Source of the DNA: Chiloscyllium plagiosum
Taxonomy: Eukaryota
Assembly (NCBI RefSeq): GCF_004010195.1
Contig: NC_057754.1
Location: 4,036,223-4,100,222, forward strand
Length of the DNA: 64,000 nt
Reading direction: 5' to 3'
Shown here: piece after piece, positions 1 through 64,000 of the stretch
Position numbering within the stretch: position 1 is the first letter of the stretch
Layout: every line of letters begins with the position of its first letter
Program-made: the position numbers and the translations under genes
The notes under the pieces: generated by a model
The model's database searches: none
Told to the model about the DNA's origin: nothing
The model's input: only the letters and a program-made list of their open reading frames with translations

Positions 1-19
1 AACCTTAAATATTTCTTTT

Positions 20-307
20 AAGGCCCTTCAGCCCGACAAGTCCACACTGACCCTCTGAAGAGATTCCCACCTAAAACCATGCCCCATTATTCTACTTTTA
101 CCCCTAACCTACACATCCCTGAACACTGGGCAATTTAGCATGGCCAATTCACCTATCCTGCACACCTTTGGATTGTGGGAGGAAACCCACGCAGACGCGG
201 GGAGAATGTGCAAACTCCACACAGACAGTTGCCCGAGGCTGGAATTGAACCTGAGTCCCTGGCGCTGTGAGGCAGCAGTGCTAACCACTGAGCCACTATG
301 CCGCCCC
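20..307 (-). mobile_element. tRNA-derived SINE, HE1/V-SINE type
   Basis: Reverse strand starts ...gtggctcagtggttagcactgctgcctcacagcgccagggactcaggttcaattcc (A and B boxes); same family at 34870, 38515 and 50815. Confidence 0.8.
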
Positions 308-309
308 CT

Positions 310-1200
310 TTCAATTAATTTGCCTCTTGCTCTTCTACAAGCCGAGCCTGTTTAATCTTTCCACATAAGGCAACCTACCTATTAGTGCTGTCAAGCTTCT
401 CTGAATTGTTTCTAAAACTGTTATATCCTGCATTAAATGAGAATACCAGTACAGTACACAGTACTCTGGATGGGGGTCTTACTAACACCATGTACAACTG
501 AAGCATGATGTGGAGATCCTGATGTTGGACTGGGGTGGGCAAGTCACATGACACCAGGTTATAGTCCAACAGGTTTATTTAAAATCACAACGCTCCTTCT
601 TCATCAGGTGAAGTGAAGCAAGACCTCCTTATATTGATACTCACTTCCCATTGCAATAATTTCTTTAATTACTTGCTGTATCTGCAAACTAACCGAGATT
701 CCTCTGCATCTCAGCTTTATAGTTTCTCAATATTTAGATAATGTGCCTCATTTTCATTCTGTCAGTCAAAATGAAACATTTCACACTTTCCCACATTATA
801 CCTCAATTTCCCAAGATCTCTTCCCAATCATTTAACCTATTCGAATCCCTTTGTGGCCTCCTTCCATCTTCTTCACAACTTACTTTCCTATATCTTTGTG
901 TCATTGGCAAATTGAGCAATCACGTATTCACCTTATTCATTTGTATAAATTATGAACAGTTGATGTCCCAGTATAGACTCTTATGGCATAGCACTCATTT
1001 GCCAACTTGAAAAAAGGCATTTTATGCCTATTTTCTGTTTTTAATTATCCAGACAATCTTCCATTCATGCCAAGGTTGCCCTTATACCATAGGCTTTTAT
1101 TTTTCTCTTTGATGTGGCTTTCTGGAAATTTGCATATATGTCCACCATAGATTCTCATTTATGTTGTTCTCTCAACAAACTCCCAATAAATGAATTAATC
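310..1200 (-). mobile_element. Decayed CR1-type LINE fragment, interrupted by a Penelope-type short element
   Basis: Degenerate reverse-complement CR1 ORF2 3' sequence. Confidence 0.5.
507..613 (-). mobile_element. Penelope-type short element, family B (half copy)
   Basis: acaccaggttatagtccaacaggtttattt...cttcatcagg shared with 36866 and 56968; tgaagca repeated on both sides. Confidence 0.6.
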
Positions 1201-1214
1201 ATGAATTCCCTTTC

Positions 1215-1615
1215 GAAGGGGAGGTGATGGCCTGGTAGTATTATCGCTAGACTCTTAATGTAGAAATGTAACTAATGGAGACCCAGGGAGAATTTGAATT
1301 CACTTTTTAAAAACAAAATCTGGAATTATGAATCTACTGATGACCATAAAAACGCTGTTGACAGTCGATTGTCGGACAAACCCATCTTGCTCACTAATAT
1401 CCTTTCGGGAAGGAAATCTGCCATCCTCACCTGGTCTGGCCTGCATGTGACTCCAGAGCCACAGCAATGTGGTTGATTCTCAACTGCCCTCTGGAATGGC
1501 CTAGCAAGCCACACAGTTGTATCGATCACTATGATTTCTCAGCAATGAAATAAAATGGGACAGGCCACCTGGCGTCGAACTGAATTCCAGAGGAGAGATG
1601 AGAGTGACAGCCCTT
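1215..1615 (+). mobile_element. SINE or 5' head of a LINE family
   Basis: ggaaggaaatctgccatcctcacctggtctggcctgcatgtgactccaga is shared with 12400-12460, 43690-43790 (-) and 49520-49610. Confidence 0.55.
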
Positions 1616-1619
1616 AAAA

Positions 1620-1910
1620 TCAAGATCTCACAAACAGCGCTGCAGTACTGACAAGACAAGTTGTTTGGGGTGATGATCGTTGAGGGATAAATGTTGGCCC
1701 CAAGAAACCTGGGAGAACACTCTTACCATTCATCCAGTAGTGACACTGGGCCTTTTCCATGTCTACTTTAGAGGACCATAGTTTAACATCCACTCCCAAA
1801 CATGGCACCCCTACAGGGCAGTGCTCCCTCAGCATTGAGACTGTGAGGAGTATCAGCTAAGACTGTAAGGTCAAGTTGTAGAGTGGGAACTGAAATCTGT
1901 AACCTTTCGG
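1620..1910 (-). mobile_element. DeuSINE (SacSINE1-like) relic
   Basis: Reverse complement of Deu-domain-like sequence; related relics near 7580-7860, 10150-10460 and 20330-20700. Confidence 0.55.
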
Positions 1911-2459
1911 CGTATACGTAGTCTATACCTCTGGCATGTTGTGACCATCTTTCTTTGGGGAATAATTCTGCTTCTGCTTCCCTGGGTCAGGGGGAGGGGA
2001 GAATCAGCCAGAACGCCTTGAGTTCCTAGTTTTGCAATATTTGTCTGCAAATGTGAGAGGAAGTGAGGGAGAGAGAGAAAGAACACTTGTTGAGAGCAAG
2101 ATCAAGCTACGTGTGATGCTCCCAGCAGTAGAATATTTACACAGGGTGACTGGATATGAAGCCTGTTTGACAGGTTGACACCACAGACTTGGCTCTTTGC
2201 TGTTTGGGGGGAAAATGGAACCCATCTTCCTGAACTGATTCTTGGAATTATAAAGAACTTACAGCAGAAATAGAATTGTGGCGGTTTTGCTCCATACAAG
2301 CCTCCTCCATCCCTAAAAGCATATTATTTCTCCCTTTTGTGTTCAATTGGCTTCCTCTTTAGCTTCCCTGTGCTATTAACCTCAGTCTTGCCTTGTGGGG
2401 AGTGAGTTCTACATTCTTGTCATCCTTTGAGTGAAAGAGATTTCTCCTAAATTTCCTAA

Positions 2460-3515
2460 TTGAATTTATGGATGACTAATAACAAGTTTGATAGAATTGT
2501 TTGAAAATGTGATCAAGTGTGTAGATGAGGGAAGTTCAGCTGATGTAGTAAATGTGGACTTTAGCAAAACTCTTGACAAGGTCCCATGTGGGAGACTGAG
2601 AAGGTTAAGGCACATGGAATTGAGGGAAACTTGGTGAGATGTATCAGAAACTGGCTTAGTAATAGGACACAAAAGGTAGTGGTACAAGGCCATTTGTGTG
2701 ACTGGAGGCTGGTGTCCAGCAGTGAACGACATGGATCAGTACTGGGACCCTTATTGTTTGTTATATACATAAATGATACAGATGAAAATGTTGGGAATAG
2801 GTGATGCAAATTTGCAGACAACACCAGGATTGGTATAGTGGTTAATAGCAAAGAGGATGGTTGTAGGTTTCTGGAAGATATAAATGGGTTGGTCAGGTCA
2901 GATATTTAACCCTGATAAGGGCGAGGTGATGCACTTTGGAAGAACAACAAGATGGGGGAGTACTTAATGAATGGAAGGATATTGGGTAGCTTAGAAGAAC
3001 AGAGGGATCTTGGGATAATTATTCACAGATCCCTGAAGTCAGCAGAACATGTCAATAGGAATAGTTAAGGAGGTATGTGCTTTCACCAGTTGTGGCACAG
3101 AGGAGGGACTAAATAGGCTTGGATTGTTTTCTTTAGAGCAGAAAAGACTGAGGGGAGGGACATGATAGAGGTGAATAGGATTAAGAGTGGTATGGACAGG
3201 GTGTATAGAGAACTGCTGTTCCCCTTGGTTGACGGGTCAGTCATGAGGAGGCATAGTTTTAGGGTGAGGTGCAGGCAATTCCGAGGGGATTTGGGGGAAA
3301 AGACTTTTTCACCCAGTGGGTGGTGGGAATCTGGAATGCCCAGTCTGGGAACTTAGTGCAGGCTGAAAACCTTACAACTTTTAAAATAGTACTTCAAATA
3401 TTAGAACATTCAAGGATATGGGAGAAGTGCAGGAAATTGGAATTAGCATAGTTATGCCGGTGCAGACTCAATGGGCCAAAGGCCCTTTTCTGCGCTTTGT
3501 GAACCTATGAATCTA
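2460..3515 (+). mobile_element. CR1/HER1 LINE 3' fragment (RT pseudogene)
   Basis: Broken RT peptides DFSK.LDKVP, KVKAHGIEG, GSVLGPLLFVIYIND, KFAD.T.IG, FFTQWVVGIWN. Confidence 0.85.
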
Positions 3516-4179
3516 TGCTAGTTCTAAACTCCCGCACACCTATCACCATCATCTCCTACATTATCAAGCCCTTTCATCACTTTAAACACAGCTCTCACCA
3601 CTTCTCTTTTCTAGAATCTGGTTTGTCTTTCCTGATAAGTTACAACTTCTGCCTTCTGGTATTACTCTGTCAAACCCATTTTATGTTTTGCACCCCCTCC
3701 AGTCGCTCGGCAGCATTTTGTTTTGTAATAGGTGGGTCAGAACTGTGTGTCCAATATTTTCCAAGTATGGTCTGGCTAGTTGGTGCGTATTTGACATAAC
3801 ATCTCCTGGCGTTTGTGTCTAAACATCCTGACAAAGAGGACCAAACCAATTGTACTTGGGCACATTAACAATCTTCTCCTGCCTGAGATTCAAGAATCAC
3901 TACGTTTGAGATTCACCAGCCTCATCCTGCACATATGGACTTGATCTCTCTCTGACTCTTGATCTCCACTTACACTCCCAAGATCACATCCTTTCATCTG
4001 TTTTTCTTTTCCACCATACTCTCCTTTTGTGGTGGCTAACATGGCTCAACTTGAACAGCTTCCTATGTCCATAGGTTGGCTAAGTAAGCTCATCAACTGC
4101 AGCAGACTTAACAATTATCCAATAGCCATTTACACAATTTGGAAACATGTCCAGATATACAGATCTGAGAGTGTTGAAG

Positions 4180-4440
4180 TGTGGGGTATCTCAGTGTGTT
4201 ACTGTGAGTGGTGAGAGGTATTTCAGAATGTTACAGTAAAGGGAATGGGGTAAGGTGAGAGAGTATAACGAGAGGTGTCTGGGGTATATCAGCGAGTGTT
4301 ACAGTGAGGAATGTGGGGTATATCAGAGAGTGTTACAGTGAGGGGTGTGGGGTGTATCAGAGAGTGTTACAGTAAGGAATGTGGGGCATATCGGAGAGTG
4401 TTACAGTGAGGAATGTGGGATGTATCGCAGAGTATATGAG
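4180..4440 (+). repeat. Minisatellite, ~34-bp unit gagagtgttacagtgaggaatgtggggtatatca
   Basis: About 6-7 visible copies. Confidence 0.85.
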
Positions 4441-5169
4441 CATCACTTCTTTAAAACTAGTTTGAATCTGGTGTGAAATGAGAAGTGGTCAGATATAAGG
4501 TTTGGAGCTGCACTCAGTGAAAGAGAATGTGGATGGATGCCAAGATAACAGAGCGTTATGAATCCCACATTTCCCTGATCCCCTGTGCCTGCTGTAAGGC
4601 ATGCATATGTGCGCACATGGATATGTGTATGCTGTTCGAGGTAGCATGTACTTTTGGCGACCATTTTGTTTGAGTGCAGCAGTTGTGACTTGCTGAGATT
4701 GTTGCATTATGTTGACTCCATTACCTTGGTATAGTGATCACACTCTGATAAAACACAACTGACTATAAGTCGCTATGGGATCTCCTAAGGTCTGACGAAG
4801 CAGAAAAGCAAAGTCTGTGACTTTGAATCCCACCAAGAACCAGTCGCAGCAATCAAAAACGTTTTTGCACAGTCTGCAGGAATCTCTCAGTCAGATATTA
4901 AAGGTCACACGAACACCAAGACTCTGATCTCCTCCCCAACTCACTGTGCCACAGCCCAGCAGTGATCAGTCACATCTCTATCTTTAGCGAGCTGGGAAAT
5001 GTAGCCACCGGTTCCTGAGGATGTCTGACCACCACTGACCTCTGAAATGACTTGTAGAAGTTGGCAACACTTGACGGGAACAAATTCTCACTCATTCTTC
5101 CTGAAAGTCCCTGATGATTGGTCATTATGATGGTCTTTCAGAGCACAAAAACAATGTGATGTGGAATAT

Positions 5170-6545
5170 TTCTCAACAGTGCAGAGAATATCACTCTGTA
5201 TCATCTCCATGATGCACCTGCCCCGAGCCAGTTTGATGGGGCAGTGCAGAAGGAGCTTTACTCTGTATCTAACCCCACGCTGTCCGAGTCCTGGGAGTGT
5301 TGGATAGGGACAGTATAGAGAAAACTTTACTCTGTATCGAACCCCGGGCTATCCCTGTCGCTGGGAGTGTATGATGGGGGACAGTGTAGAGGGAGCTTTA
5401 CTCTGTATCTAATCCTGTGCTGTCCCTGACCCTGGGAGTGTTTGACGGGGGAGCAGTGTAGAGAGAGCTTTACTCTGTACCTAACCTCATACAGTCCCTC
5501 TCCTGGGAGTGTTTTATGGGGACAATGTAGAGGGAGATTTACTGTGTATCTAACCCCATGCTATCCTTGTCCCTGGGAACGTTTGGGGGACAGTGTAGAA
5601 GGGTACAAAGTTAAAATTCACACAATACCAGGTTATATTCCAACAGGTTTATTTGGAAGCACTAGCTTTCACAGAGCTGCTCCTTCAGGTGGTTGTGGAG
5701 TATAAGATCATGAGACACAGAATTTATAGCAAAAGTTTACAGTGTGACATAACTGAAATGATATATTGAAAAAGACCTGGATTGTTTGTTAAGTCTTTCA
5801 TCTTTTAAAATGAACATGTTGCTTTCATCCAGTCTGTACCTGTCCTGGCAGTATTTGATGGGGACAGTGTAGAGAGAGCTTTACTCTGTACCTAACCCTG
5901 TGCTGTCCCTGTCCCTGGGAGTGCTTGATGGGGGACGGTGTGGAGGGGGCTTCATTCTGCATCTAACCCTGTGCTGTACCTGTCCAGATAGGGTTTGATA
6001 GGGATGATGTAGAGAGAGCTTTATGCTGTATCTAACTCTGTGCTGTAGCTGTCCTGGGTGTTTTCCATGGGGACAGAGGGAACCTTAGTTTCAGTTTAAA
6101 AGACTAGAAAGAGCTTTCCTTTGCATCTCATCCAGTCTGTACTTGTCCTGGGAGTATTTGATGTGGACAATGTAGAAGAAGCTTTATTCTGCTTTTAATC
6201 CTGTGCTAGCCTTGTCCTGACAGTGTTTGACGTGGACAATGTGGAAGGAGATTTACTTTCAGTTTAAAAGAGTAGAGAGAGCTTTATTTTCAGGTTAAAA
6301 GAGCAGAGGGAGCTTTATTGTGGATCTAACTCCATGCTGTCCCTGCTTTGGGAATGTTTGATTGAGGCAGTGTAGAGAGAGCTTTACCTTCAGTTTAAAA
6401 GAGCAGAGGAAACTTTACCTTTAGTTTAATAAGCTTTATTCTGTATATAACCCTAATGCTGTACCTGTCCTGTAAATGCTTGATGGGGACACTGTAGGGG
6501 TAGCTTTACTTTCAGTTTAAAATATTAGAGGGACCTTTACTCTTA
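5170..6545 (+). repeat. ~68-bp shark minisatellite array (ctttactctgtatctaaccccgtgctgtccctgtcctgggagtgtttgatggggacagtgtagagggag)
   Basis: Many tandem copies; interrupted at ~5603-5825 by a family B Penelope-type fragment. Confidence 0.9.
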
Positions 6546-8119
6546 ATCTAAATCGGAATTAAATCTAGCCGTTGTCCTTCCTGATTACCATCCCTCTTCC
6601 CTTTAAACAATTCAAAGTGCTACATTCTACCCACTCTCTGGATAAAGAAATTTGTCTTGAATTCTATTTCATTTATTATGATTGTGTATTAAATTGATTG
6701 AACCCCTAGTCTGATCTCCACAGGGTTCCCCATAAGTGGCAACATTTTCTCTACCTCGAACCTATTGAGTGTCTTTGGAATGTTTAAAGTCCTCCTCCAG
6801 ATCACCCCTCCACCTCAGAATTGCAGCCTGTTCAATGTCTTGATACACACATCCTCTCAGTTCTGGTATCCCGCTGGAAAATCCTTGTTTTAAATTTTAC
6901 ATATTGTCCAGTGCTTCTTGGAGGTTGGACCTTGCTCTGTGAGGTCCAGTCAAGTTTTGACCTAATCTCAAGAAGACTCAATGGGGCTCAGTCTGGGGCC
7001 TTGCCTAAAACTGTGGCTGTAGAACACGACAGGTGTCACATTCCCAATCTGGCTCCTGCTGAAGTTAGAACAAGATACCCTTCCACCACAGAGTGTAAAC
7101 ACTGCCTCGAAGTTCCTTTTAGACTGATGCTTCAGAGGGCGGGGATGTCGTTGCTATGGCAAAGCAGCGATACGAGGCCTTGATGTTGTACTCTGTTGGT
7201 GCAGGCCCCTAATGTGCAAGGAAGTTATCAAGGGCATTGCACTTCCAGCTTGTTTGTTCTGTGTGAGGTGGGGAGTATTGTAGGGGAGGGCAGGGAGGAG
7301 GTAGTGGTATTGAGTTTGTTGGCTTGGGACAGGCAAGTGGCAGGATGTCCTCTCTCCGTCAGTTTACAACCTACATTACGCGGCAGCTAGCAGTTGTGTG
7401 TATGTGTGTAATGGTATTGTTCACTAGGCTTGCTGGGTCATAGGTCACCAGGTCCCTCAGGCCAGCTGCCAATAGTCTCTTCCTGCCTCTGGAGCGTCCT
7501 GCGCTCATGGACTGACTGCCAAAAACATAAAGGCATTCAGATTTACAATGTGGGAGAGTCATTTCTCTTAAAGGATCCAGGCTGTGTAGACAGCAAGTGG
7601 AGGTTGTACAGTAAGGCGACAAGGCTGCAGAAACAGCAACAAGGATTTTTAAGGAGGAATGTTGACCAAGGGATCAAATTGTCAGATAATGCTCCTCTTG
7701 TGAAGTGCCTTTGTTAAATACAGACTTCTGGTCATAGATCTTTCAAATCCGCCTGAAAGGCCGAGAAATCTCAACTGAGGGTCAACACCTCTGACAATCT
7801 GGCATTTCCTCTATACTATATTGAGAGTCTGGACTGACACTGACATCCACCACCTGATTCCGAGGACATTGGGAAAATCAGGCTGGGATACAATAAAAAT
7901 GAGAGAAGTGGTTATAAGTTTAATTTTGAATTGTGTACTAATCCAAAACCACAAGGGTTAAGAGAAACTTCCCTTTGTTCCTCTCGCGCTCTCTGCGTAA
8001 ACCCAGGGGGCCAGAGAAAAAAGGAAATAAAACATCTTCCTTCACTAGCTTTGGGGAGCATATTGGGACACCAATATTGGTTGTGAAAAGTGCTAGATAA
8101 ATCCCTCCTCCCATCCTTT

Positions 8120-8430
8120 GACTGCTCTCTGTTCTGCCTGTGTGTCTCATCCTACCTCCGTACGTGCCTGTCCTCCTTGTTTCTTTCTTTCTCCCTCTCC
8201 CTATTCCCCATGCCCCTCAACCTACGTGCTTTTTTCTGATTATTTGAAAACATCCCCCCACCCTTCGATATTGTCCCTCTCTATCTCTTTGTTTCCTGTT
8301 CGTCTTTCTGTCTCCCCCTCTGTTTCATCCCCATCGCCTTCTCTCTATTCCCCCTCTTATACACACTGTCTTCCCTTCCTCATTTTCTTAGCACAGTGTC
8401 TCCCTCCTCTCTCCCAATCTGCTCCATTTT
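8120..8430. repeat. CT-rich low-complexity tract
   Basis: Pyrimidine-rich composition; a similar tract lies at 50250-50630. Confidence 0.7.
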
Positions 8431-10836
8431 AAGGAAAATTCATTAAATTTGCAAATGTCATATCACATCCCATCTTGTGTATTTCCAAATGGAGCTCTGG
8501 TATGTTAATTCCTAAGTATGATTTTTTAAAACTTCTTTTCCCCCTCCGACTGTTGTAAATTTCTATCCCTCATTTCTTTGTAAAGAGTATTCTCCTTATA
8601 GCCCTGAGGTAATTGGTGACCTGCTTATTCATTCACCGTAGTTTCAGCTCGATCACCAGTTGTCTCAGAGTGATGTGCTTTTTGTTCAATTCAATAAAAG
8701 GAAACCAAAAAGCAAATCTCATTTTTCCTTCATTTTGTTTGTTTCCTCTTTGTCACCCTCCTCAATTACTGCTCTGTTCAGACTCCAGAATCACTCTTCC
8801 TCATTCACCTAAAGCACTACATCAGCATCCTCCATGTCTGCGTCAGGTGAAGGCTTTGTCTACGGTGCTGTCTGTGCTAAATGTCCTGATCAACACCCAG
8901 ACTTGGAAGAGGGAGGGAATGTTGACCATTTGTTTAATAATGACCACCCTACGAAAGTACCTTGGAATGTCTCAATGTGGAAAAAGGTGAAGTAAATGCA
9001 AGACTAACTCTCTGTGCAGTGCATCTGTCTTCCTACTGCATGGTCTTAGGATGCAGCTGTAATAATGTGAGCAGCAGACAGGGATGGTTACCCCCTAGGC
9101 ATTCAGAAGGGAGAAAGAGAGAGCGAGTGGCGATTCAGTGGAGTGTATGGAACAAGGTTCTTGACCATTCTTTTAATGCTTCTGGCCCTCTCTGGACTCC
9201 TCATTAATAATCTGGTCTGACAGCAGAGACTGCTATGTTCCAAATGGAGACTTTTTAAAAAGAAATTAAATTCTTCCTTGGCATACTGGAGGGTACATAG
9301 AAGAATGCATATAAACAGAAGAGTTAGGCTACAGGAAAGATGCACTTTGGTGTGCTGAATGGCCTTGCCTTTCCTTTGACTGTCTTATGTCCTTTCAGGT
9401 CACTTTTGTTAATCTTTCCTTGGACAGAATCTGTGCTGGAATTGGGGATATTGTGCCAGTCATGTAGAACCACCTGTCTAATCTCCCTGTGCCCAAACCT
9501 ACTTCCCAATTAAAAACACTGGTTGAAGCAGCAAGTTGTTTAGGAGCAGGGTGACCTATTTGCAGCACTTCTTTTCTCAACTCCCATGTCAACGAACTCT
9601 TAAATCTTTGGAATCCAAGAAATGTGAGTGAGTGTGACATTCCATTTCAATGGCATGGGGCCAGAAGGTGAGGGAGGCCATTTGACTCATGTAGTTGATC
9701 CTGCCTTCCATCAGCCCAATTGCTCAACTCTCTTGTGAGTTTTTCAAAGGTTTGCCCCTATCTCTTGGCCTTCTGCTCCCAGCTATCTGTTTGTCAGGAA
9801 GTGTACCCCTCTTCTCTCCCATTGGACCATAAGGTATAGGAGCAGCATTAAGAACCACTTGGCCAATCTGCTCCATTGTTTGATCATGGCTGATGTTTTT
9901 CAACCCCATTCTCCTGCCTTCTCTCCATAACCATTGATTCCCTTATTAATCAAAGAACCCATCCATCTCTGTCTGGCCCACACTGACTGGGCAATGAGCC
10001 AGAAAAAAAGGGCATTCAATGTGTTGAATAAGAATCTGGTTGCCTGTCTTAATGTCCTGCTTGACCATGTGAAATCCTTGTCTGAAAACATTCCTGTCCA
10101 GTGGCGTGGAATGTTTCACTGCATTAATGATGCTATTTAAATGCAGGTTGTTGTTATAAAACAATGCCTTTGGCAACCTCAGAATGTCCAAGAGCTATAA
10201 AAGGTACTCGGGCAAGAACTCCCCTGCTCTTCAAAACAATTACCTGTGAAACCATTTTCATCCACCTCAAAGGGCAGGTGGGGTCTTAGTTAAGTGTTTC
10301 ACCCGAAATATGACATCTCAGACAGTACAGCACTCCCTCAATATTGTATGAGGACTGACTGTCTAGACTTTGTGCTCAAGTCTCTGGCTTGGGATTTGTA
10401 TCATAATCTTCTGTCTGAGTTGCCAGTGTTGCTGCCAACTAAACCACAGCTGATGCTTTTAAATTTAAAAAAATTGGTAATAAAAAATAAGAAGCATTTA
10501 AGATGTAAGTAAGGATTAAATCATAGGATATGTGGCTTTGGAAAAGATTTCTTCATGAACAGATAATGGGTATTTTTAATTAACCATCAAGGCATTAGAG
10601 AGGATACGGAGGAGGTTTACCAGAGTGCTTCCAGAAATGAATGATTTCAGCTATATAGACAGACTAATTCTGGGATGGATTCTCATTAGAGCAGGAAAGT
10701 CTTAAAGTGTGATTTAGAAGTGGGGTTCAAAATCATGCGATCAAGTTTAGAAAAGGCAGTAGTGCAGTGGTATTGTCAGTTGAAACTTTATTGCTGGAAC
10801 AGCACAGCAGGTCAGGCAGCATCCAGGGAACAGGAG

Positions 10837-10872
10837 ATTCGACGTTTCGGGCACAGGCCCTTCTTCAGGAAT
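10837..10872 (-). ncRNA. Minimal type I hammerhead ribozyme motif
   Basis: attc-CTGAAGA-a-GGGC-ctgt-GCCC-GAAA-c-GTC-gaat: intact core, 4-bp helix I and helix II. Confidence 0.75.
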
Positions 10873-11084
10873 GAGCAGAGAGTGTTCAGCAGGAGAAGAT
10901 AAAAGGTAGGGAGGAGGGACTTGGAGGAGGGGCGTTGGAAATGTGATAGGTGGAAAGAGGTCAAGGTGAGGGTGATAGGTCGGAGTAGGATGGAGGCGGA
11001 GAGGACAAGAAGAAGACTGCAGGACAGGAAGGCGGTGCCGGGCGGGAGGGACTCGGCTGAGACAAGGTGGGGGGAGGGGGGATG

Positions 11085-11505
11085 AAGAAACTGGTGAAGT
11101 CCAAGTTCATCCCCTGTGGTTGGAGGGCTCCCAGTCGGAAGATAAGACGCTCCTCCTCCGACCGTCGCGTTGTTGTGGTTTGGCGGTGGATGAGTCCAAT
11201 GACCTACATATCCTCGGTGGAGTGGGAGGGGGAGATGAAATGCTGTGCTACAGGGTGGTTGGGTTGGTTCGTCCGGGTGGCCCAGAGGTGCTCTCTGAAT
11301 CGCTCCGCAAGTAGGCGGCCTGTCTCCCCAATATAGAGGAGGCCACACCGGCTGCAGCGGATGCAGTAGATGATGTGGGTGGAGGTGCAGGGGAATCCGT
11401 GGCGGATATGGAAGTTTCCTTTGGGGCCTTGGAGAGAAGTGAGGGGGGAGGTATGGGCGCAAGTGTTGCACCTCCTGCGGGCGCAAGGGAAGGTGCCGGG
11501 AGTGG
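11085..11505 (-). pseudogene. Penelope GIY-YIG endonuclease, one in-frame stop
   Basis: FPCARRRCNTC...IIYCIRCSRCGLLYIGETGR...RFREH...HPVAQHF...EDM*VIGLIH...RRSEEERLIFRLGALQPQGMN. Confidence 0.9.
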
Positions 11506-11819
11506 NNNNNNNNNNNNNNNNNNNNNNNNNNNNNNNNNNNNNNNNNNNNNNNNNNNNNNNNNNNNNNNNNNNNNNNNNNNNNNNNNNNNNNNNNNNNNNN
11601 NNNNNNNNNNNNNNNNNNNNNNNNNNNNNNNNNNNNNNNNNNNNNNNNNNNNNNNNNNNNNNNNNNNNNNNNNNNNNNNNNNNNNNNNNNNNNNNNNNNN
11701 NNNNNNNNNNNNNNNNNNNNNNNNNNNNNNNNNNNNNNNNNNNNNNNNNNNNNNNNNNNNNNNNNNNNNNNNNNNNNNNNNNNNNNNNNNNNNNNNNNNN
11801 NNNNNNNNNNNNNNNNNNN
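11506..11819. other. Assembly gap (N run)
   Basis: Run of N bases. Confidence 1.
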
Positions 11820-11853
11820 TGATCTCCAGCATCTGCAGACCTCACTTTCTCCT

Positions 11854-12033
11854 TTATAATCATCTAGAAAAGAATAATTTGATTAGGGATAGTCAGCACG
11901 GTTTTGTGAAGGGTAGGTCGTGCCTCACTAGCCTTATTGAGATCTTTGAGAAGGTGACAATACATGTTGATGATGGTAAAGCGGTTGATGTGGTGTATAT
12001 GGACTTCAGTAAGGCATTTGATAAAGTTTCACA
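11854..12033 (+). mobile_element. CR1 RT fragment enclosed within the Penelope insertion
   Basis: YNHLEKNNLIRDSQHGFVKGRSCLTSLIEIFEKVT...AVDVVYMDFSKAFDKV, open frame. Confidence 0.85.
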
Positions 12034-12256
12034 CTTGACATCTTTCCACCTATCACATTTCCAACTCCCCTCCTCCAAGTCCCTCCTCCCTACCTTTTAT
12101 CTTCTCCTGCTGAACACTCTCTGCTCATTCCTGAAGAAGGGCCTGTGCCCAAAACGTCGAATCTCCTGTTCCCTGGATGCTGCCTGACCTGCTGTGCTGT
12201 TCCAGCAATAAAGTTTCAACTTTGATCTCCAGCATCTGCAGACCTCACTTTCTCCT

Positions 12257-14870
12257 CAGTGGTATTGTCACTAGACTAGTCAACTTGATCCAGGCTAAGG
12301 GTGTAGGGGTTTGAATCCCACTACAGCAAATGGTGAAATCTGAAATTCAGTTAAGAAATCTGAAATTAAAAGCTTGACCTTAAACCAATTGCTATAAAAC
12401 CCAGTCCAGTTCACTAATGTCCTTACCTGGTCTGGCCTACATGTGACTCTAGATCTGCAGCAACTCCCATGACTCCCATGAAGCAACTCCCATGAAGTTT
12501 AAATGACTCAGCAAGCCATTTGCTATGCCGCACACTACACTCAGGTATGTCTAACTGCTATAATGTCTGTTAAAAGGAATGAATCGGCCAGTTTCAATGG
12601 TACTTTACTGATCTTGCAAAGTTAGCCATTGTTTAAAAAAGAATCTGGGGCTAGTGCCTAAATTGAAAGAGCTGTTTCACAGACTCATCAAGCAACAGCC
12701 TGATGGAGTCATTCTCACATAATCATACTGACACACACAGTCTCAAACGACACCATCAATAACATAGCTTGGCAGCACAGAATATAGACTCAGAAGAAAG
12801 TTGCCCTGGAAGTCCCCTGTATGAATTCTGGATCGATGAAGTCTCATGGCATCAGGGCAGACATGGGTAAGGAAAATATATACTGATTACTAGCTACGTC
12901 ATCCCCAGCCCCGCTGATGGATTAGTTTTCCTTCAAGTTAAACAACACTTGGAAGACTCACTGAAGGTGGCAAAGGATGGGGATGGGGATGGGCTGGTTG
13001 CATTCTAAAGGCCATAGCTGCTGATCTGACTTGTGGCAAGTGGTGAGGGAGCCAACAAGATGAGAAAATGTACTTGACCTCATCTTGTTTCTGGATTAGT
13101 AGTGCTGGAAGAGCACAGCAGATCAGGCAGCATCCAAGGAGCAGTGAAATCGACGCTTCGGGCAAAAGTCCTTCATCAGGAATAAAGCCTCATCTTAACC
13201 AACCTATTTGTAGCAGATACAATTACCCATAGAATGGATAGGGGTGATCATTGCACATTGCTTGTGGAGACAAAGTCCTGCCTTCATGATGAGATGCTCT
13301 CAGGACTACCTGAATGGAATAGATTTCAAGCAGATCTAGCAACTCAAGACTAGGCGTGTAGAAGGCATCTTGGGCTATTCGAGGCAGCAGACATGTATTC
13401 AACCACAATCTGTAGCCTTGTGGCTGATATGACCCTACTCCAGCTTTACCACCAAGTCAGGGGATCAACCCTTGTTCAATGGAGAGTGCAGAAGGACATG
13501 CCAGGCGCAGCACCAGGCGTACCTAAAAATAACATGTTAATCTGATGAAGCCATCGCACAGGATTATTTGCTTGTTAAGCAGCATGCGATAAACAGGGCT
13601 AAGTGACCTACATCAACTGATCAGATCTAAGGTCTCCAATCCTGCCACATCCAGTCAAGAATGGTGACGAATGACTAACTCATTTGAGGAGGAATCTCCA
13701 CAAATGTCTGCATCTTCAGTGATGGGTGAGCCCAGCATCTCAGCATTTACACGCATCTATTACAATTACCTACAGCCAGATAAAGATGAGTGGATAATTG
13801 TCTTAGACCCAGTGTCACAGGTACCAGTCTTTAGCCAATTTGCTTCATTCTGCATGATTAAAGAAACAGCTGGAGTTACTGAACACTGCAAAGGATAGGG
13901 GTCCTGACAATATTCTGGCGTAGTGTCAAAGACTTGTGCTCCAGAACTAGCCATGGCCCTCACCAAGCTGTTCCTGCAGAGATACAACACTGCCCTCACT
14001 GACATCTACCAAGCATGTAAAATGCACTGGTACATCCTGTCCACAAAAAAAGGACAAATCTGACCATCAGTCTACTCTCAATCAATTAGCAAAGTGATGG
14101 TTTTGGGCTGGTAACTAACAGGTAACATTTGTGCCGCACAAGTTCCCTGACACGATCACCAACAAGAGAGAATTCAATCATCAACCTTTCTCATTCAATG
14201 GCATTACATCACGGAATCCTCTACAATCAATATCCTAGGGGGTTAGCATTGACCAAAAACTGAATGGACCAGTCATATAGATGCTTTGGCTACAAGAGTA
14301 GGACAGAGACTGGGAATCCTACAATGTGAAACCATTCTCCCCTCTCCCCAGAGCCTGCCCATCATCTGTCAGGCACAAGTCAGGCACGTAATGGACTACC
14401 CTCCATTTGCCCTGGAGAGGTTAAGCTCCAACAATACTCAAGAAGCTCAACACCATCAAAGATAAAGCAGCCCATTTGACTGGCACCATATAACACCTTC
14501 AGCATTCACTTCCTATACCATCGAACCACAGTGGCAGCAGTGTGTACCTTTTACAACTCGTGAAGACTCTTGCAACAGGACCTTCCAAATCCATTACCTC
14601 TACTACTGAGAAGGACAAGGGGCAGCAGGTATATGGAAATTTCCCTGCCATGCTCCACTGTGATGTGGACCTATGTCACTCTACTTTCACTGTCACTAGG
14701 TCAAAATCCTGGAGTTCCCTCCCTAACAGCATTGTGGGTGTCCTTACACCACACAGACTGCAACAAGTCAGGAAGGCAGTTTGCCACTATCCCCTTCTCA
14801 ATGGGCAATTAGGGATGGACAATAAATGTTGGTTTAGCCATTGATGCACACATCCTGTGAATGAATAAAA
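12257..14870 (+). mobile_element. Decayed, internally deleted non-LTR retrotransposon (CR1/L2/jockey-group RT)
   Basis: tRNA-like head, RT remnants GPDNI...KTCAPELAMALTKLF...PVHKK...ISLLS, 3' end ...gggcaattagggatggacaataaatg...gaatgaataaaa. Confidence 0.7.
13087..13187 (-). mobile_element. Penelope-type short element, family A, with decayed hammerhead
   Basis: TSD cctcatctt at 13078-13086 and 13188-13196; - strand CTGATGA...GAAG-C-GTC. Confidence 0.7.
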
Positions 14871-17800
14871 ATGATGAAGATTTTGATAGACTAAATAAGC
14901 AGAAGCTGCTTCCACTGGTAGGATGATGGTAACTATAAAAAGACAGATTTATGACCTGATAACCAAAGGGGAAAATAAGAAGGAACAGTGTAATGTTGTG
15001 ATCTGGTAGGGGCTGCCTAAAAGAATGTTGAAGTTCAACAGGAAGTTTGAACAGGGAATTAGATAAAAACAGAGGAACAGGAGAAGTTTAGCTCATCAAG
15101 CCCCACCCCCAATTTGGTGGAGAATTCCAAAGGTTCACCAGCTCAGAGTAAAATAATTTACCTACATCTCAGATCTAAGTAACATTCCCCCACCCCAATC
15201 TTTCAATGGTGCCCCTAGACTCTCTCAACTAGACTCTCCAAATTGACTTAGACTCTCCAACCGTGGAAGTTTATCTACCTGCATCTATCCTTTCTATCCT
15301 TTTAAATATTTAGTGAGTTTCAATGAGACCACCTGTCATTTTTCAAAGCTCTAGGGAATACAGGGCTGATTTTCCCCACAGTCTCACCATCCCAGGAATA
15401 AGTCTGGTGAACCTTTGTTCCACTCCCTGTAAGGCAGTAATAACCTTCCAGGTGTGATCTAACTGAACTCCTATCCAGACTGGAAAAAGTTGCAAGGCCT
15501 CAGTGAAACAGTGAGTTGAATGGGACTGTCCGGACTGTTTATTCAAAGTGCTGTCATAGGCGCTATGGGTGAAACGGCCTTGTTCTGTGCTATATCACTC
15601 TTTTTGGTTCTGTGCATCAAATTGACTGAGAGGGAGGGAGCAAGACAGAGAAAGGAATTGGGTCTGACAACGCAAGCAGCTTGCTGAGAGAGGAAGTGGT
15701 TTAATGAAAAAACGACAACTTCTTCAGCTACGCAAAACTGCTTTTAAAAAAAAATTTCCAGCCACCTCGGAGACTTCCGTGCAGAAGGCGCTTAGTTTCG
15801 GTCAGGCCTTTTTACCGTGGGAACTAACGTGAGTATCTGCAGAGCTCAAGGTAGGATGGCTCCGGTCATCCCGTAACTAAACCAAACTGAACTGTCTTTG
15901 CTCTCAGTTAAAATAAATTAAACCCACATCAGGATTAAAATTACGGGTCTTTCTTCATTCTGTTGCCATAGGTAATTCAGGTGATCAAGGCCTACATGCA
16001 GGTCAAAGCCAAGCATATGGGCTTTTTGAAGACTGTGAAAGGAGGGTGCTTGCATGGGGTGGGGGAATAATGAGCGAGAAGTCCTGAAGTTTCCTTTGAC
16101 CACCCGACAGAACAGATTCAGTTTGCAATCTGACACAGTGAGGATGTGGGGATGAGGAGTGTGGGATGAAGAGTGCCCTTGGAGGGTGGATGAGATTAAG
16201 CATTTAACAAGGTATAGAGAGAGAGATTCAGAGCAGATGGAGATAAATACCACAAGAGGAGAGGACTAAATTTTCTGATTGGGCAGTATTCCCCCTGAAT
16301 GGGTGGATGAATTTAATTAAAATCTGTACAAGGGAATGAGAGGAAATGAAGGTAAGATAGTTAGGTATCAATTTATATTTGCGATTTGCATTAGCCGTGA
16401 CCCTGCATTACCACAATTATATTTCATAGGGCACTTTAAATGTAATAAAATGTACATGGGAGCATTATCAAATAAAGTGCAATGTGAAACCACCAAAAGA
16501 GAGCTGACAGTAGGTGATCAGTAGCTTGGTCAGGGAAGCAGGGGAATTTAAGAGGCATCTGAAAGGAGAGTGAAAAAAGATTCAGGAAATGTACGATTTA
16601 ATGGCTTATAAACCTTGTTTGGTGTATATATATAATGACAGCAAAAATAAAACTCCCCCGGTTTCAATCGCAGGTGCAAAAATACTATTTTGGTATCTGT
16701 TGTTAAATATCTCTTCCATTTCAGTTTGACTGCCTGTTTTGAATTCGGGTCAGGCTCGATTTTGTTACCCCTACACGCAGTTTTATTAGAACTGTCTGGT
16801 GGCGGATTCTCTATCTCCAGGTATTCCCAATTGGTCTTCCTCTTCACTCTGCCATTTTCATTTTTGTTTTCCAGCCATCTTATCTGCTAGCTTATCATTG
16901 TCCACACCTTATTCATCTACCCCTTTCCAACGGGTTCTACCAAATTGGTCCCATTTTCACGCCTGAGCACAGATAGCAAGTGTCAGTGGGATATTTGACC
17001 TTGGGCATCATTGCAACACAACCCACTTTTATCCCCCATATTGTATGTTGCCACTTACTGGCATATATCTGGAAGAAGAATGGGGCACACTATAACAGAC
17101 TTTTGTTTTATTTCAGTACAAAGATATGGAAAACAGTTGTAGCAAACCTCCTCCCCCTTCCCAAATTGGTTTGGACAATTCAATAATATCCACCAGTAGC
17201 AAGGATCATTGGAACAGGAGAAAGCCATTCTGTCCCTTGAGCCTGTTATATTATTCAAAGAGATAATGCTTGATCTGTATCTCAACTCTGCCTGACCATC
17301 CTTGGCTCCATATCCCTGACTATACTTGGCTGGCAAAAAGAAAATTATCGATCTCAGGTTTAAAATGATTAATTGGGCTGGCAACTACTGCTTGTGGAGC
17401 AGAGTTCTGCATTTCTAACCATACTCTGTGAGAAAGAGTGTTTTTATTTTTTAATGGGATGTGGGTATTACTGGCAAGACTGGTATCTCTAATTGCCTTA
17501 GAATTAAATGATTGAGGCAGTTGAGAGTCTGGAACAAGGCTGTGGATCTGCATAGCTGTCCCTCTGAGTTTCTTACTGGTTGTGCAGGTCTCCAAGTCCT
17601 GTATGTGGCAACGACTTCCAGGACAGAAGGTCAATGCTGCAATCAGAATGCCAGGGCCAATCACCAAGCATGGAACCTTGGTGTGGTAGCCTAGGGGGAA
17701 TGTTGTTCTGGAGTTACATGTAATTGACACTGGGCAATCACTTTCTTCCCTAAGGGTTTTAGTGACTAGATTGGTTTTTGCAATAATCAATCTTAGATTC

Positions 17801-18339
17801 CTGGTCACCATTACTGAGACTACTTTTACATCTCAGATTTATTGAGTTAAATTTAAATTCCATCAGCTACCATGGTGAAATTTGAACATGTGTCCCTGGA
17901 GCACTTGCCCTGGACCTGTGGGTTATGGTTCCAGTGACATCACTATTACACCACCGTCTCCCTGCTTCCCAACCTCTCTGCTGGCTCTGGTTTTAAGGTT
18001 ATGTTCTCTGATCTAACCTTTTACCAACAACAGAAATAGTTTATCTCTATTCAGCTTGTTAATTTCTGTCGAAGTTTCAAAGTCATAAATTGAAATATCC
18101 CTTGAGTTTTTGTTATTCCAGGGCATATAAATCTTGTTTACGTAATTGCTCCTCATAACTTGACTCTTGGAGTCCTGGTAACATACTGGTGACTCTGTAC
18201 TTCATTTTTACTACGGCCAATAACTCTCTTCTGAGATATAGTGCCCAGAACTCTACAGTTACTCCAGGCATATTCAACCAGGCTGTAACTCCGTAAAACC
18301 AGCAAGAAATAACTGTCTCTATTCAGCAGTTTTAATGTT

Positions 18340-18955
18340 TTTTTTAATTCATTGATGGGATGTGGGCATTGCTGGCTGGGCCAGCATTTATTGCCTGTTT
18401 CTCAGGGCCCTTGAAAAGGTGATGGTGAGATATCCCCTTGAGTGATGAAAGGAAACTCACAATATTGTTAAGGAGGAAGTTTCAGGTTTTCACTCAGCGA
18501 CACTGAAGAAACAATGATATATTTCCAAATCAGGATGTGGAGTGGTTTAGTGGGGAACTTGCTAATGGTGGTGTTCCCATGTATTTGCTGTCCTTGTCCT
18601 TCTAGATGAATAGTGGTTATGGTTTTGGAAGGTGCTGCCTGAGGACCCTTGGTGAATTTCTGCAGTGCCTTTTGTAGATGGTACACATTGCAACTACTGA
18701 ACGTTGATGATGGAGGGTTTGAATGTTTGTGGATGTGGTGCCAATCAAATGGGTTGCTTTATCTTGGGTAGTGTCAAGCTTCTTGGGTGTTGTTGGAGCT
18801 GCACTCATCCAGGCAGGTGGGGATTGTGCATTGTAGATGGTGAGTGGGCTTTGGGGAGTCAGGAGGTGAGATAATTGCTGCAGGATTTCTAGCTTTTGAC
18901 CTGCTCTTGTTACCATAGTATTTATATGGCTAGTCCAATTCAATTGCTGGTCAAC
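18340..18955 (-). mobile_element. 3' fragment of the same LINE family as 12257..14870
   Basis: ORF NWTSHINTMVTRAGQKL...KKLDTTQDKA; same 3' tail; other copies at ~17450-17960 (-) and ~35760-36245 (+). Confidence 0.75.
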
Positions 18956-19224
18956 ATCCTTATAACTGAAGTAAAGCTTCCTCCCATTTATAATCCAGCT
19001 CTCCAGTTAGAGACCAATATTTTATTTGCATTTTGATTATTCATTGTACCTGACTTACTACATTTTTGTGAGCTGTGTATATGTACCTCAAAATATCTTT
19101 GGAGCACCACTACTCCTAGCTTTAAACCAGTTAAAAATACATGCAGTTGTCCTTTTTTGGCTTAAAAGGCAAGTGATCAGGATTTGGATCATCTGTGTTT
19201 GTTAGAGAATAACATACCACAGCA

Positions 19225-19590
19225 GACCCAGTGTACATCATAGACAATTGCAGATTTTGTGTATGCTGATTGAGACTGGTAGGCCCTGTGTATATCACTG
19301 AGAATGGCAAATCCTCTAAGTCGTTGAGAATGCCAGTTCCTGTGTATTTTATAGAGAATGGCAAACTCTATGTACATTATAAAAAAATGGGCAACTCCTG
19401 TGCATATTATAGGGGATGGTGGCTCCTGTGTATATTGTGAGGAACAGCAGCTTCCATGTATACTGTGGGGAATGGAGGCTCCCTTATACTGTAGGGAATA
19501 GCATCTCCCATGTATATTGTCGGGAATGATAGCTCCCGTGTCTACCTTGGGGAATAGCTGTTCCTGTATGTATTATAGAGAATAGCTAAT
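19225..19590 (+). repeat. Degenerate ~29-bp minisatellite (gggaatggcagctcctgtgtatattgta)
   Basis: About 11 diverged copies. Confidence 0.75.
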
Positions 19591-20951
19591 AGCGTGATTA
19601 AGCAGGCCAATATTTCAAAATATAAAGTCTAGTTGCTGTGAATCCTAAGGTCAAATTGGGGTTAATTTACTGCACAGTTGATTGGCAGGTCCTTGTGAAT
19701 ACCAGTGAAAAACAGCAGGAAGTAACTATCTCCTACCATCTTTTTTTTCTAATATCCTTCTGAAGCTTTGAAGTGTGGTAATGCTTTCAGAATTCATGGA
19801 TAGATAAAGGGATGATCAAAGCAGATATTTGTCAATGGATTGTCACATTAATCCAAATGTAAACTTTGCTTGCCAGGATTTACAGAGAAGGGTTCCTGTG
19901 TCTTGTGCAGAGAACAGCAATCCCTATCTATATTGCAGAGAAAAACAGTCCATTGCATACTACAGGGTGACCCCCGTGTCCGCGGAATCATTTTCTGTGA
20001 TTTCAGTGACCTGCGGTTTACCACAGCCCAAACCTATTACAGGGAACCTTCCGGCACCAGGGACCAGGACGCTGCTGGAAAGGTATTTGTCCATTTAAAG
20101 GAATGGGCTCGCTCCTATACATGGTTTCGGGCTTCCATGGCAGGTCTTGGAACATATCCCCCCCAGGTACGGGGGAACCACTGTATGTAGAACAGACGAC
20201 TTGGTGAATAATACATAGAGCATAATTTTTGATCACTGTTCTAACATCAGGGCCATCTCCCCCCAGACAATCCAATAATTCTGTATTATGCAATATTATT
20301 TTATTAGCAATTAGTATTTATAGATGAAGGGAGGACTTACATTTCTATTGTGTTTTTCATGACATGAAGGTGTTCCAAAATGCTTTACAGTCAGCAAAGT
20401 ATTCTTGTTACGTTGAAAATGCAGTTCCCATTTTGCTCACAGCAAGCTCCCACAAACAGCAGTGCGATAATGAACAGATCATCTGTTTTTCAATAATGTT
20501 AATGAAGGCTAAATATTGCTCCAGGACACTGGAGAGATTTACTCTGTGCTCTGAAACATGTCACTCTTGTGATGGCATATGGGTCTGTGGGTTTAAAGTT
20601 TTGTCCTAAATTTGATATGCTCCCTCAGTCCTGGGATGAACCTGCCTTGCTGATTTAGTTAATGGCGACCGGGTGAGAGAGACAATATCATCTACTGAGC
20701 CATGATCTCTGTGCATTTTGTCCTACCCCTTTTTAACAAGGTGCCTCATCCTATTTTTAAAAAAAATGATAGCACTTCTCTTTTTCACCAAGCGATTAAG
20801 ATGAGAGCATGATCTTGGTTGGCTCTTATTTCATATAGGGACAATTACTATGACTGTAGGCATTACTTAATCAGAGGTTAAAACTGACTGCCTGCTCCTT
20901 GCCTGAAGTAATTGGAACGAGGTCAGTCAGGTGGACCTCGTAGATTATGAG

Positions 20952-21145
20952 ACAAAAATAGAAATTGATGGAAAAGCTCAGCAGTTAATGTTCAGGTTGA
21001 ATGACCCTTCCTCAGAACTGGACCTGAAACATTAACTCTGATTTCTTGCCACAGATGCTGTCAGACTTGCTGCACTTTTCCAGCAATTTCTGTTTTTGTC
21101 TCTGATTTACAGCATCCCCAGTTCTTTTGGTTTAATTCTGATAAG
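20952..21145. mobile_element. Palindromic Penelope-type element, family D, inside the Gypsy 5' LTR
   Basis: Arms gacaaaaatagaaattgatggaaaagctcagca / tgcacttttccagcaatttctgtttttgtc; - strand CTGAGGA core; absent from the other LTR copies. Confidence 0.7.
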
Positions 21146-23784
21146 AGTATGAGTTCCCTGATTGGGGTTCTTAACCTGGTCCAATCAGGGAGTCCTGACT
21201 GATGGATATAAACAGGAGTGCCAGGTTTCTGTGCACTCTAGAAGCTGGCTCTGAGCAAGTTGGGCCAGTGTCATGACTATGTACGTGTAAATAAAGGGGG
21301 ACTTGGTGACGGGATGCCAGCCTTCATGGAGTTATTTCAGTGTAATAAGAAAAACACACCCCAAAAGAGATTCGCTCGCAACAATCTTCTTTGCATTGGG
21401 GTAAGCGTTTCTGGCAGCATGTCACTATTTGGGAAGTTACTCAACAGTTACAGAACCAGGGGAATCCATGTTGGGATTTTTTAATGAGGTTATGATGACT
21501 GGCAGAGGCATGTGATTTTGGTTTAACCATAAGTGAGGTAAGGAGAGACTGGTATGTGGGATTAATGATGTGACCATGCAAAAGTGCCCATTAGCTGAAG
21601 CCCAACTGGACTTGAAACAGGCACTACAACTAGCCCTGAAAGGAGAAAGTGTGGCAAGTGGAGCATATGAGTTACATAGTATTCCAACGGAAGTGGACAC
21701 CCTTGACAGGCTGACTGACCTTGGGGAACACCACTTGAGTGAAGGCAAGTGTGCAGCCTCACTCAGGACATATCTTGAATAGAGGGACCCTAGGTCAGGC
21801 AACAGCAAAATGCCAAAACAAAGCCTAGCCTTGGCTGACGGTTAAAATTTTCTTGAGGATCCAGGTTGGCAAGCCATTGTAGTTGCTGCCAGCATGAGGA
21901 CTTGAGGCAGCTAAAGAGCTCCATTGGGCATGAATTGAGTAAGAGAATTCATATGCTGGTATCCAGAAGAGTGCACACCCTGAAAAGATTACCTGCAGCT
22001 GATTTGGAACAGTTAAATTGCTTAGCAACATCCAGATCAGAATCAATCAACATAAACATTTAGTTAAATGGTCAGCCAATTCTAATGGAGGTCAATACTG
22101 GTGCAGCTGTATCAGTGATTACCAAAATTCATTCAGGACTCCAACCCTTAAGTTTGTGTTAGACCTCAGCTTGGATGAGAACCTATTCCGAGCAACCGCT
22201 CCGGATTAAGGGTACAACTTCGGTTCCGGTATGATTGTAGTGAAAGGCTTGGGTCCAAGCTTGAGGGAGTGAAATTTGTTGAGAAAGATTCAAATTGATT
22301 GGCTCAACATCTTTCGATTAGAAAATGGCTGTCTAAGGGAAGTCCTAATTAAATACCCTGAAATTTTTCAGGAAGGTCTAGGGGCTATCAAAGGGGCCAA
22401 GGCCACCTTGCAAGTTGACCAAGAAGCAATTCCATGATTCTGCAAGGCCTGCCCAGTGCTATTTGCTCTATGTACAAAAGTAAATGCAGAAATCGGGAAT
22501 CATCCAACAGTACAGTTTGTGGAATGGGCAGCAGCGGTCGTACCAATAATGAAGCCTGACGGCTCGGTTCACCTTTGTGGGGATTTTAAGCAAATAGTAA
22601 ACCACTTTTTGCAGCTGCATAGGTGCCCAATCCCTCACATGGAGAGTTACATGCAAAACTGGCTGTCCTTCACGAAGCTGGACATGAGCTATGTAAAGCT
22701 ACAACTGTGATTAGATGAGGATTCCCAGAAGTATGCTACAATTAATACCCATAAGAATTTGTACCAATATACAAGCCTGCCTTTTGGGTATTATCAAATT
22801 GTTACAACTTTCCAGCAGACCATGGAGAACAGGTCACCATTTATCTGGATGACACGCTACTAACTGGGAAGGCAAATAAAGAGCATTTAGAGAACTTGAG
22901 CATAGTGTTTAAACATTTCTCCAAGGCGGGGTATACCTTTGAAGGGAAAAATGGGTGTTCCAAGCACCCCAAATGACCCACTTGGGCTACAGAGTCAACA
23001 AAACTGGGTTACATCCATTGGAAGGTAAAGTGAGGGCAATCAAAGGTGCCCCAGCTCTCATGTCTGTACCAAAGTATTGGTCTTTCCTTGATGAATTATG
23101 GAAAATTCATACATAACTTGACCTCCATCCTGGCACCCTTACATCTGCTATTGAAAAAGTCTTGGAAATGGTCTCGTAGCCAAGATATGGCCTTTGGAGA
23201 AGTGAAGAAGCAGCATTTGTTGTCTAAGGTGTTGGGCACACCACAATCCCACACAAGATGACATGCTGACATGTGATGCCTCCCCATATGGTATCCGGGG
23301 TAGTGTTGGCTCACTGTTGGCCAGTGGAGAGAAATGCCTGATGGTGTATGCTTCCCAGACTTTGGCTGAGATTGAATGGAAATACACCCAGGTAGAGAAG
23401 GAAGGTTTGGCAGTCATCTTTGTTGTGAGAAAATTCCACCAATACCTTTTACGGATGTAAATTTGTGATAGTAATAAACCAGAAACCCCCAAGGCTACTT
23501 AAAGAGGACAAGGCCATGCTGCCCATGGCTTCAGGTCGAATTCAGCGGTAGGTTCTTATTCGGAGTGTGTACAATTACAAGTTGGAACACCATCTGGGAG
23601 GCCATGTGGCAAATGCAGATGCCTTGAGCTGCCTCCCACTGGCGGGCACCCCACCAATGGTGCCGTCACTCGACGAATCCACTCTGGTTTAAATTTTTCA
23701 GGACACCCCTCTGGCCAGTGCTGACAATATTGGACTGTTGACACAAAAAGATCCCGTCCTAGCAAAATTAAAATAGCTGGTGGT

Positions 23785-24033
23785 GGTGAGTTTTGAGAAG
23801 ATTTGTAGCCTAGGTTGAGGTTCTGGATGTAACTTTGCTCGCTGAGCTGGAAGGTTCATTTCCAGACCTCACCACAGGAAATGACATCATCAACCCAAAG
23901 AAACCCAAACATATAAATAGAAAGCAGGAATCATGTACAATGCTTCGCCTGGAGGCCCACTGAAGATGTTACCTAGAAAGGTAACGAAATGTCTGGAAAT
24001 GAACCTTCCAGCTCAGCGAGCAAACCTACATCC
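23785..24033 (+). mobile_element. Penelope-type element, family C, with hammerhead core
   Basis: TSD atagctggtggt at 23773-23784 and 24034-24045; inverted arms 23824-23867 / 23991-24034; cca-CTGAAGA-t-GTTACC...GGTAAC-GAAA-t-GTC-tgg at 23957-23996. Confidence 0.8.
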
Positions 24034-24142
24034 ATAGCTGGTGGTAATGGGAGAAACAAAAGGGCCATCACAACCAGAACTGAAACCTTTCTGTACCTGG
24101 CGAGATCAGATCACAGTAGAGGATGGCATATTATTACAGGGA

Positions 24143-24365
24143 GAAAGTGAGGTCTGCAGATGCTGGAGATCAGAGATGGAAATGTGTTGCTGGAAAAACG
24201 CAGCAGGTCAGGCAGCATCTAGGGAACAGGAGAATCGACGTTTCGGGCATTAGCCCTTCTTCAGGAAATCATCCTGAAGAAGGGCTAATGCCCGAAACGT
24301 CGATTCTCCTGTTCCCTAGATGCTGCCTGACCTGCTGCGTTTTTCCAGCAACACATTTCCATCTC
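24143..24365. mobile_element. Perfect palindromic Penelope-type element, family A, with two hammerhead cores
   Basis: 94-bp perfect inverted arms 24173-24266 / 24272-24365; duplication catattattacaggga at 24127-24142 and 24365-24380. Confidence 0.9.
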
Positions 24366-25708
24366 ATATTATTACAGGGAACAAGAGTGATTGTCCCGAG
24401 CAACGATTGCTGTCAGAACTCCATCAGGGTCATCCAAGGTTTCCAATATGAACATGTTGGCGAGAAGTTATGTCTGGCAGTCAGGTTTGGATGCTGACAC
24501 AACTACGTTGGTGGGGCAATATCCAGAATGCCAACAAGGACAAACATTACTGCCAGCAGCACCCCACATTTGTGGGGATGGCCGGGCAAACCCTGGACTG
24601 AGTTAAAGGCAACTATACGGGTCCTTTCATGGGCTCAATTTTCTTAGTCATTGTAAATACCCATGCAAAGTGGAGGAATGCACAGAGTTCATTCGAAAAA
24701 GCACAGGGATGATTGAAAATCTGCGAGCAAATTCTGAATTTGCAATACACGGACTCCCAGAGGTGTTAGTCACAGACAGTGGGCTAGTGTTCACCAGCAG
24801 GAAATTCGGAATTTCCTAAAGATGAATGGCATGAAGCATGTAAGGACCGCCCCATACCATCCATCATCCAATGGTCAGGCAGAAAGAGCAGTTCAAACTT
24901 TGAAGGCAGGCTTAAAGAAACAGCCTACATTCGATAGCCAACTGTCCTGGTTCTGTCTGATTATAGAACCACCCCTTACGAAATCACAGGGACAGCTCCA
25001 GCAGAGTTGCTAATAGGGAGAAGACTGTGCACCAGGTTAAACCTGATCGTTCTTGACCTGACAGGAGGGGGTGAAACTACATCAGGAACGCCAATCTGGA
25101 CGCAATGCTCCTCTAAACAAGATAGACAGTTTACTTCAGGGGATGAAGTTTGGTGTCAAAATCAGGGGAATATCCCTGCATGGGTAAGAGGCACAGTCGA
25201 AACGAGGTCACATCCCATGGCGTACAAAGTTTGAATAGATGAGGTGGTCCTGAACAAGCACATGGATCACATGACACCCACAATCTCTCAAATGTGGCAG
25301 GAGCAAAACATAGCCAGCCCCTCAGAACATCCAGCAAGGATGTCAGAACCCGTGAGTTCTCCCCCTCTGCCTAGCATCGAAGAAATCTCTCAGGACAAAA
25401 TGGAAAGGGCAGATGCTGCAGTGTTGATGCCATCACCACCTGAAGAAGAAGGTGACTTTCTTCCAAGACGCTCCGGGCGCAAGAGGTGGACTACGGTCCG
25501 ATACACGCCAGCAGAGTCGGAGCAACTGGACCTTGTTGAAAACTCCCCAGGAGAAACTACAGGAAAAAGAACAGGCCTATGTCCCAGGACTTAAAGGGGG
25601 AGAGATGTGATTGGAATGAGGTCAGCCAGCCATTGAATGAGTTCCTTGCTTGGGGCTGTTAAGCTGGTCCAATCAGGGAGCCCTGGCTGACAGATATAAA
25701 CAGGAGTG

Positions 25709-26380
25709 CACCGGGCGGTGGGGATCCCCAGTGGAGGGCTCTCTATGTGGGAGTCCTCCCCCTTTCTCTCGGGGATCTGGGGTGGAGGGTGCTGCACGCA
25801 GCAGTCCCCTGCAACCGCAGGTTGCGGTGGTTCACGGACTCCCAGCCCAATTGCTTGCTCTGTGGCGCTGTGGAGTCCGTGGAACATGTATATATGGGGT
25901 GTGGGTGTTTGCACCCCCTTTTTGATTTTCTTAGAAACCTCCTCCTCTGCTTTTGGCTGCACTTCAGTCCCACGCTCCTGATCTTTGGGCACCCGGTACG
26001 GAGGAAGGAGGGCAGGTCTGAAGACCTCCTCGTGGGTCTGCTCCTGGGCCTGGCCAAACTGGCCATAAACAGGTCCAGGCAGCGGGCCGTGGAGGGGGTC
26101 GTTGGGGACGACTGCCTGCCCCTCTTCCGCGGTTACGTTAGGGCCCGGGTGTCCTTGGAGAAGGAGCGCGTGGTGTCCACCAACACCCTGGAGTTGTCCA
26201 GGGAGAGGTGGGCGCCGCAGGGAGTGGACTGCATCATTTCTCCCTCCAACTCTATTTTGATGTAGTCCCTACCCTCCCCTTCACTGTTTTGATCACACAG
26301 CACTGCCCTTTGATGTGAAGGGCAGTGTTTGTCACTGGCCACCCGGGTGTTTTCTTATCTTCCTGGTGGTAAAAAAGAAG
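25709..26380 (+). mobile_element. 5'-truncated Tx1-clade (L1 group) non-LTR retrotransposon in the Gypsy 3' LTR
   Basis: Open ORF 25747..26265 with GDLGWRVLH...C-x2-C...ESVEH...C zinc knuckle and LLGLAKLAI; A-rich tail; TSD ataaacaggagtg at 25696-25708 and 26381-26393. Confidence 0.85.
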
Positions 26381-26514
26381 ATAAACAGGAGTGTCAGGGG
26401 TTCTATTCACTCTAGGAGCCAGTTCTAAGCAAGCTGAGCCAGTGTCATGTATTATGCACATGTAAATAAAGGGTGACTTGGTGATGGGACACCGGCCTTT
26501 GTGAAACTGTTTCA

Positions 26515-26650
26515 TCATCCACCGTTATATCCGTGCCTGGGTGTCCTTAGAGATGGAATATACCATGCCCACTAATATCCTTGACGTCTTTAGAGAGAGA
26601 GGTGGGCACCACAGGGGATGCAGTGCTTTATTTCCTTGTCCTGGTTTAAT
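26515..26650 (+). mobile_element. Older Tx1-like 3' fragment split by the Gypsy insertion
   Basis: Diverged copy of 26125-26240; the matching upstream piece gactgcctgctcctt lies at ~20886-20900. Confidence 0.6.
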
Positions 26651-29214
26651 CCATTCTTGCTCTCCCGACCTCTCCCTCACCTTCTAATCGTTTGCATTGA
26701 CAATAACAGGCTTTTCATGTAAACATTCAGCTGGCCAAATGATTTACTGGTGGTAATTAGTAATTAAAAACAAAAAGTAAAATCACAGTGGTTTGGTGAT
26801 AGGGACAAAACTGTTCGATTGTGTGTAATTGTGTAATAGTACTTTTGGATGTATGAAAAAAACAAAAGCTAGGCCCATCTGCCTCTGTTAGGAAATGAGA
26901 GACTACAATGATGTTATGCCTAGTTTGCAGAATGGATCTACTCCCATGAGGGGGACTGAACGATCAATCACAGCCATTAGGCCTTTGATAGATAATTGTG
27001 GGTGTGAGTAGGAGAATGGGGGTCACCTGAGGGTGATAGTGAAATTGCTAGGAAGTGCATGATAACTTATCTACAAAGCTTTGGAGCCAATTCCCTCATC
27101 TCGCAGGAAGGTGTGGGCTTTCAATCACTTCTGTATAACTGGTTGCAATCAGAATTGGCAGGCTACTCACATCATCAAACATACAGCTCGGAGGAAGGCC
27201 ATTTGGCCCATTGTGCCAGTTCTTTGAAAGAGCGATCAAATCAGAGCCCTCCTCTGTCCCCACTATCCTACAATTTTTTTCCTTTCAAGAATCTATCCAC
27301 TTTCCTTTTATTATGGAGTCCGGTCCCATTGTCCTTTCAAGAAGCACATTCTAAGTCATCATAACTTGCTTACTTTAAAAAAAGACTTTTTTTTTGTTCT
27401 TTTGCTAATTATCTTAAATCTGTGTTCAATTGTTTCCAATAGCAGGAGGTAAATAGTTTTGCCTTGTCTACACTTTTTTTAAAAAATCCCTCTGAATTGT
27501 GTACACCTGAAAGACCTTGTGTACCCTGAAGTGACGTCTTTTTGGATCCCCTCTAGCTGCCTATGTAATGGTGGCTGTTTTGGGTGAGATGCTGTTAAGC
27601 TGGGGGATGGTAGGGGGGGGGAAGAGAAGCTGGGGAGTGATTCAGCGAGCAGATCCATCAGTCAAGAGCACTGATCTGATTAAATATTGAGTGCCCAGGG
27701 ACCCCGGGTTACTGGAAAACGTGAGCTTAATTAATGCTAATGAATGTTTCTAATCACACTGTCGTTCTATTCAATTAATTATTTAACTCTTCAAGTGGTG
27801 CCATCTGGCGCAGACTGAAGGGGAAAGGATTCTGCCTATTTGGTGCAGTATGGAGAGGACAAGGGCACCTTAACGATCTGGCTTCTGCTCACTCTCTGTT
27901 TGCGGCTCCTTTCAGTCTTTGTGCAGAGATCTGACTGAACAGTCAATGGCAAAAAAAAAGCACACTGCTGTTGTCAGTTCTGTGAAGACCAAGTGTGGAG
28001 CTTTTCATCTTTTACTCATCCACCAACTTTTCTTCTCTTCACAATCCCCCCCTGATGTTTCATTGCTTTCTTTCAATTTCCACATCCAATTCCAGCCTTG
28101 ATCAGTAATACCGCTGACTTTAATACTGCTGACCCTATGTATTGGAACATCTTCCCTATAACTCCCTAATTCTCTCCTCCTTTATGATGGTCTTTAAAGC
28201 TGACTGTTTTGGCCAAGCTTTTGGTCACTGGTCACTAATATGGTTAAATGTGTGTCAGGTTGTTTCTGGGATTAAAGGACTTTAGGGACATTTTACTATG
28301 TTAAAATTGCTGTATTAAAAGCAAGTTTTCCTGTACATTTGCTTCCTCCTGATTTTCATCCGCAAAGTTCTGTCCCCCTTGACCTTTGACCTGCGGGTTT
28401 CAAAATGGCCACCCTTGCTTAAGAAGCCTGTTCAGTCCTGTGGACTTGGTTAGGGATGGTGGTCATAACCAGGTGGTTGTGGAGCGTGAGCGGGTAGACT
28501 GGGTCTCCGTTTAAATTGGGAGTTGGAAGTGGGAAGTTGAGGGACAGCAAGGGGGAGTGGAGAAGCCATGGCACGTTGGAAGCTAAGCATCAGTCTATTA
28601 CAGTAACAACAGTTTACCTTCAGTGGAGGCAGCTAGCCAAACTACTGTCATGACCCTTGTACTGTTGACCATCTGTAGGTGGAGCATCCCTTGTGGGTAA
28701 GATCAAACATAAGACATTGGTTTAATTCCAGAAACCTTTCAATTATTGAAAGCCTCTGATTTTATTTTTGCTCCCCAACCACTCACAAGGCCTTCCAGTG
28801 GTGTTTTTAAGCATTGTTTTCTTTTAAGAATTGCTTTATAGGATTTTGTTATGGTCCTAATATCTTCTGCCCCACTACCCCTTCAACACTTCTCTAAAAT
28901 GTTTCACATAGCATCTTGGTCAATGGCCGCTACTGTCATGACTGAGATCCCCACCTTGCTCCGGTCTCCTATTCACCAGGCCATTTCACTGAGGTCAGAA
29001 GGCAGTTATGGCAGCCACACTCAATTTGCTGACTATTCCCACCCCATCCTGTCTCATCTAGACGTTCAGTTCAGTTGAGCTCAGCTCAGCTCATGTCAGA
29101 AAGATTGGCAATGGGACCAGTCTCCTTTCCCATCAGGTCATTCTCATCAGTAAAACTCTGGCAAAAGCAAAAGATATATATTTGTGTAACAAAGACTTCA
29201 ATGTAACAAATTAA

Positions 29215-29820
29215 AGGGTGTTTTTATGGGACAGCGTTGTAGTACATGCTGTGTATCTAACCCCATGCTCCTTCTGCCCTGGGAGTATTCACTGGGGACT
29301 GTGTAAAGAGATCTTTACTCTGTATCTAACCCTGTCATATACCTATCCTGGGAATTATTCTGTATCAAACCGTCCGTCGCAGGAGTGTTTGATGTTGTCG
29401 ATGTAGAGGTAGCCTTACTCTGCATCTAACCCTGTGTTGTAGGTTTGATGGGAACAGTATTGGGGGAGCTTGAATTTAAGTTTGAAGGGGAGATTTAATA
29501 TAACCATATGCTGTCCCTGTTGTATTTGTTGGGCATATTGTGGAGGAAGCTTTACTCTGTATTAAACCTCATGCTTATCTGTCCTGGGAGTATATGATGG
29601 GAACAATCTGGAGGGAGCTTTACTTTCAGCTTAAAAGTTGAGAAGAAGTTTTACTCTGTATCTAACCCTATCCTCTATCTGTCCTGGGAGTGTTTGATGG
29701 GGACAGTATCAAGGGAGCTTTACTTTTGAAAGTTTAAAAGAGTAGAGGGGAATTTGATTTTTATTTAATCCTGTACTTGCCCTATAAATTTTATTTTGGA
29801 CAATGTGGAGAGAGCTTTAC
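29215..29820 (+). repeat. ~68-bp minisatellite array
   Basis: Same unit and orientation as 5170..6545. Confidence 0.85.
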
Positions 29821-29858
29821 CCTTTATTTAAGTCTTGCCTTTTCCTTGTTTTCTCCAG

Positions 29859-30320
29859 GTCATATTGATTTTGACTATGCAAAAATTCATACTCAACAGC
29901 CTGAAATGAAGGAAACCAGCACGAGATTTGATCAGCAAGGCTGAAGATATTCGATGTAGGTCTGTGATTGAAAGCACCATTATGCTCCCTTAATTACTGA
30001 ACTGTTGACCTTCACAATTGCCTCACTGCTCTATGTCACTTCTCCTGTCCCCTGTAATGGCCTTCGCCTCTTCAGTGATTCGGTGCTGTTTGGGACGAAG
30101 AGAGCAGTCGTTCTGAGGATGTAAGGGCCCTATGCAGAGTCCTCCAATTGAGTTTCCGTGCAAGGGGAAGAGATGTTCTTTCCCCACCCAACCAAGGCTC
30201 CTGCCTGGCAATCTCGGGCACTCTCAAGCCAGTAACTCACTCCCCCAACGGGTGGGTGCCATTGTCCTGTGCGTGAGGAACTGCAAGGGAGGGAGGATCC
30301 CACTTTAAGGGGTACAGGAC
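29859..30320 (+). other. SIPA1: Probable 5' UTR portion of the first coding exon of SIPA1
   Basis: Strong acceptor cttttccttgttttctccAG ending at 29858; in-frame TAA at 30306-30308 just upstream of ATG 30321. Confidence 0.55.
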
Positions 30321-31521
30321 ATGCAGTCGGACGATTTTTTCTACAGGAAGTTCAAGAGGAACAACCACCGGCCTTTGCTGTCGGCAGTGAACTTTGAACC
30401 CAAGGCAACTAGGTCAACTCCTGAGCCTGTCGGGACAACAGTGCGGGCCAGGATTTCAGAATGGCCGCCCCGGCGGGAGTCGCTGGAGGATGGCGCTGCA
30501 AGGAATCACGGCAGTGAAGATAAAGGGCCCTGTCGACCCCTTGACGAGGCTACTGGCACCAAGGGCAACGTGAAGGAGGAGACGCAGGAGTGTGAGACTG
30601 TGCAGCTGGTGGCCAAGATGACAGCACAGGGACGCAACCCGGTGATCCAGCGCAGCAACAGTGAGGTGACCATCACAGATAGCAGCTGCAGCCAGGACTC
30701 AGACCAGCGGGCTGCTCACCCTTCCCCTGGGGCAGCCCTCCACCGGGACTACGGCAGTGCCTCCTCCATTGAGCGTCAGCAGTCACGGGACGGAGAAGGT
30801 GAAGCCAATCGGCCAGGGTCAGAGGTCACCAGTGCTGCTCGATTCCAAGACCCCTACTTGCTGCTGGGCCTGACAGAGAGCCCTGGTGCCGAGGAGAAAG
30901 CAACAAAGGGGAGGCCAAAGCTTGCGGTGGAGCCACCCGCTGAGGCCTCAGTGTTCCGAAAGCTCAAGACCCAGAAAAGTGACCCAGAGAGCCCAAGGTC
31001 ACCACCCCCAGCATCAGCACTGGTGCCGAGCCAGAATGACACTTGCCAACTCTGGGCCAGTGCAAGGAACGTGGTCCACTATGACGTGCAGAGCATCCTG
31101 TTTGACCTGCACCGTGCTGTCTCCAACCGTGACAGCACTGGGCGGCGCAAGAACATCATCACCGGCGCCTCTGCCGCTTCCCAGCTGCCCGCACAGCCTA
31201 CCTCGCCCAGCAACAGTGGCAGCACCGAGGAGCTCCACCAGTTGTTGGCCAAAGGGGTCGTGCCAACAGCGGCCAGTGGTAGCACCGGAGGAGACCAGGG
31301 TGATGGCAAGGACACCCAGCTGGTCCTAAGTTGCCCACATTTCCGCAATGAGGTGGGTGGCGAGGTGGAGCCACAGAATGCCAGCCAGTGCCCCAATGCT
31401 GCTGTGTCTGTGCTGGAGGAACCCCGGGAGAGCTATCTGGCTCGGCAAGGGACGGCTGCTTACTTCATTGAACATGCAGACCTGGGCGCCAACTATTACC
31501 GAAAGTATTTCAGCGGCAAAG
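30321..31521 (+). CDS. SIPA1: SIPA1 coding exon 1 (N-terminal region, 400 codons + 1 nt)
   Basis: ORF MQSDDFFYRKF...HYDVQSILFD...PNAAVSVLEEP...EHADLGANYYRKYFSGK matches recalled SIPA1/SIPA1L motifs; donor G|gtaata, phase 1. Confidence 0.93.
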
Positions 31522-31604
31522 GTAATAGTTTAAGAATTAAAACTGCATTCAGGTTGTAACTACAGCTACTCGCTAATTACAGAAGCTGCACTTCATCTTT
31601 GCTT

Positions 31605-32285
31605 CCAGGTGCAGAGTAATGCTCCCTCTGCACTGACCCTATCAAACACCCCCCAGGACAGGGACAGCATGGGGTTAGGTACAGAGTAAAGTTCCGTCTA
31701 CACTGTCTCCCATCAAATGCTCCCAGGACAGGGACAGCTTGGGGGTTAGATACAGAGTAAATCTTCCTCCACAATATTCCCACCAAACACTCCCCAGGAC
31801 AGGGACTGCACAAGGTTAGGTACAGAGTAAAGTTGCCTTTACACTGTCCCCCATCAAACACTCCCAGGACAGGGGCAGCACGAGGTTAGGTACAGAGTAA
31901 AGTTCCTTCTACACTTTCCCAGTCAAACACTCCCAGGACAGGGGCAGCACGGGGTTAGATACAGAGTAAAGCTCCCTCCACAATATTCCCACCAAATACT
32001 CCCCAGGACAGGGCAACACTGGGTTAGATACAGAGTAAAGCTCTGTCTACACTGTCCCCCATCAAACACCCCCCAGGACAGGGGCAGCACAAGCTTAGGT
32101 ACAGAGTAAAGCTCTGTCTACACTGTCCCCCATCAAACACACCCAGGACAGAGGCAGCACAAGCTTAGGTATAGAGTAAAGCTCGCTCTACACTGTCCCC
32201 CCATCAAACATTCCCAGGACAGGGGCAGCACAAGCTTAGGTATAGAGTAAAGCTCCCTCTACACTGTCCCCATCAAACACTCCGA
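31605..32285 (-). repeat. ~68-bp minisatellite array, inverted
   Basis: About 10 copies of acactgtccccatcaaacactcccaggacaggggcagcacggggttagatacagagtaaagctc. Confidence 0.92.
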
Positions 32286-33976
32286 GTTGTTACAGCGTGT
32301 ACAGAAATAATGCCTAAATAGAACCTGTCTGAACCTTGTTTACATCGCACTTAATAATGCAGAACACTCTGGAAGATGCAAATACAATTGAGCAGAACTG
32401 GGAGGTTATACATGTCAGAAATAGTTGAACAAGTTGGAGCTATTTTCCTTTCGCCTACCTTTCTTCTCACAATGACCTGACAAAGGTCTTTAAATGAAAG
32501 GATTTTGATAATGTGAATGTCGAGAATGTATTTCCCTTTGTTGGAGAGACCAGAACTAAAGGCTAAAAACTTAAATATAAGCATGACACTAATGAATCCA
32601 AAAAGGATTTCAGGAGAAATTCTTATTCCAGATTTGTGGTTACCATAGGGTATGGTTGAAGTGATCAGTATATCTGCACTTCAGGAGGAGCTGGATAATC
32701 ACATGATGGGGAAAGGAATGAAAGAATATGTTGAACTAGTGAGATGAAGAGGATTAAGAGGAGACACAAGTGGTGTGTGAACATACCGCTCTGTTGGGTC
32801 AAATAGCTTGTTTCGGTGTTGTAAGTTCTCTATGTTAACAGCGGGTATTTGCAGCACAACTGAGTCTGTTGCTATAATCCACCCCACGCCAGCTCTCTCC
32901 AGCATGAGTGATTGATGAGGAGTATAAGACTTGGCTTTATTTCCCCATGGGTACACACATGGCTGTCATCTATTAAAGGAGTATTTCGCATTGGCCTGTG
33001 ATATTGAGCTTGTCCACTCATATTGAATGAGGGGAAACCCTCAAGGTTTTGACAGGAAAAGCAAGCTCCTGAGAGAGATATGACAATCAAAACCTCGTAA
33101 CGTGTCATTGTAGACCTGGGCTTGGAAGAGTCTTGCTGTTCAGCTTCAATTGTTTTATCTTTCCTGTACTCAGTCTCATTGTAGAGGGTTGCATTTTACC
33201 TCTGCTTTTAAGCTGTCAGCACCTTGGAGACCTGTGCTGTTTATTTCCCCATGTGGTTATATGTCTTGAAACGTTTCCTGTCAGTGCTGCAAGCAGTTCT
33301 TTCTCTTACAATGCTTTGTTGAGGCCATCGATCAGTGTCCCCAAATTGCATGAGCTGACAAGAGGATATTGTGGTCAGGCTGAAGCAAGCGCCTAGGCAG
33401 TCAAAAGCCCCTGTTCTGGAGCCAGCCATCTTGAGTGCCAAGCGAGCATAAACAATTGCTAGAGAAGGAAGTGTTGGTTGCTTTGCTCCTGGCTGTCCCT
33501 TCCTGATAGTTACCCTTGCAAGTATGCCACAGCTGTCTCATGTCTGGCATGGCAGCCATCTTTTGACATGGACAAATTTGGGCTATTTGGAAAGGGAGAA
33601 TGTTGGGTGTTGAAAATTGGACCTGAATGTGTCACAATCCAAAGATGTAACAAAAAGTGTATGCTCATAGAACGTGCCGCCCACTCCGCAGTTCTTAAAA
33701 TGGCCCCAGTTTCCACCCTGGAAGGAAAAACTTTTACCTTGTCTTGTATACTTCAAAATAGAGCTTCTGTATAACCAAGTATTACTGTTTTGTTTCAATC
33801 TGTTTTATTAATAAACCTCTCCAACAATCTTGTGATACTGTCTTTCCCACTGTACATGAATATTAGCTGTGCACTCTGCTTTCTATTCTCACTGAGTTAG
33901 TAGAATTCAGTCTCCATTCTGTTGGTATTTGTCACCATTGACTTCAAAAGTGATCATTCTGCTTTGATTTCTACAG

Positions 33977-34107
33977 AACATCAGAACTTCTTTGGAACAG
34001 ACGAGACCCTTGGGCCAGTAGCAGTGAGCCTCAGGCGAGAGGACAAAGACAAGGATGCAGGGAGCAGCTCGCAGTATTACTACAGGATCATTGTCAGGAC
34101 CACAGAG
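33977..34107 (+). CDS. SIPA1: SIPA1 coding exon 2
   Basis: ctacag|AA CAT...; (E)HQNFFGTDETLGPVAVSLRREDK...YYYRIIVRTTE; donor GAG|gtgaat; phase 1 in, 0 out. Confidence 0.95.
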
Positions 34108-34869
34108 GTGAATGCAGTTAGATAGTTAGGGAATGAGGAATGGAGGGATTGACTGGAGTGGGGAGCAAACTGTCGGTGAGATATGATGTACTTCATCTGT
34201 AGGTTTGTGGTATTTCTCTAACCTTCTCCTGCCCTTTAATCCAGTAAGATTGTCTCCTCCAATTCCAGCTTCTTGTGCAGCCCTAATTTTCATCACTGCC
34301 CCATTGCCAGATGGAACTTTAACTACCCAGAACTTCTGCTTTGCAATTCTCTCCCTAAATATTTCTAGCATTCTCCCATTTTAAGATGCTTTTTAAAACT
34401 GACCAATTTGTTTTGATCACTTGTCTCAATATTATCTACAATGTCTTGCTTTCATAATCTCAGATGTTCCAAAACACTTTCCAGCCAATTAAATACTTAT
34501 TTGCTCACAAGATTCTGTTGTACCATGTCTCCCAAGTTGTAACCAAATTAATGTGTCTATTCCTGTTTTGAGGCTCTGTTCCAACTCATTTGCATATTGC
34601 CAAGCACAAACTCTGCTGTGTACCATTAGAATGTAACAAACAGATAGAGGAGTGGCCATTTGGCCCTTCAAACTTGCCTTGCCATTTGACAAGATGATGA
34701 GCTTTTTAAATTCGATTTTTAAAAACCCCAAATTACTGAAAAATATATCTCGATACACGTAAGAATGATGACTTGCTGAAGTTTGATTAATACAGCTGAA
34801 AATGATCTTATCACAAAACCAAGTATTTCAAGTGCCACCTGATGTCAAACAACTGAAATTGATCATTTA

Positions 34870-35175
34870 TTATAGAAACCCTACAGGTCGGAAAGAGGCC
34901 ATTCAGGCCATCAAGTCACACTGACCCTCCAAACAGCATCCCACCCGAATCTAACCTCATAACGCTGCATTCCCCATGGCTAACCTGCCTAGCCTGCACA
35001 TTCCTGGACACTATGAATGATTTAGTGTGGCCACTGATCCTAATCTGGAATCTTTGGACTATGGGAGTAAACCCACTCAGGCAGGAGAGAACGTACAAAC
35101 TCCACACAGACAGTCGCCCAAGGCTGCCATTGAACCTGGGTCCCTGGTCCTGTGAGGCAGCAATGCTAGCCACTT
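34870..35175 (-). mobile_element. HE1-type SINE
   Basis: Homologous to 20..307. Confidence 0.75.
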
Positions 35176-35176
35176 A

Positions 35177-35540
35177 TAGAGTCATAGAGATGTACAGCAC
35201 GGAAACAGAACCTTTGTTCCAACTCCTCCATGCTGATCAGATATCCCAACCCAATCTAGTCCCACCTGCCAGCACCCGGCCCATATCCCTCCAAACCCTT
35301 CCTATTCGTATATCCATCCAGATGCCTTTTAAATGTTGCAATTGTACTAGCCTCCACTACTTCCTCTGGCAGCCATTCCACATGTGCATCACCCTCTGCG
35401 TGAAAAAGTTGTCCCTCAGGTCTCTTTTATATCTTTCCCCTCTCACCCTAAATCTATGCCGTCTAGTTCTGGACTCCCAAACCCAGGGAAAAGACCTTGT
35501 CTATTTACCTTATCCATGCCCTGCATGATTTTATGGACCC
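35177..35540 (-). mobile_element. CR1/HER1 LINE 3' end
   Basis: atagagtcatagagatgtacagcacggaaacag... closely similar to the copy at 37345. Confidence 0.8.
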
Positions 35541-36865
35541 AGCACTGATCCTTTAAAAAGATACAAAGCTGTAATCTAGTTAAATTGGGAAATACTAACT
35601 AGTTCATTTGCACTGTTTTTAAAAGACTTGGGTTAAAACCCCCCAAAACATTGGTTTTGCACCCAAACGATTGTTTAGTTTTTTGCACCCCCATAAGGCC
35701 TGTGAGTGAATACAATTATAGGAAACTTACCATAGTGCCTAATTTATCCTGATTCAATGACCTGCTGGGGGTCTCACTTGCCTGGACTAGTACAGCTCCA
35801 ATAACGCTCAAGAAACTCAGCTCCATCAAGGACAAAGCAGTTCACTTGAGCAACACCTCATCCACCACCTTTAAAGTTCATTCTCTCCAGCAAAGACACA
35901 AAGTGGCAGCAATGTATACCATCTCCAATACACATTGCAGCAATTCACCAAAATTCCTTCTGAACACACCACCTCTTACCATCTTGAGGGACAAGGGCAG
36001 CAGATGAACCATGCAAGTTCCCTTACAAGTCGCTAAGCATTCTAATTTGGAACTATATCGTTCGTTCAGTGCTGCTGGGTCAGAATCCTGGAACTCCCTC
36101 TCTAACAGCACTGTGGTGTACCTATACTACATGGCCTGCAGTCATTTAGGAAGGAGATAGGTCATTATCTTCTCAAGGGTGATTAGGACAAGCATTAAAT
36201 GATACAAGCCTATGATGCCCACATCCCATGCAAGAATAAATCTTTTAAAAATAATTGTGGTCCGAGTTGAGCCTGCATCCACTGCAGCACAGAAATAAAG
36301 AATAGAATTTGGCCATTCAATTTGATCATGGCTGAAATCTAACTCTATATCTTTAAACAGAAAGTAAAGTTTCCTAAACGCTGTCCCCATCAATCACTCC
36401 CAGGACAGGAACAGCACGGGGTTAGACACAGACTAAAACACTCTCTACACTGTCTGCAACAAACACTTCTGGGACATGAACATGACAGAGTTAGGTGTAC
36501 AGAGTAAAGATCCCTCTATTCTTTTGAACTGAAAGGAAAACTACCTTCAGTTTGTCCCCATCAAACACTCCAAGGACAGGGACAGCACGGGGTTATATAC
36601 AGAGTAAAGCTCCATCTACACTATCCCCATTAAACACTCCCAGGGCAGGGATAGCACAGGGTTAGACATTGAGAAAAGTAAACTCTTCTCTCTTAAGCTG
36701 GAAAGTAAAGCTCCCCAGACGCTGTCACAATCAAACATTCCCAGGAATTGTACAGCCCTGGGTTCATACCAAGTAAAACTACCTCTATATTTATCATCAT
36801 CAAACATGGCCAGGACTGGCGAAACACGGAATGTGATAAAGTGAAGCTCCTTTTGAACTGAAAGT

Positions 36866-37082
36866 TAAAAATCACACAACACCAGGTTATAGTCCAACAG
36901 GTTTAATTGGAAACACACTAGCTTTCGGGGTGCCTCTCCTTCATCAGATGGTTGTCAACCACCTGATGAAGGAACGGTGCTCCGAAAGATAGTGCTTCCA
37001 ATTAAACCTGTTGGATTATAACCTGGTGTTGTGTGATTTTTAATTTTGTATACCCCAGTCCAACACCAGCATCTCCAAATCA
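36866..37082. mobile_element. Palindromic Penelope-type element, family B, hammerhead cores on both strands
   Basis: TSD tttgaactgaaagt at 36852-36865 and 37083-37096; CTGATGA at 36963 and GAAA at 36984; - strand CTGATGA...GAAA-G-CTA. Confidence 0.85.
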
Positions 37083-37344
37083 TTTGAACTGAAAGTAATG
37101 CTCCTTTCACACTATCTATCAGACACTCCCAGGACAGGTACAGCACTGGGTTCAATACAGATTAAAGGCCCCTCTACACTGTCAGTATCAAATAATCCCA
37201 GGGCAGGTACAGCATGGAGTTAGATATCGAGTAATGATCCCTCTACCCTTAAAATGAAATTAATACTTCCTCCATACTACCACCTCAAACACTCACATGA
37301 CAGGTACAGCATTGGGTTAGATACAGAGTAAGTCTCCCTCTATT

Positions 37345-37983
37345 AGAGTCATAAAGATGTACAGCATGGAAACAGACCCTTCGGTCCAACCCATCCATGC
37401 CGACCAGATATCCCAACCCAATCTAGTCCCACCTGCTAGCACCCGGCCCATATCCCTCCAAATCCTTCCTATTCATATACCCATCCAAAAGCCTCTTAAA
37501 TGTTGCAATTGTACCAGCTTCCACCACTTCCTCTGGCAGCTCATTCCATACACGTACCACCCTCTGTGTGAAAACGTTGCCCCTTAGGTGTCTTTTATAT
37601 CTTTCCCCTCTCACCCTAAACCTATGCTCTCTAGTTCTGGACTCCCCAGGGAAAAGACTTTGTCTATTTACCCTATCCATGCCCCTCATAATTTTGTAAA
37701 CCTCTATAAGGTCACCCCTCAGCCTCTGATGCTCCAGAGAAAAAAGCCCCAGCCTGTTCAGCCTCTCCGTGTAGCTCAAATCCTCCAACTCTAGCAACAT
37801 CCTTGTAAATCTGTTCTGAACCCTTTCAAGTTTCACAACATCTTTCCAAAAGCGTACCAAACGCCTTCTTCACTATCCTATCTACCTGCGACTCCACTTT
37901 CAAGGAGCTACGAACCTGCACTCCAAGGTCTCTTTGTTCAGCAACACTCCCTAGGACCTTACCATTAAGTGTAGAAGTCCTGC
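37345..37983 (-). mobile_element. CR1/HER1 LINE 3' fragment
   Basis: ORF KDVVKLERVQNRFTRML...RLGLFSLE..RLRGDLIEVYKIMRG...FTQRVVRVWNELP. Confidence 0.9.
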
Positions 37984-38289
37984 TCAACAGTTTTTCCATC
38001 AGGCATCCTGAATAGGGACAGCACATGGTGAGATACAGAGTGAAGTTCCTTCTACTTCTTCAAACTGAAAGTAAAGTTTTCTCTACTTTTTAAAACTGAA
38101 AGTAAGGCATGCTTGAAACTGTCACCAGGATAGGAACAGTACAGATGAAATACAGAGTACATCTGTCTCTACTGTTTTAAACTGAAAGTTGAGCTGTCTC
38201 TACTCTATTGAACTTAAAGTAAAGCTCCCGCCACAATGTCCCCATCAACCACTCCCAGGAAATGTACAGCAATGGGTTGGTACAGAGTA

Positions 38290-38483
38290 TTGAAAGTGTG
38301 GTGCTGGAAAAGCACAGCAGGTCAGGCAGCATCCGAGGAGCAGAAGAATTGAGCAGGAGAATGAATGGGTCTTGCTCAAAATGTTGACTCTCCGACTCCT
38401 CGGATGCTGCCTGCCCTCTGTGCTTTTCCAGTATCATACTCTCGAGTCTAATCTCCAGCATCTGCAGTCCTCACTTTCTCCTG
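38290..38483. mobile_element. Decayed family A palindromic element
   Basis: gctggaaaagcacagcaggtcaggcagcatcc / ggatgctgcctg...ttttccag; 3' end ctcactttctcct. Others at ~46915-47095 and ~57455-57578. Confidence 0.7.
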
Positions 38484-38514
38484 CTCCCTCTACTCATTTA
38501 AACTGAAAGTAAAG

Positions 38515-38855
38515 GGTAACACGGTGGCTCAGTGGTTAGCACTGCTGCCTCACAGTGCCAGGGAACCCGATTTGATTCCACCCTCGGGTGACTGTCTGTG
38601 TATAGTTTGCATGCTCTCCCCGTGTCTGTGTGGGTTTCCTCCGGGTGCTCTGGTTTCCTCCCATAGCCCAAAACCGTGCAGGTTAAGTGGATGGGCCACG
38701 CCAAAGTGCCTTCTAGTGTCCAAGAACGTGTAAGCTAGATGGGTTAGCTACGGGAAAAAGTCCATGCGGTGTTATGAGGATGGGATGTTGTTCAGATGGT
38801 CAGTGCAGACTCTATGGGCCAAATGGCTTCTTTCTGTGCTGTAGGGATATTGTGA
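38515..38855 (+). mobile_element. HE1-type SINE
   Basis: ggtggctcagtggttagcactgctgcctcacagtgccaggg head. Confidence 0.8.
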
Positions 38856-39122
38856 TTTTAAAGCTGTCTCTACACTGTCTCCAGCAAACACTCCTAGGAC
38901 AGGGACATCATCCAACTCCTGCTGCATCCTCATACCCTTTGTTCCCTTTAGCCGTTTGAACTATATCTAGCTCTTTGAAAAATAAACTGGTGTAAAAAAT
39001 TGTCTAGCAGGTCATTTGTGCCAGCATCAGAGGGAATTGTGCCCCAATTGAACGGTAACTCCAGGCCCACAATGTATGGAATGGAAAAAATGAGCTTTGA
39101 ATCTCATGCTTTGTGCCCACAG

Positions 39123-39311
39123 CTGCGGACTCTCCGTGCGTCAATCCTGGAGGAGTCGTTTCCCTCATCCGTCCGTCATGGCACACAGAGGGGAATTTCA
39201 CCAAAGAAACTTCTGGAATACGTGGTACCAGGGCTGAACGTCCAGTGTCTCCGGTTGGCATCCAGTTCTCCCAAAGTGCCGGAAATGCTGCTGAAGTTAG
39301 ACGAACAAGGG
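39123..39311 (+). CDS. SIPA1: SIPA1 coding exon 3
   Basis: cccacag|[14 protein letters not shown]...[11 protein letters not shown]...[15 protein letters not shown]; donor GGG|gtaggc; 189 nt, phase 0/0. Confidence 0.95.
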
Positions 39312-40599
39312 GTAGGCCTTGGGAGATTCCTTGCCGCAGCTCTGCGCCACTTGCTCCGCGCTCACCAGTGCAGGGTTGTAGACCAGTGCAGACTCCTTGG
39401 GGAGTCTGTCTTCGACCAGCTCCTGTAGGTGTGCCGCACCCAGCCGCTAAAAGCGATGAATTCTCTCATGCCACTACAATGCAGAAGATGTGCCCGCTAT
39501 ATAAGCGGTGAATTGCTGGGTAGTTTGCAGGAGGCCCGCAGTAATTGGACAATCACCAAAGCTCAGACCAGTTGAACCTGTCACCTCACTCAGCTGTCTG
39601 CTTCAGCTACCGAGTGGCTAAACGTGTGGAGCCATTTCCTGGCAAGCTCTTTGGCAACGCAGCCACAAAACTAGCAGACTGTCCTAAGTGCAGAGCGCCG
39701 GTGTGACCAGCCTATGTGCTGTCTGTCCGTAATGACACTCAAGTGTCACCAAGATGACAGAATAAAGAAAACATCATCAAAAATTGATGGGGCATGGTGG
39801 AAACAAAACTGTCGTTCATTATTAATATGATATTTCAATGGCTCAGTGTGTGAATGTGACTGGTGGCCATGCTACTGAGGCTTGTTGACAGAGAGCGCCT
39901 TGGAGTTTCATGTCCTGCATTTGCAGGGATTAGAGGGAGGGAAAATCTATCAGAGCTCAGTAACAGTATATGAGTGTGATTGTGCATGAGTTGAGAGTGA
40001 TACGATACATATAGATTGTGTGCCTTTGCCCATGCGTATATCTGTGATAGAGGGAGAATGTGAATCTACTCAAAAAAAAATTCAGCAAAATCATCAGTGC
40101 TCATTACCTGACAAATATCATAATTATGCTATCCTTCTCTTATTATGCTGTCCCTTTTTTTTTGCTCTCCCCCTTCTTCATTTCTTTGATTCCCTGTCTC
40201 CTATGCGCTTTCCTTCCCTCTCTATCTTTGATCCCTTCTTGCCTCATGTCTCATTCCTGTCACTCTGTCTATCCTTTGCAATAAGGAGAAGAGGCTGAAA
40301 CATCCAGCAATTCTGCCTGTTGAATTATTGGGTTGGAAAATGACTGATGAAGATTTTTAACATGCCATCTGATTCAAATCACTAACTGAAGTGTCCAATT
40401 AATTATTCAGAACAAGGATACCAACATGTCATAGCTTTAGAGAGACTCAAGTCTGGGTTTTACAGGTTCTGCTCAGAAATTAGGCTTCTTTCTTAAAACA
40501 AAACAATGGTCTATATTCCTCCTGTTTTCTGAAGGCACAGAATCTTACAGGGTGATGAATTCCACAGGCATCAATTTCCTTGTGGTTCAGGTTCCCTAG

Positions 40600-41005
40600 G
40601 CATTGAGTCTCATTGGGATATGGATTTCTCACACACTGCATTTTACTGGCAACTGTGTTTCTCTCACACGACTCAAATTGGAGTATGGGTTCCCACATAA
40701 ACACTGACTCTCATTGGACTACAGGTTCCACATACACACTGACTCTCACTGGGGTACAGGTCCCACAAACACACTGACTCTCACTGGGATACAGGTTTCC
40801 AGACATACACAGTGACTCTCAATGGGATATGGGGTCCAACAGACATACACTGGGGTATGGGCTCTCACACATGCACTGACTCTCATTGGGGTACAAACTT
40901 CCACACACACACTGATTCTCACAAGTGTGTAGGCTCCACAGGCACTGAATCTCAGTGGGGTATGGATACGACATACATTGGTTCTCATGGGCTACACTGA
41001 TTGTC
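40600..41005 (+). repeat. ~33-35-bp minisatellite (cacactgactctcattggggtacaggttccca)
   Basis: About 11 diverged copies. Confidence 0.85.
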
Positions 41006-41407
41006 ATCTAGCATTGTAGCCAGAAGAGAAATGATATAGCCCAGAGGGAGGATATTCAGCCCATCCTGCTCATGCTTGGAATTAGCAATCTAACTAGTGA
41101 GCACAGCACCAGGAAATGAGCAGGAGTTGACAGCAAATGTTTTATTTTTATCCCAACCTGTCTGACCAGGAATGGTAATCCTGGGGGCAAAGAACGGTTT
41201 TGCAAGTTTCCAAAAGGGAACCTGACTGTGACTTTGATCAGTTTGAATTTCTCTCTCAAGGTGATTATCCGTCTTTTTTCTGAGGTTGAGTAAATGTTTG
41301 CTTTGAAGAAATCCCGAGGCTATAAGATGTTCTTTATTTGGGATGCTGCTCCTGTGAAGTGAAATTTTATTGTACTAATGTACATCTCATGTTTCTTCAA
41401 CCCATAG

Positions 41408-41582
41408 TTATCCTTCCAGCGGAAAGTGGGGATCATGTACTGTAAAGCGGGACAGAGCACAGAGGAGGAGATGTACAACAACGAAACTGCTGGCCCGGCC
41501 TTTGACGAGTTCCTCGACCTCCTGGGCCAGAGGGTGAAACTGAAGGGCTTTGAGAAATATCGAGCTCAGCTGGATAACAAGA
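41408..41582 (+). CDS. SIPA1: SIPA1 coding exon 4 (start of RapGAP domain)
   Basis: cccatag|[61 protein letters not shown]; donor A|gtaagt. Not in the ORF track; translated by hand. Confidence 0.96.
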
Positions 41583-41844
41583 GTAAGTAGAGTGTGATGC
41601 CGACAGATCAATGAGTGAGGGAGGAGAAGAGGGAGTGGAGCGCAGCCCTTTAGTGAGGAACTGTGTTGGATGAGAGGATCTCTAATCTAGAGGCTGAGTT
41701 CAAATCTCACTTCTCTTTAAGATAACACATTCAGGAAGGTAATAATATTAAACAGCAAGAGACAATAACACAATGTCGAAGAAAAATAAAATCTGTGATA
41801 TTAGATAATAAGAGTTAAGCAAACTGTTTGAGTATGCAGATACA

Positions 41845-42235
41845 GCGTGAGGTTAGATATGGACTAAAGCTGCCTGTACTTTTTAAAACTGAAAGAAACG
41901 AAAAGTAAAGTTCGCTCAAAACCATCCCATTACTCATTCACGGGACAGCAACAGCATGGGGTTAAATACAGAGCAAAGTTCCTTCCACTCTTTGAACTAA
42001 AAGTGAACTGAAAGTAAAGTTTAGTTTGTGTTGTCCCCAAGAAACACACTCAGGGATCGGGACAGTACGGGATTAGATATAGAGTAAAGTTTTCTCTACT
42101 CTTTTAAATTGGAAGTAAAACTCCTTCCAGACTGTCCCCATCAAGCAGTCTCGGCACAGCACTGGGTCAGATACAGAGTAAAACTTCCTCTACACTGTCC
42201 CCATCAAGCACAGCCAGGACAGGGCTAGATAGAGT
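41845..42235 (-). repeat. ~68-bp minisatellite array
   Basis: Same unit, - orientation. Confidence 0.8.
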
Positions 42236-42499
42236 ATAAACTTACATCAGTGCAAGGGCAAATTGTTGAGTAGCTGCTCAGTCTTTACTTAATTCCTAAA
42301 TTTAATTCTGCTTAGTCAGTTTATGGGCTAATAATTAAATGCAGGTCATCCTCACGCCCGTGGATGGCACAGTTCTCGTATCCTGGACAACCACATGTGC
42401 AGGAAATGATGTCAGCTGTAGTAACTTGAACTGCAGATTTCAGAGCAGGCATCAAGAGCCAAGTCCACTGTACCATGCCTGACTTATAGATATATGGAT

Positions 42500-43660
42500 A
42501 GGAAGTGGGTAAGGAGGAACAGGAGAAAAGCTGAAAAAGCAATAGCGATAAGGGATTCAATTGATGCAGTAACAGACAAGCTGTTTTGCGCTTGGAAATA
42601 TGACCATAGTAGTTATGTTGCCTCCTTGGTGTTGCTGAATGCCTGAATGGGTAGGGTGAACAGTTAGCAGGCTGTGGTTAATATTAATGACATTGATAGT
42701 GAGGGGATGAGGTCCTGCAGGCACGTTCAGTCCTCCCACTGCAGGGAGAGCAACTGGAAAGCAGGGCCAATAAAATTGGGGTAGTCTCTGGATTACTCTT
42801 AATATCATGTGCTGGTGAGTACAGAAATCAGAGGATAGAGCAGATGAATGCATAGCTGGAGAGGTGGTACTGCAGTGATGGCTTTAGATTCCTTGACATT
42901 GGGACCGGCTCTTGAAGAGATGAAACCTATACAGACCAGATGGTTTGTACCTGAACAGAGCTGGGGCCAGTGCTCTTTTGGGGTAGTTTACTGGTGTCTG
43001 AAAGGGTTTAAACCAATTTGGCAGGAGATGGTAACTAGTAGATGACATTAGACAGAAAGAAAATACAGTGTGCAAGGAATTGGGGGAGATAGATGTCACC
43101 ACAGTAAGAAAGTAAAGTTTTAAGCATAGAGTAGGAGGGAATGCTCCAAGTGCAAAAGAAAGGAAGTTACAATGAAACTTTATAAATTACTGCTTCCACT
43201 TCAATTGGAATAGTTTATCCAATACTGAGCACCACACTTCAGAAGGCTGTACAGAGTCTGCAGAAAAGATTTATAAGAATGCTACCAAGGTTGAAGAACT
43301 TTGTTTATGAGGGTAGATGTAAAAATCTGGGAGTTTGTTCTCCCTAAAGAAGAGAAGATTGGGAGGAAACCATGAGTGATCTGTCTGCAGAGGATGGGGA
43401 GAAACTGTTAATGTTGTCTGAGGGTTGAGAACAAGAAGATACCAATTTAAAATGCATGGCTAATGAAGCAAAACGGACATGAAGAAGATCCTTTCTTAAT
43501 CAGCAGTTTATAGCAAAGGTGATGGAAGCAGACTCACCCATGGCTTTCAAAAGGGAATTGGAAAATTACTGGAGAGAAAAACATTGTGGGGTGACAGAGT
43601 AAAAGGGGAGTGGAACAAAGTGCCTGTTTTCTGCAGGGAAACTGACATGGGTCAAATAGC
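42500..43660 (+). mobile_element. Highly decayed CR1 LINE fragments
   Basis: Degenerate ORF1-like and ORF2 3'-like sequence; similar relics at ~51350-52130, ~56760-57450 and ~61580-62110. Confidence 0.5.
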
Positions 43661-43953
43661 CTTTGAACTAAGTTATTTGCTGGACCATTTCAGAGGATGC
43701 TTAAAAATCTGGATTCACACATCGGCCAGACTGGGTACGGATGGCAGAAATCCTTACCTAAAGGACGTTTGTGAACCTGATGGATTTTTACAACAATCGA
43801 TGATGTTATCACGATCACCAATGCCTGAGGGTTGCCAGCTTCTGTAGAAGCTAGTGCATTCCAGGAGGCGGACACAGTACAGTGAAAAGAGAAGAGGAGT
43901 GGAGTAGGAGCAGACTGGACTGAGGGTCTAAAACCTTCCCCCTTCTCTTGCAG

Positions 43954-44057
43954 CGGACTCCACAGGTACTCATTCGCTCTACACCACGTATCAGGAGTAT
44001 GAGATTATGTTCCACGTGTCAACTATGCTTCCCTATACTGCCAACAATAGCCAACAG
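43954..44057 (+). CDS. SIPA1: SIPA1 coding exon 5 (RapGAP)
   Basis: ccttctcttgcag|CG; (T)[34 protein letters not shown]; donor CAG|gtaagt. Confidence 0.96.
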
Positions 44058-44289
44058 GTAAGTACCACTTTTATTTTGACCCATAATCCTCTCTTTCGCA
44101 GAGTCCACATGCCACTGCTTTCAGTAGTCCTAAATAGCTTGGTTTTGTTACCGAACCCATTGGGATAAAAGGTGATAACTTGCTCACATTTGGACCATCA
44201 CACAACTCCTGCATAGTCAAGACCTGATGACTGAGGATTAGACCACCCTCCCATTCTCACTCAATCCAACATCAGCAGCAAATTCTCCT

Positions 44290-44680
44290 AGAGCAACTAC
44301 AACACTGGGTTAGAGATAAAGTTGCCTCTACTCTTTTAAAGAGAAAGTAAAGCTCCCTCATCACTGTCTCTATGAAGGACTCCCAGGACAGGCACAGCAC
44401 AGGGTTTGAGCCAGTGTAAAGCACTTCTACTCATTTGCATTGAAAGTAAAGCTCACGCTACACTGTCCCCATCAAACTCCCAGGGCAAGGACAGCATGGC
44501 GTTAGATGCAGAGTAAAGCATCCTCTACACTGTCCCTCATCAAACACATTCAGGATAGAGTAAAGCTTCTACTCTTTTTAAACTGAATGTAAAAAAAACC
44601 CTCTGCACTGTTCCCATCAAACACTCCCAAGACAGGGACAGCATAGGGTTAGATACAGAGTAAAGCTCCCTGTAACACTG
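44290..44680 (-). repeat. ~68-bp minisatellite array
   Basis: Same unit, - orientation, in the intron between coding exons 5 and 6. Confidence 0.8.
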
Positions 44681-44860
44681 CATCAGCAGATTCCAATACT
44701 ATGAGCTCACTAATTGATAGGGGAAGAAAACTTCCAAAGTATGATATAATAAGGCCTGACAGTTGAGCTTTTGTGAGAAAGCTATGTCCCGTTCAAGTAT
44801 ATTGCTTCAGAGTGTGTAACCATTTGCTTTTCTGTACCTGCCTTTATTTTGTGATTCTAG

Positions 44861-45018
44861 CTTCTAAGAAAGCGTCACATTGGCAACGATATAGTCACCA
44901 TCGTCTTCCAGGAGCCCAGAGCTGGCCCGTTCACACCAAAAACAATCCGATCGCACTTCCAACATGTCTTCCTAGTAGTACAAGTTCACAATCCCTGCAC
45001 CGAGGAGGTGTCATACAG
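44861..45018 (+). CDS. SIPA1: SIPA1 coding exon 6 (RapGAP catalytic Asn-thumb motif KRHIGND)
   Basis: attctag|[55 protein letters not shown]; donor AG|gtatgt, phase 2. Confidence 0.96.
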
Positions 45019-45301
45019 GTATGTAGGTACAGGTTTCCTACAGATATATTGGTACCCCAATCTTACAGGTTCGTAGGTACACGCTTCCTGTGGGTACCTG
45101 AGCACAGGTTTCCTGTGGGTAATTTAACCGTAGGCCTCCTGCAGGTACCTGAAGCCCAATCCTCTAGTCTGCTGTTGAGAACATATGAACAATACCAGAC
45201 AAATGGCTTTCCGGTCTAGCTAGCCCACGCTATTATATACTTGTGCACACCAGTATATAATTTCCACTCAAAATCATAGATTCAAATTGTGTGCTGGGAT
45301 C

Positions 45302-45542
45302 TGTAGAGATTGTAACAAGGTCAGCCTGATTAACCACATAGAATATGAGTTCCCAGATTGGGACTGTTAACCTGGTCCAATCGGGGAGCCCTGGCTGACA
45401 TATTAAAAAACAAAGGTGAGTGGCAGAGATATTGACACTCTGGTACCTGACTCCGAATGACACAGTACAAAAGTCAAGGACTGTTCGTGTATAAATAAAG
45501 CATGACTTGGTCACTGATACCAGCCTGCATGGAGTTATTTCA
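45302..45542 (+). mobile_element. Solo LTR related to the Gypsy LTRs
   Basis: TG...CA ends; 5-bp TSD ggatc at 45297-45301 and 45543-45547; shares ttaacctggtccaatc.gggagccctggctgaca and aaataaag...ggagttatttca. Confidence 0.85.
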
Positions 45543-45769
45543 GGATCTGTAACATGAAAGGACAGATAGGGTCTTAGAATAATATCTCATCCAAAAGGTG
45601 GCACCGCTGAAAAAGTGGATTGGAAGTGTCTTGAATCCACCATCAGTGTGGTGCTCCGCACTGCATCCATATGACAGGTTCTACTATAGAGAAAGGCAAA
45701 GGGCAACTCAGAAACAAAGGTAGAATGAGAACTGAGGTATACGTATTTATCCATATTCATGCTGACTGT

Positions 45770-46010
45770 TGGAGACTAGTACTGAGGGAGCAGCGCACTC
45801 TTGGAGATGTTATCTTTTAGGTGAGATGTCAAACCAAAGCTTCTATCTCTCCCTTCAAGAGGGCATCAAAGATCCCACAGTCACTATTTCATCAATAGTA
45901 GCGGGCAGTTCTGGGCCAAACGTATCCTTCAACCAACAGATGGTGTAGTCATTGATCATGTTACTGTTTGTGGAATCATGCTGAGTATGAACTAGCTGTT
46001 GTGTTAAGTA
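45770..46010 (+). mobile_element. DeuSINE-like relic
   Basis: tactgagggag...gtgagatgtcaaacc...aaagatcccac...ctgtttgtgg. Confidence 0.55.
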
Positions 46011-46121
46011 AATAAAAAGTGTTACGTAAATAAAATGTGTTACTAAAACCAAAAAAGAGTTAGTGATGTCCAGAGGTTGTAAAATCTGTGGAAAATACAC
46101 ATTCCTACTTTTTCTTTCCAG

Positions 46122-46704
46122 TGTTGCGGTCACCCGATCAAAGGATATTCCTGAGTTTGGGCCCTTTTTCCAGAAGGGGGTGACTTTCCCTAAATCGGCC
46201 AACTTCCGGGATTTTTTGCTTGCCAAAGTGGTCAATGCTGAGAATGCAGCAGAGAAGTCAGAAAAGTTCCATGCCATGGCTACCAGAACACGGCAGGAGT
46301 ATCTCAAGGACCTAGCGGATAACTATGTTACCACAGCTACTCTGGACTCCTCCTCGTCCAAACTGGCAGCCATCATCTCGCTGCCTACCAAGAAGAAGGA
46401 GAAGCTGAAGTTAAACCGAGCCCCCGAGATGCATAGTGCCGGTGCTCTAGTCTGGAGTGTTACTGCTCGCCTGGCGCATGCCCCTGAGGAAGCTGAGTGC
46501 ATTCTGGGAATCTCCAATGAGTTTGTCGTGCTGCTTGATCTAAAGTTGCGAATGGTTGTGTGGAATTGCTCCTGCCGGGATGTGATTGGTTGGACCTTGT
46601 CTCCGGGGACCATTATAATTTATTATGAGCGAGGAGAATTCGCAGTGGTTAAGACTTTGGAAAGTCAGCCAGATGACATCACTGAAATTATTCAGCGGCT
46701 GGAG
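46122..46704 (+). CDS. SIPA1: SIPA1 coding exon 7 (end of RapGAP and linker)
   Basis: tttctttccag|T; (S)VAVTRSKDIPEFGP...FRDFLLAKVVNAENAAEKSEKFHAMATRTRQEYLKDL...CSCRDVIGWT...EIIQRLE; donor GAG|gtaagt. Confidence 0.96.
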
Positions 46705-47094
46705 GTAAGTGTGGGAAGAGATCGCGAGACGTGCACCACCACCGTTACTGCCAGTCTGCTGCCTAAAACATGAGTTGGAGTCTCAAGTCTGTGCCAAAAT
46801 GCTAGAGACTCATTGTATTTCCTCATACCACATCCAACCTAATAAAATACAGCGATCAATAAATCAAACAATCCAAACCAACCCATCCAGCCAGCTAACT
46901 GGGTCAAACCCAACAGAGTTGATAAAGTGTGGCGCTGGAAAAGGCACAGCAGGTCAAGCAGGACCAAGACAGTCTTCATTTCAGGCAGGACCCCCGATAC
47001 ATTAACTCTCTTGCTCCTTGGATGCTGCCTGACCTACTGTGCTTTTTCCAGCTCCATGCTTCATCAACTCTGATTTCGCCTGCATCTGCAGTCA

Positions 47095-47410
47095 TCTAGG
47101 CCAAACCCAGCAACCTAACCAACCCCAAACAACACACTGCATCTCATCAATTAACCAAGCAACTAGCTAACTCCAAGCCAGCCATTCTGGTGCAACACAA
47201 CAACTGACCCAACTTAAACCCAACAACTTAACTAACCTAAACAATAGAATGCAACTCACCCACCCTATCAAGCAAACAATTGACCAATCTACTCAGTTAA
47301 GTCCAGTCACCTACCCAATTCAACTCGTCCCACTGATTAATCAAGTGACCCAACTCTAATCAATGCCCAAACACCCTCTCAACCCAATCAATCCATGCCC
47401 ATTGCACATC
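47095..47410. repeat. AC-rich low-complexity tract (caacc-like)
   Basis: Composition. Confidence 0.6.
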
Positions 47411-50400
47411 CCACGAATCCAAGCTCCTCCTCACTGATAACTCCATACCCAATGATGCACTTATCACAATGTCAAGAGATGTCATGTGACAGTTGCTTGG
47501 AATCTGTCAACTTCATTTCTCCTGCGCAAAGATGAAAAATGATGACCCTTGCTCTCCCCATGCCAGAAGTACCAGCAGCAACCGAGAAGTGGTTGGATTA
47601 GTGTTCATGAGGCAGTTTTCGTGTCAGTGACTTGAGCAGATGACCAGGCAATTTCAGTTGTTTTCAACCAGGGAGTGAGTCATAATTGGCATGCCAGATA
47701 GCCAAAGACTAGATCTTTGAGGCAAAATGTCGATCACTTAGACAAATAGTATGAGTGTTAAGCATGGTTTTTACTACAATCATTATCACAAATGGGTTCA
47801 GGTTATGTTGGTGCTTCATGCAGCAGGCGGCAAGGGGGCACGAGTCTGTCAAAATACACAAATCTGATACCTCCAGTCAAAACAAGATCTGGCCAAGGTT
47901 GTCTCCCTTTGGCACTTTGGTTGGAACCTTCACATTGACAGTTCAGGGATAAAAAAAACCTACTGGTGCAAAATTTGCAGGCACTCCATTCTGAATGGAT
48001 AATCCAACAGTTTTACTTGTCGATATGTTGTTATGTGTGTATTGTCTTGTGTTTCATTCTACAGCCACTAAAACTTGGAAAGTATCATTTACTTAGGTCG
48101 TTTGGTCCATTGCCTGGTCCATTACTGAGTCACGGGAGCAGAGAACATCATCCCTGGTCTGTACTGAGGCTGGAATAACAAATGAAATGTCCTTAGCTAT
48201 TCTGTGTGAAATTGGGTTGGAGAATCTGTTGGGTCTCCTGGTCCTTAGCGCCATCCAGCACTCACTTGCTTTGAGGGTACCAGGTGTGGATGGGCTCAGA
48301 ATGGTCAGCAGCTTGGTGATGCTTGAGGAGACAACAATTGTGGATCTCTTAAACCCACAGGGGTGAAATAATGTGGGGCTAGGGAAGTGAAGTGAAGCCA
48401 GTACCATTGGCTTCTGTCCTTTTTCGGTTAATAATCCAATAGTGCTGTGAGAGCTGTCTTCCATTACTTCCTGTGCCATACAGGAAGGTCGGCAATACTT
48501 TCAATATATTACAAAAATCATTGTAATAACATTTGTGTAAGGTTAGTGGAATTTAGACATGAAGTCCATATGAATACAAACTGAAATAATGTATAGATTA
48601 TATGATACCAGCCCTTCCTGTCTGTAAAGAAGGGAAGCAGAATTTCATATAAGAAGGGAAACAGGAGGTTATGTAAGAGGGAAAGAAATGTTTTTTTTTT
48701 AATTCTCGATCTCAAAGCGGAACCAGAAATCTACTGATGTGAATAGCTATCCTAAGTTTTTAAAAAAATGTTCTTAAAGGGGCAGTGCCTTTAAGAGGCT
48801 GTGTTATGGATTTAGTTAGGCTTATTGTACGTTGGTTATGTATCTAGAGATGAAGTGGAGTTTTCCATTTAATGTGACAGTCACAAGGTTATGAGGAATA
48901 TTTTTCTGCCTTTTTACCCTTAGACAACTATGCAATCCTGGCATTGCTCACATTTGCAGTATCAGCATTTTTTAACTTGTCCTGTCACTTTTAAAACATC
49001 TCCTCAGACAGTTCCTCTGGGAAATCTTGTTAACTGTAGTTGTAACAAATTTGGGGTCAGTTTCACCTATTGGCATTAAATTGCTGTCTTTTCTTCCAAG
49101 AACAAAATAAAGGTTATTTTTGCAACTGTCACAAAGTGTGACATCTCTGAATGTGACAGAAGTGCACTTGGCACAGACCAGATGAGTTAAATTCTGCTAA
49201 TGAAATATAAAATAATTCAGAAATATATATATTTTTAAAATATGTAAGTCACAAAGCACCATTTCTGTTTGACAGTACTGGAACTGTATTGGACCATTAA
49301 TTGTTGGAGAGTAGAACACTATGTAGTATGCGGAAAGCTTTAAGGAGGAGTTTACAGATATTCTGGCTTTGGTGTCCAAATCAAATATTTGCCAATGTTT
49401 CTTCATTCTTTCATAGCAATCAATAGTGATTGTAAAAACTGACATGTTTGTGAGAACTGAATCCTGGTGGCCTGAGGTTGTGTGAGGATTTCATAATAGC
49501 TTGAGTATTAATATCCTTCCCTAATATCCTTTAGGGAAGGAAACTGCCATCCTTATCTGGTCTACATGTGACTCCAGACCCATGCAACATGGTTGGCTCT
49601 TAACTGCCCTCTGGGCAATTAGAGACAAGCAATAAATGCTGGGCCTGGTCAGCGACGTCCTCATCCCGTGAATGAGTGTAAAAAAGTCAGTGTTCAATTT
49701 TCCTTTCGAACACACATGATAGTGAACGGTTGGAAAAGAGATTTCAAAATCTGACTCACTCACACTACAAGCTGGCCAGCCTGGAAAACCTTGACACACA
49801 ACTGTTGAACAATAAGGGTTTGTGTTTCTGCAGTACCTTGAATGAAGTAAAAAATCCAGGGGAGATTCACAAAGAAGGAGAGGACATGAGAGGGTCTGGG
49901 AAGAATTTCCAGAATTTGGGGTCACCAATTAAGACTGGGGTTCTTTAAAATTGATAAAGTGCAAGATATTTTGAAAGGTTGGGGGAGGTTATGAATATCA
50001 GGAGGGAGCCAAAACCATAGAGGGATTTAAAGACAACAATGAAAATTTAAAATGGCATTGCTGAACTGTGCTTTTAAAATTGCAGTCCACCATAAGCTTA
50101 GGACTCCTCAAAGATATGACATCCAACTATGTACCGTTTGAAGTTTAGTTGTGTAATTACTGTTGCAATGTAGGAAATGTAACAACCAAACTTCCTTTGT
50201 CACATTTTATTCAAAAGACAGCATTTTTGTTCGTACACTAGTCCCTTAGTGCTGTCTCTCCATATTCCTTTTCTCTCTCCATTTTTGTTTGGCTTCTTTA
50301 TTTTCTCCTTCTCCATCCTCATTGTATCCCTCCATAACTCATTCTCTCTCTCTCTCTCTCTATTTTCATCCACTCTCTTTCTCTTCCCTTCTCAGTCCTG

Positions 50401-50814
50401 TCTTCTCCATACTTGTTTTCACTTTATCTACATTCCCTCTTTCTTCATGTCCTCTCTATCCTCCTTCCCTCCATTCTAATTCTCTTTCTTTCTATGCTCA
50501 TTCATCTTCACCGTGCTTCTTTTCTCTTTTTCATTTCTCTTGCTGTCTATCTCTCTGTCTCTTAATCCTCAATCTTTCCATTTCTTTCTGACCCTTCTTG
50601 TCTTCTCTTTCCATTCCCAGCCCCTTTTACTTTGTGACTTACTTATTTTAAATCCCTTGCCTTGAAACACAGGATTCCATCTATGTTTTTATGGTTCTTA
50701 ATCATTTGTGGTGCTGCTTCTAATATATTGAGAAATGGAAATTTAACTACGTTATAAACTTACTACTTTTTGTCAATTCGTCCACCTTACTGACTTTATT
50801 TTTGAGCTTATTTT

Positions 50815-51165
50815 CATAGAATCATAGAATCCCTATAGTGTGGAAACAAGCCATTCAGCCCTACAAATCCACGCCGAACCTCCGAAGAGTAACCCATCCA
50901 GACCCATTCCCCTACTACTCTACATTTACCCCTAACTAATGCACCTTACCTACACATCCCTGGATACTACGGGCAATTTAGCTCGGCTAGTTCACCTAAC
51001 CTACACATTTTTGGACTGTGGGAGGAAACTGGAGCACCCAGAGGAAACCCACGCAGACACAGGGAGAACATGCAAACTCCACGGAGACAGTCACTTGAGG
51101 CTGGAATTGAACCCAGGTCCCTGGCACAGTGTGGCAGCAGTGCTAACCACTAGGCCACCGTGCCT
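50815..51165 (-). mobile_element. HE1-type SINE, full length
   Basis: Homologous to 20..307, with the catagaat tail. Confidence 0.85.
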
Positions 51166-51834
51166 CCTCAGAGTTATTTTCCATACCTCGCATTACCTAC
51201 AAACTACACCAAAACTGAAGCTATCAGATTCTCACTGGGTGAAGTTAAAATGTTATTTGTGTCAGTATTAATAAATGGGTTTGTGGCCACGTTGATGGAA
51301 CATAACACACTGTCACTGCCTCAAATCAGACTCTTTGCATGGTGACCAACAGCCCCAGGAAGCTATGTCAAACATACATAGGTCCTTGGTTAGACCACAC
51401 ATGCAGTTTTGTTAAAACAGTTCTGGTTTCCATGTTGCAAAATTGGCATAAAGGCATCTGGGAAAGTGCAAAACAAATTTACAAAGATAATACCAGAACT
51501 GAGAGCTGACAGCATAACAGGAAAATGTGAACAAACTAGGGTTCCCTTCTCTAGGAAAGGGAAGGTTGAGGGGCGACCTGATGGATGTCCTTAAGGTGAT
51601 GAGAGGATTTGTTGGTGGAGATCTGGCGAGTATGATTCCACCAGTGGGGGAGATTGGAAGTCAGGGTCATAAACTTAAGACAGTTATGAATGAATTTAAT
51701 AAGGGAATTCAGAAGAAACACCTTTGTTTAGAGGATGGTGAGAAAGGTTGAATCTGCAACCACAGAAAATAATTGAAGCAATTAGAATAAATGCATCTAA
51801 AGTGCTGTTCAATAAACACCAGAGAGAAAGGAAC

Positions 51835-52030
51835 ATGTAATGGAAAAGCTCAGCAAGTCTGGCAGCATCTGTGGAGGGAAATCAGAATTAATGTTTCAGG
51901 TCAAATGACCCTTCCTCCGAACTGTTAACTCTGATTTTCCCCACAGATGCTGCCAGAACTGCTGAGATTTTCCAGCAATTTCTGTTTTTGTTTCTGATTT
52001 ACAGCACCTGCGGTTCTTTTGATTTTTATA
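51835..52030. mobile_element. Palindromic Penelope-type element, family D
   Basis: ggaaaagctcagcaagtctggcagcatctgtgg / ccacagatgctgccagaactgctgagattttcc. Confidence 0.75.
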
Positions 52031-54724
52031 AGATTACGCTGACAAGGCGAGATAAAATAATTAGGGAATCTTGTTTGGAGTATAACACCAATATGGAGCA
52101 GTCAGGCCAAATGCGTTATTTCTGTGCTGTACGTTCAGATTGTGAGGAATTGTGGGATAGGGGCTAATACTCAGAGACAGTCCCCAGTTGAATGACCTGA
52201 TCAGTTAACACCAATCTTACTGAGCAGATGTTGCTGTTCACAGTAAATTGCTGCATAGCAGCTAATCAAAATATTGAAAAGTAAATATTTTATAAATGGG
52301 AATTATCCTGAACATCTTTGTTTTACAAGGTGGCAGCCTGGTTCAGTCTCCTCTTCCTCAGTAGATGCACCTTTCCTAGGCCGGAACCTGTACAGGACAA
52401 TACTAACCTGATAACTGTCTTTCCCTTTAATTGTTTTCTGTGTGCCATAGCAATAATAATACTGAATGGATTACTCTATGGTTGTGCTTTACGTGTTGAA
52501 TGTCCGTCCAATAGCCAGCCAGTTAAGGAGCTGAACCTGTGTTGTTTGTGTGTAACGTAAAGTCATAGCGACGTGCTGATTCTGCATATTGTCGGTCCGA
52601 TGTGCATCTCTGTAACCACTGGCTGAAAAAAAATGAATAAATCATGACTGTTGCATCCACCTTGTAGCTTGCCGTCTTTTTTCCTTGTGTTTCTCTCAAT
52701 GTTACTCAGCCTCCCCGCAGCCCTTTGCTCTTGTAATCGCGTCACTTAACACATCCTGTGGCTGAATATCTGGGATGGACACTTAATGTTCTAAACCCAT
52801 GGCCTTACCCACACCAGACCCGCTCCCCCACTGCTGGAAAGACCACAAGACATAGCAGAAATTTGGCCATTCGGCTCATCGAGTCTGCTCCGCCATTCAA
52901 TCATGGCTGATAATGGTGTATAATGGTGATAATGGTGGCCCTTGGTGCTACCTTTTGGATGAGACATTAAAACTTACATCTGCACTCTCCAGTGGGCCGT
53001 AAAACATCCTCGGCCTCTATTTCGAGGAAGTGTAGCAGGACTTCTCTCCCCCAGCTCCCCAACCCCCTTGGTGGCTTGCATCCAATATTTATGCTTAATG
53101 CAATATTAGTGAATAAAGTGCTGTGTTTTTTTAAATCCTATTATAGTTTGAGGAATATATGGAACAGCCTGAGATTGGCCTGTGTCTATATTCACCCAAA
53201 ACAACACCCTATTTCCTCAGGACAGACCATTACTGGGGCACCTAGGTTAATGAGATAGTCTTAAAATCAGAGGCACGCCACTCAGTTTAGGTAGGACTTC
53301 CCATTACAAAAGGTGATTTAAGTGTGAAAATCTGTCACACAGAAACAGCAGATGCCTGCTCAATACATTTTAAATCTGAGATTGATAAAAAGATTTGTCA
53401 GCTGAGGTCAATACAAATCAGCCATAATCTCATGAATTGTGATGGAACAGGCCCTCCTTCTGTTCCTGTCCTAAATTTTGCAGTGGACATGTGGTTTGAT
53501 ATCACAGGAGGCTGGACAGGGTGGGTCCACCTACACTAGAATTTTAATAGCAAGACATAAACACTCGTGGGTCCATAGTTAGTGGAATTTTAACTGTACC
53601 CTGGCCTTCCTGTCACCTTCAATTTCCTACTTGCTCTGCCCATGACTTCATAAGAGGAAGCTGTAATAATCTGTGAAGGTCAAAAGGAAAGGAGGGCTAG
53701 TGAGTAACTGAGCCTCCTGTATTTCAGCTTTGGAATTCTCCCATTAAGGATCCACATCTCCCTTGTAGCTACATCCTCTGTCACTTCAGTAGTTAGCAGG
53801 AGAAAACAAGTGGCTAGTATGGATGCAGTGCTATCCCAGAATAAACGGTGGTGATGAGAGCCCTGTGTTGAGCATGGTTTACTTAACAGTTTCCAGAACA
53901 CAATGAGCTAATTTAGTCTGATTTGAACATACGATCAGGCCAACAGGATATACTGTATACTATTACATTGGATTTACAGCATTGCTGTTGGGCAATATTT
54001 ATGCTGCTTCTGCATCTTCTCCCATCTTATTCAATATTTTATATCAATCTTATTTTCCTTTCTTCCTCATGTGCTTATCTAGACCTTCTTCAATGAATCT
54101 AAAATATTTTTTGATAAATCTGTTTGTTGTGAGTTCCGTTCTCTCTACTCTTTGAATAAAGAAGTTACTCTTTAATCTCTCACTGGATTTATTAATGGTC
54201 ATCTCATGGCCCGCTATCTATGCAATTTTCCCCCTTAACCCAGCCATCCCACCTGATGAGTCCACATCTACCCATGGTAAACTGTTTCGTCATTTTAAAG
54301 ACCTTGTTCTCCTTACCACTCAATTATAAACACCTTAGAGGGTTCAAAGGATGTGTACTGAGAAGCTATTTTCCCTGACTGGTTAGTCTATTTATTTAGG
54401 CCATCTCAGTCTCAAGATCAGGCATCAGCTGTTAGAGACTGAGATGGAGAGAAATCATGTTAGTCAGAGTGTTGAATCTCTGGAATTTTCTACCCCAGAG
54501 GGTTGGTTGGACCAAGGTTGAGTGTATTGAAGACTGAGATGGCTGAATGGATGCTCAGGATATCAAAGGCATCATGTGGGGAGGTGAAATTGAGGGAGAT
54601 TAAATGTGATCTGACTTGATGACAGTGTATGGCCTATTCATGTTCCAATTGCTTTTCTGGGGCACAAAACCTTTGGGCCTCTGTGGCATTTCTTGATAGT
54701 TGTCCACCATTGTATTTTCAACAG

Positions 54725-54999
54725 GTCGTAACCACAGGATGTGAAACGGAAGAGCTTGTCCTCCTCAGGAACAGTGTCCACCATCTGGGCTTTCAAACCA
54801 ATGGAGAAGGAATTGTGACCCAGGTGGAGAAGAAAGGCTATGCTGATCTGAAGGGCCTAAAGCTTCACAGCCGGTTGGTCAGGATCTGTGAGATTCCAGT
54901 GGTGTCCCTGTCATTCAAGGAGAGGGCAGAGTGTCTGAGGAAGGCCAACAGCGTGAGGATAACCGTCATCCCGCCTGACAACAAGGGCAAGCCAAGAAT
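54725..54999 (+). CDS. SIPA1: SIPA1 coding exon 8 (PDZ domain)
   Basis: ttttcaacag|GTC; VVTTGCETEELVLLRNSVHHLGF...SRLVRIC...VRITVIPPDNKGKPR; donor AT|gtaggc, phase 2. Confidence 0.93.
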
Positions 55000-55769
55000 G
55001 TAGGCATTCTGTCACAGCAGGAAGATGATAAATGAAGTTTGTCCTTATTTTATTGGCTAGATCTACATACCATTAATGTGAGGATATACTTGCCTATGGA
55101 AACGGATGTGGGAGGGTGAAGGTGCAGAAGGATGGAAAGGGTGAAAATTTTGAGTGGATAACCTTTTGTCAGGATCCTTATCAAGTTGAAGTGTTCATTT
55201 GACCCTCTCTGATCTCCATAGCTGCATAGAGGGTACAAAAGAGAAGCCTAGGGGAGAGCTGACCACTAGGAAAGGGGAATTAGGGTGTTATTGGAGTTGG
55301 GGGAAACTGAATGTTTCCAAAATGTTCTGAATTTTTTTCTATCTGTTGGTTGACAATGTATATCTTTTAAGGGGAATGGGGTCAAGAAGCTATCGATGGT
55401 AATGGAAGCTATGAACAAATAGGTAAGAGCTGTTAACAGTGGGCTAGGAGATACTTAATGAAGAGCAGAATATGGTGTGGGAACCGCTAACAGGGAACCA
55501 GAGTTAAAAATGGGAAGCAAAATGAGGAGCCAATGGAAAGAGAAGGAGCTGTTAAGCGATAGTAGGAGATAGTTGGGGTGGGAGTTCGGGGTGTAAGTGG
55601 AGCTTGGATGAGAAGCATGAGTTGTTAATGCTTCTCTTAGCTTAACTTCACAGCTGCATGAATGTAACATGCAATTTTCTGATTGATGGAAACTTTAGGA
55701 GGAAGGGCTGTCATTAATGATGAACCTGCTCCCCTCGCAAATAAGGCCCTGATTTACTTATTTGAAGGA

Positions 55770-55982
55770 CAAAGCAACAAATTGCTGGAAAAGCTCAGCA
55801 GGTCTAGCAGTCTGTGGAGAGAAATCAGAGTTAACGATTCGGGTCAAGTAACCCTTCCTCAGAACTGGAACGTTAATTTTGATTTCTCTCCACAGATGCT
55901 GCCAGACCTGCTCAGCTTTTCCAGCAGTTTCTTGTTTTGTTTCTGACTAGCAGCATCTGCATTTCTTTCAGTTTCTTTTCAT
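55770..55982. mobile_element. Palindromic Penelope-type element, family D
   Basis: Inverted arms; near-TSD ttatttgaagga / ttatttgaggga; - strand gtt-CTGAGGA...GAAT-c-GTT-aac at 55830-55865. Confidence 0.75.
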
Positions 55983-56189
55983 TTATTTGAGGGAATTGGC
56001 ATGCCGGACCTGTGTTGAGATATGTATTGACAACCAGGATAGGGCCTTTACAATAACCATCAAGGGTGTTGGGGTAGAGAGGGAAGAACAAAACAGGATT
56101 CCGGGATACTGTCCAGTAATCCAGGAAGTATGTGCCTGCATGTATGACTGTTTCATCTCTAAAGACTGCAGCTAGAGGCCCACTCCAGG

Positions 56190-56500
56190 GAATTGAATAC
56201 TGTGTCTTGAATGAGAACAGAGACCCCATCCACCCTTTCAGATGGAAATAAATACACCACTGTGCTGTGTTGGAAGAAGAGCAGGGGCGGTTTCCCTGGT
56301 TTTGTGCAGTCCAAAATTTATTCCTCAACCAACGTGACTTTAAGAAAAAAAATTGATCTGGTCACTATCACATTTCTGTTTGTGAGATCTTGCTGTGTGT
56401 AAATTGACTGCCACTTTTACTCAACCTCACAGTAGTGACTGCACTTTGGTGCTTTAAGATGCCTCGAGGAGGTGAAAGGCATAGACTCAATCTGAGTTTT
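56190..56500 (+). mobile_element. DeuSINE-like element ending at the exon 9 acceptor
   Basis: gaagaagagcagggg...tttattcctcaaccaac...ctgtttgtgagatcttgctgtgtgtaaattgactgcc...gaggaggtgaaaggc. Confidence 0.65.
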
Positions 56501-56514
56501 TTCTGTCTCTGAAG

Positions 56515-56718
56515 GAGTTTTTCTGAGCTGTACCGAAAGTCAATCGAAGAGACCGAGCGAAAGGGTGACAGAGTGACAGACTCAGGCCTGGGGTCTCCTT
56601 GCTTGCGATTCCTAAGGACGTCCTCACTCCAAGAAACCCGCAACATCAGTTCAGAAGGGGACCAGTGCCTGACGATGCGTAGCTGCTCTCTAGAGAAGAC
56701 GTCTGTCCAAAGCCAGAG
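56515..56718 (+). CDS. SIPA1: SIPA1 coding exon 9
   Basis: ttctgtctctgaag|G; (M)SFSELYRKSIEE... resembles the SIPA1 post-PDZ motif RSFSELY; open to donor AG|gtaatt, phase 2/2. Confidence 0.85.
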
Positions 56719-56967
56719 GTAATTATGAATGAGTGAATTGCATTATGAAAGCAAAGCACAGCGGAGGTCCCAAGAAGCATACACAAAATAATCAAGAAAA
56801 GGCTAATAATATTTGCCTTTCTAACTCATGGGCTCAAATGAAAAGCGGTGGATGTTTTATTGTAACCATACAATGCCCTAGTTCGACCACAGCATAGTTA
56901 GGAAGGATATACTGTTCTTGGAAGGAGTGCAGCGTAGATCACCAGTATGTTGCCAAGGCTTTTCAAG

Positions 56968-57158
56968 ATGTGGCAGTGCCAGTGATGGACTGGGGTGGAC
57001 AAGGTCAAAAGTCACACAACACCAGGTTATAGTCCAACAGGTTTATTTGAAATAACAAGCTTTGGGAGTGCTGCCCCTACACCTGATGAAGGGCAGCGCT
57101 ATGAAAGCTTGTGGTTTCAAATAAACCTGTTGGACTATAGCCCAGTGGTGTGTGATTT
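56968..57158. mobile_element. Palindromic Penelope-type element, family B
   Basis: Near-TSD caaggcttttcaag (56954-56967) / caaggcatttcaag (57159-57172); cac-CTGATGA...GAAA-gctt-gtg at 57080-57113. Confidence 0.8.
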
Positions 57159-58171
57159 CAAGGCATTTCAAGGATTAGATAAGGAGAGATGACATAATGA
57201 GATTTGTTTTCCATTAGAATATAGAGTATTCTGGCATGATTTGAATTTAGGGTTTTGACAGTAATTGATGGTGTGGAATATTCCTTTTTTGCTGGTGGTG
57301 GTGGTGAGTGAATTCTATGACAAAGGAGTGTAATGTAATAACTGGATCAAGCCAGGCCATTGTGAAGAAAAGGTAGGAAAAATGCCTTTGTACTAAAGGC
57401 AGTAGATACCAGCTGAGTTTAAATTCAGGATTAATAGAGTTTTGCTACACTACAGTAATGATAAAGGGCTTATGCCCGAAACGTTGATTTTCTCGGATGC
57501 TACCTGACCTGTTGTGCTTTTCCAGCACCACACGTTTTGACTCTGATCTTCAGCATCTGCTGTCCTCACTTTCTCCTAGACATAAGATACAGACCAGCCA
57601 TGGGCTCACTGATTTACTGAATAGAAAGCAGGGGCTGACTGGTTCCTGTGAATAAGTGAGTAATACAAAACCAAATAAGGGATAGATTAGGGCAAGTGGT
57701 CAAAGCTCAGGTAGGTTCAAGGGAGTTTTTTTTAAAACAGAAGGGAAAGCTGCATGGAAGGAATTTCAGAGTTTGGGGCCAAACAGTTAAGGGGCATGTT
57801 CATGATAAAGAGATTAAAACTGAGGATCGATAAGACATTAGAATTTAAAAATCATCATTGTAGGGGCTGGAAGAGGTTAAAGGAAAAGCAGACCCTGGAG
57901 ACACATAAAAACAAAGATAAGAATTTTAAAACGACAACAGGAGAGAATCTAAGTCAGTAAAAGTACAGAGGAGTGAACAGGACTTGGTGTGAGTTAGAGT
58001 ATAGGCAACAAGAGTTTTAGATGTGCTGTGGCTAAGTTGTTTTAGCAGAAGATCAGCTGAGATAGTGATTGGTGTATATCAAGCCTTACATTATAGGAAG
58101 GCTTGCTGATGACAATTTTAGCATGGACTTTTATGAACCACTGTTTGACAGCTGGAGTTTCTCTGTTTCAG

Positions 58172-58292
58172 GAACAAGGAGGACACTGACTTCAGTTCCC
58201 TAAAGACATCACCCCCTGATCTCATCTTGGCTGCAAACTCTCAGCATCTGCTGCCTTCTGGAAACCTGCAGCCAGATCCAGGTGACACCCAG
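58172..58292 (+). CDS. SIPA1: SIPA1 coding exon 10
   Basis: ctctgtttcag|G; (R)NKEDTDFSSLKTSPPDLILAANSQHLLPSGNLQPDPGDTQ, where PDLILA resembles mammalian SIPA1 PDLLLA; donor CAG|gtcagt. Confidence 0.72.
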
Positions 58293-61200
58293 GTCAGTAA
58301 CGCAGCTGAGCTGAAAGCAGAATTCTTGCCCTGTGACGTGTGTGGGGATTTTCGATCTTTGATTTCCGACGCTGCTCAAAGTAGCTAGAGTTAAGTTGGA
58401 AGTTGATGTGTTGTCTTCCATGGCCCCCCCACCGCCCACCACCACCCTCTCCCCTCATATCAATGAATGAATCTGAGCTAATGAAATGATTGGTTCTTTT
58501 GAAGGAAATTAGATCATTTATACAGTAACTGCAGCTCCTGCCAATCAGGCGAAGTTATGGCTTCAATGACTTAACAGGTGCCCCCCAAAAAAACAAAAGG
58601 ATATTCAGAGTATTAACCTGTGAGGATTGGCAGACTGTGGAATAGTCGAATTTAATTTCTATGATTGCTGATCTACAAAGGGGATTGCTTGGAAGAAGAC
58701 CATACTGTAGCACCTAGACATTAATATCAAGCCTCTTCTGGTCTGGTACATACACCCATGTTATCAACATGAAAGAAATCCTATGGTACTGATCTCGGTG
58801 CAGGTTGCTCATGTTTTTGGTACTGACTGAGGATTTGAACTCTGTGGGTGCACTGAAAATTTGCCTCATACATGTACCACCTTTGCTTCGTGAAGGTCGA
58901 CAAGAAACTCTTTCATGTGCAAGTTGCATTATTTGTCAATCTGTAAGAAATATGTTCTGATGAGGCTCTTTATCCTCTTTATAGATTTATTCCAGTTTTT
59001 AATGGTTTTAAGTATTGTACTCAGTATCTTGCTGTGTTTCACTACTTCTGTATATTACTCAGCCTGTAAATAAATCTGAATATTAGTTTTAGCTGTACCC
59101 ATTGCTTTAATAGTGTGTTTTATTTTGTTTGGCTTTTCATCAGAAGTTGGAAAATGAGTCAGGCATCCCATATTATTTGGTGAAGTGGGAGGGTAAGGTT
59201 TATCCAGTCTACGATATACAGGGACACGGATTACAGATTTTAGTGGTGTATTTTCAATCAAGAATGCAAAGTAACAATGTTCCCCCAAGCTCCAATTTCA
59301 GGTTCTACCGAGCAACCTGGCCATAATTTATTTAATATACTGTGAAAAAGGCACTCAGGCTCATGACTGGGACAAAATGTACAATCTGAGGATCCAACCT
59401 GAACTTGATGGAGCTGTAACCTTGATATAAAATCAGGACTGTACAGCATAAAATATCAGAGCAGAATTTGGCCATTCAGTCCATCAAGTTAGCTCTGTCA
59501 TTCGTTCACAGTTGATAAATATCTCAATCCCATTCTCCTGCCTTCTCTCCATTGATCCCCTTACTAATCAAGATCCGATCTATTGTTGTCTTAAATATAC
59601 TCAACGACTTGGCCGCCATAGCCTCCTGTGGCAATGCTTTCCACAGATTAACCACTCTCCAGCTGAAGAAATTCCTCCTCATCTCACTTTGGCCCATTGT
59701 GCTAGTGCTGCACTCTATTCCAAAAACATGCTGCCTTTACTTGGGCCACAGATGGCAGTAAAGCTGACTGTGGCCTGATAAAACAAATGTTAAAGACATT
59801 TAATGATGGAATTCTTGAAGGGTTCTCTCAGTACTTTGTACAATCCCGGAATAAATAAATTTGAACTCCCAGTTGAGGGAAACAACAAGACTGTTGTGAC
59901 TATTGGCTGGGTGGTGGGAAATTTGCACAATTCGTCTCTAATCCCCCACTACCCTGCCTCAGACTGAATGAACTGATCCAGGAAGTGACATTTTTACTAG
60001 ATCCCTGTTAAAGTGGGAGGTGAATCAGCATTCACTGCACATGGCAGAAACTTATTCAGTGGGCTGACTGTTCTCATATGCAATGAGGAACTGCTCAATG
60101 TTACCTTTCCCTTTATTAAACTTATGAATACATTCCAACATGTCTGGCACTCTAAAAGAGCTGTTACGATTAGTTCTACCATCTCCCACACCCCTGATCC
60201 TTCTCCTTGGCCCTTTTCTCTCAAATTTCTATCCAATTCCTTTTTGAAAGCTAGTTTTGAATTTCCTACAGTTTGGGCAACTTATTTCAAATGAAAACCC
60301 TCGAATTGAGATCATTTGTTTTGTGGACACAATCCTTGACCTTTGATATTTTATATAACTTCAAACATACTGAGTCAAGTTGCTCTAATGTAAACAGACC
60401 TAACTGAAACAAACTGATCCTGATGAGTAAGGTGTTTTGAATGAGGAATCAATCCTGTCACCCTTTTCTTAACCTTCTTCAAAACCTCAATATGATGTCA
60501 GGAGACCAGAACGGGAGATTGTATTTTTCATGAAACCTGAACCAAACTCTGGTAACATCTATTTTAACTCCTCCTCCTCCTCTATTTTGAATCTTTTCCC
60601 TGGTGTTCTCACCCCCTCAATATCTCTGTGAACTCCCCAGCCCTCTAAGACCCTGGCAGTTCTTCAATTCCAGCCTTTTGTGCATCCCCTCCTTGTTTCT
60701 TTGTGCTATACCATTGGTGGCTGTGCCTTCAGCTGCCTGAGCCTCACATTCTGGAATTCCCTCGGCAAGCTGTTTGACTCTCCTTTTTTAAGAAGCAGCT
60801 TAAAAGCAAGCTTTTGGCTACTTGTCTTTATGGAGCTTGGTGTCAAACGTTTTGTCCGATTTATGTTGCTGTGAAGAGCTTTTGCGCATTTTACTATGTT
60901 ACAAACATTGTATAAAAGCAGGCTGTTGTGGTTGTCTGTTTCAAAGATAAAATGATCAGATCTGTTTACAACCTGTTATATGTACAACAATCAGAATTTG
61001 AAATTATGTCCAATTTCAAAGTGGATTGCTTGTGTCATAGATCATACCCTGAGTATCTCAAACAGGCAGCTCTTTTCCTTTGTGTTTCTGCTGAGGACTC
61101 AAAAACTGCTCATGCGGAAGGATGAAAATGTCTGGAGGGGATTGCACCATCCTTCATCTTTGGAGGGATGCTCAGAACAATTGTCCTTCTTAAGTATTTT

Positions 61201-62416
61201 ATCAGAAAAAAAATTGCATTGATATGCTCATTTGTTAAGAGATGAAAGATGCGCGTAAGAAAAGATCAAATTAAAATTTTAAGCATGTTTTTTACTTTTA
61301 CTGTAAAAGTCACACTCAAGAAAGATGAAGGGTAAAGTGTTGTCATACTATAGTGCGGGTAGGGATGACTTTATCTAACTGCAGTATTACTTTTCATTTT
61401 CCACCAGCAAGGGAAATATTATCTGCTTATTTTCCAGGAATCAATAAGGAAAAAAAAACTTCTGTCTCTGGTAATATCTTTGACAAATTTATTTCCATAT
61501 TCTTTCATGGATGAAATGCAGCCTTTTCGCTTAAAGACCCAAGAATCTCAAATCACAGAATATCTGACAACAATGTACTAGTACTATACATGAACACAGC
61601 ATGTGTTTGAGTACTGTGCACAGTTCTGGTTTTCATGTGACAAAATGAACATGCGGCACTGGAGAAGATGCAAACAGGATTTGCAATAATGATGCCAGAA
61701 CTGAGAGGTTATAACCACCAGAATAGTTTGAATAGGCTGGAGTTTTGTTCCTCTCTAGGAAAGAGAAGGCTGAGGGGAGACTTTAGGAGATTGCTAGATG
61801 TGGAGAAGGTCTTCCTACTTGAGGTGGGGGAGAGGATGAGGGAAACAAGACTACAAGAAGGGCCCAAAAAAATGGGTTGTCATCAAACAAATGCAATAGG
61901 AGATTCGGGAGAAACTTCAGTGAATGGTGAGCATGTAGAATTTGCATGGAAAGGTTTTGGTAACGAGCACACGGGAAAATTTAAGGGGAAACTGGATAAG
62001 TACTTGAGGAAGAAATATTGATAAACAGAAGGGTGAAGGAGACTTCTCTGGAGCAGAAATGTGGGCTGAAAGACCTGTGACTGTGCTGTAATGCTGTGTA
62101 ATTCTGGAACAGCGCCATATGTTTTGGATAGCATTTGTCTGTCTTTAAATTAAAATGTACTATTGGGCTGAAATGATATTGTGTATATGTTTAACTTCAC
62201 CTTCCCACCTTCTTGCCCTCCCCCTTAATCCCTTTCAGAAACCATTACTGGATCCCATATTGTCTGTATCCATATCCTCCCCCGACACAGAAATCCTATT
62301 TTAGATTTGATCACTTTTTCTCACACAAACTGACCCTTTTAGGCCCAACCTCTTTACTCTGTTTCTCCTTGTGTCCACTCCATGCTCTAGGTCTCACTCT
62401 TCTCTCTCTCACCCAG

Positions 62417-62531
62417 AAAATGATGGGTCCAATTTCTGCTCCACGACTTGAGCCTGTAGCCAGACTGACACTCCTCAGGGAGAGTATCACTGAAGGAACA
62501 CTGCACTTATTGGAGAAGTGCCATCTTACAG
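62417..62531 (+). CDS. SIPA1: Probable SIPA1 coding exon 11 (GC donor)
   Basis: Long pyrimidine tract ending acccag|; only phase 0 is open (KMMGPISAPRLEPVARLTLLRESITEGTLHLLEKCHLT); CAG|gcgaga gives the phase-1 end needed by the next exon. Confidence 0.5.
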
Positions 62532-63456
62532 GCGAGACACGAAAACAAACCCTGCTTCCTTTGCCCCACCCCACTCCACCATCTATCTATATGGGCAGAT
62601 GTCAACAATCCCAAGGCCAATGCTGGAAGAAGAATTGTGGGGTGGGAGGGGGTGTTTGGTGGTTCTCCTAATGTCCTGGAACCAATATTCTTCTCTCAAC
62701 TACTTCCACAAAAAAGACAGATTAACTGCCCATCAATCCTATCATGCAAAATGACTGATGCATTTGGCTACATACCATTCTAAAGTAATGTGCTGTGTAT
62801 GACAACGTGTTAAGGTAGTGTATGAATGTAAGTATAACATTATTACAAGTCCAAGAACAATTTCAGTAATGCTACCAGAAGCCCCCATGGTCATGCAACT
62901 GATAGATGTTTCTGATTCCAATCTAGGCTGCTATTCTCCAACACACTCTCTCTGGGACCAACTCTGCAGGGATTTTCTCCAGTTGTTCCAGCGGCTCTGA
63001 TCCTGACCTTCAGGACCCCCAACAGGCCCTTCGGACTGAATCCATGTTGAGCGATTCACCTGCTGGTTCCAACCAAAACTTGCCACCTGACCTCAAATTA
63101 GATGGTAAAATAACCGCATTGGGGTGAGGAGAGATAATTGGAAAATGCTCGGGTTTCATAGTCATCATGGGAAATTTTATTTTCTAGCCTCATCCTTCCC
63201 TCAGGGGCAAAGACTCTGAGCTGTGTTTCTACTCTTGCTTGCTGCTGGGTTTGGCTTGGTGTAAGGTTCCCAACAGTTGAGTAGTCTACTAGTAGTCTAC
63301 TAAACACACATAAGGGGCAATTAGATAAGGTACATCCAATAGCTAGCCCCACACAAAGTGTCATGATGGAGGAGGAAGGGTAAGGAATGATTCAGAATAA
63401 CACTGAGAAGACATCTCATTCTGTGAGAGTTACGTTATTTCATCTTTCCCTTTTAG

Positions 63457-63552
63457 ATACTGTGACCTCTGATAACTCCAACACTGAATGGCAGTCACTG
63501 GCAGACATAGCTTCATACTGTGATAGCCTGGTACAGTCTCTTTCCTTGGAAG
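63457..63552 (+). CDS. SIPA1: SIPA1 coding exon 12 (C-terminal region; gene continues beyond window)
   Basis: ctttcccttttag|AT; TVTSDNSNTEWQSLADIASYCDSLVQSLSLE resembles mammalian SIPA1 EWQAISEIASTCNTILESLSREG; donor AAG|gtgagt. Confidence 0.85.
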
Positions 63553-64000
63553 GTGAGTAGGTTGCTGAATGGAACACTTGGTCCATGAAGTGTCTTCGTT
63601 TGGTTTTATTCTTAGGTGGGAGGGCGAACCACTTGTTTGAAATATATCACAAGGTGACTGGACTGGTATAAGTCACTGTGGTTCTGGCAAGCGGGCTGAG
63701 TAACACTTCCCCTTTCCAAGGCCACTGACCTCTCCCCTGTTGCCCAGGGCTATTGACCCATCAATATGGCCCAGGACAGTTGACCTTTCCCCTTTGCACA
63801 GAGTTGTTGACTCTTCCCTGTGACCTTGGGCCAGTGCCCCTGTTAAAAAAATTGCAACACTACCAACAGGCAAAATGGTCCGATAACATCACAGCATTTG
63901 CCCCTTTGCCCAACCACTGGAGAGGGGCATTGCTCATCACTGGGCATGATTATTTGCTCTCTGTAGTTAGCCCTGTGCCCAACCCTTGAATAGTGGTATC

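Follow-up and report, generated by a model that had tools for sequence, protein, structure and literature searches.

Hairpin repeats in a shark genome as probable insertion products of the ribozyme-bearing end of Penelope-like elements

How do short hairpin repeats arise that look like MITEs and carry a hammerhead ribozyme core? The question is raised by 64,000 nucleotides of Chiloscyllium plagiosum DNA (contig NC_057754.1, positions 4,036,223 to 4,100,222), the whole of which we call the window. A first-pass annotation had listed 13 copies there in four families, A to D, and copies of the stated families are indeed present at 13 of 13 positions. Together with a compound unit carrying a GIY-YIG frame they make up our set of 14 insertions, which cover 3.9 kb of the 64 kb; most units are 190–250 bp long and without any ORF. 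The listed copies, with one TATA motif, are as follows.

509..610, reverse strand: tailed single arm of family B carrying an internal deletion; 5′ end 3 nt ahead of CUGA; target site duplication (TSD) weak, 13 bp, 2 mismatches
5603..5821, reverse strand: single arm of family B, extended upstream by ~130 nt; tail of a few bases only; no TSD; inside a 69–70 bp satellite
5723..5728: TATAAA of the preceding copy, 40 nt before CUGA
13087..13187, reverse strand: family A single arm, tail-less; perfect 9-bp TSD; 5′ end 4–8 nt before CUGA
20952..21143: family D hairpin, tail right; 10-bp TSD, 1 mismatch; internal deletion in left arm
23785..24033: family C hairpin, tail left; perfect 12-bp TSD; long arm with TATAAA at 23912 and hammerhead CUGA at 23960
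24143..24364: family A hairpin; arms 93/93 identical; 5-nt loop; two head-to-head hammerheads; perfect 16-bp TSD
36866..37082: family B hairpin lying in satellite; 1-nt centre; arms ending at 8 and 7 nt ahead of CUGA; perfect 14-bp TSD
38290..38482: family A hairpin; 10-nt duplicated filler at junction; no TSD; in satellite
46916..47098: family A hairpin, decayed; 14-bp TSD, 2 mismatches
51825..52027: family D hairpin (D51835); no TSD found
55770..55982: family D hairpin; 12-bp TSD, 1 mismatch
56968..57158: family B hairpin, tail left; 14-bp TSD, 1 mismatch
57455..57577, forward strand: tailed single arm of family A; no TSD found

The annotation had described one design for all copies. Nine of the 13 show it as hairpins with a one-sided tail (A 24143, 38290, 46915; B 36866, 56968; C 23785; D 20952, 51835, 55770), but those at 507, 5603, 13087 and 57455 are single arms. 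Hairpin arms are 81–100% alike where they can be aligned end to end (D20952 has its internal deletion), and in each of the nine hairpins one arm only is extended, by a tail of 30–45 nt. The TSDs of 9–16 bp that had been claimed hold up in part. Seven of the 14 insertions score at least 9 (5 of 296 random position pairs do so), three are weak with scores of 7–8 (16 of 296 random pairs reach 7), and none was found at 5603, 38290, 51835 and 57455. The TSDs of the 10 insertions, three of them weak, span 9–16 bp; those of family A measure 9, 14, 14 and 16 bp.

One could argue that these units are MITEs of TIR DNA transposons, since they are short, have long inverted repeats and lack coding capacity. 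We give this reading next to no credence. At one end the inverted repeat does not reach the terminus, as the tail lies between that arm and the TSD; TSD length is not constant in a family; there are single arms with TSDs; and a family A arm continues into a PLE (Penelope-like element) GIY-YIG gene. A TIR transposon with fixed short TSDs, which the annotation had named as the case against its own view, is contradicted by the variable TSDs and by an internal sequence that is not uniform (9/9 loops differ). For families A and D the MITE reading is already refuted.

The PLE gene lies in the compound insertion, which is composed of the following parts.

10779..12256: compound family A insertion; perfect 14-bp TSD (10765–10778 / 12257–12270)
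10779..11505, reverse strand: tail-less arm comprising the 3′ part of a Penelope-like ORF, a UTR rich in pyrimidines and a minimal hammerhead that is intact, with its CUGA at 10868
11506..11819: N gap of 314 bases, into which the GIY-YIG frame runs
11820..11853, forward strand: tail of family A, adjoining the N gap on its right
11854..12028, forward strand: LINE reverse-transcriptase fragment of 175 bp, enclosed by two family A ends in direct orientation; its RVT_1 score of 24.2 bits is below cut-off; we take it to be CR1-like from a motif
12029..12256, forward strand: family A arm with tail (~12222–12256), matching the inverted arm at 98% identity, with CUGA at 12131

This insertion is a long version of the hairpin design, with a tail-less inverted arm, a tailed arm and a 14-bp TSD; it begins with the inverted arm, which is long, and goes on through N gap, tail and LINE fragment to the short tailed arm. 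The tie between family A and the GIY-YIG ORF at 10779–11505, drawn in the annotation, is confirmed: the arm runs unbroken into the frame, which has a PF01541 match of 24.5 bits, above cut-off, and is interrupted by one in-frame stop. The best protein matches are sharks (Chiloscyllium 84% and 79%, Rhincodon 62%). RVT_1 and GIY-YIG occur together in the relatives P0003 (62%, Rhincodon) and P0016; the window copy enters the N gap upstream. The family A translation has the CCHH cysteines between GIY and YIG (YCIRCSRCGLLYIG) and, before GIY-YIG, a CX4CxxC linker (CARRRCNTC) that falls within the CX2-5CxxC pattern, a Neptune or Nematis feature absent in Penelope/Poseidon. Judged by these motifs family A would be a Neptune-type PLE, Neptune being preferred over Nematis since the reports from vertebrates are of Neptune and Poseidon. 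A tblastn search with 26 proteins matched the window only at this locus, and the open stretch of family C is only 31 residues long.

Contrary to what had been proposed, the four families are not all unrelated. Families A and D are homologous (whole-length alignment z ~15, and 10–11 without the first 35 nt), which leaves three unrelated groups; B and C show no likeness to other families outside the ribozyme core. The Penelope origin suggested for all four is supported: it is shown for A by physical GIY-YIG linkage and for D by homology to A, and for B and C we infer it from layout alone. A 21-base A/D motif was also found elsewhere, at 14 metagenome, 7 prokaryote and 0 viral loci; the likeness never exceeds 27 bases and we take all 21 as chance.

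What the families have in common is the hammerhead. A minimal-hammerhead descriptor matches the window four times, compared with a mean of 0.09 in 100 shuffles. The annotation saw the core in the best copy of each family; by the descriptor this is true of single copies of A (3/10 arms) and of the C arm, but not of B (0/6) or D (0/6 single arms), which satisfy it only as column-majority sequence. As to core covariation, which had been recommended as a check, helix I and helix II sequences differ between families, yet all pair. Going by sequence, families A–D each fit the published minimal-hammerhead layout of PLE pLTRs, and self-cleavage is predicted. Features in common with the published PLE minimal hammerhead, as far as its available description goes, are CUGANGA, the single unpaired base after A9, G10.1 opening helix II, a short helix I and a palindromic 15.2–16.2 tetramer. 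An Rfam search returned no hammerhead; its six matches (five miRNA, one RNase MRP) were all below threshold and were rejected as identities. Six single hammerhead regions fold no more stably than shuffles (z −1.3 to 0.6); minimal motifs are expected to behave so, and the result is uninformative. The available text of a published hammerhead survey reports, as we see here, motif pairs "100-700 bp apart on opposite strands" along with numerous solitary motifs attributed to truncated PLEs; the animals named in that text are fish, coelacanth, frog and reptiles, sharks not being among them, and tails, TSDs and junctions go undescribed.

We think that the short hairpin repeats are probably insertion products of the ribozyme-bearing end of endonuclease-bearing (EN+) PLEs, each hairpin being assembled anew at insertion. 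An inverted copy plus a tail is an already published Penelope insertion pattern, so that the layout is not new and the finding is mostly ordinary. The accessible descriptions of EN+ PLE insertions include an inverted 5′-truncated copy beside a direct one, a 30–40 bp tail at one end and TSDs of 8–10 bp or none, and also units in which one TSD encloses an inverted pLTR and two direct ones with foreign DNA in between (PMC3846280, PMC8557442). The inverted-pLTR-plus-tail layout is the same here, and 10779–12256 matches the foreign-DNA case. Unlike the insertions in those descriptions, the units in the window are mostly ORF-less, 190–250 bp long and dense, with TSDs of up to 16 bp, and their 5′ ends cluster at the hammerhead, a feature not found in the descriptions as available (PMC3846280, PMC8557442). 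Passages of the PLE literature call the origin of tandem and inverted structures unresolved (PMC11167929, PMC3846280, PMC8557442). We found no description of the shark families A–D in the openly accessible literature that we searched.

The annotation had left two options, abortive truncated insertions or a non-autonomous ribozyme-bearing class mobilised in trans. The second would be a retrozyme- or SINE-like mini-element, amplified as a hairpin or from its own short RNA and moved by PLEs. Abundance is high in three organisms (47,796, 29,071 and 25,461 contig pieces; summed contig depth is not taken as copy number), arm length is near-constant, and pLTR-derived tandem non-LTR retrozymes have been reported in vertebrates, including one cartilaginous fish. 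Those animal retrozymes (Li, Clavereau and Pollet 2026, bioRxiv 10.64898/2026.07.22.740005) resemble our repeats in being non-coding, hammerhead-bearing and PLE pLTR-derived, but are defined by head-to-tail tandem repeats with a ribozyme per unit. Copies in the window are head to head or solo, and none of its 19 tandem-repeat rows or 14 insertions is a head-to-tail hammerhead array. Shared loops or breakpoints, suggested as a sign of amplification as a unit, are absent: 9/9 hairpin loops differ. Among the joints listed from contigs of three genomes no strand switch recurs in more than three contigs, and the six opposite-strand joints among the 15 listed of 27 each occur in 1–3 contigs per run; the test is weak, as contigs break in repeats and the pieces compared are shorter than 80 nt. 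A fixed amplified unit is unlikely on account of the differing loops and the lack of a recurrent joint. Stumps that begin at −9 to −2, with no upstream TATA box, also speak against a mini-element, which we consider quite improbable. Separate insertions are thus favoured over a non-autonomous unit with a fixed centre, but they are not simply random truncations, because most 5′ ends cluster just before the hammerhead.

Among arms reaching −2, 10 of 14 (8 of 11 insertions) have their 5′ end at −9 to −2 before the hammerhead core, where 5–7% would be expected from the hazard of arm ends seen elsewhere (P ~1e-9); this window of positions was picked after data inspection, breakpoints were hand-read, arms of one insertion are not independent and there are only 14 insertions. 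The pile-up suggests that cDNA runs off at the RNA start and that both target strands are primed. Start sites of reverse transcription would lie close to the 5′ end of the PLE transcript, only ~100–140 nt away, and cDNA would therefore run off the RNA start and not stop at random, on a template mostly uncut by the ribozyme. That arms are mostly short through such run-off on mostly uncut RNA is a reading we hold by a slight preference. The usual spacing from TATA box to start is ~30 nt. With TATAAA of B5603 at −40, this spacing predicts a start at about −10 to −8, the position at which B36866 ends. No clear TATA box is seen in family A. Two contig joints land on 12127, i.e., −4. Depth across the hammerhead front rises in runs X1, X10 and X21 but not X14, and is confounded by subfamily divergence. 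In ~2% of a poly(A) single-cell RNA run there was no pile-up of molecule starts or ends, and a separate search listed no RNA run containing the stretch used as query.

Alternatively, the ribozyme cut could set the 5′ end, with the downstream cleavage product as template. Three of 24 arms (A38290, C23785, D51835) begin 2–3 nt before the predicted cut. None of the 24 begins exactly at it, 14–16 include the whole catalytic core and hence come from uncut RNA, and ribozyme mutants leave insertion unchanged in vitro (PMC11167929). We regard this explanation as highly improbable.

At the other end, the arms fall into two fixed classes, with and without tail, such that a stump consists of a minimal hammerhead, an arm of ~95 nt and an optional tail. 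In run X1, 852 and 282 contigs diverge from the reference at 12256 and 12255, and the flanks beyond this tail end are AT-rich and unlike each other (agreement 0.35); the pattern recurs in runs X10 and X14. A few tail-to-head joints also occur in contigs, at low depth. In the model that we somewhat favour, the PLE protein would nick both target strands 9–16 bases apart and reverse transcription would be primed from each nick. One priming, at a far start site, would give the tailed arm and the other, at a near start site, the tail-less arm. The two cDNAs would grow toward each other and be joined end to end, yielding TSD, inverted arm, arm, tail and TSD. If only one priming took place, a single arm with or without tail would result.

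Much of this has a parallel in vitro. In the work on Poseidon of the green anole (Frangieh et al. 2024, PMC11167929) the tail is bounded by a pair of neighbouring internal start sites; cutting and extension affect both strands, a dimer is predicted, the RNA template is uncut and targets are AT-rich (PMC11167929). The same authors leave hairpin insertions unexplained and state that the later steps are unvalidated (PMC11167929). Poseidon belongs to a clade other than that of family A, with its Neptune or Nematis motifs, and no homology between target and start site is reported for it (PMC11167929), whereas we see overlaps of 1–5 nt. Tail-less ends have 10–14 bases in common with the target over 8 ends, with ~3 expected (P ≤0.013, hand-read).

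Twin priming in L1 is a further parallel. There, two primings at a staggered cut likewise lead to a TSD-flanked inversion, but each cDNA is made from a different part of a single RNA; in the window both arms copy the same 95 nt.

Could the hairpin instead arise when a 3′ end snaps back and copies itself, the endonuclease then removing the tail of one arm? Kindred proposals are published: antisense self-priming (Arkhipova et al. 2013, PMC3846280) and 'EN-mediated resolution' (Craig et al. 2021, PMC8557442). In young hairpins the two arms match fully or almost fully (93/93; 188/191), the tail-less arm is clearly longer in 5/9 hairpins, as an antisense template predicts, and fold-back with one-tail trimming could yield most shapes seen. 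Fold-back without trimming is rejected, as in these five hairpins the tail-less arm has 5′ sequence that is missing from the tailed one, so that neither is contained in the other or is a plain copy of it. With trimming, it still has to contend with A38290 and A46915, where the tailed arm is longer, with the solo tail-less arm with a perfect TSD at 13087, and with the two start sites that account for the tail in vitro (Frangieh et al., PMC11167929). Junction complementarity is mostly 0–2 nt, or there is filler instead; the palindrome of B36866 extends to within 1 nt of its centre and that of A24143 to within 5 nt, and neither has a fold-back site. We judge fold-back with trimming unlikely and stay with two primings. 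In the three D copies the tail-less arm has a common end (−5), and the tailed arm starts at about +17, +22 and +27.

A broader claim can be put forward tentatively, and we would not lean on it: in three unrelated shark PLE lineages the main transposition product may be a strong-stop-like stump, made by run-off just before the hammerhead by a dimer that primes on both strands with two start sites, and possibly two RNAs. We found no publication stating that such stumps form by both-strand priming in PLEs. If the claim is true, MITE-looking hairpins are made anew each time, and the genome documents on a very large scale where PLEs start in vivo, how their cuts are staggered and how ends are joined. 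Since the hairpins are short and bounded by TSDs, counting their junctions could separate two primings from fold-back, and the model also predicts the transcript start. PLE hairpin stumps are easily mislabelled as MITEs or microRNA hairpins.

Our results indicate that the short hairpin repeats of the window are a real and clean case of an already known kind of Penelope-like element (PLE) product. All 13 copies reported in the first-pass annotation are present, and with the compound family A unit at 10779-12256 they make 14 insertions totaling about 3.9 kb of the window. A common design had been proposed for them. It holds for nine hairpins, in which only one arm (a copy of the terminal module with its hammerhead) is extended by a tail, but the copies at 507, 5603, 13087 and 57455 are single arms. 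The proposed target site duplication (TSD) of 9-16 bp agrees with the range of lengths found across insertions. It scores at least 9 in seven of the 14, compared with 5 of 296 random position pairs, is weak in three and is absent from four. The four families are not all unrelated: there are three unrelated groups instead, since A and D can be aligned over their full length (z ~15, and 10-11 once the ribozyme core is excluded). The likeness of B and C to other families is confined to the core or absent.

In the accessible parts of published accounts, PLEs typically show truncated copies in inverted orientation, a tail on one side and short TSDs, and a 2014 paper reports hammerhead pairs on opposite strands spaced by 100-700 bp. 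The available text of a 2026 preprint (bioRxiv 10.64898/2026.07.22.740005) traces tandem retrozymes, including those of one cartilaginous fish, back to pLTRs; unlike these, the window copies are not tandem. In the literature outside Repbase and Dfam, our searches turned up no description of these shark families and no report of clustered 5' ends.

A hammerhead descriptor (CUGANGA, an optional extra base, helix II of at least four pairs, GAAA, NUH) matches four sites in the window, compared with 0.09 in shuffles. The predicted helices are as follows.

Predicted hammerhead helices by family
A: helix II GGGC/GCCC; helix I ATTC/GAAT in the GIY-YIG copy, two pairs in the majority sequence
B: helix II GGAGC/GCTCC; helix I CAC/GTG
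C: helix II GTTACCT/AGGTAAC; helix I CCA/TGG
D: helix II GGGTC/GACCT, given without one further scripted pair that would leave an impossible 2-nt loop; helix I AGTT/AACT

Judged by sequence, all families have a single unpaired base after A9, a helix II opened by G and a palindromic or decayed tetramer, which are the traits listed in the part of Cervera and de la Pena's work available to us. The claim of a hammerhead core in the best copy of each family is only partly borne out: the motifs are putative, and by the descriptor no single arm is intact in B (0/6) or D (0/6).

The tie between family A and a GIY-YIG reading frame is borne out. Beyond the arm at 10779, the minus strand leads via a UTR rich in pyrimidines to a frame encoding a CX4CxxC linker and a GIY-YIG domain. 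This frame has one in-frame stop, and the proteins closest to the fragment come from Chiloscyllium and Rhincodon, which marks the window as shark DNA. Such a linker marks the Neptune or Nematis clades, according to the available part of Craig et al. This A arm is tail-less. It shares one TSD, perfect over 14 bp, with an N gap, a tail, a LINE RT fragment of 175 bp and another arm that does have a tail. A comparable arrangement, in which foreign DNA lies between two direct pLTRs with an inverted pLTR in a single TSD, is described for PLEs (Arkhipova et al. 2013, PMC3846280). The LINE RT fragment (11854-12028) sits between two direct ends, within the TSD-bounded unit and beside the N gap; it is likely captured DNA, with the middle of the unit masked by the gap.

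Shared loop or junction breakpoints had been put forward as a sign of amplification as a unit. Instead, all nine loops differ, which favors separate insertions. The center is a 10-nt duplicated filler in A38290 (the family A hairpin at 38290-38482), a 5-nt loop in A24143 and one base in B36866. In the three D hairpins the tail-less arm ends at -5 and the tailed arm begins at about +17, +22 and +27 (the C of CUGA is 0, on the strand where the hammerhead reads). Among 15 of 27 joints listed from public contigs, six are opposite-strand joints, each in 1-3 contigs per run. No dominant junction was seen among the listed joints, which is a weak test, as contigs break in repeats and pieces are <80 nt. 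Because the loops differ and no listed junction dominates, a unit amplified with a fixed center is unlikely. The A38290 arms are unlike at 12 of 62 bases, chiefly where subfamilies vary; this may reflect age (10 transitions) or two different template RNAs.

At the 3' side, tailed arms share a single end point, and tail-less arms end about 30-40 nt before them. These two classes agree with the two adjacent reverse-transcription start sites that delimit the tail in vitro, as described in the accessible part of Frangieh et al. (PMC11167929). At 85% likeness, three organisms contributed 47,796, 29,071 and 25,461 public contig pieces that align to 11990-12300. The biggest groups of loose ends lie at 12255-12257 (852 and 282 contigs in sequencing run X1), with long, unlike, AT-rich flanks. 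One X1 joint (depth 74) connects the tail end at 12258 with the earlier position 12127 and may be a retrozyme-like head-to-tail dimer of the short module elsewhere in the genome.

The 5' ends of 24 arms fall far upstream (4), in or past the ribozyme (8-10) or at -9 to -2 (10-12). Ten of the 14 arms that surely reach -2 end within -9 to -2, in 8 of 11 insertions. The hazard elsewhere predicts a share of 5-7% (P ~1e-9, a guide only, as ends were hand-read and the interval was picked after data inspection). Short loops bound the arm ends of hairpins, so lost homology does not explain the pile-up. No arm begins exactly at the predicted cleavage site, although three begin 2-3 nt ahead of it.

TATAAA occurs at -40 in the long B copy and at -48 in the long C arm. 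TATA-to-start spacing is usually about 30 nt, which, with the box at -40, would put the B transcript start near -10 to -8, the zone where both arms of B36866 end. Drosophila Penelope starts 46 nt upstream of a 75-nt intron (Schostak et al., in the part available), and this intron reportedly ends at helix I in the excerpts available; hence the ribozyme is also close to the start of the RNA in that element. Against a start near the hammerhead, we found no clear TATA box in family A and no pile-up of starts among RNA reads (about 2% of a poly(A) single-cell run). Depth at the ribozyme front steps up in runs X1, X10 and X21 (177 to 596 in X21), not in X14. Within 12095-12106, family A subfamilies other than the window's carry AG at 12104-12105, past a pyrimidine tract; this resembles a splice acceptor sited about 26 nt upstream of CUGA, comparable to the intron preceding the Drosophila Penelope hammerhead.

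How could such hairpins arise? The tail-less arm holds 5' sequence absent from the tailed arm in five of nine hairpins (three D, C and B56968), so neither arm is a plain copy of its partner; the tailed arm is longer in two, and the arms are about equal in two. Over eight tail-less ends, the overlap with the target sums to 10-14 bases, where about 3 are expected. We infer a staggered double nick with each strand primed once, which would yield TSD, inverted arm, direct arm, tail and TSD; the two primings would need the two start sites, one each. Fold-back with one tail trimmed later is a less likely route; near-blunt centers and fillers suit end joining better. Run-off at the RNA start together with two primings is a mechanistic lead that merits a genome-wide count.

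We take the window to lie, probably, within a SIPA1-like gene, and many insertions would therefore be intronic. Its other features are listed here.

Other features of the window
30309-31559, + strand: long host exon, one of two
46030-46773, + strand: the other long host exon (Rap_GAP match, 34.7 bits, and Rap1GAP structures)
25591-26268: C-terminal part of a non-LTR retrotransposon, with a sub-threshold zf-RVT match (25.7 bits) and a 200-residue open frame
21-305, 34879-35174, 38520-38846, 50850-51167: four members of a dispersed repeat family of ~300 bp, a probable SINE
35177-35532 and 37344-37869: LINE 3'-end fragments, 88% alike across 357 bp
5177-6550, 29249-29830, 31607-32286, 36343-37342, 38012-38290, 41926-42228, 44311-44680: 69-70 bp minisatellite

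This dispersed minisatellite family hosts three of the 14 PLE insertions, two of which (5603 and 38290) are without a TSD.

Follow-up and report, generated by a model that had tools for sequence, protein, structure and literature searches.

Penelope-like elements and their hammerheads

Endonuclease-bearing Penelope-like elements (EN+ PLEs) insert with an inverted pLTR and with a tail of 30-40 bp at one end (PMC8557442, PMC3846280; the tail also in PMC11167929). In Pen2a_Av, the inverted pLTR is accompanied by a 31-bp tail and a 9-bp target-site duplication (TSD) (PMC3846280). At AT-rich sites containing ATT, each of the two target strands is cut and extended, and the tail is bounded by two start sites of the reverse transcriptase (RT) (PMC11167929). 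The formation of inverted pLTRs and tails, as well as the role of the hammerhead, is described as undefined (PMC8557442, PMC11167929).

Dual hammerhead motifs on opposite strands, 100-700 bp apart, have already been noted in PLEs, where a single motif gave no cleavage and dimers had low activity (PMC4209133). The Anolis PLE ribozyme is protein-assisted and dispensable for insertion, and the main template is uncleaved RNA (PMC11167929).

The locus described here is a hairpin at 24127-24380 of a 64-kb stretch of shark DNA; this whole stretch, which was analysed throughout, is called the window. The hairpin is an ordinary, relatively young stump of a PLE insertion, and it is real. Both its architecture and its ribozyme class are already known. 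Like other EN+ PLE insertions (Pen2a_Av in PMC3846280; Fig. 2 of PMC8557442), it combines a head-to-head pLTR with a one-end tail of 30-40 bp, and it shares with them variable TSDs, 5' truncation and, in the family, a GIY-YIG at the C-terminus. Unlike insertions of the Pen2a_Av type, it holds about 130 nt of element and no ORF, lies in a shark, and belongs to a family of very high copy.

The cores of the hairpin share with metazoan PLE hammerheads the CUGANGA and GAAA boxes, an unpaired base before helix II, the G10.1-C11.1 pair, and no helix III beyond the palindromic 15.2-16.2 (PMC4209133). They differ in a helix II of 4 bp, against 7-8 bp in the Schistosoma example, in a helix I that the junction shortens to 2-3 bp, and in lying only 9 nt apart (PMC4209133). 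With Poseidon_Ac of Anolis, the locus has in common a tail bounded by two sites, an AT-rich target with ATT, and copying of uncleaved RNA (PMC11167929). The Poseidon_Ac ORF starts inside the ribozyme, whereas no such start is evident in the shark CTGAAGA-box subfamily.

Non-LTR retrozymes are likewise non-coding, PLE-derived and equipped with a type I hammerhead, but they form head-to-tail tandems that allow cis dimers, whereas the hairpin is head-to-head with one core per strand (bioRxiv 10.64898/2026.07.22.740005). That class needs head-to-tail tandem units, and a single head-to-head pair does not belong to it. The preprint sampled one chondrichthyan, and a whale shark paper reports Penelope present (PMC8455134). 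No literature joining Penelope, hammerhead and cartilaginous fish was found in a search that most subscription papers lay outside. Among papers on Penelope-like elements and twin priming, judged by title or the start of the abstract, none dealt with the PLE mechanism. A link to the human Eulor repeats is not supported in passages from PMC5753468 and PMC9004415.

Anatomy of the hairpin and its target site

The two arms are exact reverse complements over 94 bp, without a mismatch, and enclose a 5-nt loop; the chance expectation of such a palindrome is about 1e-49. As RNA, the hairpin folds at -207 kcal/mol (z -30.7), and none of 200 shuffles was equally stable. Direct repeats of 16 bp flank the insert, given as a TSD of 15-16 bp because the first base of the right repeat is also the last base of the arm. 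The TSD is AT-rich and includes ATT. An unpaired tail of 30-33 nt (24140/24143-24172) accompanies the left arm only, and the insert is hence not symmetric.

These features bear out the observation of an earlier note on this DNA, which reported the 94-bp palindrome with zero mismatches and a 5-nt loop, a TSD of about 15-16 bp, and CTGAAGA-a-GGGC-taat-GCCC-GAAA-C-GTC on both strands. The motif starts at 24274 on the plus and 24264 on the minus strand. The tail, the shortened helix I and the many further family copies in the window go beyond that note. Its inverted pLTR insertion is likewise found, as a head-to-head arm of 94 bp here and of 188 bp in a longer sister copy. The same note saw an insertion of only inverted pLTR; the inverted copy stands, whereas "only" does not, as the insert comprises a pLTR end, a tail and the inverted copy. 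Table 1 lists the features and the related copies.

Table 1. Hairpin locus, surrounding host DNA and related copies, in window positions
Feature	Position	Strand	Description
Host DNA around insertion	23302..24974	+	Decayed remnant of Gypsy-like pol, with RNase H-like and integrase fragments and numerous stops and frameshifts
Left TSD	24127..24142		16 bp; final 3 nt GGA also fit the element terminus (microhomology)
PLE tail	24143..24172	-	30 nt (33 nt counted to 24140); one arm only
Tail-bearing pLTR 3' arm	24173..24266	-	Ribozyme-sense on minus; 5' end 3 nt upstream of CUGA box
Hammerhead core, minimal type I	24237..24264	-	Runs from CUGA box to GUC; helix II of 4 bp and helix I of 2 bp
Head-to-head junction	24267..24271		Loop AATCA; junction varies among other copies
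Inverted pLTR arm, tail-less	24272..24365	+	5' end 2 nt (6 nt, one gap allowed) upstream of CUGA box
Hammerhead core, minimal type I	24274..24301	+	Helix II of 4 bp, helix I of 3 bp; ACGU palindrome as helix III
Right TSD	24365..24380		Direct repeat of 24127..24142
Longer sister insertion	10778..12256		188-bp inverted pLTR, 3' PLE ORF with GIY-YIG (-), N gap, tails, TSD
Decayed hairpin copies	~38285-38482, 46915-47091, 20955-21117, 51841-51990, 55781-55950		Found by BLAST
Solo arms	13089-13183, 57464-57577		Found by BLAST

The host remnant is recognised on both sides of the insertion, with a match to PF17917 in the left flank (23302-23454, E 6e-9) and to PF13683 in the right flank (24804-24935, E 2e-5). 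Translation of the left flank ends in the host pentapeptide ILLQG, and the right flank opens with it again, which makes the direct repeat a genuine duplication of target DNA. The same Gypsy-like remnant also contains a second, unrelated hammerhead-bearing hairpin insertion at 23773-24045, with a 12-bp TSD. This insertion has a core at 23960 (+) with a helix II of 7 bp and a helix I of 3 bp, a perfect stem of 34 bp and, upstream, a TATA-like motif, and it too is high-copy in public sequencing runs.

Family identity and related copies in the window

A BLAST search with the tail-bearing arm gave 13 more matches in the 64-kb window beyond the two arms, and these resolve into one long copy, five decayed hairpins and two solo arms. 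The long sister copy is 88% identical to the hairpin over 128 nt of DNA, its inverted arms of 188 bp have 3 mismatches, its TSD is 14 bp, and the same tail asymmetry recurs at 12222-12256. On its minus strand, 11204-11503 matches GIY-YIG (PF01541) at 24.5 bits, against a cut-off of 22.6. A homologue search with the sister copy gave 26 hits among 46 candidates, the best being shark proteins from Chiloscyllium punctatum (84%), followed by Rhincodon (62%) and Leucoraja (61%). In three of the four homologues scanned (P0002, P0003 and P0016), RVT_1 lies upstream of GIY-YIG.

Given GIY-YIG in the sister copy and RVT_1 with GIY-YIG in the homologues, the hairpin family is an endonuclease-bearing PLE of the shark, an assignment that reaches the ORF-less hairpin itself through its 88% identity to the sister copy. 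The PLE origin proposed in the earlier note is thereby borne out. The family displays the features by which EN+ PLEs are recognised, namely RT followed by a C-terminal GIY-YIG, an inverted pLTR, a one-end tail and a TSD of variable length. The full-length family ORF was not recovered, and the window holds no full RT. Exact flanking repeats of 8-14 bp occur at five of the nine other copies tested, and none of at least 7 bp was found at the remaining four; TSD length across copies is 8-16 bp. Extending the query with upstream sequence revealed no other longer young arm in the window.

The sister copy is composite. Inside its single 14-bp TSD lie a tail (11820-11853), a LINE RT fragment of about 180 bp (11855-12031; RVT_1, E 2e-4), and a second pLTR with tail. 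The LINE fragment is presumably CR1-like, and its presence inside the copy possibly reflects capture of flanking DNA. The copy is also interrupted by a 314-nt gap of N, and the GAAA box of its direct pLTR is mutated. The solo arm at 13089-13183 is flanked by a 9-bp direct repeat, and its end lies 4 nt upstream of the CUGA box. The hairpins at 20955-21117, 51841-51990 and 55781-55950 belong, as hairpin-tail copies, to an older subfamily. Their inverted arms share one end point, 5-6 nt upstream of the core, and compensatory changes occur in helix I and helix II. Outside the window, a pattern scan returned 48 metagenome-contig and 3 genome-contig loci that aligned over at most 25 nt and are ascribed to chance, and it returned none in viral contigs.

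The ribozyme motif and its state in the hairpin

A hammerhead descriptor applied to the whole window gives four hits (23960+, 24274+, 24264- and 10868-), whereas 30 shuffles averaged 0.13. The hairpin cores contain the CUGANGA, GAAA and NUH boxes, helix II and the palindromic 15.2-16.2 of the PLE type, in keeping with the earlier note's minimal type I hammerhead whose helix III is a palindrome (here ACGU). Helix I measures 3 bp on the plus strand and 2 bp on the minus strand, compared with 4 bp in the sister copy at 10868, and is thus shorter than the 4-5 bp of the PLE type. A short helix I does not disqualify the motif, since that of the D. virilis PLE hammerhead is 2 bp (PMC4209133).

Across seven cores, helices I and II pair in 91.1% of cells, whereas shuffled sets give 82.8% (0/500 as high) and slid controls reach at most 56.9%. 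Changes on both sides occur in three of eight helix pairs. This covariation supports the structure only moderately, because the seven sequences are related and the structure was derived from them. Rfam gave no match at gathering score in the 64 kb. At 23900-24600, with E up to 10, its 14 matches all fell below gathering and included no hammerhead, being mostly miRNA-precursor models on the stem; a single arm gave three weak matches, none of them hammerhead. When two cores were cofolded, the dimer ribozyme was not the minimum-energy fold.

The notion of back-to-back hammerheads holds in that the motif occurs on both strands, but not in the sense of two separate ribozymes, for the palindrome is one sequence read on both strands. 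Because the cores lie on opposite strands, one RNA contains one core, and with a single sense core per transcript no cis dimer can form. The symmetry also means that transcription from either side reaches the antisense arm first. In a predicted growing plus-strand transcript, the core pairs with the mirror arm at a mean probability of 0.96 at 24280 and 0.999 by 24301. For such a read-through RNA, the modelled values agree with the self-sequestration that had been suggested. With the antisense arm first, one core per RNA and helix I shortened, the hairpin copy would not be expected to cleave. Both arms pass through the GUC site, which agrees with an uncleaved-RNA template (PMC11167929).

Age of the insertion

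None of 109 paired positions differs between the arms, which places a 95% upper bound of 2.75% on divergence. At a mutation rate of 7e-10 per base per generation (PMC10587355), this bound corresponds arithmetically to about 2e7 generations. The insertion had been called very recent; it is relatively young, but recency in absolute time is unproven, as the upper bound permits those 2e7 generations.

In organism B, 28 of 596 letters of the flank pieces are different. Arms that had diverged to this degree would show no mismatch with P 0.006, on condition that those pieces are orthologues and that no homogenisation of the arms took place. The hairpin thus appears younger than the split from the related species. 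An alternative letter at 24179 accounts for 59% and 54% of depth in organism A and 97% in B, and from these frequencies the subfamily of the hairpin expanded mainly in A.

Abundance and junctions in public sequencing runs

Three DNA contig sets (X1, X8 and X14, the last from organism B) and one RNA run, out of 24 runs listed, were mapped to 23600-24900. The contigs aligned number 47,759, 47,986 and 42,421, respectively. The depth summed over the element comes to 1.6-6.9 million, a figure that is not a copy number, while single-copy flank pieces have about 5-17. The PLE family is clearly very abundant in the shark genome, and the hairpin is not special but a usual product of this very high-copy family. 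In the RNA run, 0 reads matched, from about 6% of that run only.

Contigs whose loose ends continue into unrelated flanks accumulate at particular positions. At 24140, the tail end, they number 368, 340 and 391 in the three DNA runs; at 24180 and 24358, the end of the tail-less arm, 93-118; and at 24267, 3 nt upstream of the CUGA box, 186, 176 and 168. Some copies extend beyond 24267, since the consensus there begins with natural upstream sequence. Among the 15 joints listed, out of 692, five exit the left arm at 24267 and resume at differing points of the right arm. An apex variant 2 nt shorter than the hairpin at 24127-24380 reaches a summed depth of 12,926, 1,993 and 9,618 in the three runs. 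Together, the joints and the depth of the shorter apex show that such hairpins are common and their junctions variable.

Among the 15 of 692 joints listed, none represents an empty site, and among the 24 pieces listed, no contig spans the element-flank junctions of 24127-24380. The reality and polymorphism of this exact copy consequently rest on its anatomy. X1 contains the right flank exactly, over 335 nt with 0 differences. One X8 contig aligns to 24414-24552 and 24619-24789, omitting about 66 nt (24553-24618), and may represent an allele or a paralogue.

Formation of the hairpin

The hairpin is very probably a non-autonomous, 5'-truncated insertion of an endonuclease-bearing PLE, made at the moment of insertion and inert since. 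The PLE RT/GIY-YIG protein would nick the target with a stagger of 15-16 bp, and uncleaved element RNA would template DNA synthesis. One arm would start at the outer end of the tail, and so include it, and the other at its inner end, and so lack it; two such starts would fit the pair of RT start sites that delimit the tail (PMC11167929). Two short cDNAs, or one cDNA and its fold-back copy, would then join head-to-head just 5' of the ribozyme, and repair would fill the TSD. On this model, the palindrome would be a by-product of insertion and the ribozyme motif cargo, with read-through RNA zipping the core to the antisense arm. Most likely the hairpin has no function and will decay, as older hairpins in the window did.

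The main rival is a mechanistic variant of this explanation, in which a target-primed cDNA reaches just 5' of the ribozyme, loops back and copies itself up to the tail. Such self-priming would account for two identical arms, and the Discussion of PMC3846280 reads palindromes at inverted junctions in this way. Against it, other copies have unequal arm 5' ends and junctions that skip or add letters, and the tail-less arm stops at a recurrent site, as a second RT start site predicts (PMC11167929). Fold-back is a credible contender that we nonetheless regard as the less probable route.

A self-propagating non-autonomous unit, MITE- or SINE-like and descended from a master hairpin, is improbable. 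The 2-nt-shorter apex does occur at hundreds of times single-copy depth, as copying of a master would produce. The hundreds of junctions (692 joints) and variable arm lengths do not fit a fixed unit, TSDs of 8-16 bp among copies are unlike those of a DDE transposase, and a hairpin of such stability would make a poor RT template. Membership among MITEs, which need terminal inverted repeats to both ends and a fixed TSD, is contradicted by the 30-33-nt tail and the 8-16 bp TSDs.

We give very little credence to a functional host hairpin, whether a miRNA or siRNA precursor, an editing substrate or a ribozyme switch. The fold is strong, and a Rap-GAP gene downstream on the plus strand would make intronic read-through possible; yet the Rfam miRNA matches lie far below gathering and reflect only the stem, and the hairpin, lodged within a decayed retroelement, seems younger than the divergence from the related species. 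An assembly fold-back artefact is scarcely believable despite the perfect palindrome and the want of a listed contig across the locus junctions, given that the flanks are not mirrored as fold-back would require, the TSD duplicates host codons, the tail shows the asymmetry of published PLEs, the window contains decayed hairpins of like geometry, and contigs span the apex in three runs from different studies.

The apex as a possible transcription start

The short arms in the window, 14 in all, go no further than 6 nt 5' of the CUGA box. For the older subfamily the reference itself stopped at -6, yet past that position each arm adjoins its partner. Relative to C3 of the box, the arms start at -3, -6 (-2 without the gap), -4, +7, +3, +32, +32, +50, -6, +18, -5, +29, -6 and +23. 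Six of the 14, drawn from two subfamilies, end 2-6 nt upstream of the box, whereas both arms of the long copy reach -97. This wall, at -2 to -6, falls on the 5' edge of helix I and on a YYANWYY motif, whose background frequency is 1.2% per position. YYANWYY is the initiator consensus; it reads TCATTCC in the young subfamily and CCAGTTC in two of three older copies.

PLE transcripts begin within the pLTR (PMC2377424, PMC6765202), and an Inr-like motif is found in Adineta pLTRs (PMC3846280). As no short arm passes more than 6 nt beyond the CUGA box, and the wall lies at an initiator-like motif, the hairpin apex may mark the 5' end of the element RNA, that is, its transcription start. We hold this reading tentatively and think it rather unlikely, with a small sample and a motif noticed post hoc. 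Alternatively, the wall may come from stalling of RT at the ribozyme, or it may correspond to a splice boundary located at helix I, of the kind found in D. virilis (PMC4209133).

Should the apex be the start, the stumps would be paired run-off cDNAs, strong-stop-like, with priming from both target strands at the two RT start sites close to the 5' end of the RNA. The hammerhead would then stand at the very start of the transcript, where cleavage would remove a capped leader of about 32 nt, and the tens of thousands of shark copies would form a natural data set for the PLE integration mechanism. In many short TSD-bounded hairpins, arm ends, junctions and arm-to-arm variants can be counted, which bears on dual priming versus fold-back and on the RNA 5' end. 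PLE hairpins may, moreover, be a substantial source of dsRNA in shark pre-mRNAs.

Neighbouring features of the window

Host gene exons lie at 30309-31559 and 46030-46773 on the plus strand. The stretch 46030-46770 matches Rap_GAP (E 2e-8), and Rap1GAP structures were also matched. A 416-aa ORF in the host exons has no Pfam hit and resembles what we take to be the N-terminus of SIPA1L. At 25663-26265 (+) lies a 3' fragment of a LINE ORF2 (zf-RVT, E 2e-5). A SINE-like dispersed repeat occurs in both orientations at 178-305, 35064-35190, 38520-38710 and 50972-51167. Finally, a satellite-like repeat of 69-71 bp is present on both strands, dispersed as well as in tandem, at 5238-6551, 29226-29846, 31568-32331, 36320-38908 and 41863-44681.
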